From assembly GCF_004010195.1 (NCBI RefSeq), contig NC_057753.1, positions 12,008,570 to 12,072,569 on the forward strand: DNA of 64,000 nt, given 5' to 3'. The stretch is from Chiloscyllium plagiosum. Its lineage: Eukaryota. The notes beneath the pieces were generated by a model that saw only the letters and a program-made list of their open reading frames with translations, was not told the DNA's origin and searched no databases. Shown here piece after piece: positions 1-64,000 of this stretch. How positions within the stretch are numbered: position 1 is the stretch's first letter; each line of letters opens with the position of its first letter. A program made the translations under genes and the position numbers.

Positions 1-773
1 GATAGAATCCCTAACCTTAAAAGAAATCATGTTAAGTTTCCATAATAAAAATCAGATTCAAAACAGTCCTGGAACAGAAGCTCCAGGGAATAAAACACAA
101 ACATTCAATCACCAACAAACAAATGTTCACTCAAACCAAATCACAAAAGGTTAAACTTCCTACCAGCTATACAGCTCTTTTCATTCTCTCTCTCTCTCGC
201 ACATTGACATATAAATTCAGATATTCACAAACCCAGTCTTCGTCTGATCTGTACTTTGGCCAGAAGACAGCGGGATGAAGAATGGATTCCTTAGTCCATA
301 CAAAGCAACAATATTTAATCATCTTTCTCCCTTGTACAAGTATTACTTTGCCAATTCCACAACATCCTGCCCAAAGGACTTTCCGGAGGAATGTTGTAAG
401 GGACCCCGCCTCCATTTCCATTGCCTTTTCCTTACTTTGTTTTCCCAGAGGCTTTTTCCTTACCCACAGCACAATCCATATTGAGATCCTTCGTTAGTCC
501 CTTATTAACTACTAAAACTCAATCCTGGCCACCAAGGCAATACTCAAAAGTCAATTTTCTTACCCTGGTCTGTGCACAGAGTTGCCTGGCCCCATCTTTC
601 CGTATTGTCTATCAACCTCCTATCACTGTCTGATTCAGATGTCTCTCTTGTAGGATTCACACCAGTCACCCAAGGGAGCAGACCAAACCGGGACACGAGA
701 CCGCTCCTCAATGGGGAACGGGACGCGTCTTCCCAGTATCCAAGTCCAGCCACTCCCCCGGCGATGGAAGAAA
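1..773 (-). mobile_element. ERV leader/internal region, continues off the window
   Basis: Lies immediately downstream of LTR plus PBS. No recognisable gag motif is visible. Confidence 0.55.
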
Positions 774-791
774 ATCCCGGACGAGCCCCCG
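774..791 (-). promoter_or_regulatory. Retroviral primer-binding site, tRNA-Pro
   Basis: Reverse complement CGGGGGCTCGTCCGGGAT matches the MLV-type PBS-Pro TGGGGGCTCGTCCGGGAT at 17/18 positions. Confidence 0.88.
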
Positions 792-793
792 GT

Positions 794-1384
794 TGTGAGA
801 AACAAAAGCTCACTCACGTCAATAATTTCAGTCCAGGACCAAAACTCTAAAACAGTGTCGTTTATTTGTACACTTGCAAGTGGGTGCAATGTCTAATGCC
901 AGGTAAGACAATGACAAATACACATCAAATCCAACAAACTCTCAAAATTTATACAGTTTGAATCCCCATATTTTTTCTTATTCCGTTGTTTGCCCCCATC
1001 CTCCGCTTACGTCATTCATTTCCTTAAGACTGAGCCCACAACTTCTGTTTATCCGGCCTTGTCCTTGACAAATGCCTATCTCTGGCCCCCCATAAGGTTG
1101 TTTGACGTCATCCCATCCTTTGCTTACCATTATCTACTCCCTCCATCTGCGCTGCCCCTCACAGCATCTTATCACTAAGCCCTTTTAATTGGGGTTTGTT
1201 CCTGTGTCTCTGTACAAGTGGGAAACAGATGTTTTTCCTGTTTGCCCATACATCTACCATTGTTCTATAATCATGTCTCATGCTAACATATCATTTTTTT
1301 AGCTGAATATATATATTTCCTCATTCTTGTTCTGTATCAGAATTTATAGTTGCAGAAATAACATCAATTCATCTATATCCCACA
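794..1384 (-). mobile_element. ERV 5' LTR
   Basis: TG...CA termini (TGTGGGATAT...TTTCTCACA on -) and AATAAA on - at 861-866. Followed 2 nt later by a PBS. A homologous copy is at 61186-61836. Confidence 0.8.
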
Positions 1385-1529
1385 GATTCCATTCACAAAT
1401 TGCATTCGTCTCCCCTCCCACCCCGGGTTTCAGCGTGATTTATCCTCTCCCTTTTCTTATTTGTCCCTTCAGGCACCTTACTCTTGGGGAAGGACATAGA
1501 AATGTGGGCCTTCAGGTTTAGGGTAGAAC

Positions 1530-1950
1530 CCAGCATCCCCCGCGGCGGGGAATGTCCCCTGGCCAGCACACGGGAGAGCGGTGCGCAGGCGCGGAGGCTG
1601 AGCGTACGGGGCATGCGCGGACAGCGGAATGGCGACGGGGGTGTGTGTGGGGGCTGCCTTTTCTGGGCTCCACGGTTCGTTGAGAATTAGGTGTGGCCGA
1701 GGGTGGGAGCGACGGGCCCAGAGTGCGGTGGGGGAGGCGTGTCAAACACCAGCGGACACCCCCGAAAAAGGATTTTTCGAAGGTCCCATCTCCATTCGCT
1801 GGGTGGGTCGGCCGCCATGTTTGCTGGGGGCGTTGCGGCAGCGCGGCCGCCATGTTTGTTGGGGGCGTCGAGGCAGCGCGGCCGCCATGTTTGTTGGGGG
1901 CGTTGAGGCAGCGTGGCCGCCATGTTTGTTGGGGGCGGTGGCTGGGATGA
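1530..1950. promoter_or_regulatory. CpG island / putative promoter
   Basis: Very CpG-rich against a CpG-depleted background. NRF1-like GCGCAGGCGC at about 1583 and GCATGCGC at 1611; tandem YY1 motifs. Confidence 0.6.
1809..1937. repeat. 35-bp tandem repeat (about 3.7 copies), each with YY1 consensus AAACATGGCGGC
   Basis: gccgccatgttt at 1811, 1846, 1881 and 1916. Confidence 0.85.
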
Positions 1951-2084
1951 ATGGCAGCAACTCTGCTGCCCATTGTCCTGAATAGGCTCAGCTTGTCCAT
2001 CAAGCTGCTTCAGTCTTTGACTCCCAATGTGTGATTGATGAGGCAGGGAATCACATAACCATGCATGACAGAAAGCCTCAAAAG

Positions 2085-3375
2085 TGGAGTCACAGGCAAA
2101 TAGGATAGTGAAGAAGGCGTTTGGTCCACTTGCCTCGTATTAGTATAGGAGTTGGGAGGTCGCGTTGCAGCTGTACAGGGCATTGGTCAAACTACTTTTG
2201 GAACAGCGTGTGCAGTTCTGGTCTCCCTTCTATGAGAAGGACGTTGTGAAACTTGAAAGGGTTCAGAAAAGATTTGCAAGGATGTTGCCAGGATTGGAGG
2301 GTTCGAGCTACAGGGAGAGGCTGAGTAGGCTGGGGCTGTTTTCCCGGGAGCGTCAGAGGCTGAGGGGCGACCTTGTAGAGGTTTATAAAATCACGGGCAT
2401 GGGTACAGTTTAAAAAAAAACAGTATTTCCCCCGGGAAGGTGGGAGTCCAAAACTAGAGGGCACAGGTTTACGGTGAGAGGGAAAGATTTAAACGGGAGC
2501 TAAGGGTCAACGTTTTCACACACAGAGGGTGGTGCGTGTATGGAATGAGCTGTCAAAGGAAGTGGTGGAGGCGGGTACAATTGCAACATTTAAAAGGTAT
2601 CTGGATGGCTACCTGAATAGGAAGGGTTTAGAGGGATATGGGCCACATGCTGGCAAATGGAACTAGATTAACTTAGGATATCTGGTCGGCATGGATGAGT
2701 TGGACCGAAGGGTCTGTTTCTGTCCTGTGTATCTCTCTGACTCGATGATTATTGACCTTTGTCTGCACTACTATTAAATACACTGAAACAAAAGAGAATA
2801 CAGTAAGACATAGGAGCAGATTTAGGCCGAAGAAGCTTGCTCCACCATTCGATCATGACTTTTGTGTTTCTCAACCTCATTCTCCTGCCTTCTCCCCATA
2901 ACCTTTGATCCCCTGACTATCTCTACCTTAAATACACTCAAATGCCTGGAAGGTTTGCGTTATAAAGAAAGACCGGGACTTTTTTTTTTAACTGGCGCAC
3001 AGGAGGCTGAGAGGACCTTACAGAGGTTTATAAAATAATGTGGGATATAAATAAAGTTATTGTTAGTTGTCTTTTCCCTGGGATGGGCACTTCAAAACTA
3101 GGGGGGGGCACAGTTTCAAGGTGAGAGGAGAGAGGTTTTAAAAAAGACACGAGGGGCAAATTTTAGACAGAGAGGGTGGTTCGTTTGTGGAATGAACTTC
3201 CTGAGGAAGTGGTAGATGTGGTACACTTCCAACGTTTAAAAGTCATTTGGATAATACATGAATAGGAAAGGTTTGGAGGGCCAGGAGCAGGCAGATGGGA
3301 CTAGTTTAGTTTGGGATTATGTTTGGTACGGACTGGTCAGACTGAAGGCCGCGTTTCCATGCTGTAAGACTTCTA
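2085..3375 (+). mobile_element. CR1/HER1-type LINE 3' fragments (at least two)
   Basis: LQLYRALVK...VQFWSP...LERVQKRFARMLPGLE...ERLSRLGLFS...RLRGDL motif and the typical 3' UTR (ggaccgaagggtctgtttc). Confidence 0.85.
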
Positions 3376-3910
3376 AAACCACGAGGGGCACGAGATGAGG
3401 TGAATGACGAGGGCCCTAAATCGGAAACGAAAACAAAAATTGCTTGGAAAAACTCAACAAGTCTGGCAGCATGGGTGGAGAGAAATTCCGAGTTAACGTT
3501 TTGTGGTCGGGAACTGCAAATTGTGAAACTCGACTCTGGACAGACAGTGACGGATTTTGGAAGGGGAGGGCTAGAAGGGGAATGTTTACACACAAGGAAA
3601 CCCAGAAAGATGTTGGCTGCCCTGACTTTCTACCCTGGGAAGACTTTGAAGGATTTTGTAAAATTCCTCTTACAGGATGTCATTCGCCAAGAAGGAACTC
3701 TGATCAAACATCACGTCAAAAATCCACGAGAATGAATTGATTCGTCAGGACTCTGATCTTTGAAGTGTGAGTGCTGAGCACCAGGTTAGTTAAACAGCTC
3801 TCTTGACACCCCATGCTCCGACAAAAATCCTAAACTGTTCTCCTTTAGTTGTCTCACAATCAGCTAATGGGAACGACTCGACTTGATCTGCTGCAGGAAA
3901 AGCTTGTGGT

Positions 3911-4822
3911 GATACGGCGGCTCAATCGGTTAGCACTGCTAACTCACCATGCTCGGGTCCTGGGTTCGATTCCACCCTCGGGCGACTGTCTGTGTGGAGT
4001 TACATTTTTGCCCCCTGTGTCGGCGTGGGTTCCCTCTGGGTGCTTTGGTTTCCTCCTACAGTCCAAAGGTTAGTAGGATTGGCCATGCTAAATTACCCAT
4101 AGTGCCCAGGGATGTGCAGGATAGGGTGGATTGGCCATGCTAAATTACCCATAGTGCTCAGGGATGTGCAGGTTAGGGTGGATTGGCCATGCTAAATTAC
4201 GCATAGTGCCCAGAGATGTGTAAGTTAGGGTGAATTGACCATGGTAAATTACCCATAGTGCCCAGGGATGTGCAGGTTAGGGTGAATTGACCATGCTAAA
4301 TTACCCATAGTGCCCAGGGATGTGCAGGTTAGGGTGGATTGGCCGTGCTAAATTACCCATAGTGCCCAGGGATGTGCTGGTTAGGGTGGACTGGCCATGC
4401 TAAATTACCCATAGTGCCCAGGGATGTGCAGGTTAGTGTGAATTGGCCATGCTATGTTACCCATAGTGTTCAGAGATGTGTAGGTTTGTGTGGATTGCTT
4501 ATGCTAAATTACCCATAGTACTCAGGGATGTGCAGGTTAGGGTGGACTGGCCATGCTAAATTACCCATAGTGCCCAGGGATGTGCAGGTTTGGGTGAATT
4601 GACCATGCTAAATTACCCATAGTGCCCAGGGATGTGCAGGTTAGGGTGGATTGGCCGTGCTAAATTACCCATAGTGCCCAGGGATGTGCTGGTTAGGGTG
4701 GATTGGCCATGCTAAATTACCCATAGAGCCCAGGGATATGCAGGTTAGGGTGGATTGGCCGTGCTAAATTACCCATAGTGCCCAGGGACGTGCAGGTTAG
4801 GGTGGACTGGCCGTGCTAAATT
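3911..4822 (+). mobile_element. HE1-type SINE with its internal 52-bp unit expanded to about 14 copies
   Basis: tRNA-like head (ggttagcactgct...ggttcgattcc) and V-domain-like segment, then the unit ggattggccatgctaaattacccatagtgcccagggatgtgcaggttagggt repeated from 4076 at period 52. Confidence 0.88.
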
Positions 4823-4947
4823 GTTCAGCCTGTTGCCACTCCACCCCCACAATTGGTCCTCATCCTTTGACACTCTGCGTTACCTGGAATTATCTTGCCA
4901 TTATCTCTCGGCATAGCAGTTCTGTGCCTGTGCGTTTCCCTCCACTT

Positions 4948-5063
4948 CACCTGATGAAGGGGCAAGCGCTACGAAAGCTTGTGATTTCAAATAAGCCCGT
5001 AACCCGGTGTTGAGTGACTTCTGACTTTGTCCACCCCAGTCCAACACCCACCGCCTCTACATC
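4948..5063 (+). mobile_element. Penelope-like terminal fragment, family B, with degenerate hammerhead core
   Basis: cac CTGATGA aggggcaagcgctac GAAA gcttgtg...tttgtccaccccagtccaacac. Confidence 0.65.
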
Positions 5064-5129
5064 AGGCTGGGGTGGACTCGCTTGGGTTACAGAGTAGGAG
5101 GGTCGGGTGTTGACTTGATGGCCTGAAAT

Positions 5130-6940
5130 GGAGTCACAAAGTCCTACAGCACGGAGACCAGGCCCTTCAACCCAAACTGGTCCATGCTGACCGAAATGTC
5201 TGTCCACGCTAACCCCGTTCCCCTGCACTTGGCTCATATCCTTCTAAACCTTTGCTATTCACCTTTGCTATTGTCCAAATGCCTTTTAAATGTTGTTCAT
5301 GTATCCGCCTCAACCACTTCCACTGACAGCTCATTCCATACGCGTACCACCCTCTGTGTAAAAAAAAAGTTGCCCCTCAGGGGTTCCCTTTTATTCTTTC
5401 CCTTCTAATCTTAAACTGATGCCCTCTAGTCCTCGATTCATCATCCCTGGGAAAAAGACCGAGTGCATTCACCCTATACACCTTTATAAGGCCCTCCCCT
5501 CAGTCTTATACACCTCTATAAAGTGTATGCACCTTATACACTTCTATAAGGTCTTATACACCTCTATAAGGTCTTATTGATCTTATACACCTCTATAAGG
5601 TCCTCCCCTCAGTCTCCTACGCTCTTAAGAAAATGTCCTGTCTTGTCCAACCTCTTCCTCTATCCCAGACCATTAAGTTCAGGCAACATCTGTGCCATAT
5701 TCTACTGCCCTCTTTCCAGTTTAGTGACATCCTTCCTGTAGTAAGGTTTCCAAAACTGAACACATTACTCCAAGTGTGGCCTCACCAATGTCCTGTATAA
5801 CTGCAACATAAATTCCCCACTTCAATACTCAGTGCCCTGACTGATGAAGGCCAGTGTGCCAAAAGCCTTTTTCACTGCCCTGTCTAACCGTGACTCCACT
5901 TTCAGAGAACCGTGCACCTGAACTCCAAGGTCCCTCTGTTCCACTACACTCCTTAAGGCCCTACCATTCACCATGAAACTCCTAACTTGATTTGACTTTC
6001 CAAACTGCAGAACCTCACACTGATCCATATGAAATTCTGTTTGCCATTTCTCGGCCCACTTCCCCAGCTGATCAAGGTCCTCTGCAATTTCCGACAACCT
6101 TCCTCACACTGTCCACGATACCACCTATTTTAGCGTCATCACCCAACTGACGTAATCATGCCTTGCCCATTCTCGTCTAAATCATTGATATAGATAACAA
6201 ACAGTAATGGACCCAGCACTGACCCCTGAGACGCTCCACTGGTCACAGGCCTCCAGTCTGACAAGCATCCTTCCACTATTACCCTCTGCGTCCTGCCATC
6301 AAGTCAATTGTGTATTCAACTTTCCAGCTTCCTCAGGTTTCCATGTGATCGAACCTTCCAGAGCAGCCTACCATGTGGAACCTTACCAAAGACCTTACTG
6401 AAATCCATATAGACTATGTCTACCGCCCTGCTTTGATTAACCTTCCTGGTCACCTCATCAAAAGACAAATTTTGTGAGAAATGATCTTCCAAGCACAAAG
6501 ATTGCTCCTAATCAAACCCTGTGTTTCCAAGGGCGGCACGGTGGCACAGTGGTTAGCACTGCTGCCTCACAGCGCCAGAGACCCGAGTTCAATTCCCGAC
6601 TCAGGCGACTGACTGTGTGGAGTTTGCACGTTCTCCCCGTGTCTGCGTGGGTTTCCTCCGGGTGCTCCGGTTTCCTCCCACAGTCCAAAGATGTGCAGGT
6701 CAGGTGAATTGGCCTGTAGTGTTAGGTAAAGGGGTAAATGTAGGGGAATGGGTGGGTTGCGCTTCGGTGGTTCGGTGTGGACTTGTTGGGCCGAAGGGCC
6801 TGTTTCCACACTGTCAGTAATCTAATCTAAGTGCATGTATACCTTCTCTCAGAATCTTTTCAAGTAATCTACCCACTACAGATGTTAAGCTCAATGGTCG
6901 ATAGTTCCCAGGCTTTTCTTTACATGATCTGCTTCCACAC
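5130..6940 (-). mobile_element. CR1/HER1-type LINE RT fragment, interrupted by an HE1 SINE
   Basis: VDIVYMDFSKVFGKVPHGRLL and WAEKWQTEF...ERDLGVQVHGSLK...VKKA are CR1 RT motifs. Confidence 0.88.
6531..6830 (+). mobile_element. HE1-type SINE (V-SINE), near full length
   Basis: A box tggcacagtggttagc, B box gagttcaattccc, conserved central domain, CR1-like tail ending (aatct)n. Confidence 0.9.
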
Positions 6941-7346
6941 TATTAGGGATTTTGCGATTCGACGTGCACCTAAAACAAAATCTCTCTTGAATTCCTCCCC
7001 CCACCAAAACGAACCTAACCTTGGAATTCAAATGTTTCCTTCCTCCAACCATTCTGGCAAATCTGACAACACTTTCCCCCAGAAGTACCGTCGCATCCTT
7101 CATAAAGTGTAGCGTTTGTTAATTTGTGGAGACTCATATGCTCTGCGTTCGTGCGTGTGTGATGCTATCCTGCACTTTGGTCATCTATTCAGCTGGGTCA
7201 GAAACATTAACTCCGATCTCTCTCTCTCTCTCTCCACAGATGCTGCCAGACCTGCTGAGCTTTTTCTGCAATTCCTCTTCCTGTTTATTCTGGTTGTTTC
7301 AGGGGTGAGTACTTTTGACCATACATCTACAATCTGGAGCGTTTTA

Positions 7347-7668
7347 TTTTTTTTTTCTCTGCAGCGCCTACCTCTCCCTGAGCAGCTCAAGGGTGTTGGT
7401 GAACACCACATGCTCCTTCTCCAGAGACAGCCAGGTTCTGAATCTCCTGCTTTTTTTTTTCTTAACCCCCACACTACCACCTAAGTGCGGTAGTGCTTAT
7501 TTTTTTCCCCAGCACCCATGGTGTGTGTGTGTGCAGGTGTGAGACACAGTGAAAGACACAAAGTGCACCAATCTTTATTCAAATTCCACCACCAGGAAGA
7601 TAGGAAAAATAGAGTTGGAGGGAGAAATGATGCACTCCACTCCCTGCGGTGCCCACCTCTCCCTGAAC
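7347..7668 (-). mobile_element. Tx1/L1-type 3' fragments with a 14-bp TSD
   Basis: Reverse complement encodes FRERWAPQGVECIISP and LEKEHVVFTNTLELLRER, with A-tails. tctggagcgtttta is duplicated at 7333-7346 and 7669-7682. Confidence 0.7.
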
Positions 7669-7789
7669 TCTGGAGCGTTTTAAGGGCTGTTGTATCAATT
7701 AAAAGCAGGGGTGGAGATGGAAGAGAAAGCAGATGGGGTTAACTCCAAGAATATTGTAACCCTGTCGGGTCCAGCAGCTGTCAATGTGA

Positions 7790-8525
7790 GGTGTTGCATC
7801 TTGGAAAGGCAATGCAGGGCAGGACTTGCACACTTAATGGTACGGTCCTGGGGAGTGTTGCCAAACAAAGAGACCCTGAAGGTGGGAAGGTGCAGGTGGT
7901 GAAGAAGGCATTTGGTATGCTTCCCTTTATTCGTCAGTGCATTGAAGTATAGAAGTTGGGAGGTCATGTTGCAGCTGTGCAGGACATTGGTTGGGCCACT
8001 TTTGGAATACTGCGTTCAATTCCAGTCTCCCTGCTACAGGAAGGATGTTCTGCAACCTTAAAGGGTTCAGAAAAGATCTTAATGGATATTGCCGGGGATG
8101 GAGGCTTTGAGCCGGAGGGAGGGGCTGAATAGGCGGGGGCTGTTTTCCCTGGAGAGTTGGAGGCTTATCAAGGTTTATAAAATCATGAGGGGCATGGATA
8201 GGGTGAATAGACGAGGTCTTTTCCTCTGGTAGTTGGGAGTCCAGAATAGAGGGCGTAGGTTTGAGGTGAGAGGGGAAAGATTTAAAAGGGACTTGAGAGG
8301 CAATTTTTTTCACACAGAGGGTGGTGTGTGTAATGAGGTGCCTGGGGAAATGGTGGAGGCCGGTATAATGACAACATGTTAAAAGCAGCATCTGGATGGG
8401 TGCACGAATAGGAAGGGTTCAGAGCGATTGGGGGCCAAATGCTGGACGAGATTAATTTGGGATCTCCGGTCGGCGCGCACAAGTTGGGCCGAAGGGTCTG
8501 TTTCTGTGCTGGGTGACTCCATGTT
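7790..8525 (+). mobile_element. CR1-type LINE 3' fragment
   Basis: Same CR1 3' motifs as 2085-2750. Confidence 0.8.
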
Positions 8526-8718
8526 ATAAAACCCCAGCTGTTGTGGTTCCTGAGGCGAGGGGCGTTCCCGTTAAGTAAGGAGTCACAAGTCAGCGCCCGC
8601 TCCACACGAATGGCCAACCTTGCTCGGTTCGGTTTCGCGACCTGCCTTCCGCGTTTCCCTGGGTTGCCTCTCACTCCCCCTCTTCCCTGTTTCGACTCAA
8701 TTTCGCGCAAGGGGCCCG

Positions 8719-9609
8719 ATGGAGGAGAGGATTTCGACCGTGGAAGGAAAAAGCACTGCCGTCAGCGGGGAGGAGCTGTACGCGCGTTGCGTGCGTGGAC
8801 GTGGTTCCGACCAACCGTCCGCGGCGTTGCCGCGCCGACGCGGTCAGGCGGAGGAGAAACCGTGGAAATGTGGGGACTGCGGGAAGGGGTACAGGTCGCC
8901 CTCGGACTTGGAGATTCACCAGCGCAGCCACTCCGGGGAGAGGCCGTTCACCTGTTCCGAGTGCGGGAAGGGATTCACCCGGTCTTCCAACCTGCTGACC
9001 CACCGGCGGGTCCACACCGACGAGCGACCCTTCAGGTGCCCAGACTGCGGGCGGGCCTACAAAAGCTCCGGGGAGCTGACGTCCCACCAGCGGGTCCACA
9101 CCGACGAGCGACCCTTCAGGTGCCCAGACTGCGGGCGGGCCTACAAAAGCTCCGGGGAGCTGATGTCCCACCAGCGGGTCCACACCGACGAGAGACCGTT
9201 CCGGTGCTCCCGGTGTGGCTCTGGGTTCAGGCAAGCATCTCAGCTCACCGTGCACCGGCGGGTCCACACCGGCGAGCGGCCGTTCGCCTGCCCCGAGTGC
9301 GGCCGGGGCTTCACCCAGTCCACCGACCTGCTGACCCACCGGCGGGTCCACACCGGGGAGAGGCCGTTCGCCTGCTCGCAGTGCGGCAAGGGCTTCACCC
9401 AGTCGTCCAACCTGCTGACCCACCGCCGGGTTCACACCGGCGAGCGGCCGTTCTCCTGCTCCAAGTGTGGGAAGAGCTTCACGACCTCTTCCACCCTGCT
9501 GAGGCACAGTCGGACTCACAACGGGGAGAGGCCGTTCAGCTGCGCGTTGTGTGGGAAGAGATTCACTCAGTCCTCCAGCCTGGTGAGGCACCAGCAAGTT
9601 CACAAGTGA
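8719..9609 (+). CDS. C2H2 zinc-finger protein, 9 tandem fingers plus a degenerate N-terminal finger (ZNF-A)
   Basis: ORF 8620-9609 with first ATG at 8719 ([10 protein letters not shown]). Nine CxxC-x12-HxxxH motifs with TGERPF/TDERPF linkers. Ends HK*; AATAAA at 9745-9750. Confidence 0.9.
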
Positions 9610-10136
9610 CTGCAGCGATTGGATTTTCCGGTTAACCTGAGACGAAATCACACGCAGGACTGAACCATTCTGACAGGGCCTCTGCCTGCTGACGTTAGCA
9701 AACTCCACCTCGGTTTATAGAGGCGAATATTCTGGATAAAATCAAATAAATTACAAGGACAATGTGAATGTTTTTAAAGTCTTGAAAACAAGTTAGTTTA
9801 TCTTTTGCTGAAGTCCCTTTTTTGAATTTTTCTGTCGGGTAACTGTGGAAACAGGCCGTTCAGCCCGTCGGGTCTACACTGACCCTCCAAAGCGCGTCCC
9901 ACCCAGTCATTTTCCCACCCTATAAGCCTGCACATCCCGTGGCTAATCCACCTAGCCTGCTCATTCTCGGATGCTGGGCAATTTAATAAACGTCGATTCT
10001 CCTGCTGTTCCTGAAGGAGGGCATGTGCCCGAAACGTTGATTCTCCTGCTCCTCGGATGCTGCCTGGCCTGCTGTGTTTTTCCAGCACCACGTTTTTCAA
10101 CCCCAGTCTCCAGCATCTGCAGTCCTCACTTTCTCC

Positions 10137-10317
10137 CAATCCACCCTAACCTTCACATTTTTGGACTGTGGGAGGAAACTGGCACACCCAGAGGAAGCCC
10201 ATGCAGACCCCGGGGGGAAAGGGAGCATGCAATCTCTACACAGACAGTCTCCTGAGGGTGGAATTGAACCTGGTTCCCTGGCGTTGTGAGGCAGCAGTGC
10301 TAACCACTGAGCCACCA
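10137..10317 (-). mobile_element. HE1-type SINE, 5' part
   Basis: Reverse complement ggtggctcagtggttagcactgctgcctcac. Confidence 0.8.
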
Positions 10318-10544
10318 TAAGTACAGGTACATACTTACCTGAAATATCCCCTCAGATGTGTGACTGGCTCTTCATTGATCTACCCCTAGAATGCCTGTTC
10401 ACTTCACCTCGTTCAGCTGCTCTGCCCACGTTGCTGCTTTTATTTAGTTTCAAAGCCCCAGTTTCAGATCCAATATCCTCCTCTTGAACAGCATGTAGAA
10501 TTCGACCTTATTGTGGTCACCGTTGGCCAGGGTCACCTTAAATC

Positions 10545-10730
10545 ATGGTCAGAAGTCACACGACACCAAGTTATAGTGCAGCAGGTTTATTTGAAATCTC
10601 AAGCTCTCTGAGCGCTGCCCCCTTCACCAAGTGGAGTGCGCTCCAAAAACGTATTGTTTCAAATAAACCTATTGGACTATGACCTGGTGTTGTGTGACTT
10701 ATGACCTTGTCCAACATCTCCACCTCATGA
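10545..10730. mobile_element. Penelope-like family B inverted-arm element
   Basis: Arm agaagtcacacgacaccaagttatag...tttatttgaaa pairs with tttcaaataaacc...ctataacctggtgttgtgtgactt. Confidence 0.65.
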
Positions 10731-10807
10731 CTGTCTTAAATCATAGAATCCCTACAGTGTGTCAGTCAGTCCACACTGACCTTCTGAAGAGCAATTTCCC
10801 CCACCCC

Positions 10808-11014
10808 CATTCCTCATCTCCATCTTCACATTCCTCATCTCCATCTTCACATTCCTCATCTCCATCCTTCCATTCCTCATCTCCATCTTCACATTCCTCA
10901 TCTCCATCCTTCCATTCCTCATCTCCATCCTCCCATTCCTCATCTCCATCTTCACATTCCTCATCTCCATCCTCCCATTCCTCATCTCCATCTTCACATT
11001 CCTCATCTCCATCC
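10808..11014. repeat. 21-bp minisatellite (cattcctcatctccatcttca), about 10 copies
   Basis: Directly visible; it generates the low-complexity SSH/EDG/MEMRN ORFs. Confidence 0.92.
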
Positions 11015-11316
11015 TGATCTCCTGTCACAAGATCTTGGATTGAAGGGTCTGTTTCTGTGCTGTACATCTCATTGACTCTTTATTTGCACAAATGCCATCC
11101 TTGAGTGCTCTTCACTCCACCTTTTACCTATCATTCTTGAATGTCACATATTTCTCAATATTCATCCTGATCTCCTGGAACAAGATCTTGGATTGAAGGG
11201 TCTGTTTCTGTGCTGTACATCTCTATGACTCTTTATTTGCACAAATGCCATCCTTGAGTGCTCTTCACTCCACCTTTTACCTATCATTCTTGAATGTCAC
11301 ATATTTCTCAATATTC
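11010..11316. repeat. 153-bp tandem duplication
   Basis: atcctgatctcc...caatattc at 11011 and 11164, nearly identical. Confidence 0.9.
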
Positions 11317-11406
11317 AGGACATAATCAATAAAGCTAATTCATTCATTCACTCACAATCCTTGTCATTCCAAAAAAAAAACACCATAAGCGATAGCAACA
11401 AGAGTA

Positions 11407-12387
11407 TGTTGCAACACTGGGTAAACCCCCCTGCTTGATTTAAACCACCAACACAGAAAAGATTTATCCCCTGCAGAAGTCTGTGAAAATTCGAGAGGCC
11501 AAGAACTATTTAAAGTAAAAATAACAATTTTATTTCTTAAAGTAAAGTGGAGAATAATTAACTAACAACTATTTACAACTTCCTCTAACTTAACTTTTAC
11601 TTTCCCTTCTGGAATACTAGTACAGTAAAACCCCGAGTAAGATTTACCAAAAATTCAAATTTTAAAACCAGGCAGCTGTTGAATCTTCCCTTTGTACCTT
11701 CCTCTGTAGATTATCTTCTCCTTAGGGATTTCTCTTTCACAGTTCGTTGATAGATAAAGGTACCTTTAAGAGAGCTGTACTTTGGGCAGTCTGTACATGC
11801 TTAGTGGCTTGGCAGTTCCTCCCTAAACTGTTCAGTTTTTCCCGGTCTTATATCCCAAAGCATCAGATTGTTTCATTGGTTTCTAATATTGTCCATATCA
11901 CTAAATTCAAACTCGATTGGAGGGTTGGTACTCTTTTTAGAATAGAAAGTGCTTTATTAATTTTATTTTACAAAATCAGTTTTATTTATGTGATAGAAAA
12001 CAGAAGTAACATTGTTGGCGATTACAAAATTGCCATTGACATTTCTCATTCCACAGCACTAGTTTCTGTTCTAATGCCACAATTAATACCCAATTATTAA
12101 TTAAAATATTAAAAAAAAGGACAACACCAGTGTTTATAAAACCTATATAAGATTAGCATAAGTTACAACGATCAATATTAAATTGGAGCTTCTCAGAGGA
12201 TGATTGGAGGGTTGGAGGGGTACACTTTAAACTGATTGGCCGACTTTGAATTTGTTTTTGTCTCCTTGCGACTCAGCCAATGCTAGCTGCTGGACTAAAT
12301 GTTACATTGTAAATTCTCCAGCACTCTGTGTGCTTGCTAAGTCCTTTGCTCTCAAAAGGTACAGTACATTTCTACACCTTCATAACA
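11407..12387. mobile_element. Solo LTR with a 4-bp TSD
   Basis: Starts TGTTG and ends TAACA. AGTA is present at 11403-11406 and 12388-12391. Confidence 0.7.
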
Positions 12388-13154
12388 AGTAGGAGCACCT
12401 CCTTCACTCTGGCTGGAGGACTAACCTAGACTTGAAACGTTAGCTTGTTCTCTCTCCACGGATACCGTCTGACCAGCTGCAACTTCCAGCTTTTGTCGTC
12501 TTCACAAGGATATTGCCAGGGGTTGGAGGGTTTGACCTGTAAAGAGAGAGAGAGAGGCTCTGAGGTTGGAGTGTCGGAGGCTGACTTTACACAAGTTTAT
12601 AAGGTCACGAGGGACATGGATAGGGTGGACGGCCAAGGACTTTTCCCCCCGGGATAGGGGAGTCCAAAACTAGAGGGCTGAGGTTTAAGTTGAGAGGGGA
12701 GAGATTTAACATGGAACCAAACGGGGAATCCTTTTCACACAGAGGGTAGTGCGATTATAGACTGAACTGCCAGAGGAAGTGGGGGAGATTAGATATTCCG
12801 AATCAATCTAGTCTCATTTGCCAGCACTTGTGCCTCTAAACCCTTCCTATTCGTGCCCCTATCCAGATGGCTTTTACTTTTTTGCAAGCATTTGTCGAGA
12901 ACCTTTCACACAGTCCAATAATTACAAAGTGCTTCATAGAGTTTTCTTTAAAGAAGTCTATTAAAAAAAAAAAAGAGGAGGATTGAGAGAGTCAGAGATA
13001 CTTCCAGATCTTTGGGTCTGGGCAGAGTTACCTACATTAGAGCGATGTAGGTGAGGGTAGTGTTACTCTACGGAGACAGACAGTCCAACCGTACCTGCTT
13101 CTGTACTTCTGCATTTGCAACACGCTAAAATTGAAATCCTTCGAAGACCCTCAA

Positions 13155-13355
13155 TAGTTTAAAAATCACACAATACCATGGTTATAGACCAACAGGTTTA
13201 TTTGGAAGCACTAGCTTTTGGAGCGCTGCTCCTTCGTCAGGTTTCAGAGCAGCGCTCCGAAAGCTATGTGCTTCCAAATAAACCTGTTCGGCGATAACCT
13301 GGTGTTGTGCGATTTTTAACTTTGTCCAACCCAGTGCAACACCAGCACCTCCTCT
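13155..13355. mobile_element. Penelope-like family B inverted-arm element
   Basis: Arms tttaaaaatcacacaatacc...ggagcgctgctccttcgtcagg and gagcagcgctccgaaagcta...gatttttaact are reverse complements. Confidence 0.75.
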
Positions 13356-13929
13356 CCATAATTATGCCATTACTTTCCGACCAGATCTTTAAAATTACCA
13401 ATCCCAGACTTTGGTAATTCCAGACATCAGTTTTGTGTCTTAAGCAAAATAGATGATCAATTTATTAAAAACAATAACTTTAGAGAAGAAAATTATATAA
13501 AGTATTACAATTAATGTCTACACTTTAACTTGGCTACACCGTTGTCAGCTCCTCATTCACACAAAGGACAGACAAAGAAACAACCCACAATAATTAAAAG
13601 AAAATTACAAAACTGGCTCGATTACTTATGGAATCCTTACAGTGGAGAAAGAGGCTATTTGGCCCCTCGAAGCTACACTAAGCCTCGAAAGAGCATCCCA
13701 CCAAGATCCACACCATCCCTGTAATTCATTCCTGATCAAGGGCTTATGCCCGAAACGTCGATTCTCCTGCTCCTCGGATGCTGCCTGACCGGCCGCGCTT
13801 TTCCAGCACCACACTCTCGACTCCATCCCTGTAACTCCACGTGGGTTTTGTTTTAAAAAGCCATAGCTAACCAGCACATCCCTGAACGCTGCAGTGCAAC
13901 ATTTAGCCAAACCATCTAAAAACTGCCCA

Positions 13930-14087
13930 CCTTGAGACAGTGGGAGGAAACCAGAGCACCTGCAGGTAGCCCACGCAGACACGTCGAGGGGGAAGAACGT
14001 GCAGACTCCACACAGTCGCCCCCAGGGTGGAATCGAACCCAGGTCCCTGGTGCTGCGAGGCAGCAGTGCGGACCTCTGTGTCACCGC
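13930..14087 (-). mobile_element. HE1-type SINE, 5' part
   Basis: Reverse complement of the HE1 head and central domain. Confidence 0.75.
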
Positions 14088-14679
14088 GCTGCTTTCATCT
14101 GTATTACTTGCAGGCCCTAGCTGCTGTCATTTGGTTGTGACATCGCAAGTGATGCGTGCTGTTTGTCAAGAGCGCAGACCTTCTGAAAGGAACATCATCA
14201 CTTGCAGCAAAGTTGCCCTAAAGATGCCCTGGCGATCCCTCAGGGGTCCCAACTGCCAACGAATTTCCCAGCAAGTTCACGCTTCTGAGGCCCTCTGTAA
14301 ACGTCTCGAAAATGGAGTTATTTAACATTACTTTCACAGCGTGTCGTTTTGCTCAAGGGATGAGGGTGTCGCTGGATAGGTGGACATTTACTAGGAGAGA
14401 GCGAGGAGTGCAGACGCTGGAGATCAGATTCGAAGAGTGTGGCGCTGGAAAAACGCAGTCGGTCAGGCAGCATCCCTGCTGTCACCTTCACCCCCAACTT
14501 CATTGACCTACTGCATTCTCAGCTACCTCCCCACCCCCCCTCCCATTTAGCTTGCAGCCCCCTCCTTGGGCCACATTCCTGATGAAGAGCTTACGCTCGA
14601 AATGTCTACTCTTCTATTCCTCGGATGCTACCTGACCAGCTGTACTTTTCCAGAAACATACTCTTCAGCGGAAGTGAAG

Positions 14680-14968
14680 ATTTATCGTCCGTCCTTAATT
14701 GTCCCAAGGGCAGTTCAGAGTCAACCACATCGCTGTGGGTCTGGAGCCACATGTCAGGCGAAACAGGTAAGGGTGACAGTTTCCTTCCCGAAAGGGCATT
14801 AGTGAACCAGATGGGTTTTTCCCTGACCATGGATTCATTAGACTCTCAGTCTCAGATTTTGAATTGAATTCACATTCCACCATCTGCTGTGGCAGGATTT
14901 GAACCTGGGTCCTCAGGACATTATCTGGGTGTCTGGTCCACTGACAACAGCACGAGGCCATTGCCTCC
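14680..14968 (-). mobile_element. tRNA-derived SINE, SacSINE1/DeuSINE-like
   Basis: Reverse complement gggaggcaatggcc...ggttcaaatcctgccacagcagatggtggaa. A related copy is at about 50925-51275. Confidence 0.6.
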
Positions 14969-15034
14969 CTCCTTCCTGGAAGCATTGATCAGTGTCATCT
15001 TTTCAGTTCACTCACGTATCTGTAATAATCCGGT

Positions 15035-15328
15035 TGGCACAGCGACTCAGTGGTTAGCATTGCTGCCTCACAGCACCAGGGACCTAGGTTTGATTCCTCC
15101 CTCAGGCAACTGTTTGCACAATCTCTGTGCGGCTTTCCTCCGGTTTCCTCCCACTGTCCAAAGGTGTGCATTTTAATGTGGATTGGCCGTGCTAAATTGC
15201 CCCGAGTGTGCGGGCTAGGTGGATTAGCCACGGAGAAAGCAGGGTTGTAGGGGCTGAGTCTGAGTGGGATGCTGTTCGGAAGGTTGGTGTGGGCTCAATG
15301 GGCTGAACGGCCTGCAGCCACACTGTAG
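15035..15328 (+). mobile_element. HE1-type SINE
   Basis: Head, central domain and tail are all recognisable. Confidence 0.75.
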
Positions 15329-16517
15329 GTATTCGACTTCCACCTCCAGCTTTCCAGTCTCCAAGCTTCCGGAAGCTGGTGAGAGAGAGATGAAGCAGGC
15401 AGCTTTCAAAAGTTCACACCGTGCCAGTAGCAGCCCCTCTGAAAACCAACAGTTTGAAAAAAACACATCCAACTCTGATTCCGCCCTGACAGCCTGATCT
15501 TTTCCCAAGAACCTCAATTACCACTCAACATCCACTTTGAATATAGGGCCTCTTGCAGTCTCACCAGAACCAATTCCTACATAGCGATCGTGTCAGCGCC
15601 CCACTTCTGCGATCCCGGGGTCGCTGTGTCAGGCGAAACCTTTTTAATTCAACGATGAGGCCTGAGCTTCACCAACCAAACAAAGGCTTTTACTTTCACC
15701 ACAAGTCTGTCCCAATTTTCTGCCGCCATTCCATGTTTGCAGCCCCAAACCCAAATGGCTTAAAAGAATAAAAGTAAAACTAATGAAAAATCTGTGAGGG
15801 TTCTGACAGTAGGAAAGGGTCTGAATCAGAGGAGGGAATGGGCATCTTGGGATCAAGGGGATCCCAGGTATGGTCAGTCATGAAGAGAGAGGCTACCTCC
15901 TTGTGGGTCATGATCATGGCTGTGCAGGAGATATCTGCTGGCTTGACACAGGATGACAGACACTGCCTGTGTGGCTTTACACCACAAAGTTGGTCTGCAG
16001 CAGACTTGGGGGTGGCGAGAGGGGAGGTCCAACTCTTCCATGCTGACCAGATATCCCAAATTAATCTTGTCTCATTTGCCCATATCCCTCTGAACCCTTC
16101 CTATTCAGGTGCCTTTTAATTGTATTTGTACCAGTTTCCACCACTTGCTCTGGCATCTCGTTCCACCCACGCACCATCCCCTGCGTAAGAAAGATGCCCC
16201 TCGGGCACCTTTGATATCTTTCCCCTCTTACCTCAAGCCCACGCCCTCTACTTTTGGACTCCCCTACCCTGATTCCTGATGAAGAGCTTATGCTCGAAAC
16301 GTCGACTCTCCTGCTCCTCGGATGCCTTTTCCAGCACTACATTCTTCGATGTCCCTACCCTGGAAAAAAGTCCTTGGCTATTCATCCTTATCCATGCTGC
16401 CAAGGAACAGTGGGGAAAGACCCACCGCCTAAGGTCTTTCTGCTGGAGTTAGAAGGGGTGTCCGTTCAGTTACCTGACCCTCCCAATGCCTCATATCTTG
16501 GTCAATGGGGTGGGGGG

Positions 16518-16852
16518 CTGCACGGTGGCTCGGTGGTTAACACTGCTGCCTCACAGGCGCCAAGTTCGATTCCAGCCTCGGGCTACTGTCTATGTGTGGA
16601 GTTTGCACATTCTCCCCGTGTCTGCGTGGCTTTCCTCCGGGTGCTCCGGTTTCCTCCCACAGTCCAAAGATGTGCGGGTTGGGTGAATTGGCCGTGCTAA
16701 ATCGCCCTCGGTGTTCAGGGGTGTGTGGGCCAGGGTGCATTAGTCAGGGGAAATGTAGGGTAATAGGGTAGGGGAATGGGTCTGGGCAGATACTCTTCGG
16801 AGGGTCAGTGCAGACTTGTTGGGCAGAAGGGCCTGTTTACACACTGTAGGGA
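16518..16852 (+). mobile_element. HE1-type SINE
   Basis: Head, central domain and tail are all recognisable. Confidence 0.85.
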
Positions 16853-17059
16853 TTCCCATTCTCTTGTACAACTAAGAAATGCCTTTGGTTTGTTTGCTAG
16901 ATGGGGGTCAAACTCCAGTTTTATTTTTGCTTCTTCATAAGCCACTGTAACAGAACCGAATAGCTTAAGAGCCTATGGGTGTGTATGTATAAAGGTACTT
17001 TTATGAATAAAGTACATAATTTGATATAAAGATGCTCCAGTTTCCTTTGGCTGTTCCTA

Positions 17060-17545
17060 CTCAGTCCTCCAATCCCGCCCTTTCATTCATTCCAATTGGT
17101 TGGAGGACCAGCCTTACCCGCCGTCTATTGGGCCGCAGCGGCCGTCAGTCACCCATCTCCTCTTCCTATTGGTCTATCGTGTCCGTCGGTGACGGGGGGG
17201 TGGCCCCCCTCTTCCTATTGGAGCTGAGTGGCCATCAATCACCCGGTCCCCATGGTGATCCGGGGCATGCGCACCGCCGCTGTGAAGTCGGCGTCGGACC
17301 GCCATGATCGATTTGGCCGGCGCGTCGCTTGAGCCGTAAGTAACGGAGCTGAGAGGCCGGGTCGGGCGGCACGTTCACTTCAGCAATCGGTGGGCGGTGG
17401 TGGGGCCGCGTTTGAAACACTCAGTGCCCTCCGTTTGCTGCAAACGGGAGGAGGAGGCAGGTACCGGCCTCCTTCAGGCCCGGATTAATGGCCGCCATCT
17501 TGAAAATAGGCAGAGCAGCGAGCTGCGCATGCGCCGTCGTGCTCT
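17060..17545 (+). promoter_or_regulatory. CpG-island promoter (probably of ZNF-B)
   Basis: Multiple CCAAT/ATTGG boxes, a GC box, YY1 GCCGCCATCTT at 17491-17501 and NRF1 TGCGCATGCGC at 17524-17534. Confidence 0.75.
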
Positions 17546-17798
17546 TTGGGAAGGAACAAAGGGATGTTCCCGGATGTGGGGTGGAGCAGGGCAGGAGATG
17601 GTCAATGTCAAAGATGTCCTGGACTCATAAGCAATGGTGATGCTCATGGTTGTTGTCAAGGCACAAAAGCATTGCCTCACCCTGGCTGTTAATGCCAGAA
17701 TCATGAAAGACCTGTCTCGAAAAGGAAAATCAAGGTAAAGGTTTCTCCCAGAGAGGAATGAGGCAAAACCATAAATGGGTGGCAGAGCTCACACTCCA

Positions 17799-17985
17799 GA
17801 GTGCGGCGCTGGAAAAGCACAGCAGGTCAGGCAGCGCCCGAGGCGCAGGAGAGTCGACGTTTCGGGCATAAGCCCTCCATCAGCAATGCGCCCCTTTTTC
17901 CCGATGAAGGGCTTATGCCCGAAACGTCGACTCTCCTGCTCCCCGGGCGCTGCCTGACCTGCTGTGCTTTTCCAGCGCCGCGCTC
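17799..17985. mobile_element. Penelope-like family A fold-back element with hammerhead-like cores
   Basis: Arms of about 80 bp are reverse complements. The right arm contains ccgatgaagggcttatgcccgaaacgtcg. Confidence 0.8.
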
Positions 17986-18049
17986 TTGACCGAGCTCGCG
18001 GCTGGAAATCTGTTGAGTGAGGCTTCTGAGTGCCGAAGTGCTAATTGGA

Positions 18050-18412
18050 AGTCGAGGTGCTTGCTCGTCGGTCTTGCGTGAAGCCCCTCCTGGGGCATGA
18101 GTGCAGACAGAAATGTGGGTAGGGGAGTAAGGTAGTGAATTAAAATAGCGTGCGGCTGGAAAGTCAAGAGTTGTTCTTGAGGATTCAGTTGAGGCGCTCC
18201 ACAAAAAGCAGACTCCAGTCTGCAAATGGCTTCCTCTGTTCAGAGTTGAAAATTGTGGCGCTGGGAAAGCACGGCAGATCAGGCTGGATCTGAGGAGCTG
18301 GCGAATCGATGTTTCCGGCATAAGCTCTTCATCAGGAATGTGGGAGGGGCGGGGAGGGGAGATGGGAAAACTGGTGAAATCGACATTGATGCCTTGTGGG
18401 TGGAGGGTCCCA
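18050..18412 (-). mobile_element. Penelope GIY-YIG C-terminal remnants plus family A terminal repeat
   Basis: Reverse complement reads LGTLHPQGINVDFTSF, followed by cctgatgaagagcttatgccggaaacatcg. Confidence 0.65.
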
Positions 18413-19750
18413 AGTTCGTAGGAGATTTCATTGCGAACTTGTGTCGAAAGAAATGCAGGTAAATTGCGACTTCATTTTGAAGGGGTATTGGAGGCTTTTG
18501 TGAGGAGGTTAAAATGGCATCCATTGCGCCTCATTGAGAAGTTGCAGCAGCGCGGGGGTGGGGGGAAGTGTTGGGGGCGACGAAGGATTGGACCAGGGTG
18601 ACATTGAGGCTACTTCAGTAGGCTGAGAGATGATGTAAATACTGTTCGATTTCTGCACTTCAGGGGCCAAATACTTGAAGTGGAAGCAGTCCACAGAAGG
18701 TTCGCTTATTCTGGGATGGAAGAATTGTGTTTTCTGGAGAAATGTACAGGTTAGGCTTATACTCAGTGATGTTTTGAACAAGGAGAAACAGTCTTAAAAC
18801 ACGTGGGATTCTGAGGGGTCCTAGCAGGATAGACGCTGAGAGGATGTTTCATTCTTTGTCAGGCTGAGTTTAATAATAAGGGATAAAACATTTATTTTCC
18901 TGATGGGTGGCTATTAGTGTTTACCATTCTTTTCCACAGAGAGCAGTGGAGGGTGGATGATTAATATATAAGGCTGAGAGTCAGGTATGTTTTTATTTGT
19001 CAAGGGAGTCAAAGATTATGGGGGTCAGGCAAGAAAGTGGAGTTAAGGCCACAATCATGATTTTAGTCAATGACAGAGAGCAGGCTTCACGGGCTGAATT
19101 AACTACTCCTGCTCCTGTTTCTGAATGATTCAGTGAATCATTGTTTTTTTGAAAAGTGAGAGACCCATCATGTAACTGTCAGAATGTTGGAAATGTGTTG
19201 GTTCTCTGTCGAGTCAAATCGCTTCTGTCCCACACTGAGAAATGCTTGAGATTTGTAAACTCCATCCTCCACGGGAGTTTACTGATCCATTGCTGACAGC
19301 GACCTCAAAGGGTGACAGCTCATCTCGGGGTGGGGGTGGGGTGTAGTGATTGTCATCAGTCCTGGACCAGAAAGAAAAGAGGCGGACTGAGCAGAGGGAG
19401 CTGTTCCTCCAATCGTTCCGAGTAAAGGAAGGATGGGACAACTTTCAGGGCCCAGGAGATGGATAAAGTGTCCCACAAAAAAAAAACGAGAATTTTCTGT
19501 CCTTGTAGTAACGATGTTTATAAACACCTATTGCAGGGGATTGAGCGGACGAATTGCAGACAAAGTAAATCAAACCAAAGACTACAGAGTCTCTCGATTC
19601 GTCAGGGTCCGAATGTAGTCAGCCTTTGAGCGTGGGAAGAGAATTGTTCGTCCATCTGTTTGTGGGAAAATGTTCAATGATTGACGTGATGGGAAGAGCA
19701 TCCAGAATTCCGTTTGCCCCAATGAGGGTGTTCCAATGAACTGAGTGTAG

Positions 19751-20599
19751 AGACAACGTATTGTTGCGCAGACAGGGTTCAGCAGCTCATCCAAACTGGA
19801 GAGACAGAGGAACACCCGCGCCGCATGGAAACCATGGAAGTGCGGGGACTGCGGGAAGGAGTTCCGAAGCCCGTCTGAGCTGGAGGTTCACCACCGCAGT
19901 CACAACGGGGAGAGGCCGTTCATCTGCTCCCAGTGCGGAAAAGGGTTTGCGCAGTCGTTCAACCTGCTGACGCACCAGCGGGTTCACACCGGCGCGAGGC
20001 CGTTCGCCTGCTCAGAGTGTGGGAAGGGATTCACGGATTCGTCCAACCTGCTGAGGCACCGGCGGGTTCACACCGGCGCGAGGCCGTTCGCCTGCTCCGA
20101 GTGTGGGAAGGGATTCACCGACTCCTCCAATCTCCTGAGGCACCGGCGGGTTCACACCGGCGCGAGGCCGTTCACCTGCTCCGAGTGTGGGAAGGAATTC
20201 ACTCAGTCGTCCCATCTGCTGAAACACCAGCGGGTTCACGCTAAGGAGAAACCTGCAGCGCGCCAGGAATGCCATAACAGCGCCAGGGAGCTGACATGCC
20301 GTCGACATGCCAGCACGGAGGAGAAATCGTTCAGGTGCTCTCACTGTGGCGCTGACTTCGGGCGATCATCTGAACTAACTGTGCACCAGCAAATTCACAC
20401 CGAGGAGAAGCTGTTCACCTGCTCCGAGTGTGGGAAGGCATTCGCCGACTCGTCCAGCCTTCTGAGACACCAACAAGCTCACACTGCGGAGAGGCCATTC
20501 ATCTGTACCGGGTGTGGGAAGGGATTCAGCCAGTTTTCCACTCTGCTGGGGCACCAGCATGTTCATGAGCAACTGCAGGCGTTGGATTCCAGCTGTTAA
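19751..20599 (+). CDS. C2H2 zinc-finger reading frame, 8 intact plus 1 degenerate finger, no in-frame ATG (ZNF-B; spliced gene or young pseudogene)
   Basis: Manual translation: open from TAG (19748-50) to TAA (20597-99), reading ...[25 protein letters not shown]...LQALDSSC*. The ORF track shows only the last 72 aa because the first GTG is at 20381. ATG at 19825 is out of frame. Confidence 0.75.
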   Translation, partial: RQRIVAQTGFSSSSKLERQRNTRAAWKPWKCGDCGKEFRSPSELEVHHRSHNGERPFICSQCGKGFAQSFNLLTHQRVHTGARPFACSECGKGFTDSSNLLRHRRVHTGARPFACSECGKGFTDSSNLLRHRRVHTGARPFTCSECGKEFTQSSHLLKHQRVHAKEKPAARQECHNSARELTCRRHASTEEKSFRCSHCGADFGRSSELTVHQQIHTEEKLFTCSECGKAFADSSSLLRHQQAHTAERPFICTGCGKGFSQFSTLLGHQHVHEQLQALDSSC

Positions 20600-21599
20600 G
20601 TCCTGTCCACGTATGCGTTCCACGGCTCAGAACTCTGGGACATTGAACATGTGCTCCTTTTACAACTGCGTTCAGAGTCAGGGAGTGTGGGAAAGGCACT
20701 GCCAAGTCTGAGATTTGTGACAGACCATGTTCTGCACCTGAAAGGGCACGTTTACATTTCCAGGCTGAAAGTGACTGTGTGTGGGGCATTCTGGTCCCAG
20801 GATTTCGAATGTTTTTGAGACATTCCTGATGCAGCTGTTTCAAGGCTTGGGTTGACATTGAACCTTTCGCACAGTACAATATTACAAGACGTGACACAGG
20901 GGTTGACTTTAGATGCGTTAAAAGGAGGAGTGAGGGTCATAACAGCAGAGTGAGAAAATGTAAGAGATTGGACATCATTTGAGGAAATAAAATGGGAAGA
21001 TAGAGGGACCCTGCGAGTTGATATCAATTTTGAAAATGTTCACAGCAGCTAAAAGCTAAAACAAACCTTTGAAGGTGCTCGTATCGATGAGTAAAGGGAT
21101 ATCGGTAACGTTGAAGAACGCGATGTCATGGCCTTGAAAATAGGAAGACTAGACCAATGATGAACACACAGTGAGTGACTGAGTGAGGTGAACTGTGATT
21201 TGAAAACAGGCGTTAACCAGATAAAGGGCCAGGAGTAAAGAGATCCTCCCGAGGAACAGCAGAGAAGAAGCAGAATCCATACCTGACCATTCTGGATATC
21301 ATTCCAGACTGGGAATTGCTGAGTGCATGTGCCCTGGGTAGACCATAACTGGAGAAGTGTCTTCAGTCTAGCTACCACACCTGGGGGAGGAGCTTAGAAA
21401 GAGTACAGCACGGGCTGACCCGAATGATACCTGCGCTCCAAGGAATAAGGTCCGTGGAGAGGTTAATCAGTGAGTAAAATAGTCAATATAGTTGGGCGTA
21501 GATAGAGGATAGATTCACAGATCGGAAACAGCGAGCGGGCACAATATGCGTTAATAACTTGGAGGAAGAAAGCAAACTTGCTGTAACCAGCTTTTCAGA

Positions 21600-22470
21600 T
21601 ATGAAAGTAGGTGGCAAGGCTGGTTGTATGTGTGTGTGTGTGTGTGAGTGAGAGAAAAGAAGCAGTTTGCAGAGAGATGTTGATAGGTTAATGAAGTGGA
21701 CAAATGGAGTGTACATACGCGAAAATGTGAAGTTGTTCATTTTGGAAGGGCGAGCGGCCTGTTATGTAACTCGAGAAAAACTGCAGGAAGCTGCAACACA
21801 AAAGGGGACTTGCGCACAAAACGCAGCAAACCAGCACACAGGGGTAGCAGGTACTATCGAAGGCTAATGGAATGCTGGCCCATATTCCGGGGGGAGTTAG
21901 AGTATAAGAGTAGGTGGGTCTTCATGCAACTGGACAAGGTGCTGGGGCGACCATACGTGGAATACTGTGCGCAGTTTTAGTTCCTTTATTTAAGGAAAGA
22001 TAGCACTTCATTGGAGGCATTTCAAAGACGTTTCACTTGGATGATCCCTGGTCTGGAGGGACTGTCTTATGAGCAAAGGCTAAACGGGTTGGGACTGTGT
22101 ACTCACTGGAATTTAGAAGCATGAGAGGTGATCTCACTGAAACCTATACAATTCTTTATGGGCTTGACAAGGTAAATGCTGAGAGGATGTTTTCCCCCGC
22201 CTCATGGGAGAGTCTAAGATGAAATAGCATAATTTCACAATGAAGGAGCGCCAATTTAAGATTAAGATGAAGAAGACTTTATTCTGAGGGAGCTCCTTGC
22301 CACAGAGAGCTATGGGACTAGATTCCTTGCGCATATTTAAGGCTGAGGTATACACTTGATCGGTCAGTATCAAAGGTTATGGGGGGGGGCGGGGGGAGAA
22401 TGCCGCAGAGTGGATGTAAGGATTTTCAGATCAGCCATGACCCTACTGAGTGGCAGAGCAGGTTGATATT
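21600..22470 (+). mobile_element. CR1-type LINE fragment (older subfamily)
   Basis: LQRDVDRL..W, ELEYKS..VFMQL...RPYVEYCAQF. Confidence 0.75.
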
Positions 22471-23588
22471 CCTGTCCCTATTACTTACGGTCCTGTGGTC
22501 AGAGCCAGAGAAGGAGGTCGTTCGGCCCAGCAAGTCTGTGCTGGCACTGTGTAGATCAACCCAGTCTTTTATTTTGGTTCAGGTGACCATTCAGATTCCT
22601 TCGGCTGTTCCTCCTCCCTCCCAGACCGCATCTGCTGATCTGGAGTGCGCGCAGTTCAGTTGCTGGAGAGCAGAGTTCAGGCCCCGTGCACGTCAGATTT
22701 TGGGGGGGGGGGGAGAGAGAGAGAGAGAGAGAGAGGGTGTGTCTGTCTCTCCTTGGATTTCACCATGAGGGTCCAACAAGCCCAGGATTGCGGGTTTCAG
22801 GGCAGGTCATGGTCGGGAAATCCGACCAGCCGGAGAAGCGGTGGCGTGTGCCGAATGGGTTTTCCGCTAATGTAGTGGGCCTTGGTACTCAGGAAGGAGG
22901 AGGGGGGCTTTTGAGTCTCATACTCGATTTAAAAACCGAGGAGAGCTGCGGATGTTGGAAATCAGAAACGAAAACACAAATTGCTGGAGGAACTCGACTG
23001 GTCTGGCAGAGAAATCCGAGTAAACGTTTCGGGACGAGTCACCCTTTTGTCAGAACTGCTTTCCCTGCCCGTGCTGTCTTTTGTTTTTTGGCTTTTGAGC
23101 ATCTCTCGGCGTGCGGGGTGGATAGACAGAGGTATGTGAGTTAGAAGCGGCCACACGGCCAGGATCAGTGGGGTCACAGAGGCCAGCAATGGGGATTGAC
23201 CCGTTAAAAGACGTGCACTGGACGTTAGACGGTAATTTCAGACTTTCCCGTATTTACCCAGAGGACGTTTTGATTCTTTAAGGTCCAATTGGCAGAAAGA
23301 TCAGGGCGGTGTGAGACTTGGAGGGGAGCTCAGTGATGATTTCCATGTACACTTCCTCCCCAGTCCCTCTCTCTCTCTTTCTTTCTCCTAAGTGACCAGA
23401 TTCCCTTCAGCTCAGTTTCAGAACCTCTGTTTTACGTGGCTTCTCTCTCGCCTTATTTCCCCCACCCTTTTTATTTTTCTCTGTTTTTAAATCAGTTTCA
23501 CGGAGTATTAGTAAGAGTCAGGAAACACAATACATCACGTCAGGATCGGACGGGGTTTCTCGGCAGCTGGGCAGGATCAGACTCGGAG

Positions 23589-24128
23589 ATGGCGGTGAAC
23601 GGCGCTGTCCGTGGTGAGGAGAAACGCTACCTGTGCTCCGTGTGCGGGCAGGCCTACAGCCGGTGCTCCGGCCTGTGGAAACACGAGCACAGCCACACCC
23701 TGGAGAAGCTGTGGAAGTGCGACGACTGCGGGAAGGCGTTCGGCTACCCCTCGGACCTGGAGGCCCACCGGCGCTGCCACACCGGCGAGAAGCCGTTCTC
23801 CTGCTCGACGTGCGGGAAGGCGTTCGCCGGCTCGTCCACCCTGGCCATCCACCGGCGGCTGCACACCGGGGAGAGGCCGTTCACCTGCCCCGACTGCGGC
23901 AAGAGGTTCACCCGGTTGTACAACCTGCAGGAGCACCAGCGGGTCCACACCGGCGAGAGGCCGTTCACCTGCTCCGACTGCGACAAGACGTTCACTTGCT
24001 CGTCCAACCTGAAGAACCACCGGCGCGCCCACACCGGGGAGAGGCCGTACTCCTGCTCCGAGTGCGGCAAGGCGTTCACCCGGTCGGTCAACCTGCAAAA
24101 GCACCAGCGGACCCACACGGACAAATAA
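23589..24128 (+). CDS. C2H2 zinc-finger protein, 6 fingers (ZNF-C)
   Basis: ORF 23436-24128 with ATG at 23589 (MAVNGAVRGEEKRYLC). Six canonical fingers. Pyrimidine tract plus CAG acceptor at 23470-23495; AATAAA at 24465-24470. Confidence 0.88.
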   Translation: MAVNGAVRGEEKRYLCSVCGQAYSRCSGLWKHEHSHTLEKLWKCDDCGKAFGYPSDLEAHRRCHTGEKPFSCSTCGKAFAGSSTLAIHRRLHTGERPFTCPDCGKRFTRLYNLQEHQRVHTGERPFTCSDCDKTFTCSSNLKNHRRAHTGERPYSCSECGKAFTRSVNLQKHQRTHTDK

Positions 24129-24589
24129 ACCTCACCAATGTCCCCCCCACCCCCCCCCCCCCCCCCCCAGTGCAAAGTGACAACACATCGAGACTCTGCA
24201 CTGCCGACTGGGTTCGGGGAATCAGTTCAACTTGCTGCCCATCAGCAAATTCACACGGGGGGGGGGGGGAGAGAGTGTGCGTGGAGGAAGTTACCAATCT
24301 GTCCAACCTGTTTGAGACACCCGCGAGTTTGCCAGAACCTAGTCCGATAGGATTCTGCTGTTAATCACAAATAGGACTGAGCCGTATTTCATTTCTTTTT
24401 TGTTGTCGTCTGTTTCTGCAGATGGCAGCCTAGTGTTTGGGGTTAATAATCATGATTAAAAGTCAAATAAATCAGCTTTGTTTTTAAACTGTGTGACGGG
24501 TCTTTTAAATGTTTTGTGAAGGTCTCTTCCCTTTTGAAGGGCTCCCCGTCCTGTGTCATCCTCACCTCCGACAAAAGGGACGAGTCAGG

Positions 24590-25115
24590 AGGGCGAGGGA
24601 ATACTCCCCGCTTGCTCCAGATGGGGTGGTGAGGGGGGCAGCTCTGACAACATTCGAGAAGCTCGACACCCTCCAGGGACAAAGCAGCGCCCCCACTCTA
24701 TTGGCACCACATCTACAAGCATCCGTCCCTCTACCACCTACACTCAGTGTGTACTGTCTACAAGATGCACTGCAAAAACTTAGACAGCACCTTCCCAAAC
24801 CCATGCCCTCTACCATCTAGAAGGACAAGGGGCAGCAGATACATAGGAAGACTGCCACCTTAAACTCCCGCACCCCCCAACACCACCCCCTCCAAGCTCC
24901 TCTCCATTCTGATTTGGAAATGGATCCCTGTTCCTTCATGGTTGCTCTGTCAGAATCCTGGAATTTCCTCCCTCAGGGCATTGTGGGTGAACCCACAGCA
25001 GGTGGACTGCAGTCGTTCAAGAACGCAGCTCACCCTCACCTTCTCTAGGGCAACTAGGGACGGGCAATAAATGCTGGCCAGCCAGCAACACCCACATCCC
25101 ACAAATGAATAAATG
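24590..25115 (+). mobile_element. CR1/L2-group LINE 3' end
   Basis: EYSPLA...AALTTFEKLDTLQ motif; 3' UTR ends gcaataaatgctggcc...atgaataaa. Confidence 0.6.
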
Positions 25116-25671
25116 TTTTTAAAAAAACAAGCATTAAGAGGCTTGTTTCTTAATGAGTTTGAGATGATTTGATCATCTACCTGGGCTGCTTCCCACTCCT
25201 TCTGCTAGCTTACCAGGTGGTACTACCTGTAGCATTTTCCCTTGCTCCTGCCCTGAGCTCTTTATTTTCTTCAGTTCGCCTCCCGTCCTGTCCCATGCCC
25301 TTCCAGAACTCTCATTTCGTCCACGCAGTGCACACTCTGCTGCCTCAGCCCCCGTTCGCGTTACACGTCTGACCAACTGACTTCCGGTGTGAGCTGATGT
25401 TGCTCACGTAATTCTGTCAGTTCTTGACACTGAGAGGAGGGGGAAAGCGGTTTCAACCAGAGAGTGGGGCGAGACTGGGGAATTCTCTACCACGCAAAGC
25501 CAAAATGTTGGATGTTTTCAAGAAGGAGTTCGATGTATAGTTCTTGGGGCCGAAGGGAAACAGAGGGATAAAAGTGGGTACGGATCAACCACGATCATAT
25601 TGGGAGCACTCTTGCTCCTTTGTTCCAGGGTCTTTATGTACCAGCTCTCTTCCCCACGTATTACTCCCTGT

Positions 25672-25965
25672 TAAGTATGCAAGGGAGCTCGCTGAGCTTG
25701 AAGGTTTGTTTTCAGATGTTTCGTCACCATACTAGGTAACATCATCAGTGAGAGTCTCCAGTGAAGCCCTGGTGGTATGTCTGAAGAAACGAAGACCTAT
25801 AAATAGAGAGGCGGGACATACTACCAACGCTTCACTGGAGATTCTCACTGGGTGATGATGTTACCTAGTATGGTGACGAAACATCTGAAAACAAACCTTC
25901 GAGCTCAGCGAGCTTACCTTGCATACTTACCATCAATTTAAGCTACAAATCCTCTCAAAGAAATG
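25672..25965. mobile_element. Penelope-like family C inverted-arm element with hammerhead cores
   Basis: Arms 25672-25790 and 25815-25929 are reverse complements around a TATAAA-containing loop. Core on -: ca CTGATGA t gttacc tagtat ggtgac GAAA ca tc tg (25713-25750). Confidence 0.75.
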
Positions 25966-26394
25966 GATTACACCCCGTCCTTGAGGAAGCAATCCTTCAC
26001 TTCCCTCCCCTTGCAAGTGACTGCCTCACCTCCAAACTCCCTTCACTTCCCAAAGCCCTCAAATGCCTTGTTGCCTCCCAAACCTGCCCCATCATTCCTG
26101 GAGCTCCTAGTTTGAATCAGATTTCCAACCTTGCCACAGCACCAAGACAGCTCTTATTGCAACGACATCCCATGTCAGTGCGGGCAGAGGGAAACTAAAG
26201 CCTGCCGTCCCTCTTGACCTGTTAGCATCCTTTGGCGTGGCCTTGCAGGAGGAATACACACGTTTAAAAAAAAAAAAGATCTTGGAAAAATGCTGCAAGT
26301 CGACCTCTCTTGGGACCTCAAATATTTGTTGTATAATTGTACCAACGATCAACGAGCTCCTGTGAAATCCTTTATTCGTTGTGCACAGAGAGTT

Positions 26395-26950
26395 GATAGA
26401 GTCTTGCAGCATGGCAACAGATCCTTCCATGCAACTCGTCAGTGCTGACCAGGTATCCTAAGCTGAACTAGTCCCATTTGCCTGCGTTTGGCCCATATCA
26501 CTCAACCTTTCCTATTCATGTACCTGTCCGACTGCCTTTTAGATGTTGTAATTGTACCAGCTGCCACCACTTCCTCTGGCAGCTCATTCCATACATGCAC
26601 CACCCTCTGTGTGGAAAAGGTTGCCCCTCAGGTCCCTTTTAAAGGTTTTCTCCTCTCACCTTAAGCTTTTAGTTTTGGACTCCCCGACAACTGGTGGAAA
26701 ATTACCTTATCATGCCTCTCATGATTTTATAAACCTCTGGAAGGTTACCCCTCAGCCTCTGACATTCCAGGGACGTGTCCAAGCCTATCCAGCCTCTCCT
26801 TATAACTTATACCCCCTCCAGTCTCGGTAACATCCTTGTAAATCTTTTAATGCACCCTTTCCAGTTTAGTAACATTCTTCATATTAGCAGACGACCAAAA
26901 CTGTACACGGTACTGCAAAAGTGGCCTCACCAGTGTCCTGTACACAGTCA
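26395..26950 (-). mobile_element. CR1-type LINE 3' fragment
   Basis: Reverse complement of the CR1 3' motifs. Confidence 0.8.
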
Positions 26951-26974
26951 GTGCACCTTAGTGCTCTCTCTCTC

Positions 26975-28300
26975 TCTTAGTGTGAATATTCTTGTGCATC
27001 GGCATATTGATAGCAGTGAATCTCTTGCCACACCTTTGGGCAGGAGAACAGCCTCTCCCTGGTCTGACTGTGCCAATTCACCTCCAGCTCAGACTGGAAT
27101 CTGAATTCTTCCTCATAGTTTCCACGTTTCCATGGTTTTCACCTTGAATCGAGTTGAATTAGCGTCATGTACTCAAACGAGTACAGTGAAACGTTTACAA
27201 GTGCCACCTTAGGTACAAAGGTACCTAGCTACAGATTTTTAAGTATAAATTCTGAGGAAAAGAAATAATAGAAAAATAGAGAAATAAAAAGGTCAGCATA
27301 ACAGTCCAGACGAGCACCCAGCCTCCTGTAACTGAAAGAGTTTCCTCCACTTCCTCTCGGCCACAACCTGCACCAGACTCGCCAAAGTAGGCACCTCTTC
27401 TTCCTCAGACAGGAACTTTGGCATGTCTGCAAGGACCCTCGCCAACTTCTACAGATGCCCCGTTGAAAGCGTACAGTCCGGGTGCGTAATGGCCTGGTAC
27501 GGCAACTGCTCTGCCCAGACCGTAAGAAACTACAGAAGGTGGTGTGCACAGCCCGGACCATCACAGAAGCCAATCTTCCATCCACGGATTCCGTTTCCAC
27601 GGCTCGCCACTGCAGAAAGGCTGTCAATATCATCAAAGACCCATCGCACCCCAGGTATGATCTTCTGCAACCTCTTGTGTCAGGCCAAGGGTACAGAAGT
27701 CTGAACACACGCACCAACAGGTTCAAGAACAGCTGCTTCCCAGCCGTCATTGGACCGATGAATGGACTTTCTAGCCACAAATAATGTTGACCTTGTTAAC
27801 GTTGATCCTGCCTAGTGCATGCCCTGTGCAATGGAACCTGTATGCCTCTGTCTTAAGCTCCTTTGAGCTGTACACCCTTGCTCACAATGATCTGCCTGTA
27901 CTGCTCATAAATAAAGCTTTTCAGTGTACTTTGGTACCCATGACAAGAAATCAAGTCACATCTCTACGCTGCTGGGCCCACCACTGCCAAATCCCATGCT
28001 GAACCCACACTCTTGCCTCAATCAGGAGTCCCTGTCTCTGCTGGTGCCTCACCCATAACCAGAAGTCTGCGCTACTGGTCAATCGTGACCAAGAGTCCAA
28101 GATGAAGCCAGGAGTCCCCTCTCTAGGTAATTCACACTGCAGCCAGCTGAAATGGTGATTTTTCTCCCCCCCCTTCGCTTCCGTCGTTAAAAGGTCATTG
28201 ACTCTCGGGTGAGAAAAAGTTGGGCGACTGTTCCAGTGTGACATTTGGCTCAAACTGCAAATTCTTTCCGTCCGACATCCCGGGAAACCGCTGGAAAGCG
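26975..28300 (-). pseudogene. Decayed ZNF paralogue split by a Rex1-like insertion
   Basis: Reverse complement of 26975-27140 reads KPWKRGNYEEEFRFQSELEVNWHSQTRERLFSCPK, then a frameshift, then CGKRFT. Sequence resembling the ZNF 5' module resumes at about 27960-28300, beyond the Rex1 fragment. Confidence 0.65.
27385..27955 (+). mobile_element. Rex1/Babar-type LINE 3' fragment
   Basis: FGMSARTLANFYRC..ES...GC..AWYGNCSA / DRKKLQKVV...IIKDPSHP...T.RFKNS.FP. Confidence 0.8.
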
Positions 28301-28494
28301 ATAGAAAAGGCGAGTGAGAAACTCACAGGAACACAAAAGTGAGTTGAATGAACCTGGTGATTTGTGAGCCTGGTACTCATTAAAAAAAATACTCAAAAAG
28401 GCTGTCAGACTGTGACTGAAACCCAAGTGGTTAGACTGGACCTCTGTGACTACCTAGTCATGCCCCCCCCCCCAACACCCCACCCTCCCTTCCT

Positions 28495-29140
28495 CGGACC
28501 CTTCCCTGCCACCGCAGGTATGGCAAAACCTGCGCCGAAACCTCCCCCCTCACCTCTATCCAAGGCCCCAAAGGAGCCATCCACATCCATCAACGTTTTA
28601 CTTGCACATCCATCAATATCATTTCTTGTATCCATTGCTCCCGATGTGGTCTACTCTACGTTGGGGAGACTGGACGCTTCCTAGCAGAGCACTTTAGAGA
28701 ACATCTTCGGAACACCAGCATCAAATCAACCCCAACGCCCTGTGACCCATCATTTCAACTCCCCCGCCCACTCTGCCGAGGACATGCAGGTCCTGGGCCT
28801 CCTCCACCGACGCTCCCTCACACCCCGACGCCTGGATGAAGAACGCCTCATCTTCCACCTTGGAACACTTGAACCCCATGGCATCAAAGTGGATTTCACC
28901 AGTTTCCTCATTTCCCCTTCCCCCACTTCGCCCCAGCTCCAACCTTCTAGCTCAGCACCGCCCACATGACCTGTCCTACCTGCCTATCTTCCTGCAGGCA
29001 TCGTGCCTCTATTCCTGATGAAGGGCTTTTGCCCGAAACGTCGATTTTCCTGCTCCTCGGATGCTGCCTGACCTGCTGTGCTTTTCCAGCACCACTCTAA
29101 TCTAGACTCTGGTTTCCAGCATCTGCAGCCCTTGTTTTTA
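28495..29140 (+). mobile_element. Penelope-like element 3' end: degenerate GIY-YIG endonuclease plus terminal repeat with hammerhead core
   Basis: FTCTS..CIHCSRCGLLYVGETGR..EHFREHL...HHFNSPAHSAEDM...ERLIFHLGTLEPHGIKVDF, then attcCTGATGAagggcttttgcccGAAAcgtcga at about 29011-29044. Confidence 0.88.
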
Positions 29141-30339
29141 CCTAGATAGGAATCTGGCCTCCAAGGGAGAGACAGGAAGAGTTAAAAGGAGTAGGAGTTT
29201 TTACATTTCTACAACCCATAATAGAACCTCCCAAACCCGCAGCCTGCACCTTACAGAAGGACCAGGGCAGCGTGTGTATGTGAATGTCATCCCCATCAAA
29301 CGCCATCCTACCTTGTCCAACATTCAAGAGTGAACAAGGTACAATCTCCTTCATATCGGGAAGACCAAAGCCAAATGTAGGAACCCCCAAGTGAACGCAT
29401 CTTAGTGAGAATTAGCTTTAAGCTGCAGTTAGAAATGGATGGTTCCAATTTTCTCCATGTTTCAGTGGAGGCAATTTCTGCTCATCCAGTAGCAGACAAG
29501 TCTGGACAGTGTATGACTGGCAGGGTACTTGGAGGGGATGGTTATGGATCTCGCGCCTGGTCCTCCCTAGGCTGCGGAGATTAAGGATTTCGGAGATTCT
29601 TTCAAAGTTCTGATCGAGTTGCATGTAAAGTAAAATCATTTACTTTCCCTCTTGTCTACTCTACTAGCCTCTCTCTTGCGCAGTCACGCTCACTCCTTTA
29701 CTAGGTCTGGGCGCAGCAGAGCTGCCCTATTTGCTGCTATTAACACTTAATCTTTACATCTCTGTCGCTCCTCACTACTTTTAGCACTACCTTTGCCTAT
29801 TGCTCCGGGCACCTTCACCATGTGTTCCACTCACTTCTCCTCTCTCTTTGCCAACAGCGTAAAAATCAACATTTTCCCAGTTCTGAGGAAGGGCCACTCA
29901 ACTCAAAACGATAATTCTGATTTCTCTTCACGGATGCTGCCAGCTTTTCCAGCAACTTCTGTTCTTGTTCCTGATTTACAGCATCCGCAGTTTGTTTGGC
30001 TTTTGTTTTCCCAGTCACTTCAGTTCAGCCGGACTTGAAACGTTAACTCAGTTTCTCTCTCCTCGGACGCTGACGGACCTGCTGAGTTTCTCCAGCACGC
30101 CCTGTTCTTATTTCAGCTTTCCAGCAGCTGCACTGTCCTGTTTTTATCAGGACATTCTTAAACACAGCTGCCAATTCAAATGCGACAAACATGTCGTCTT
30201 CACATTGGAAATTTGAAAAGGTAGAGGCTCCATCAAAAAAAAAGTATTTCTCATGGCACCACCATTGAATCCCTGAAACCTGATGGGACGCCATTCACTT
30301 CTTATATTGTCATTGTAGCAACTTGAGAGCCGTCTGCCA

Positions 30340-30870
30340 TTTTGAGTATAGAAGTTGGGATATTATGTTGAGATTGTATGGAAAGGTGGAGAGGCCTTTT
30401 CTGGAATACTGCATGCAGTTCTGGTCACTCTTTTATAGGAAGGATATTGTTAGACTGAAGAGGGGTTCAGAAAATATTACCAGGATGTTGCCGGGAATGG
30501 AGGGTTTGAGTTGTTAAAAGTAGGCGAGGACTTTTTTCACTGGAGCGTAGGAGGCTTATAACGTGAATGACAAGGGTATTTTCCCCTAAGGTGGGGAGTT
30601 CAAAACTAGGTGGCATATTTTAAAGGTTTAAAAAGAACATGGGGTCAACTTGTTTGACACAAGAGAGTGATTTGTGTGTGGAATGACCTGCCAGAGGAAC
30701 TGGTGGATGTGGGTACAGTTACAGTATTTAAAAGATATTTGGATAAGTACATGAATAAGAAATGTTTGGACCAAGCCCAGGCAGGTGGGACCAGCTTAGT
30801 TTGGGATTACGGTCTACATGGACTGGTTCGACTGAAAGGTCTGTTTCCATGCTGTATGACTCTATGACTG
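30340..30870 (+). mobile_element. CR1-type LINE 3' fragment
   Basis: EYRSWDIMLRLY..RPFLEYCMQFWS. Confidence 0.8.
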
Positions 30871-31059
30871 TATAACTGTGATCAGCTAGTCTGTCCATCG
30901 CACAAGTGTGTGATGTAGTATTGCATTTTCAGTGCTGGCGTGATGCTAGGTTTGAAAGACTGGTCAAATCATATCAAAGACCATGTCCCTTCAGCTGTTG
31001 CAGCTGGCCGGGAACTGACCATATGTAACCAGACTGTGCTTGCAGAACTCAAAACAACG

Positions 31060-31611
31060 CCTCTACTCCCTCAAGACTCTTAAAGAAATTCAGGGTGTCC
31101 ATAAAGACTCTCACCAACTTTTACAGATGCACCACAGAAAGCATTCTGTCCAGATGCATCATGGCTTGGCGTGGCAACTGCTGTGCCCAGGACTGTAAGA
31201 AACTACAGCGAGTTGTGAATACCAGCCCAGTCCATCATGCAGACTAATTTTCCATCCATTGACTCCATCTACATGTCTCATTGCTGCAGAGGCAGCCAAC
31301 ATCATCAAAGACCCCTCCCACCCCGGTTATAATCTCTTCTGACCTCTCACATTGAGCAGAAGACACCAAAGCTTAAACACGAATACGAACCGGTTCAAAA
31401 ACATCTTCCCCGCTTCTGAACGGACCTCTCAAATTTCAAATCCAACGTTGATTTACCTCCTTTCTGCAGCTGTAACTTTGTATTCTTTCGCTCTGTTCAA
31501 ACACCGTTATGATCTTTGTGACTCGATATGTTATGATCTGCTGACTGCATGCAAAACAAAACTTTTCACTGTCCTTCGGTACTTGCGGCAATAATAAATC
31601 AAATCAAATCA
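31060..31611 (+). mobile_element. Rex1/Babar-type LINE 3' fragment
   Basis: Homologous to 27385-27955; ends aataataaatcaaatcaaatca. Confidence 0.78.
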
Positions 31612-31894
31612 GTGTCCAGCATGTGGAGTAATCCTGCAAGTCGACATCATTTGCTAACTAAAGTATTGTTAAGAATTACGCACACAACCAATTTAGAATT
31701 GTCCATCCAGTTTGCAAATAGTGTAACATATGTACTGGAAGTGACATATATGAACATACTGGGGCCAATTCTTTGCATCTACATGTAGAATGCCATCTTC
31801 AACTCAACAAAATAGCAGCCAGTTGCTGGTTGATTTCTCACTAACCAATGAGAGAGAGAGAGATAGAGAGAGAGTGAGTGTATGTGTACAGTAT

Positions 31895-32970
31895 CATAGA
31901 GTCATTGAGATGCACAGCACAGAAACAGACCCTTTAGTCCAACTCATCCATGCCGACATAATCCTAACCTAACCTCGTCCCATGTGCCAGCACTTGGCCC
32001 CTATCCTTCTAAACTCACATACCCATCCAGATGCCTTTTAAATGTTGTAATTGTACCAGCCTCCACCACTTCCTCTGGCAGCTCATTCCGTACACGCATC
32101 ACCCTCTGCGTGAAAAAGTCGCCCCTCAGGTCCCTTTTAAATTTTTCCGCTCCCAGCCTAAACCTATACCCTCGACTTCTGGACGCCCCCACCCCAGGGA
32201 AAAAACTACCTTGTCTATTTACCCTATCCATGCCCCTCATGATTTTATAAATCTCTACAAGGTCACCCCTCAGTCTCTTCACTCCAGAGAAAACAGCCCC
32301 AGCCTATTCAGCCTCTCCTTGTGGCTCAAATTCTCCAACCCTGGCAACATCCTTGTAAATCTTTTCTGAACCCTTTTAGGTTTTACAACATCCTTCCGAT
32401 AGAAGGGAGACCAGGATTGCATACAATATTCCAAAAATGGCCGAATCATTGTAGCTGCAACATGACCGCCCAACTCGTATACTCAATACTCTGTCCAATA
32501 CTGAAAGCATACCAAATGCCTTCTTCACTATCGTGTCTAGCTGCGACTCCACTTTCAAGGGACAATGCACCTGCAATCCAAGGTCTCTTTGTCCAGCAAC
32601 ACTTCCCAGGACTTTACCTTTAAGTGTATAAGTCCTGCTCTGATTTGCTTTTCCAAAATGCAGCACCTCACATTTATCTGAGCTTTTCCAAAATGCAGCA
32701 CCTCACATTTATCTGAATTGAATTCCATCTGCCACTACTCAGCCCATATGATCAAGATCCTGTTGTACTCTGAACTAACCTTCTTCGCTGTCCACTATAC
32801 CACCAATTTTGGTGTCATCTGCAAACGTGCTAACTGTTCCTCCCATGTTCACAGCCAGATCATTTATATAAATGACGGAAAGTAGTGGACCCAGCACTGA
32901 TCACACCACTGGTCACAGGGCTCCAGTCTGAAAAGCAACCTTCCAGCACCACCCTCCGCCTTCTACCTTC
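31895..32970 (-). mobile_element. CR1-type LINE 3' fragment
   Basis: RLRGDLVEIYKIMRGMDRV...FFTQRVMRVRNELPEEVVEA. Confidence 0.88.
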
Positions 32971-33299
32971 ATGGAGTCATAGAACCCCTAAAGTGTGAAT
33001 ACAGGTCATTTGGCCCATTGAGTCCATGCTGACCCTGCAAATAGCTTCCTACCAATACCCACCCCCTACACTATGCATGTAAAACTACATTCTCCATGAC
33101 GAGCCTGCACATCCCTGGACGCTGTGGGTGATTTAGCAAGACCAATCCACCCTAACCTGCATGTCTTTGGATGATGGGGCTGCCTGGGGTTAAAACTTAA
33201 ACAGTGCTGTTGAAACGTTTGCTGCATCCCTGCAGACTTCCAACTGTTTGAAGCTACAGAAGGGAAAGCTCAAAAGTTCCATTGAAATCAGGTATCCAA

Positions 33300-33500
33300 A
33301 TGAGACAGAGTTTCAGCCCGTCTCTGATTGGTTGGAGGACCTGTTGTGCCCACTTGGTCCTCCAGTTCCGCCCAATCACACACGTCGACTGTGATTGGTT
33401 GGGGTACCAGCCACCGCATGGTCCTCCAGCACCGCCCCCTTTCCCTATTGGTTCAATGCTGCCATCAATCAGCTGCCGCCCACTTTGAGATCTGGAGCAT
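33300..33500 (+). promoter_or_regulatory. CCAAT-box cluster homologous to the 17.1 kb promoter (possibly orphaned)
   Basis: ATTGGTTGGAGGACC at 33327-33341, plus cctattgg and gccatcaatca shared with 17095-17241. Confidence 0.6.
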
Positions 33501-33717
33501 GCATAGTGTGGGTCAATGGCAGAGAATGTCGTGTCTGGATTGAATTTTCTGTACTGCAATTGGCAGCTCCCATTTAAACTTTAACAATTAATCCAGTATC
33601 CATTGTCATTTGTGAAACCTCTACTAGTCTGTGTGTAGATGTGGTTCCTAACATTTGAACGGTTTGGACCCAATTCTACAACCCCAACCAGGGGAAATAG
33701 TTTATCTTTTCTGGTTA

Positions 33718-34325
33718 AGCATGCAGGTACAGCAGGTAGTGAAGAAGGCTAATAGCATGCTGGCCTTCATAACAAGAGGGATTGAGTATAGAAGCAAAGA
33801 GGTTCTTCTGCAGCTGTACAGGACCCTGTTGAGACCACACCTGGAGTACTGTGTGCAGTTCTGGTCTCCAAATTTGAGGAAAGACATTCTGGCTATTGAG
33901 GAGTGCAGCGTAAGTTCACGAGGTCAATTCCTGGAATGGCAAGACTACCTTACGCTGAAAGACTGGAGCGACTGGGCTTGTGTACCCTTGAGTTTAGAAG
34001 ACTGAGAGGGAATCTGATTGAGACATATAAGATTATCAAAGGATTGGACACTCTGGGACCATTTAGGACAGAGATGAGGAGAAACTTCTTCACCCAGAGA
34101 GTGGTGGCTGTGTGGAATGCTCTGCCCCAGAGGGCAGTGGAGGTTCAGTCTCTGGATTCATTTAAGAAAGAGTTGGATAGAGCTCTCAAGGATTGTGGAA
34201 TCAAGGGTTATGGAGATAAGGCAGGAACAGGATACTGATTAGGAATGATCAGCCATGATCATATTGAATGGTGGTGCAGGCTCGAAGGGCAGAATGGCCT
34301 ACTCCTGCACCTATTGTCTATTGTT
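33718..34325 (+). mobile_element. Young CR1 3' fragment
   Basis: MQVQQVVKKANSMLAFITRGIEYRSKEVLLQLY...; near-identical to 63012-63435. Confidence 0.88.
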
Positions 34326-34469
34326 AATATCTTAAAGACTTTAGTCAGATCACCCCTTCACCTTCTAAATTCTAGAAAAAATAGGCCTCATTTGTTGCAT
34401 TGAATGGATTCTCAGAACGGGAGCTGGAGACAGACAGAGGAGAGAGGGGAAGAAAACTGGGAATGGGGG

Positions 34470-34720
34470 GGGACACTTTGGCCTGCCCGAAACCTGTTGG
34501 TCTTCCAGAGCAAGGGGTTGACATTGACCGAGTGCTGCAGACTGGCACATTCCAAGGTCCAGGACTACGTGCTGAGAGATGCACTCAAGCTTGGGGTAGC
34601 TGCTGCCAAGGTGCAGTGGGGAAAGGCCACCATCTGAGATCTTTCTGACAAAGTTAAATGGGGGCCCTTTCGGATATTGGACCCTCCCCGTGCCTCAAAT
34701 ATGTGTGAATAATATCTTGC
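34470..34720 (+). mobile_element. Tx1/L1-type ORF2 C-terminal fragment
   Basis: LWPARNLLVFQ...ECCRLAHSKVQDYVLRDALKLG..AAK.QWGKAT*. Confidence 0.6.
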
Positions 34721-35264
34721 ACAAGTCAGAAATTCCTGATGAATAATTTCTGCCCGAAACATTGATTCTCCTGCTCCTCGAATGCTGCCTGACCTGCTGG
34801 GCTTTTCCAGCCCCACACTCTTCGACTAAGAAATGCCTTGGGCTGTTTGGAACTATTAGGAAAGTTGAATTCCAATATTTGTTTAATCTTGGTGTGCTAC
34901 TACTGTACAGTACTGCTCCAGTGATTATGTATGCAAAGAGTTTTATGAATGAAATATATTTTTGAAATGAATCAAAAAAAGGAGAGAGAGAGACAGGAGA
35001 GTGGTGTAATTTCACAGATCAGCAAGGGTTTCAGAGGCAGTTTGTTCCAGGGGAGGGAGAGAAAGCGGCGTAGGCAATTTGACTGGATTGTTTTGATCTT
35101 AGTGTCAAAACTGTTCTGTGAGCCCCTCGCACGTGCTGTTGGCGGTAAGGATGGATGCGACAGGACAGAAAAGGAGCGTTGTGCTAGGCTAGTGATATTG
35201 CATTGGACGCAAATCTGATTTATTTTCACTTTCGTCGAAAAGAATAAATACCAATGAGTGGGCC

Positions 35265-36500
35265 GGACTTTATTCACATCCATTGAATGCATCCTGGATG
35301 TAAATAACAGAACAATCCAACTCCTGCAGTCACTTGAAAACGGCATCACAGGTCGATAGGGTGGTGAAGAAGACATTTGGCACACTTGCCTTCATCATTG
35401 GGCACAGGAGATGGTATGTCAGTGTTATGGCTGTACAAGACATTGGTAAGGCCACATACGGAATACTGTGAATCATTCTGGATGGCCTCTTATAGGAAGC
35501 ATCTTACTAAACTGGAAAGGTTGCAAAAACAATTTACCAGGATGTTTCCAAGACTGGAAGGCTTGAGCTACAAGGAGAGGCTGGGGCTGTTTTCCCTGTA
35601 GCATCGAAAGCTGAGGGGTGACCTCGTCGAGGTTTATAAAATCACGAGGGACATGAATAGGGTGAATGACCAAGGTCTTTTCCTCCAGGGCGGGTGAGGC
35701 CTAAGCTAGAGGGCATAGGTTCAAGGTGAGAGAGGGGAAAGATTTAAAAGGGAACTCGAGGGGTAACCTCTTCACCCAAAGGGTGTGTGGAACAAGCTGC
35801 CAGAGAAAGTGGTGGAGGCGAGTACAATTACAACATTTAAAAGCCAGCTACGTGGATAGGAAGGCTTTAGAGAGATATGGGCCAAGTGCTGGCAAATGGG
35901 ACCAGATCAGTTTAGGATGTCTGGTTGGCATGGACAAGTTGGGCCGAAGGGTCTGTTTCCGCGCTATGACGCATGATTTCAGCAGGTGCGATGACTGAGT
36001 GAATCCTTCCCCACACACGGAACATGGGAGCGGCCTCTCCCTGGCGTGGACCCACTGGTGGGCAGTGAGGTGAGAACGACTGCTTCAAGTGGGCCCCTGC
36101 AGCGGGAGCACCGGAACCAGGCCCGGTGGCTCGCCCACTCGCCGGAACCGTAAAGGCCTTCCCGCAACGTGGGCGTTGAAAGGCCTCTCCCTCGGTGTGA
36201 ACCAGCCCGTGGGCTTCCAGCTCCCTGGGACGTCTGAAACATTTCCCGCAGTCCGAGCATCTGCGTGGTCTCGCTGCGTTGTGCACCCATTGGTGCCTCA
36301 GGGGGTGTGAGGACTGAGCGAAGCCCTTCCCGCAATTGGAGCAGGCGAATGGTCTCTCCCCGGTGCGGGTGTGCCTCTGGACCTTCGGCTCGGGGACGGG
36401 TAGTCGAAGCCGTCCACACAGTCTCCGGCATTTCCACCGTCTCTCCCGGCTGCGGTGTTTGCGTTCCGACAGGCCGGACGGTTGGTCAAAGCCCCCCGCC
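35265..36500 (-). pseudogene. Frameshifted ZNF paralogue interrupted by a CR1 insertion
   Basis: Fingers CSNCGKGFAQSSHPLRHQWVH and CSDCGKCFRRPRELEAHGLVH plus frameshifted remnants at 35975-36490. The family 3' module (caagtgactgcaggagttggatt...aataaa) lies at 35265-35342 on the far side of the CR1 fragment at 35343-35970. Confidence 0.8.
35343..35970 (+). mobile_element. CR1 3' fragment inserted in the ZNF pseudogene
   Basis: LYKTLVRPHTEYC..FW...LERLQKQFTRMFP. Confidence 0.85.
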
Positions 36501-37198
36501 AAATGATCAAAAACAGAATGAGCGATTGGGAAAGACAGAGAGCCCGTTAACATCCAAAGGCGGATTGGGGGAACGGGGTTCGCCTCAATTTGGCCCTTCG
36601 GGAAGCGAAAACCCGGAAGAAGTGACCAGGGTGGTGGGTGTTTGGAACATGTTGCCAGCAGAGGTGGTAGAGGCAAACACGGTAGATTCATTTAAGTTGC
36701 GTCTGGACAGATGCATGAGTAGGTGGGGAGCAAAGAGATACAGATGCTTAGGAATTGACAGGTTTAGACAGTACATTTGGATCGGCTCAGGCTTGGAGGG
36801 CCGAAGGAGAAAGTGAGGACTGCAGATGCTGGAGACCAGAGTTGAAGGAAGAAGATTGCAGGTCAAGAGGGCGGTGCTGAATCCGGGGGTTGGGACTGAG
36901 ATAAGGTGGGGGGAGGGGGAGGGCCGAAGGGCCCGTTCCTGGGCTGTAAATTGTCTTTGTTCTCTTCTTTCTTTATTCCGACTGTCACAGTCCTCCAACT
37001 GAGAAGGAAACTTGCCATCCAGCCTGGCCTCTCGAGGAGGAGAAGGAAGGGAGAGATTGGAGAACGTGACGATGGGACAGGGTGAAAGATGAGAGAGGCT
37101 GGGGGGGGTGGAAGAAGAGGCTTTTCTAAAGAAAAACACTGAAATTATCATTTGGTAATACAGAATTTGTTGAAAAGGATTAAATGTAAACCAAGACT

Positions 37199-37512
37199 TG
37201 CACAGTGGCTCAGTGGTTAGCACTGCTGCCTCACACCCCCAGGGACCCAGGTTTGATTCCACCCTTGGGCGACTGTCTCTGTGCAGTTTTCATCATCCTC
37301 CCTCCCCTCCCCTCCGTGTCTGCGCGGGTTTCCTCCGGGTGCTCTACCATGCAGATTAGGTGTACTGGCCACACTAAACTGCCCCGTAGTGTGTCGGTTA
37401 GGTGAATTGGCCATGGGAAATGCAGGGTTAAAAGGTGGGAGTGGTTGCGTCTGTGTGAGGTGTTCTTCGGAGGGTCGGTGTGGGCTGAATGGCCCACTTT
37501 CACCATGTCGGG
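37199..37512 (+). mobile_element. HE1-type SINE
   Basis: Head, central domain and tail are all recognisable. Confidence 0.78.
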
Positions 37513-38574
37513 ACTCTATAAGTGTCCTCACCCAGAGGGCTGACAGTATTGAGAATTCTCTGTCCGGCGTGGCAATCAGTTGAAGGAAATCTGCTATCCT
37601 AACCCTGCTGACCTGTACATAACTCCAGGCCTATAGAAAGGTGGTTGACCCTTGACCCTCCCTCTGTAAGCATGCAGGAAGACACTCACTTGTACCAGAC
37701 AGAGATGGACTGTGGTGGTTCAAGATGGTGGGCTCACCAACCACCTGAACAAGAACAGAGGTGGATAACGCTGATATCCTCTGGAAAAGTTTCCTTAAAC
37801 ACTCTTATTCTGATTTGCAGCCATTCTCTCAACCCCTGTGACTAAACCAAATCCTGAATGTGCAACATTGTCCCCTTTTGTAACCTGATCATGCACTTGT
37901 TCAGTTTCCAAGATGGTGGCAGTGGAGTAGTTAGCATCCTGAGCCTGTGACTTGTCCACTCTGTGCTCTTTTCTTCCTCTTTTTCCCTTTCTCCTTTTCT
38001 CGTTTTGGCCCTACTTACCACCTGAGGAGAGCTCGATCGATAGGAAGGCCATTTCGATGGGGCCCGGAGCGGTGGCAGCTTCAGAGAAGGCCGTAGCGTT
38101 GTCGGCCCAAGTCCTGGCACAGCAACGTGGCTACAGAGTTGGCCAGCTAGTGAGCCAGGATCATGACTCTGGCGGCGGTATTAGGGAGATGGCTATCGAC
38201 AGCGTTGGACTCGCTTGAAGTTTTTTTTAAAAAAATGATCTTTCGTTTTAGGTTACTCAAAATTACACCGAGGCACGGCAAGATTTTAAACATTTCACTC
38301 AGTTTGATATTAAATACACGTGACAATAAATGATTCAATTCAAATTCATTTTGTGGGCCTGCTGCTTTGCTGTGTGGGGAGACTCACACTGACCGACTCT
38401 GGACAACATTCTTAGCAATCTAAAATATTACAATAGGGGAAGGGAAAGTTAACAATTAAAGAGGAATCTGAACATTGCATAAATCTGAAAGAACTATGCC
38501 ATAACAAACTTTATTATGTATACAAAAATAAGAAACACAATACACACTACAGCCTTAACATTACAGAATATACA

Positions 38575-38840
38575 TCTAGATTAGTACCTCCAGTGTGGTC
38601 ATTTGGCCCAACAAGTCCACACTGACCCTCCGAAGGGTAACCCCCCCAGACCCATTTCCCTCTGACTAATGCACCTAACACTACGGGCAATTTAGCACGG
38701 CCAATTCACCCTGACCTGCACATCTTTGTGACTGTGGAGGAAACGGGAGGAAACCCACACAGACACGGGGAGAACATGCAAACTCCGCACAGACAATCGA
38801 ACCCGGGTCCCTGGTGCTGTGAGGCAGCAGTGCTAACCAC
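38575..38840 (-). mobile_element. HE1-type SINE
   Basis: Reverse complement of HE1 with an (aatct) tail. Confidence 0.82.
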
Positions 38841-39704
38841 TGAGCCACCCGTGCTGCCCCGACATATGGTCTGAATCCAGTTTCACTTTTACATGTCTCC
38901 CCACCCCAGGGGTCCTTCCTTACAAAATCTTGAAGGTTTATCAACCTTTTGTTTTAGGATTCAGGCAAAGTTATGCCACAGCCCTCTGGAATTCATCCCG
39001 ATTTTGCCTCTGTTTTTCAACTTAGGCATCCAGAGCTATTCCCTCTGTGAAGATTTCACTATCTTGATAGATTCACACAGCACAGAAACAGACCCTTCGG
39101 ACCACAATCCCAAACTGAACTAGTCCCACCTGCCTGCGCTTGGCCCATAACTCTCCAAATATTTCTCATTCATGTACTTATCTAAATGTCTTTTAAACAT
39201 TGTAAAATGTACCTGCATCTACCTGGAGATTCATTCCACACATAAACCACGCTCTGTGGAAAAAAATGCCCCTCTTGTCTTTTTTAAATCTTTCTCCTCT
39301 CACCTTAAAAATGCCCCCCAGACTTGAAATCCCCTACCTTAGTGAAAAGACACCTCATCTACCCTTCAAGGTTTTATAAACCTTGATAAGGTCACCCCTC
39401 AACCTCCTAAGCTCCAGTGAAAAAAAGTCCAGTCTGTCCAGCCTCTCTTTGTAACTCAAACCCTCCATTCCTGGTAACATCCCGGTAAATCTTTTCTGGA
39501 CTCTCCTCCAGCTTAGTAATATCCTTCCGATAACAGGGTGACCAGAACTGGACACAGTACTGCAGAAGAGGCCTCACCAACATCCTGTACAACCTGAACA
39601 TAACGTCCTAACTCCGATAGTCAAAGGTGAGAGTAATGAAGGCAAGTGTGCTAAATGCCTTCTTAACCACCCTATCTACATGCGTTGCAAACTTTAAAAC
39701 ATTA

Positions 39705-40108
39705 CCATATATACTCGAATAATAGTCACACTTTTTGGCTAATTTTTAAGGATAAATTTATGGGGTCGACTATTACATGGATACAATTTTTGAGGGGCTG
39801 AAATTCATGCCCATCAAAATGCATACAGTATCATTCGCAGAAGCCCATGAATTGTGGTCATTCTGAAAACCCGGAGCGAAGCACAACAGCCAGCAGACTG
39901 GAAGACCGAGAGGGAACGGAACAGCTGGCAGACTGGAATGCTGGAGCGGAACGTGAAGGTTGGCACACTGACTCATAAACGTTGATCTGTTATCCGTGAA
40001 GAACTAGGGTCGACTTTTACATGAGATGTATGGAAAATTCTGGATTATTTGGCCAGAAATAGGGAGTCGACTTTTACATGAGATCGACTATTACTCGAGT
40101 AAATACAG
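39705..40108. mobile_element. Tc1/mariner-pogo-type MITE
   Basis: TIRs ccatatatactcgaataatagtc and gactattactcgagtaaatacag, flanked by TA on both sides. Internal gtcgactt/attacatg repeats. Confidence 0.8.
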
Positions 40109-40317
40109 TATGTCCCTGAACCGCTAGGTCTCTCTCTGTTATGCAACACTACCCAAGGCCCTGCTTTTAATTGTATAAGTCCTGCCCTTGTTTGTTTTAG
40201 CAAAGTTCAATATCTCCCAATTACCCAAATTGAACTCCATCTGCCCCTCTTGAGCCCATTGACTCTATCGATCAAGATGTTTTTGAAATCTTGTTTTACA
40301 ATTGTGTCCTCCACAAC

Positions 40318-40352
40318 CACCTGATGAAGGAGTGTCGCTCTGAAAGCTAGTG
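40318..40352 (+). ncRNA. Minimal type-I hammerhead ribozyme motif (family B)
   Basis: CAC-CUGAUGA-A-GGAGU(GUC)GCUCU-GAAA-GC-UA-GUG: stem I CAC/GUG, stem II, palindromic AGCU stem III. Confidence 0.6.
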
Positions 40353-40529
40353 CTTCCAATTAAACCTGTTGGACTATAACCTGGTGTTGTGTGATTTTTA
40401 ACTTTGTCCACCCCAGTCCAAAACCGGCATCTCCGAATCATTTGTAATCTTTGATAATCTTGATTTGGAGCTTCCGGTGTTGGACTGGGGAGGACAAAGT
40501 TAAAAATCACACAACACCAGGATATAGCC

Positions 40530-40564
40530 CACCTGATGAAGAAGCAGTACTTCGAAAGCTAGTG
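40530..40564 (+). ncRNA. Minimal hammerhead ribozyme motif (family B, compensatory stem II)
   Basis: CAC-CUGAUGA-A-GAAG(CAGUA)CUUC-GAAA-GC-UA-GUG. Confidence 0.6.
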
Positions 40565-40634
40565 ATTCCAGATAAACCCATTGGACTATAACCTGGTGTC
40601 GTGTGATTTTTAACTTTGATAACTTTCTTCACTG

Positions 40635-40858
40635 CTGAAAATGTGTCGCTGGAAAAGCACAGCAGGTCAGGCAGCATCCAAGGAACAGGAGAATTGACGT
40701 TTCGGGCATAAGCCCTTCTTCAGGAATCCATTCCTGAAGAAGGGCTTATGCCTGAAACGTTGATTCTCCTGTTCCTTGGATGCTGCCTGACCTGCTGCGC
40801 TTTTCCAGCAACACATTTTCCGCTCTGATCTCCAGCATCTGCAGTCCTCACTTTCTCC
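40635..40858. mobile_element. Penelope family A fold-back element with a 19-bp TSD
   Basis: Inverted arms; ttgataactttcttcactg at 40616-40634 and 40859-40877. Confidence 0.85.
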
Positions 40859-41354
40859 TTGATAACTTTCTTCACTGTCCACTATACCGCCAATCTACAA
40901 ACTTAGATTCGATTAGATTCCTTACGATGTGGAAACAGGCCCTTCGGCCCAACCAGTCCACACCGACCCTCTGAAGAGTAACCCACCCAGAACCATTTCC
41001 CTCCTAACACTAACACTAGTGGGCAATTTAGCATGGCTAACCATGCTTTCTATATTCAGAAATGACAAACAGAAGTGGACCCAGCACCAATCCCTGAGGA
41101 ACACCGCTGGTCACGGGTCTCCAGTCCGAAAAACAACCCTCCGCTACTGCCCTCTGTCTCCTGCAGTCAAGCTAATTATGTATCCAATTGGTAAGCTCAC
41201 TCTGAATCCCATGTGATCTAACTTTACTAAATAGTCTTGTGCTAACTGTGAACAGAGCATTTTGTTCCAGTGAGTGGCAACGACAGCTCTTTCCAAACTG
41301 ATGGCTCCATGGGGACTGCTCGAGATTTCCTCCTGTAAACTCAAGCTTGGCAGA

Positions 41355-41987
41355 TGTCGTAGAAATTTGCCCAATAGGTTTGAGATCACAAAGCACAGTT
41401 CGAAGTGAAATTGACAAACAGTTTATTGCAAGCGATATCACTGGAAGAGAAATTGACCCAGGCTGACACAGAACTGACAGTCTGCACAGACAGATCAGAT
41501 TTCTCTCCCTAGGGCTGAGGATAAGACCAGTTTTATAGTAATGCTGCACAATGACACTGATTAAGAAGTGGGAAACTACAATGTTTCTGGAAATGGAGTA
41601 ATTTAGATGCAAGGATGCTAATTGGAAAACGGTTTATCGGATGAATGTCCTGATCCTTCACACAATGCAACATCCTGACAGTATCATGTTCCATTCATCT
41701 TCACAGGAAAGTGTTCAAGTCTTTTCTGAAGTGGTGAGGTGCTTCCATTGTCCTGTAGTGCCTATCTGTCTGTCCTGCTCTTTGTGTGGCTTTGGTATTG
41801 CTGGGTTGTGAAACTGCCCATAGGGCTTTGAGATCTCTGTCATGTCCATGGGCGCTTAAAGCACATTCCATTGTCTGCGTGCCGTCTGACCCAGTTTGTG
41901 AGCTGCTCGGGAATTCTGGGTGTCCTGGTACAATTTGGCCAATTTGCTTTTGTGAGCCTATCGTGGGTTAGCAAATCTTTTCCCACA
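41355..41987 (-). mobile_element. Probable solo LTR
   Basis: TGT...ACA termini flanked by gcaga/gcagg. AATAAA and TATA-like signals on -. Starts TGTGGGA, like the 1384 LTR. Confidence 0.55.
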
Positions 41988-42359
41988 GCAGGTCATCCAG
42001 GTTCTTTCTCCCTGACATATAGTCACCACGCAAGGTATGGAGCTGACTTCTGGGAGAGAAATGAAACAAAAGAAGCTTCTAAACCCCCGCAGCCCATCTC
42101 CATGGCAATGCAGCATGTTTAATAGAAATACATACCGAATATTACTTTACTTTCCAAACACACAATGATTTTTAAACCAAGTGAAGTACAAAACTATATT
42201 TTTACAGTAAGACTCAAACAGCATTGGAAGCAAAGTCATGATTCCGGGCAGTCCGGTTGCAAGGAAGTCTTCCACTTTTCCATTTCACCATTCTCAGAAA
42301 AAAACATGGTTCCTGAACACGGTTAGGGATGGTAATAATATCAGAATCCAACCCTGTAA

Positions 42360-43034
42360 TCACTTGTGAACGCGCTGGTGTTTCTGCAGGCTGCACAACT
42401 GAGTGAAGCCCTTCCCGCACGCGGAGCAGGTGAACGGCCTCTCCCCGGTGTGAACCCGCCGGTGGGTCAGCAAGTTGGATAACTGGGTGAAATCCTTCCC
42501 GCACACAGAGCAGGGGAACGGCCTCTCACCGGTGTGTACCCGCTGGTGCGTCAGCAGATGGGATGAGTCACCGAATCCCTTGCCACACCTGGAGCAGGTG
42601 AAGGGCCGCTCCCCGGTGTGAATTCGCCGGTGCTTCCACAGGTTGGAGGAGTCGGTGAATCCCTGCCCGCACTCCGAGCAAACAAACAGCCTCTCCCCGG
42701 TGTGCACCCGCTGGTGGGTCTGCAGGCTACACAAGCGACTGAAGGCTTTCCCGCACTCGCAGCAGGTGAATGGCCTCTCCCCGCTGTGGACCCGCCGGTG
42801 GGTCTGTAAGTTCCACGAGTGAGTGAAGCCCCTCCCGCACTCGGAGCAGATGAAAGGCCGCTCCCCGGTGTGGACCCGCTGGTGTGTCTGCAGGGTGGAT
42901 GATTTGCTGAATCCCTTCCCACACACAGAGCAGGTGAAGGGTCTCTCCCCGGTGTGACTGCGCCGATGGGCTTCCAGCTCAGATGGGGAACGGAATTCCT
43001 TTGCACAGTCCCCGCATTTCCACGGCTTCCCCAT
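42360..43034 (-). CDS. C2H2 zinc-finger protein, 8 fingers (ZNF-D)
   Basis: ORF 42360-43145 with ATG at 43034 ([10 protein letters not shown]). Eight canonical fingers with TGERPF linkers; ends HK*. Confidence 0.9.
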
Positions 43035-44489
43035 GGTGCCTTTACAGTTATCTTGGTTGAATAGACAAAGAATACAGTCTCCCTCCACCGTCAATGGCGT
43101 GACGTTTATTCTAACTGTGAAATAAAGTAAAGCTATGGAACACACTCACTTGGATAGGGGGAGGTATGACAGTGTCTTGGTGCTGATCCCCTCACATTGG
43201 TACTTAAATTCTTTCAAAGATGACAGACAGACAAATATTTCTCCTTCAAAAGTCAAAGGCCAATGGCATTCATGAAGCAAGTGGCTCTATCAAATCTGGA
43301 AAGGATGTCTGATTTGAGATTTCTTTCTCCAATTTCGGCCCCAAATTCCAATATCCTGTCGACGGAGATTACAAAAGTTGTTACTGTCAGTACAGTATAG
43401 AAATTCAGAGTTCTAGTTTCTGTGGAACATGCTTTCCTCTCTCTTTCTCCAAGATGTGTCAATCTCCATCCCACACATTCATCTTTCCATTCTCTCACTC
43501 TGCTGTCCCTCGTGTACATCCTCCCCATTCTCCTAAAATTGTTGATTTCCAGTGATTAACTCATTCAAACTCACCTCTTCCTGTCCTGGACACACAGATA
43601 TCACAAGATCATCAGAAATAGGAGCAGGATTAGTTCATGCAATAAAGAGAATATTCCCAGATTTCGCCCTCAGATCCAGAGCCCCACAAATCTCTGTAAT
43701 TCTGAGAAGTAAGTGTTTTCGCTGATACATGTTGTACGAATGATAATTTAGTAAGTGTGAAACTAGAAAGAAATCCTCTGCTGTTTCAGATAAGATTGTG
43801 TGACTCGGAAGGACAGGAGCAGGCCAATCAGCTTGTCAAGCCTGCTCTGACATTTAATACAGAGGCACAGCACGGCCACTCACGCCAAGCAGATATCCTA
43901 ATCTGATCTATTACCATTTGCTAGCATTTGGCCCATATCCCTCTAAACCCTTCCTACTCATGTACCCATCAGATGCCTTTTAAATGCTGTAATTGTACCA
44001 GTCTCCACCACCTCCTCTGGCAGCTTGTTCCATACGTTCGACGTCAAAAAGTTGCCCTTTTAAATCTTTTCCTTCTCATCTTAAACCCTTTGGTTTTGGA
44101 CTCCCCTACCATGGGGAGGGTGGGGGGGGGGGGGGGGGGGAAAGACCTTGGCTATTCACCCTATTCACGCCTCTCATGATGTTATGCACCTCTAATCACA
44201 ACCGATTGAACAAGTCAATGATTTTTCTTTAAAAACCCACAGCATCCACATATCCTGTTTGCAGCATTGGTGATCAGATACCTGTCAATATCTACTCAAT
44301 GCACTGAGCAACCGTAGCCCCCTGTCATTGAAAATTTCAAAGATTTAGAGGAGAAAAAAGATCTCCTGGAGTTCATACCCACATCTACTCTGTGCATCCT
44401 TCAAGTGATTTTAATTAGATCATCTCTGCAGAACAGGAGGAGAATGAAGGGAAGATGCTTCTGTAGGGTGCCATACCCCTCCAATCCGG

Positions 44490-44830
44490 TAGGTGGGGAA
44501 AATCAGCGCGCAGCCGCAGTGCCGCCGGCTCGACCCGTATCTATTTGGAGCGGCAGCCCCTGACGTGAAGGGGGCGGGGCTTCTCGTGAGCCGGCGGCCC
44601 TGGCGGAACCGCAGGCTCCAAGGAAGGGGGCGGGGCGAGAGAGTGGCAGTGGATGGGGGGGGGGCGGGGCGCGTGTGTCCGCGAGCTCTGGAACCCCGCC
44701 GCGCGCCGGGACTCCTTCTCACCCCGCCCATTCATGGCGACCGACCAATGAGAGGCCTCGGAGGACCGGAAGCACCCAGGTCCTCCAACCAATCCGAACC
44801 GCCCTGTTGCCTGAACGCAGCCCTTGGACC
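44490..44830 (-). promoter_or_regulatory. CpG-island promoter (probably of ZNF-D)
   Basis: Several GGGGCGGGG boxes, TGACGT, CCGGAAG and CCAAT. Family motif ATTGGTTGGAGGACC on - at 44779-44793. Confidence 0.72.
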
Positions 44831-45139
44831 TTCTGAAGCTGCTCAGCTCTCTCTTTGAACGGAGATTGAGTTTCACTCCAGACTGAAACCTCCTCCTCTG
44901 TCCAACATCTGGGAGCACAACTGTTCTTCTTCTCTCCACTCTCTGTTTACGTTGTTTGACTGAAAGGGAAAGAAGAGTGAATCCAAGGAGGGTGCAAATT
45001 CTGGGTATATTAACTCAGGACGTTGGCATCCTTTCCTTCCTTAGGTACTCCTGAGCAAAGAGCAAGATCTGGGCTAGTTTAAAAGCAAAACACCGTGGGT
45101 GCTAGAAAGCTGACATAGAACAGTGCTGGAGAACCAGGT

Positions 45140-46700
45140 CGGTAGAGTTGTGGATAGTAACGAAGAATGCTGTAGGTTACAGAGAGACATAGATAAGCTG
45201 CAGAGCTGGGCTGAGAGGTTTCAAATGGAGTTTAATGCAGAGGAGTGCAGAATACTGGGCTAATGGTAAGATTCTTGGTAGTGTAGATGAGCAGAGAGAT
45301 CTCGGTGTCCAGGTACATAGATCCTTGAAAATTCCCATCCAGGTTGACAGGGTTGTTAAGAAGGTATATGGTGTGTTAGCTTTTTTTGGTAGAGGGATTG
45401 AGTTTCAGAACCATGAGATCATGCTGCAGCTGTACAAAACTCTGGTGTGGCCACATTTGGGAATTGCGTACAGTTCTGGTCACTGCACTATTGGAAGGAT
45501 GTGGAAGCTTTGGAAAGGATTCAGAGGAGATGTACAGGAAGGTTGCCTGGTGTGGAGGGAAGGTCTTACGAAGAAAGGCTGATGGACTTGAGGCTGTTTT
45601 CATTAAAGAGAAGGTTGAGAGACGTCTTAATAGAGACATACAAGATAATCAGAGGGTTAGATAGGTTGAACAGTGAGAGCCTTTTTCCTAGCCTTTTTCC
45701 TCGGATGGTGATGGCTAGCACGAGGGGACATAGCTTTAAATTGAGGGGTGATATATATCCAGGTCAGGGGTCAGAGGTAGTTTCTTTACTCAGAGAGTAG
45801 TAGGGGTGTGGAACGCACTGCCTGCAACAGTAGTAGACACGCCAACTATAAAGGCATTTAAATGGTCATTGGATAGGCATGTGGACAAGAGTGGAATAGT
45901 GTAGGTTAGATGGGCTTCAGATTGGTTCCACAGGTCAGGACAACACCGAGGGCCGAAGGGCCTGTAGTGCACTGTAATGTTCTGTGTTCTAAAGGAGTGG
46001 AGCTGAGTCCACGAGAAAGATCAGCCATGATCTCATTGATTGGCAAAGCAGGCCCAAGGGGCCAGATGGCCTACCCCTGCTGTGATTTGTTATGTTTTTA
46101 TAGTATGTTCTCCTGACAAGACTGCGAGAGAGGGAACTCAAGATTGGTGAGTTAGTCCTGCTGTGATTTCTGGTTGCCTTCCTATCGGAAAGACGTGGTG
46201 AAACTTGAAATGGTTCGGAAAAGATTTACAAGGATGTTGCCAGGGTTGGAGGATTTGAACTATAGGGAGAGGTTGAAGACGCTAGGGCTGTTTTCCCTGG
46301 AACTTCGGAGGCTGAGGGGTGACATTTTAGAGGTTCCAAAATCATGAGGGGCATGGATAGGGTAAATTGACAAAGTCTTTCCCCTGGGTGGGGGTGGGGG
46401 GAGTCCAGAACTAGATGGCATAGGTTTAGGGTGGGAGGGGAAAGATATAAAAGAGACCTAAGGGGCAACTTTCACACGCAGAGGGTGGTACGTGTATGGA
46501 ATAAGCTGCCAGAGGAAGTGGTGGAGGCTGGTACAATAGCAACATTTAAAAGACATCTGGATGGGCATAAGAATAGGAAGGGTATGGAGGGATATGGGCC
46601 GGGTGCTGGCAGGTGGGACTAGATTGGGTTGGGATATCTGGTAGGCATGGACCGGTTGGACCGAAGGGTCTGTTTCCTTGCTGTACATCTCTATGACTCT
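45140..46700 (+). mobile_element. CR1 3' fragments (two subfamilies)
   Basis: ILGSVDEQRDLGVQVHRSLK...MLQLYKTLV; second fragment at 46175-46700. Confidence 0.85.
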
Positions 46701-47849
46701 AAGCGCAGGGAATGTTCCAGGAGTTGGCCGATCACTCAGCTTGAAGCAAGCCAGAATTTATCTTGCCCCCACCCCCGAACCAAAGAGGCCAGAGTATGAC
46801 TCTATCTTCTTCTGACAAGATTGCGAGACAGGGAACTCAAGATTGGTGAAGCTGGCATAGCAGGAGAGACAGGGTATGTGATTTACGGAGGGCTTGTGCC
46901 CGAAACCACAATTCTCCTGCTCCTCGGATACTGCCTGTCCTGCTGTGCTTTTCCAGCGTCACACATTTCAGCCATGTGATGTATGGAGCAAGAGAAAGAG
47001 AGCCTGTGATTGGTGGATCAGGAAAACAGGGATAAACGTATATTAGGGACAGCATAGAGAGACTCTATGGGATGGGAGTTTACAACTTTTGATTCTACAA
47101 AATCCTCCTCGCTCATTCATCTCAATTGCAATGAGTGTAGTCCTAGTCTACTCGATCTCTCCTCATAGGGCAACCTTCTCAAGTCTGGAATCATCCTAGT
47201 ACACATCCCCAGTGCCAAAACCTCCTTTCTCAAGTCAAAAGACCGAAACTGTAACACAGTACTCCAGGTGTGGCCTCACCAGCACCCTGTACAGTTGCAG
47301 CTTAACCTCCCTACTTTTAAAACTCCATCCCTGTAACAATGAAAGGCAGTATTCTATTTGCCTTCGTAATTGCCTGCAACTCAACTTTTTGTGATTCTTA
47401 CATGGTATGTGCAGGATAGAGAGAGTAACATAAGGTTCAGAAGGATATGGGCCAAATGCAGGAAAATGGGACTAGTTTAGTTTGGGAAACTTGGATGGGT
47501 TGGACCAAAGGGTCTGTTTCCTGGCTGTCTAATTCTATGACGGCAGCGGTTCTAGAAGGCAGCTCACCAGCACTTTCTCAAGGGGAATTTAATGCTCAAA
47601 ACCTGTGAATAAATGAATAATTTCCGTTTGTGTATGACTCTATGGTATGCATTAAATGTATGTTTTTTTCACTATTCAGTAGTAATGTACATGTAGTGGT
47701 TAGCACTGCTGCCTCAGAGCGCTGGGGACTTGGGTTCGTTTCCACCCTCAGGCAACTGTGTAGAGTTTGCATGTTCGCTTGTCATAATTTGGAGATGCTG
47801 GTATAGGACTGGGGTGCACAAAGTTAAAAATCACACAACCCCCTCAAAC

Positions 47850-50262
47850 TATCACGTCTGTCAAGGAAAGTACAGGTATTTTGACTTATGATCATAAAAA
47901 GATTAACGCAATCTTTAGAAAATTTTATTCTGATTTATATAAATCGCAGGATTGTGAAGACAGGACTTAGGAGGATGCAATCATTTTTTAAAACTTTGAC
48001 CTTTCCAGACCTAACTCCGGAACAGGTATCGGTCTTAAATGCTCCCCCAACAGTCCAAGAAATACTTGACGCAATCAGGCAACTTCAGAGCGGTAAGGCA
48101 CCTGGCCCAGATGGTTTTCAAGCTGAATTCTATAAAGAATTTACAGAAATATTGGCTGGCCCACTTATGGACATCTATAACTACACATACAGTCAGGGCT
48201 GTCTCCCGTCTTCACTGAAAGAGGCAAATATTTCTCTTATCCTTAAAAAAGGAAAGGATCCAGAAGATTGTACGTCATACAGACCAATATCCTTGCTAAA
48301 TGTAGATTTTAAAATCCTTTCTAAAACGTTAGCATTGAGGCTAGAAAGGGTATTGCCACATATTATAAAGGAGGATCAGACGGGTTTAAGGGCCGTAGAT
48401 CATCCAATAATATTAGAAGGGTTTTGAATATGATTCAAGCCTGTCATCAGGGAAAGATTCCAGGAGTAGTGGTTTCATTAGACGCAGAAAAGGCATTTGA
48501 TAGGTTTGAATGGTCATATTTGTTTTACACATTGGAAAGGTTTGGCGTTGGAAAGGTGTTTACCAAATGGGTCTCAAAGCAGTTGTGGTTACCAATGGAT
48601 TAGGCTCGGATAGCTTCAGTGTGGATAGGGGCTGCCATCAGGGATGTCCTCTCTCGCCATTGTTATTTACGCTAATAATTGAACCAGTAGCAGAAGCTAT
48701 ATGGGCTGATCCTAATATAACGGCCCCGAGGATTGGTACAGGTAAACATAAAATTACCCTGTATGCAGATGATGTTCTTCTATTCCTCAGTAATCCTCTG
48801 ATGTCCGTACCTCGCTTAATCCAAGTTATTAATACAATTAGTGCATTCTCAGGCTATAAAATTAATTTCTCAAAATCGGAGGCTATGCCAATGGGCGGCC
48901 TTGCTATGATACCCCACTTAGTGAACGGATCCCACTTTCCCTTTCGATGGTCCCTGGAGGGTTTCTTATATTTAGGCATTTTTGTTACCCCAGTATATGG
49001 TCAGTTATACAAGGCTAACTTTGTGCATTTACTGGAGAGGATAAGGCAGGACCTCCAGCGATGGGGAGACCTTCCAATTTCCTGGCTAGGTAGAATAGCA
49101 CTAATTAAAATGAATGTCCTGCCCCGTCTCCTATACCCTATGAGAATGCTTCCGGTGATGCTGCCGAGGCTGGCACTACGTAAATTATATGGCTGGTTGG
49201 GTTCCTTTATCTGGTATCATAGATGGCCCCTCATTAAGCTGAAGAAGTTACAGCTTCCACAGGTAAGGGGAGGATTGGACTTCCCAGATTTTAGGAAATA
49301 TCAGTTAAGTTCCCTATTAAGTTACATAGCTGATTGGGTCTTGTCTGATCCACAATCAATCTGGCTGGACATTGAGGCTTCTCAAGAAACCCTATAATAC
49401 TAAACACAATTAAAGCTTGGAATAAAATGCGGCAAAATGAGGGCAACTCACATAAAACATCCCACTATGCTCCGATAATGGAAGCATGGGGATTTCAACT
49501 GGGGTTTAGAGATGCCACTTTTGAACTCTGGAGATCCACGGGTATCTCATGTTTAGGGGTCCTGATGTCTTTTGAACAGCTGCGTCAGAAATTCGGATTA
49601 CCTAATGGAGACTTCTTTCGATATTTCCGAATTCGAGATTATATACAGAAGAAGACTACGTTATTAGATAGTCTTTATAAATCAAATAGAGAATGTAGAG
49701 TGCTATGACCAATGGGGGTATCTTCCGTCAGTACTATTTATCATTTACTACATGATGAAGTATCGGGAGATATGGACAATCTGTTTAAAACATGGGATCA
49801 GGATTTGGGACTAGAAATCTCTATAGAAACGTGGAATGACATTTGGGAAAACGCCAGAAGAATCACCATCTGCAACAGAACCCAGGCTATCCAGCTGAAG
49901 ATACTTCATAGGGCCCATATAGCACCGGATCGATTGGCAAAATTTAAGGCAGGAGGATCTCCAATGTGTCCCAAATGTAAAATAAAGGTGGGCACTCTTA
50001 TACATTGCTTATGGACCTGTCATAAGATCTGTAGATACTGGACTAAAGTAGCAAGTACCCTGACAGTAATTTTAGGACCCTGTATCTCTCCTTTTGGGCT
50101 TTTCGAACTTACCGTCCCTGGATATGCACGGGAAGAGATTATTTTCTATTCTCTCTTTCTGTGCAAGGAAAAATATTTTGGTAAACTGGGTGGCTGAGGG
50201 CCAACCCCGGACTTTCAAATTGGCACAGATTAATTATGGAATGTATTCCCCTTGACTTCCTT
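47850..50262 (+). mobile_element. L1-clade LINE ORF2 (RT plus C-terminal CCHC region), 5'-truncated and frameshifted
   Basis: KAPGPDGF..EFYK, YRPISLLNVDFKIL, SLDAEKAFDR, GCHQGCPLSPLLF, YADD, FSGYKINFSKSE and CPKC...TLIHCLWTC, spread across several frames. Confidence 0.93.
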
Positions 50263-50790
50263 AGGTTAGGGTGGATTGGCCGTGCTAAATTACCTCATAA
50301 TGCCCAGGGATATGCAGGTTGGGGTGGATTGGCCGTGCTAAATTACCCATAGTGCCCAGGAATGGGCAGGTTAGGGTGGATTGGCCGTGCTAAATTACCC
50401 ATAGTGCCCAGAGATGTGTAGGTTAGAGTGAATTGGCTATGCTAAATTACCCATAATGTCCAGGGATGTGCAGGTTAGGTTGGATTAGCTACGCTAAATT
50501 ACCCGTAGTGTCTAGGGATGTGTAGGTTCGGGTGGATTGGCCATGCTAATTTTCCGATAGTGTCCAGGGATGTGCAGGTTAGGGTGAATTGGCTTTGCTA
50601 AATTACACAATGTGTCCAGGGTTGTGCAGGTTGGGGTGGATTACCCAATGCTAAATTGTCCCATAGTGTCCAGGGATCTGCAGGTTAGATGCATTCATCG
50701 GGGTAAACATAGAGTCTGGGTGGGTTACTCTTCGGTGGGTTGGTGCGGACGTGTTGGTCCAAATGGCCTGTTTCTGTACTTGTGGGGATT
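50263..50790 (+). repeat. HE1-derived 52-bp unit array (about 8 copies) plus HE1 tail
   Basis: Same unit as 4076-4822, more diverged. Confidence 0.85.
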
Positions 50791-52004
50791 CAATGACTAT
50801 CTGTGTGGAGTTTGCACTTTCTCCCCCCCCCGGGTGTCTGCGCAGGTTCCCGCAGATGTTAGGTGGTTTGGCCGTGAGATATTGTCCCATAGTTTCTTTA
50901 TTTATTCACATGACGAGGGGGTCTCACACTGCCCCTCCCTAATTGCCCCAGAGGCAGTTAAGAGTCAACCACATTGCTGTGGGGGGGGGGCATCGTCACA
51001 TGTCAGCCAGACCAGGGTAAGGATGGCCGTCTCCTTCCTTGAAGGACATTGGTCAACCATATGGGATCTTCCTGACAATCTACAATGGGTTTACGGGTGT
51101 CATTGGACTCTTAATTCCAGTGGAGAAATGAATGAAAATCTTAATTCCACATTTTGCCTTCGGATTCAAATACCACTGGCTGCCCGTGGCGCGATTCAGA
51201 CCCGGCTCCCTTGGAACCTTACCTGGGTCTCTGGGTGAACGGTCTAACGGTACTACACCAAGGCCATTGCCTCCCTGTATATGCAGGCTGAGTGGGTTAG
51301 CCACGCAGAGTTACGGGGAAAGGGTCTGGGCGGGATGCTCAGATCCAATGGGCCAAATGCCTCTTGGGGTACTGTAGGAATTTCACGGTTCTCTCCCAAC
51401 AGGGTGTCATGGTGGTCAGGAGATGGTGGATGTCACTGAGGAGTCAGAGTTGCACAGCGCGGAAACAGACCCTTCAGTCCGACTCGTCTATGCCGAACAG
51501 ATATCCTGAAATAATCTCGTCCCATTTACCAGTACTCGGCGCACATCTTCCTCAACCTTTCCTATTTATGTACCCATCCAGATGCCTTTTCAATGCTGTA
51601 ATTGTACTAGCCTCCACCACTTCCTTTGGCAACCTAGTCCATACACGCCCTCTACGTGAAAAGGCCTCTACGTTGTGTCCCTTTCAAATCTTTCCCCTCT
51701 CCCCTATGGCCTCTAGTCTTGAACTCCCCGAACCTTGGTAAGTTTTCCCCGACCCATGCCCCTCATGATTTTGTAAACCTGGATCAGGTCACCCCTCAGC
51801 TTCCGACGCTCCTGGGAAAACAGCCTATTCGATCTCTCCCTACAGCTCAAACCCTCCAACATCCTTGTAAATCTTTCCTGCACCCTATCGCAACACGTTG
51901 TGGACTTGTTGGGGCCGAAGGGCCTGTTTCCATACTGCAGGGAATCTAATCTAATCTAATCTTAAAACAGCTTGATGAAACAAAAAGGTTTAACAACAAA
52001 AAAA

Positions 52005-52885
52005 AGTCATTGACTCTATTGCGGTGCAGCAGTAATGTCCCTCCACCCTGGGTTGAACCCAGGGGTCAAATCCCACCTTCTCCACAATAAAAGTCAAGCA
52101 GACACATGGCCCTCTTGGTGTGCAGTGGTAGTGTCCCCCACCCCCTTGACATACATCTCTGAACAGAGAAAAATAGGTTTAAAAAAAAAGTCATTGGCCC
52201 TCTTGCGGTACAGCAAAAAGAAAAAAGTCTTTATCCTTTTCTGGTGCAGCAGTAATGTCTTTACCCCAGATCAGGAGGTCCAGGTTCAAGTCCCCCGTAC
52301 TCCAGAGATCTGCAATAACATCTCTGAGCAGGTTGATGGGAAAAAAAAGGTTTATTAAAAAAAAAAAGCCATTGGTCCTATTGCGGTGCAGTGGTGATGA
52401 CCCTATACCTGGACCGGGATTCAGGGCCTACCTGTTCCAGAGTTATGTAATTACATCTCCAATCAGGTTGACAAAATAAAGTTAAGTGAGAAAAAAGGGG
52501 GAAAAAAAAAGAGAAATGAAAAGAAAGAAAAGGAAAAAAAAACAAAAACAAAGAAAAAGAAAAGAAAGAAAAGGAAAAAAAAAACAAAACAAAGAAAAAA
52601 AGGGGAAAAAACAAAAAACTTAGAAAAGTAGGGAAAAAATTTCTTTGGCCATCTTGTGGTGCAGCAGTAGTGTCTCTACCCCAGACCAGGAGGTTCAGGT
52701 TCAAGTCCCATGTACTCCAGAGATGCGTAATAACATCTATGAACAGGTTGACGAGAAAAAAATAACTAAATTAGAAAAAAAAGAAATTAAAAAGAGAAAA
52801 AGTCATTGGCCCTCTTGTGGTGCAGCAGTAGTGTCTCTATCCTGGACCAGGAGGTCCAGGCTCAAGTCCCACCTGCTCCAGAGGT
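52005..52885 (+). repeat. Head-to-tail cluster of about 7 tRNA-derived SINE-like units separated by A-rich spacers
   Basis: Repeated cattggccctcttg(c/t)ggtgcagcagtagtgtc (A-box-like) ... ggttcaagtccc (B-box) ... gaacaggttgac plus poly-A. Confidence 0.75.
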
Positions 52886-53167
52886 GAAAAAAAAACAGGA
52901 AACCCAGTCATTGGAGAAACTGAAGCACAAATTCACAAGTTTAAATACCAAAAACGGAGAGCATTGAGACCAAGAAAGGTTAGACACATTTAAAAAAAAA
53001 AAATTCTGGAAAGAGGGAATGGTAATGTGCTCTGAAGTTTTAAAATTTTGTGAATAGCAAAAGTTGATGAGAAACCTTTTTCGCCAGCCAGTGGTGAGGA
53101 CGTGGAAACTCGCTCCCACAGTGAGCAGGAATATATTTAAGGAGAAGAGGGGTACATACAAAAGGGA

Positions 53168-53361
53168 GGAGAAAGTGAGGACTGCAGATGCTGGAGGTCA
53201 GAGCTGAAAACGTGTTGCCGGAAAAGCGCAGCAGGTCAGGCAGCATCCAAGGAACAGGAGAATCGACGTTTCGGGCATAAGTCCTTCTTCAGGAACGTCG
53301 ATTCTCCTGTTCCTTGGATGCTGCCTGACCTGCTGCGCTTTTCCAGCAACACATTTTCAGC
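53168..53361. mobile_element. Penelope family A fold-back element with a 15-bp TSD
   Basis: tacatacaaaaggga at 53153-53167 and 53362-53376. Confidence 0.85.
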
Positions 53362-53819
53362 TACATACAAAAGGGACAAAGGAACAGAAAGCCAGTGGAC
53401 ATGAAGAAGGGAGGGTGGAGTATAAATACTGAGAGTCCAGTTGAGCTGACTGGGCTGATCCTGTGCTGCAGACTCAAGTGGAACAGGGCCAAACATATTT
53501 ATTTCACATCTACCTGTGGCAATAAGAAAAGCACTGTTGATGACCCAAGGGTAAAATAAATGCCCTTTAACAGGTTCCGTGGATCATTTCAGTGGGAATG
53601 CACAGTCCCTCGCTCAAAGAGCATCAGCCTCACTGGAAGCAAAGTGGGTGGGAGCGGCCTGTGCAACAGAAAGACTCTTCCCACTTCACCCACTGACAGA
53701 ACAAATGTGGCCCAGTCCGAGAGTCATAGAATCCCAACAGTGGAGGGCAAACTGACCCCCCAAAGAGCATCCCTCACAGGCACACCCCAGACATTATCCA
53801 CCAAGACTGCACGTCTTTG

Positions 53820-54440
53820 AACACTGTGGGAAAACTTAGGGTGGCCGATCTACCTGACCTGACATCGCTGGTCACTATGGCCAAGCTCATTGTCCCACAG
53901 TGTCGAGGGATGTGCAGGTGAGGGTGGGTTGACCATGCTAAATTGTCCTATAGTATGCAGGGATGTGTAGATTCAAGTGGATTGGCCATGCTAAATTGTC
54001 CCAATCCACCTGACTGACACATCCCTGGACACGAGGGGACAACGTAGCACTGCCAATCCACCCGAACATACACATCCCTGGATGCTGTGGGTAATTTAGC
54101 ATGGCCAATTCACATGAACCTGCACATCCCGGGGCACTATGGGTAATTTAGCATGGCCAATTCACATGAACCTGCACATCCCTGGGCACTATGGGTAATT
54201 TAGCACGGCCAATCCTCATGAACCTGCACATCCCTGGGCACTATGGGTAATTTAGCACGGCCAATCCACCCTAACCTGCACATCCCTGGGCACTATGGGG
54301 TAATTTTGCATGGCCAATCCACCCTAAGCTGCACATCTTTGGACTGTGGGAGGAAACCGGAGTTAGTCCCACACAGACACGGGGTGGGGGGGGAAGAGTA
54401 TGTGCAAACTCCACACAGACAGTGGCCCGAGGGTGCTACC
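53820..54440 (-). repeat. HE1 SINE with a 52-bp unit array containing an internally inverted block
   Basis: Units lie on - at 54002-54340 and on + at about 53890-54002. Confidence 0.75.
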
Positions 54441-54469
54441 CCGCCCCAGGAGTGGGCGAGCAGAGGGAA

Positions 54470-54735
54470 CCGAAGCCCTGCGATTGCTGGTGGCCGAGGA
54501 GGACGGAGAACCGAGTGAACCCCTTCCCTCAGGCGGAGCAGGTGACAGACCTCTCCCCGGTGTGGACCCGCCGGGTGGGTCTGCAGGTTGAGCAGCCGGC
54601 TGAATCCCATCCCGCACTCCGAGCAGTCAAACGGCCTCTCTCCAGTGTGACTCCAGCGATGCATCTCCAGTTGGGATGGGCTGTACTAAAAATGTAAGTA
54701 CAGTCGCCATACTCCCACAGCTTCTCCGTGGCGTC
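54470..54735 (-). pseudogene. ZNF pseudogene (frameshifts and an in-frame TGA)
   Basis: Reads TEKLWEYGDC..., HTGERPFDCSECGMGFSRLLNLQTH, frameshift, [30 protein letters not shown] homologous acceptor (ttgtag|gacatcag) is at 55028. Confidence 0.8.
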
Positions 54736-55129
54736 GCTCAGGCTCATTACTGTATTTTATACCGAATGCACGCGACCAACAAAGGATACTCATTTGGATT
54801 CCAGCATCTGGCCAGCGCTAAACGTTCCAAAATATTTTCCAGGCTGCATGACGGAACAATGATCTTTGCATGACAGTGCAGTGAAGCACTCTTCCTGGTG
54901 CCTCTTCCAGTGAGATTTTTCAAGTTTTCACCCAAAAGAAAAGCACAGATCTCCAAATAATCAATCTAGGTCTCAACGCAGTGTTCAGTCTGAGATTTCT
55001 GCCTGCCAGTCCTCCTCTTCTGATGTCCTACAAAAGACAGAAGACCTTACAGCAGGCCTGACTGGATAGAAATTTAAAACAAAGTTTGCAGATGCTTCCG
55101 ACACCACTCTAGGGAGCATAATCAGTGCT

Positions 55130-55810
55130 CCTCCAGTGAAGCGCTATTTGTTCTGTACATTAACGACTTGGATGTGAACATAGAACTCACAATTATTAAT
55201 CTGCCCATGACACTAGAATTAGGGGTGTTGTTGATAGTGAGGAGGAAGGTCTCAGGCTACGTGGAAGGTAATCTTGCTCCAACTTTATAAAACACTGGTC
55301 AAGCTGCCGATGGAACACTATGCGCAGTTCTGGTGGCCAAACTATCAGAAGGACGTGCTTCCACTGGAGAGGGTGTCGGGGAGATTCACCAGGATGTTGC
55401 CTGGGATGGCACGAGGAGAGACTGGATTAGGCTGAGTTTGTTTCCCCTGGAGCAGAGGAGGCAGAGTGGGGATCTGATTGGGAGAAAATTATGAGGGGCA
55501 CAGACAGAGCAGATCATGACAATCTCTTCCACGTGGTTAAGACCGGAAGACATTAGCTTAAGGTGAGGAGTGTATGGTTTAGAGGAAATTTGCGAAAAAA
55601 CTTTCTTTGATCCGGAGTAGGGTAGACACTCTTGAGGCAGGTACTTTCACAACATTTAAGCAGCATTTAAGGTGAGTACTTAAAATGCTGGGGAGCATAG
55701 CAGACTACAGACCAAGCACAGGTAACTGGGATTAGAGTAACTTGGTGCTTGTTGGTTAGTGTAGACACAATGGGCCGATGGGCCTGTTTCTATACTGTAT
55801 GACCCTAATA
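55130..55810 (+). mobile_element. Old CR1 fragment
   Basis: LF.LYINDLD...LYKTLVK...QFW motifs. Confidence 0.7.
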
Positions 55811-56372
55811 CAAATATGACCATACGACGAGACTAAAAATGTAAGACACAGGAGTATATCTCATGACTGATCCACAGGGGAAAGTGAGGATGAACATAAT
55901 TTCATTGGTGAATCTTCAAATTCTGGAGCAGTTGCCTGTAAGGAAGTGGAACAGTCCATAACTTCAAAATTAGATCGGATTGACACGTGGGACAAGTAAG
56001 TTTTTCAGAGTTCCCGAAATATAGAGCCGTTGGCTCTGCAGAGAGTTAGGAGAAAATAAAGACTGCAGATGTTGGAGAGTCAGAGTTGATAAAGTGTGGC
56101 ACTGGAAAAAAAGCACAGCAGGCCAGTTAGCATCAGAGAGTGAGAGAGAGAGAGAGAGAGTGTGTCAACGTTTCAGGCAACTGAAGAAGGGTCCTGTCCG
56201 AAACGGTGACTCTTTTGCTCTTTCGGATGCTGCCTGACCTGCTGTGCTTTTTCCAGCACCACGCTTTCGCATCTGTGCAGAATTAACAGGGACGTCAGTT
56301 GCTGAATGGACTCCTGCAGTGTCAGCATTATTCGACGAGTGGAACTGTATAATCGATATAAACCATTGTTTA

Positions 56373-56702
56373 CGGGCGGCACGGTGGCTCAGTGGTTAGC
56401 ACTGCTGCCTCACAATGCCAGGGACCCAGGTTCAATTCCCCCCTCGGGCAAGTGTCTGTACGGAGTTTGCACATTCTCCCCGTGTCTGCGTGGGCCCACC
56501 TCTGGGTGCTCCGGTTTCCTCCCACAGTCCAGAGTTGTGCAGGTTGGGTGAGTTTGCTATGCTAAATTGCCCGTAGTGTTCAGTGTAATAGGTGCAGGGG
56601 TAAATGTAGAGGAATGGGTCTAGGTGGGTTGCTCTTCGGAGGGTCGGTGTGGAATTGTTGGGCTGAAGGGCCTGTTTCCACACTGTAGGAAATCTAATCT
56701 AA
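56373..56702 (+). mobile_element. HE1-type SINE, full length
   Basis: gggcggcacggtggctcagtggttagc...aatctaatctaa. Confidence 0.88.
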
Positions 56703-56974
56703 AAGACTAGAGTTAGTTATAAATCAGAGTTATGGTGACCATAAATACACTGAACATGGACAAGAAACATATCTCTGTCCCATATTAAAATTACAATCCC
56801 CACAAATGTAACAAGAGATATCACATACCTTTCACCAAAGATGGAGAAATGGGCCAAACCTTGCTGGATTCAGTTGCTTTACTCCCAGTCTGAGAAGGTG
56901 ACCATGAGAAGGGAACATTGCTCCCACAAATTGCCCAGGGGCAGGAGTTTCACTCTGAAACTCATTGGGACAAC

Positions 56975-57210
56975 TTCCGCATCGTGACGTCCACAATGCA
57001 GGGGGTGGAGTCACCGGGCTCGGCGATGACGTCCGCGGGTTCCAGGGGCGGCTGGGCGTCGGCAAGGCCCCGCCCCCGCCCATTGTTACCCCGCCCCTTT
57101 CTCCAGGAGCAACAGTTTCCAGGGAAACCGCTGCCCCTCGCTCAAAAGATGGAGCCGCGACTGCGCCTGTGCGTTGGCCTGCCTTCCTCCAAGGGGTGGA
57201 GGGGAGGAGA
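56975..57210. promoter_or_regulatory. GC/CpG-rich promoter-like patch upstream of the 54.5 kb pseudogene
   Basis: Two TGACGTC motifs, CCCCGCCCC boxes and AAGATGG. Confidence 0.45.
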
Positions 57211-57399
57211 CTTTGCAAAATCTCTTGTCTTTCATTTGCAGAGTTAAAAATCCCACCACACCAGGTTACAATTCCCTGGTGTTGTGTGATTTTTTTTTGT
57301 GTCTTAACTTTGTCCACCCCAATCCAACACCAGCTCCTCCAGATCATTTCATTTGCAGATACATTCTATTTTGCTCAAAAAGCACACAATCTGCAGGCA

Positions 57400-58130
57400 G
57401 TCGTAGAGATGCACAGCACGGAAACAGACCCTTCGGTCCAACTCATCCATGCCGACCAGATATCCTAACCCAATCGAGTCCCATTTGCCAGCACTTGGCC
57501 CGTATCCCTCAAAACCCTTCTGATTCATGTCCCCACCCAGATGCCTTTCAAATGTCGTAATTGTACGACACTTCAACACTTCCTCTGCCAGCTCATTCCA
57601 CACACGCACCACCCTCTGCGTGAAAAAGTTGCCCCTCAGGTCCCCTTTAAACCTTTCCCTTCTCACCCTAAACCTATGCCCTCTAGTTCTCCATCCCCCA
57701 CCCCAGGGAAAAGACAAGGTCTATTTATCCCTATCCACACCCCTCATGATTTTTATAAACCTCTAGAAGGTCACCCCTCAGCCTCTGCGCTCCCAGGAAA
57801 TGGGACGGCCCAGCCTATTCAGCCTCCAACCCCGGCAAGATCCTTGGAAATCTTTTCTAAAACTTTTCAACTTTCACAAGCTGATAGGAGGGAGACCAGA
57901 ACTGCACACAGTATTCCCCAAATGTGGCCTAACCAATGTCTTGTATGGCCGCAACATGACCTCTCAACTCCTGCACTCGCTGCTCTGACCAATAAAGGAA
58001 AAAAATACCTTCTTCACTAACCTATCAACCTGTGACTCCGCTTTGAGGAACTGTGAGCCTGCACTTCAAGATCTCTGTATTCAGCAACCCTCTACAGAGC
58101 CTTATACACCTTAAGTGTATAAGTATTGCC
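57400..58130 (-). mobile_element. CR1 3' fragment
   Basis: RTRGHRFRVRRERFKGDLRGNFFTQRVVRVWNEL. Confidence 0.85.
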
Positions 58131-58164
58131 ATCAGACAGTTGATAAATCTCTCCTTTGGATATA

Positions 58165-58565
58165 AAACTAGTCTGACTCCAGGTTATGATACAGACAGAC
58201 TCTAACCTTACACCTTTAATGCATTGTCTGAGCTGAGATATCACTTTTTTTATCGATTGATAAAACCTTAAGTTATCTCAGGGTTGTGATTTGAAAGAAA
58301 TTCTGGGATTTACATATTAATTAATTGAAACCTGCATTCTAAATGATTAAAGATGTAACATCCATCTAGGTTTGTCTAATACATTGCACCAGTTGTAAAG
58401 CAATTTGATCTTTTACTTATAAATTCTGTGTCCTATGATCCTGTCCCACTGGCTACCTGAAGGAGCAGCGCTGTGAACGCTTGTACTTTCAAATAACTAT
58501 AACCAGGTGTTGTGTGATTTTTAACATTGTCCATCCCAGTTCAACACTGGCACCTCCACATCACA
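58165..58565 (+). mobile_element. Longer Penelope family B terminal fragment
   Basis: Ends ctacctgaaggagcagcgct...ggtgttgtgtgatttttaac...ggcacctccacatca. Confidence 0.6.
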
Positions 58566-59089
58566 TTTCCCTCCAAGTCATGCAATCTGATTTCAAACAG
58601 CACAGCTTTTCAGCTTTAAGCTCACAAAAAACTTCATCCTCTGTCAGAGAACACTTTGATTTTTGCAGTTCAGCGACTCTGGAGCTGAAATTCGTGGCAT
58701 TTTGTGGAACATGTTTTCATTGTATTAAATGTTACACACACACACACACACACCAATCTGCCATTGGTTGCTGAGGCTCCATGCTCAGAATCCCCTCCCA
58801 AAACATATCTCTCCTCCTTGAAGTAGATTTAGAAATCAATCTCTCTGGCCAAATGTTTTGGTCATCTGTGAAGTAGATTTTGCGATGTGATAGGTTCCAC
58901 ATCAAAGCAAGTTATTGTTACGAGCTGACAAGGCTCACTTCAGGGAGACGATTTTAAATCTGTTTACCATAACGACTACAGACATTTTCAGAAGAGCAGG
59001 ATCGCAATGCATTGGAAGCTTTCCCAGGTCAATGACTGGCATGGCCAGGATGATTTTAATAACAAAAAACCAGGAGGAAGATTTTAAAA

Positions 59090-59850
59090 AGACAAGCTGT
59101 ACAGGACGTTGGTTAGGCCATGTTTGTAGTATTGCGTGCAATTCTGGTCACTTTCCTATCGGAAGAATGTTTTGAAGCATGAAAGGGTTCAGAAAAGATT
59201 TACAAGGATGTTGCCAGGGTTGGAGGGCTTGAGCAGTAGGGAGAGCATGGACAGGCTGGGGCTGTTTTCCCTGGAGCGTCGGAGGCTGAGGGGTGAACTT
59301 ATAGAGGTTTTACAAAACCATGAGGGGCATGGATAGGGTAAAAAAACATGGTCTTTTCCCTGGGGTGGGGGAGTCCAGAACTCGATAGCGTAGGTTTAGG
59401 GTGAGAGGGGAAAGATATAAGGCTTGAGAGGATGGACAGGCTGGGGCTGTGTTCCCTGGGGTGTCGGAGGCTGAGGGGTGACCTTATAGAGGTTTTACAA
59501 AACCATGAGGGGCATGGATAGGGTAAAAAAACATGGTCTTTTCCCTGGGGTGGGGGAGTCCAGAACTCGATAGCGTAGGTTTAGGGTGAGAGGGGAAAGA
59601 TATAAAATAGGCCTAAGGGGCAATTTTTCCACGCAGAGGGTGGTGCATGTATGGAATGAGCTGCCAGAGGAAGTGATGGAGGCTGGTACAATTGCAACAT
59701 TTAAAAGGCAACTGGATGAGTGTATGAATAGGAAGGGTTCAGAGAGACATGGGCCAGGTGCTGGCAAGTGGGTCCAGATTAGGTTGGGATATCCGGGTCA
59801 GCACAAACATGTTGGGCCGAAGGTTCTGGTTCTGTCTATGACTCTATGAC
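59090..59850 (+). mobile_element. CR1 3' fragment with an internal 185-bp tandem duplication
   Basis: gagag(c/g)atggacaggctgggg...gaaagatataa at 59241 and 59426. Confidence 0.85.
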
Positions 59851-60780
59851 ATGAGCAGCAATTTTGTTTTACACAGAGGGCGGGGTTCTTGTATGCAGAA
59901 TGAACTTCCTGAGGAAGTGGCAGATGCGGATACAGTTCCAACGTTTAAAAGACATCTGGATAAGTTCACGATTCGGAAATGTTCGGAGGGATATGGGCCA
60001 AGCGCAGACACGTCGCAGTATTACAATTTGGGATTATGATCAGCACTGAAGACTCTGTGGTTTCTGGCTCTCTGATTCATGAAGAAATATCGGACAGGTC
60101 AGGCATGTGTCTGCTGAAGTTCAGAATTTGGAAAGGATATTTCCCCTAGTGGGAGATTTTGGATCCAGAATTAAAAATAAGGGTCTACCCATTGAAGATA
60201 GAGATGAGGAGAATTTGTTTTTCTCTCTCACACAGAGGTTCACGGGGATTTGGCACCTTCTTATTCAAAAGGCAGTGGAAACAGAGTCTTCAAACATTTT
60301 GAAGACATATTACGGACGTGTAAAGGAGCTGAAGGTTAGCAGGCTGGGTAAGCACCTGGAGTAATTAGGTCAGCCGTGATCTTATTGCTTATCATTTAAA
60401 TAGAGAAAAACTGCAGCACCAAATGGACTTGGGAGTACGAGCACATGAAACACAGAAAATCACACACAAGGGTAACAGAATGTTGGCCCTTATTTCAAGG
60501 GGGTTTGAGTATAAGAGTAGCGGAGTCTGTACAAGGTGCTGGTGAGACCACACATGGAGTACTGCTGGCAGTTTTGGTGCCTTTATTAAAGCAAAGGTTT
60601 CATTTCACTGGAGGAAGTTCAGGAAATGTTCACCAGGGTGATCCCTGGTTATGGAGGGATTGCCTCATGAGCAAAGTGGTTGGCGGTGTGGAAACAGGCC
60701 TTTCGGCTCAACTTGACCCGCCGCCCCGTTTTTCACAATTTAAACTAGTCCCGTTCGCCTGAGCTTGGTCCGTGTCCCGC

Positions 60781-60974
60781 AGAAAGTGAGGACTGCGGGT
60801 GCTGGAGATCAGAGTCGAGAGCGTAGTGCCGGAAAAGCACAGGCAGGTCAGGCAGCATCCGAAGGGCAGGAGAATCAACGTCTCAGGCGTAAGCCCTTCT
60901 GCCCGAAACGGCGATTCTCCTGCTCCTCGGATGCTGCCTGACCTGCTGTGCTTTGCCAGTACTACGCTCTCGAC
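60781..60974. mobile_element. Penelope family A fold-back element
   Basis: Inverted arms; degenerate TSD cttggtccgtgtccc / ctcggtccatatccc. Confidence 0.7.
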
Positions 60975-61185
60975 CTCGGTCCATATCCCTCCATCCCTCT
61001 CCCCATCCACACATCGGTCCAAATGTTTCTTAAATGCCATAGTTGTACTCGCCTCCACCACTCCCTCTGGCAGCCCGTTCCAGACACTCAGCACCCTCTG
61101 TGTGAAAAACAAATTGACCCCCAGGACCCTTTTATATCTCTCCCTGTCACCTTTAACCTATGCCCTGTAGTTTTAGACTCCCTAC

Positions 61186-61836
61186 TGTGAGAAACAAAGC
61201 TCACTCACTTTAATAATTTCAGTCCGAGACAAGATCTGAAGCAATCAGTATATTTATTATATGCTTGCAAGTGTGGTGCCTGGAATAGGGCATACAGAGT
61301 TTAGCAAGTACATATCTTATATAGGATTCACCACTCCAAACCCGGTGCCCATTACTATTGTTTATCTCTTGCCTTGTGCATAACAAGGTACAAGTTTTAC
61401 TCAGCCATTTCACCACACCCTGCTGTGGCCCATTGTTAGGTATATCCTTCTTCGTGATTATCTACTTCCCCCACTTATGCCACTTCCTCCCTTTCCCAAA
61501 CCATATTAATCCTTACGACCTTTTAATTGGGGTTTGTTTTTGTGTTTTTGCAAAAGTGGGAAACAGATGCTTATAACTACTGCTTGTGCAAGCACATCTG
61601 GCTTAACCTACATCCTCACAGCACCTTATCTGTTTGTCTACCATTGTTAGCAGGCACGTTTCATTCTTGCATTCACATTTTAGCTAATACAAAAACAATT
61701 ATATATTTCCTCCACATAGTTTTCATTCTTGTTGACTCAGCTCTTGGCTGAAACAATTATACACTGGTGTGAGTGCATTTACCTTGCATCAGTAATTGTA
61801 ATTGCAGAAGTAACACTACTTTACCTATATCCCACA
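61186..61836 (-). mobile_element. Solo LTR of the same ERV family as 794-1384, inserted in a CR1 fragment
   Basis: Shares tgtgagaaacaaa(a)gctcactcac, ccttttaattggggtttgtt and ctatatcccaca with 794-1384. No adjacent PBS. Confidence 0.8.
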
Positions 61837-62389
61837 AAACTGTGGGAAAAAGCTGTTGGCTATCTCCCTTATCTATGCCCCTCATGACTTTATAGGTTGG
61901 AAATCTACTCACTGGAGTTTACAAGAATGACAGGCGATTCATTGAAACACATAGGATGGACAGGGTAAATGCTGAGAGGGTTTCCCCTCATGGGAGAGTG
62001 TAGGACCGGAAGACCTAGACTCAGGGTCAAGAGGCACCAATTTAAGACCCAATTTGAGGAGGAATTTCTTCTCTCAGTGGCTGGAGAGTCTTTGGCACTC
62101 CTTGCCACAGAGAGCTGAGGGAGCAGTCATAGAGATGTACGGCATGGAAACAGACCCTTCGGTCCAACCCGTCCATGCCGAGTCCTTGTGTAGATTTAAG
62201 ACTGAGATTTGACATGACATTTCCAGCATTCACTGTTGCTCTTCCTGACTCCAAGCAGAGACGTAAAGGGGCCTACCGTTCCACAGAAGGATTCTGAACC
62301 ATGAAAAATACAATTGGCTTGACACCGTCCTCAGGATTAACCCAGTCCTAGATGCAATTAACAGCAGTGTCAGAATCCAACACTTGCTG

Positions 62390-62920
62390 TAGAATCATAG
62401 AGACGTACAGCACAGAAGCAGATCCTTTGGTCCAACTCGTCCATGCCGACCAGATATCTGAAATTAATCTAGTCCCATTTGCCAGCATTTGGGCCATATC
62501 CCTCTCAACCTTTTCTATTCATGTATCCATCCAGATGCCTTTTAAATGTTGTCATTGTACCAGCCTCCACCACTTCCTCTGGCAGCTCATTTCATACACG
62601 TACCACCCTCTGCATGAAAAAGATCCCCCTCAGGTCCCTTTTAAATCTGTTCCCTTTCACCGAAAACCTATGCCCTTTAGATCTGGACTCCCCCACCCTG
62701 GGGAAAAAGACCTTGTCTATTCACCTTGCCCATGCCCCATAATTTTATAAAACCTCTCTAAGGTCACCCCTCAGCCTCCGATGCTTCAAGGAAAACAGCG
62801 CCAGCCCATTCAGCCGCTCCCTGTAGCACAAACCCTCCAACCCTAGCAACATTCTTGTAAATCTTTTCTGTACCCTTTCAGGTTGCGCGACTTCCTTCCG
62901 ATAGGAGGGAGACCAGAATT
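62390..62920 (-). mobile_element. CR1 3' fragment
   Basis: Reverse complement of the CR1 3' motifs. Confidence 0.85.
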
Positions 62921-63011
62921 AAGTCTTTGCGGAAGCTCGTGTTAAAATCTGTTTTCTTGTGTTGTCTCATCTCTCCCTAAATCGAAGCAGGAGAGTCAGC
63001 GTTTGAAACAG

Positions 63012-63435
63012 GAGAGAAGCAAAGAGGTGCTTCTGCAGCTGTACAGGGCCCTGGTGAGACCACACCTGGAGTACTGTGTGCAGTTCTGGTCTCCAAATTT
63101 GAGGAAAGACATTCTGGCTATTGAGGGAGTGCAGCGTAGGTTCACGAGGTCAATTCCTGGAATGGCGGGATTATCTTACACTGAAAGACTGGAGCGTCTG
63201 GGCTTGTATACTGGTGGCTGTGTGGAATGCTCTGCCCCAGAGGGCAGTGGAGGCCCAGTCTCTGGATTCATTTAAGAAAAAGTTAGATAGAGCTCTCAAG
63301 GATTGTGGAATCAAGGGTTATGGAGATAAGGCAGGGACAGGATACTGATTAAGGATGATCAGCCATGATCATGTTGAATGGTGGTGCAGGCTCGAAGGGC
63401 AGAATGGCCTACTCCTGCGCCTATTGTCTATTGTA
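63012..63435 (+). mobile_element. Young CR1 3' fragment
   Basis: SKEVLLQLYRALVRPHLEYCVQFWSPNLRKDILAIEGVQRRFTR. Confidence 0.88.
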
Positions 63436-64000
63436 TTCTCCTGCTCCTCGGATGCTGCCAGACCTGCTGTGCTTTTCCAGCGCCACACATTTCATCTCCA
63501 GCAACTGCAGTCCTCACTTTCTCCTTAGAACGAGGCAGGCAACTCTGCTCGGAAGGTTATGAATGAACTTGCCGAGGAATCTCACAATTCCAAAAGGTGA
63601 TCAAATCACTCCCAACACAAGCCGGTACCAATGCAAAGCAGTCCCAACTTCATTGGGAGCAAAGTTACAATAACCTTTAATACTAAACAATACTGTCTCT
63701 AATCCTGTTTGGCCCCGAAGGTTACAATACTTCCCGAGTCTTTTGTAGGTTTACGCAGCCACTCTCTCTCTGGCTGTGGGACTGCAGAGTTGCTTCCTTC
63801 CTCTCTCCTTCTCTGGAGGGTCATCTGGTTCTCTGCCTCTTGCCTTGCTGGTCTCCTCAGAAGATTCAAGAGATTCCAAGAGACCGGTCTGCAGGAGAAC
63901 CCGGTTTTTATCCCTTTTTAGATGGTTTCCCCGGAACTTTCTGTAGTCCAGGCCAATCGGGGAGGTACACTTTATAGTTTGGCTTGCTAATGTTCGTTTC

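Follow-up and report, generated by a model that had tools for sequence, protein, structure and literature searches.

The 64,000-nucleotide stretch of DNA analysed here (the window) contains many short units, or stubs, of 90–140 nt that carry hammerhead-like motifs and fall into three families, A, B, and C. The stubs occupy 4020 of the 64,000 bases (~6%), may end in an optional tail of 30–40 nt, and are flanked in some cases by target duplications of 9–19 bp. A profile search detected 27 A-like, 12 B, and 3 C segments in the window and none in the reversed window; the profiles were made from window copies (10 A, 9 B, and 3 C), so those copies match by construction. Two family A copies follow the end of an open reading frame (ORF) of a Penelope-like element (PLE):

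28486–28969, +: C-terminal remnant of a Neptune-type PLE ORF (linker and GIY-YIG); frameshift near 28720, frame stop at 28967
29011–29140, +: family A terminal repeat (pLTR) with tail, the 3′ end of a 5′-truncated element starting near 28458; core at 29015–29042
18238–18441, −: second endonuclease-linked family A copy, with the last ~30 ORF codons, the UTR, and an untailed pLTR; stem II broken

The remnant shares 79% identity with protein P0001, with profile matches at 28486–28764 and 28721–28906. This confirms the GIY-YIG remnant that the initial annotation had placed at 28495–28910, now delimited to 28486–28906. The family A core begins at 29015, downstream of the frame stop at 28967. Reads and contigs span 28458–29150 without a break. 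A 7 bp repeat at 28451 and 29139 may belong to the tail and is not counted as a firm target duplication. In the second copy, 18352–18441 is matched by tblastn with P0154, P0159, P0166, and P0176, and 18351–18414 is matched by blastn. A weak endonuclease-like match at 18061–18168 (E 5e-4) was not backed by the profile search and was discarded. P0159, an RT-endonuclease model from the zebra shark Stegostoma tigrinum, continues into 14 residues matching the translated family A core; its score of 46 against this core is the highest among 272 proteins, the next being 35. Because the GIY-YIG end precedes family A twice in the window and also in the zebra-shark protein model, family A is identified by its placement as the pLTR of a Neptune-type PLE. 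The tie to a PLE endonuclease drawn in the initial annotation is thereby upheld by two window copies (28486–29140 and 18238–18441) and by P0159. The CX2-5CxxC linker before the C-terminal GIY-YIG is intact in P0001 and in 98 of 104 and 89 of 129 relatives; one of its cysteines is changed in the window ORF copy, and the linker also occurs in Nematis, so it is not Neptune-only (PMC8557442). The RT is known from the relatives and not from the window, where the endonuclease piece alone gives no Pfam match. The nearest named proteins come from Chiloscyllium, Rhincodon, and Stegostoma, in agreement with the shark host presumed earlier. When the 272 proteins were searched for an ORF start that reads through the tail, none matched. 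Scans of viral and metagenome contigs with the family A pattern returned nothing, and of the 164 pattern matches from a protein scan of metagenome contigs, none was confirmed. With a profile built from the relatives of A only, neither B nor C could be linked to an ORF in the window; B and C probably represent the ends of two further PLE families.

A strict hammerhead scan (CUGANGA, 0–1 extra base, a stem of at least 4 pairs, and GAAA) yielded nine matches in the window versus a mean of 0.17 (maximum 1) in 30 dinucleotide shuffles. Allowing a single mismatch in the core raised these figures to 17 and 3.4 (maximum 8), respectively. The motifs lie at the positions previously reported, with several copies requiring correction. 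The loop of the 29015 copy is UUUU rather than UUAU, and the cores at 13732 and 17901 are broken by changes at G8 and U4, respectively. The family B copy at 13210–13245 (−) has lost G12 and the CAC arm, and stem II of the family B copy at 40321 pairs through wobbles (GGAGU/GCUCU). The copy near 18335 (−), described as part-compensated, is broken and keeps two of four stem II pairs, and stem III of family C is ACAU, which is not palindromic. The minimal type-I pattern of PLEs (CUGANGA, one extra base, a G-C-opened stem II, GAAA, and N-N-U-H) is satisfied and is intact only in a minority of copies; core, palindrome, and four-pair stem II are all kept in just 4 of the 17 mapped family A copies. 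Putative hammerhead cores exist in three unrelated families that fit the published minimal PLE hammerhead consensus, and their earlier assignment to minimal type-I hammerheads of the Penelope-like kind is right by this fit.

The compensated stems II, GAGC/GCUC at 14579 and 16276 in family A and GAAG/CUUC at 40533 in family B, are real, each representing a single pair change. The stem covariation claimed in the initial annotation holds to that extent, but it involves one pair per family and does not rise above shuffles: 1 of 6 pairs in 12 family A copies (107 of 500 shuffles score equally high) and 1 of 9 pairs in five family B copies (177 of 500). The structural evidence proper lies between families, in that three unrelated sets of stem II and stem I sequences are predicted to pair around one common core. 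Non-CpG mismatches in family A amount to 10/152 in the core versus 66/805 outside it (downstream; p=0.62). The core is thus no better conserved than its flanks, an outcome named beforehand as counting against the motif. Since the copies are dead, core and flank decay equally, and the motif is hence not refuted by equal conservation.

The stem III segment (15.1–16.1) is ACGU in A and AGCU in B, with predicted duplex energies of −1.7 and −2.5 kcal/mol, and the ACAU of family C gives +3.4 kcal/mol. Helix I comprises two contiguous pairs in A, 3–4 in B, and three in C, with a predicted pairing probability of ≤0.25; a two-pair helix I has precedent among minimal hammerheads (PMC4209133). Folding predictions did not favour the active fold for monomer or dimer, and the stem III segment was used in no predicted dimer. 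The proposed comparison with Rfam hammerhead models remained below threshold everywhere, neither the window nor any of three local scans giving a hammerhead match at E values up to 10. The best Rfam matches to the stubs are miRNA precursors. A pile of molecule ends at the cut site was absent in run X19, an insensitive library of poly(A) single-cell reads. We propose that the hammerhead is a weak, dimer- or protein-dependent ribozyme that is kept in master elements and decays neutrally in copies.

Family A further comprises the following insertions:

14391–14668: head-to-head pair; tailed arm (−, 5′-truncated), ~100 nt of probable UTR (identified by inspection only), untailed arm (+) with GAGC/GCUC stem II
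17796–17989: head-to-head pair, both arms untailed; one substitution in each core
40635–40858: head-to-head pair, untailed (−) and tailed (+); both begin at ATTC; 19 bp target duplication
53168–53361: head-to-head pair, tailed (−) and untailed (+); 15 bp target duplication
56047–56270: diverged head-to-head pair, tailed (−) and untailed (+); found by profile
60779–60974: head-to-head pair, tailed (−) and untailed (+); both arms 5′-clipped
10008–10135, +: solo with tail; short partial duplicate just before
13728–13822, +: solo without tail; G8 changed; 12 bp target duplication
16272–16352, +: solo without tail, core intact, GAGC/GCUC stem II; 10 bp target duplication abutting ATTC
34732–34830, +: solo; stem II decayed
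46885–46973, +: solo, 5′-clipped; target duplication probable
63434–63522, +: solo without core; begins ~1 nt from the predicted scissile bond

Families B and C are represented by:

4947–5062, +: family B solo with tail; found by profile
10547–10734: family B head-to-head pair, untailed (−) and probably tailed (+); 10 bp target duplication
13158–13357: family B head-to-head pair, untailed (−, G12 lost) and tailed (+); found by profile
40317–40440, +: family B solo with tail, core intact; found by strict scan and profile
40461–40614: family B head-to-head pair, tailed (−, truncated) and untailed (+, GAAG/CUUC stem II); 9 bp target duplication
57243–57346: family B head-to-head pair without cores, untailed and tailed; 13 bp target duplication
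58452–58563, +: family B with tail, core partly deleted; found by profile
47787–47842, −: family B 3′ fragment with tail; found by profile
25670–25961: family C head-to-head pair; core intact on − (C3 at 25748), altered on +
55060–55151, −: family C unit, decayed; found by profile

The head-to-head pairs, tails, and target duplications had been overlooked in the initial annotation. The 11 pairs are found in A, B, and C, and target duplications exceed chance in five of these pairs and in five of 11 solo copies. A tailed arm is joined to an untailed one in eight of nine clear pairs (p=0.02), or in 10 of 11 counting two probable pairs; two tailed arms never occur together. The arms within one pair share private variants. 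According to our reading of the alignments, the arm more complete at its 5′ end is the untailed one in five pairs and the tailed one in three, with three ties. Fold-back synthesis with fixed polarity is not favoured, as neither arm class is consistently fuller, and the idea that arms join at either the palindrome of stem III or the cut site was rejected, as junctions vary between copies. In the family C pair, the + arm is probably ~30 nt longer, and the target duplication of the pair is not above chance. The family A pair at 40635–40858 adjoins the end of the family B pair at 40461–40614.

Near-perfect palindromes of 160–270 bp carrying target duplications recall MITE-like DNA elements with terminal inverted repeats, in which the hammerhead would be incidental. 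However, the arm ends are unequal, the centres vary, and duplication length ranges from 9 to 19 bp; moreover, solo arms are flanked by separate duplications, and the sequence of the arm forms the 3′ end of an RT-endonuclease element. This explanation is extremely improbable, and for family A it is refuted by the ORF link. Retrozymes, in which hammerhead-cleaved monomers of tandem repeats are circularised and reinserted, are likewise very improbable. They have been reported in vertebrates, including one chondrichthyan, and would account for type-I hammerheads with a palindromic stem III in A and B, but none of the 27 tandem-array rows in the window contains a hammerhead. The pairs are inverted rather than head-to-tail, copies start upstream of the core rather than at the cut site and show no circular permutation, and RNA ends do not pile up, the last being a weak test with poly(A) single-cell reads.

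Among 21 window copies of family A, nine start within 1 nt of the equivalent of 29011, three further upstream, and nine internally. This sharp start lies at ATTC, preceding the core by 4 nt, rather than at the cut site, which corresponds to a predicted scissile bond at 29042/29043 in the 29011–29140 copy. The elements had been regarded as ribozyme-processed, a view that the data do not support: cleaved RNA would start at 29043, and the copies begin upstream of the core and retain the uncut site. The fixed 5′ end argues for a template that would not be hammerhead-cleaved, in agreement with the in vitro result in Anolis. In three runs, loose read ends accumulate in front of 29011 (1512, 352, and 453), and their low agreement indicates unrelated flanks; run X20 yielded 0 aligned reads. 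A mismatch found only in the window copy explains the read joints at 29045–29048, and indels likewise confined to that copy coincide with a further loose-end pile behind 29095.

A fixed 5′ end would also be expected if the short units were true non-autonomous elements, in which masters no longer than a stub would be transcribed independently and rely on PLE proteins for mobilisation in trans. In run X19, the depth of the pLTR is 2768, compared with 41 for the UTR and ≤112 for the endonuclease, a 25- to 67-fold excess that is an upper bound because the window endonuclease copy differs from most reads. The stubs show subfamily structure, with a CUGAAGA group (40723, 40734, and 53292) whose members are 92–97% alike; no ORF was found in the window for B and C; and such PLE derivatives have been described (PMC8557442; preprint 10.64898/2026.07.22.740005). 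Against this, the stubs have no sequence of their own. The family A unit consists only of pLTR and tail sequence, which likewise terminates endonuclease-bearing copies, and the non-autonomous lineages of the initial annotation are unsupported on this account. The tail would have to be templated from downstream of the pLTR, a sequence missing in untailed stubs, and pair centres vary by copy. RNA reads divide almost evenly between the strands (1206 vs 1563), the pattern expected of passengers in host transcripts. Such masters are unlikely, and run-off copies of an autonomous RNA fit better.

In our view, the units probably represent short, dead insertions of the pLTR of endonuclease-positive PLEs, Neptune-type for A and probably two other PLE families for B and C, produced as run-off copies of uncut RNA. 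The PLE RNA would begin just ahead of the hammerhead, as the sharp 5′ end suggests, and the RT-endonuclease would nick the target with a stagger of 9–19 nt, the length of the observed duplications. Reverse transcription would start at one of two internal sites 30–40 nt apart, in keeping with the two observed 3′ ends, and would run to the RNA 5′ end to give a stub of ~95 or ~130 nt. Extension from both target strands would generate the head-to-head pairs, rare longer copies would continue into the upstream ORF end, and the hammerhead would stay uncut in the template. More tentatively, each stub pair may reflect twin priming on one uncut PLE RNA, in which the two nicked strands would start at the RT sites flanking the tail and copy to an RNA 5′ end 4 nt ahead of the hammerhead, the cDNA ends then being joined. 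The excess of tailed and untailed combinations (8/9) is what priming of both target strands on a single RNA would produce, and the private variants shared within pairs and the lack of a consistently fuller arm class add support. If true, single-RNA twin priming would account at once for the fixed 5′ end, the inversion of the pLTR, and the presence of a tail on one side only, and stub-rich shark genomes would offer a natural read-out of the PLE insertion mechanism. Judged by title, no literature on twin priming in Penelope elements was found.

The motifs are mostly decayed end-pieces of a known PLE class, and the paired-copy layout is the sole point of some interest; its tailed/untailed asymmetry can be counted genome-wide. 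The formation of PLE inverted repeats and tails is stated as an open question in PMC8557442. The present data extend minimal PLE hammerheads to shark-type genomes, the element class itself being already known. No study of shark PLE hammerheads was found in the literature, supplementary file 2 of PMC4209133 (that file only) contains no shark name, and repeat databases may already include A, B, and C. The resemblance of the stubs to MITEs or miRNA hairpins is a source of misannotation.

Minimal hammerheads (min-HHRs) sit in the pLTRs of metazoan PLEs (Cervera and De la Pena 2014, PMC4209133). As in those described there, the window motifs have CUGANGA, one extra base (A, A, and U), G10.1-C11.1, no real helix III, a short helix I (2–3 pairs), and, in A and B, a palindromic 15.2-16.2. 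They also occur mostly as single copies with some opposite-strand pairs and as several families per genome, and a C-A variant resembling family C is reported for Latimeria. In contrast, stem II of family A is short (4 pairs), and activity here is predicted from sequence. Insertions of endonuclease-positive PLEs show 5′ truncation, an inverted pLTR, and a one-sided tail of 30–40 bp (Craig 2021, PMC8557442; Arkhipova 2013, PMC3846280). The window shares with them head-to-head inverted copies, the one-end tail of 30–40 bp, target duplications, and solo pLTRs, whereas most insertions here are pLTR-sized only, cover ~6% of the window, and have a fixed 5′ end at the hammerhead. Animal non-LTR retrozymes likewise have a type-I hammerhead, pLTR ancestry, and dispersed monomers, but they are defined by tandem hammerhead units, of which the window has none (preprint 10.64898/2026.07.22.740005). 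In PAc, the Anolis Poseidon element, two internal RT start sites bound the tail, both target strands are cut and extended, insertion proceeds without the need of hammerhead cleavage, and RNA ends are absent at the cut site (Frangieh 2024, PMC11167929). PAc belongs to the Poseidon clade and was assayed directly, whereas family A is Neptune-type and the window elements are known from sequence. For PAc, start sites are reported not to differ between the strands, whereas the window pairs mostly combine one tailed and one untailed arm.

The motifs lie at the positions given in the initial annotation and are much commoner than chance predicts: a strict hammerhead pattern matches the window 9 times, against 0.17 in 30 shuffles. 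Profiles made from the window's own copies pick out segments of all three families (27 A-like, 12 B, 3 C; together 4020 bases) and none in the reversed window. The quoted copies do carry the motifs, but many are damaged: core substitutions occur in copies 13732, 17901 and 13240(-), half of stem II is unpaired in copy 18335(-), and of the 17 A copies mapped, no more than 4 retain core, palindrome and stem II. Stem III of family C is ACAU, which is not a palindrome. Six of the 27 A-like segments have lower scores and resemble an older subfamily related to A, probably a fourth subfamily of Penelope-like elements (PLEs). Four of these were inspected; in the segment at 29882 the core is decayed, N7 is G and stem II is longer.

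Older A-related segments (profile scan), sharing the downstream part with family A
3445-3501(-)
7199-7272
12414-12490
22941-23034(-)
29882-29991
30034-30134

As annotated, family A adjoins a remnant of the PLE endonuclease domain (GIY-YIG). This remnant, at 28486-28969, represents the C-terminal part of an RT-GIY-YIG protein, with 79% identity to a Chiloscyllium punctatum model. A cysteine linker ahead of the C-terminal endonuclease, present in 98 of 104 relatives and a clade feature according to PMC8557442, marks it as putatively Neptune-type, not Penelope/Poseidon. Since ORF ends precede two A copies, 29011-29140(+) and 18335(-), and a Stegostoma protein model runs on into the translated A core, family A is the terminal repeat (pLTR) of this element. 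No ORF linked to B or C was found within the window, and both are provisionally assigned to PLEs only by motif and insertion structure.

The annotated stem covariation exists as double changes, but its within-family signal is thin. Both partners of a single pair have changed in two of the 12 A copies (equal or higher score in 107/500 shuffles), and the same holds for one of the five B copies (177/500); each may be a single inherited event. The core is not better conserved than the downstream sequence (mismatches 10/152 versus 66/805 in A copies, p=0.62), as expected of copies decaying after insertion. Comparison between families is, at the sequence level, the stronger structural evidence: A, B and C have no stem sequence in common, yet each forms paired stems around the same core, stem II and stem I, the latter short. 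The A-core subfamily change falls at the free position N7, and all three families agree with the PLE minimal hammerhead consensus of PMC4209133, which reports no activity for monomers of such motifs and weak activity for dimers. Rfam hammerhead models gave no match in whole-window or local scans. Stem II is predicted in 6 of 8 folded constructs, the A15.1-U16.1 pair in none of the 8, and a dimer built on the palindrome is absent from the predictions. The hammerhead motifs are real and belong to an already-known kind of element. The units are unlikely to be retrozymes, as no tandem array in the window holds a hammerhead. Six C2H2 arrays place the window within a zinc-finger gene cluster. The reverse transcriptase remnant, presumably L1-like by its motifs, does not match the PLE RT profile.

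Surrounding features
8575-9606(+), C2H2 zinc-finger array
19751-20596(+), C2H2 zinc-finger array
23340-24125(+), C2H2 zinc-finger array
35915-36691(-), C2H2 zinc-finger array
42363-43145(-), C2H2 zinc-finger array
54296-54685(-), C2H2 zinc-finger array
47885-50194(+), frameshifted reverse transcriptase remnant (Pfam RVT_1)
4076-4822, 50263-50688 and 54018-54337, a single 52 bp tandem unit in dispersed arrays, both orientations (tandem-repeat scan)

Sequencing reads from runs X15, X1, X19 (RNA, about 2 in 100 reads sampled) and X20 were compared with 28400-29260; X20 gave no matching reads there. Coverage is unbroken from the endonuclease to the tail, an optional 3' extension, and rises sharply at 29011. 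X19 depth is 2768 in the pLTR, 41 in the UTR and at most 112 in the endonuclease, the ratio being an upper bound. Loose read ends accumulate before 29011 (X15 1512, X1 352, X19 453), where strand-switching joints also begin among the rows listed (18 of 1414). This position lies 4 nt upstream of C3, whereas the predicted cut is at 29042/29043. The fixed 5' end is thus upstream of an uncut site, and the description "ribozyme-processed" is unsupported. X19 reads split about equally between strands and show no accumulation of molecule ends, in a library poorly suited to detecting cleavage. Only one A copy, 63434-63522(+), begins within about 1 nt of the predicted cut site, and chance truncation could explain this isolated case. 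Branch-point-like, pyrimidine-rich, AG-ending stretches 3' of the core, at ~29066-29092(+) in A and ~40400-40420(+) in B, resemble 3' splice sites; no spliced joint occurs in family A reads over 28400-29260 among the rows listed (18 of 1414).

The window contains 11 head-to-head pairs. In both family A and family B, copies end at one of two 3' positions ~30-40 nt apart. Eight of the nine clear pairs consist of one tailed and one untailed arm, the ninth of two untailed arms (p=0.02 versus even odds); two further pairs are probably mixed. With element edges placed by eye, the target duplications of 5 of 11 pairs (9-19 bp) and of 5 of 11 solo copies lie above a random-edge control. Private variants tend to be common to both arms (0.94, 0.92, 0.97 and 0.89; 0.77 in the 56.1 kb pair), a pattern that subsequent gene conversion could likewise produce. 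At 40317-40877, a B solo copy clusters with one pair each of B and A, the A pair inserted at the end of the B pair, which suggests that PLE ends are favoured targets. The palindromic pairs at 17831-17952, 40396-40509, 53239-53326 and 60786-61003 give sub-threshold Rfam hits to miRNA precursors; if transcribed, such pairs would form long hairpins.

The ORF link for A, the two 3' ends, the 5' end fixed upstream of the cut site, the pairs and the duplications are established. In PMC11167929, on a PLE of Anolis, both target strands are cut and extended by the element's protein, reverse transcription starts at two internal sites bounding the tail, and hammerhead cleavage is dispensable. The units are probably PLE run-off stubs: element RNA would begin at the fixed 5' end, 4 nt before C3, and the stubs would be copies begun at the internal sites. 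More tentatively, a single RNA might be primed by both target strands, each strand starting at a different one of the two sites. Generation of the stubs by a separate non-autonomous master element is less likely, and the annotated "non-autonomous" status is unsupported, family A being the pLTR of an ORF-bearing element.

The palindromic pairs are also unlikely to be MITEs. Inverted pLTRs with a one-sided tail are known PLE features, described in PMC8557442 and PMC3846280. In the middle of the family C pair (25798-25836) lie TATAAATA and, 33 nt later, TTCACT, a possible promoter similar to the TATA/Inr arrangement of rotifer pLTRs described in the latter.
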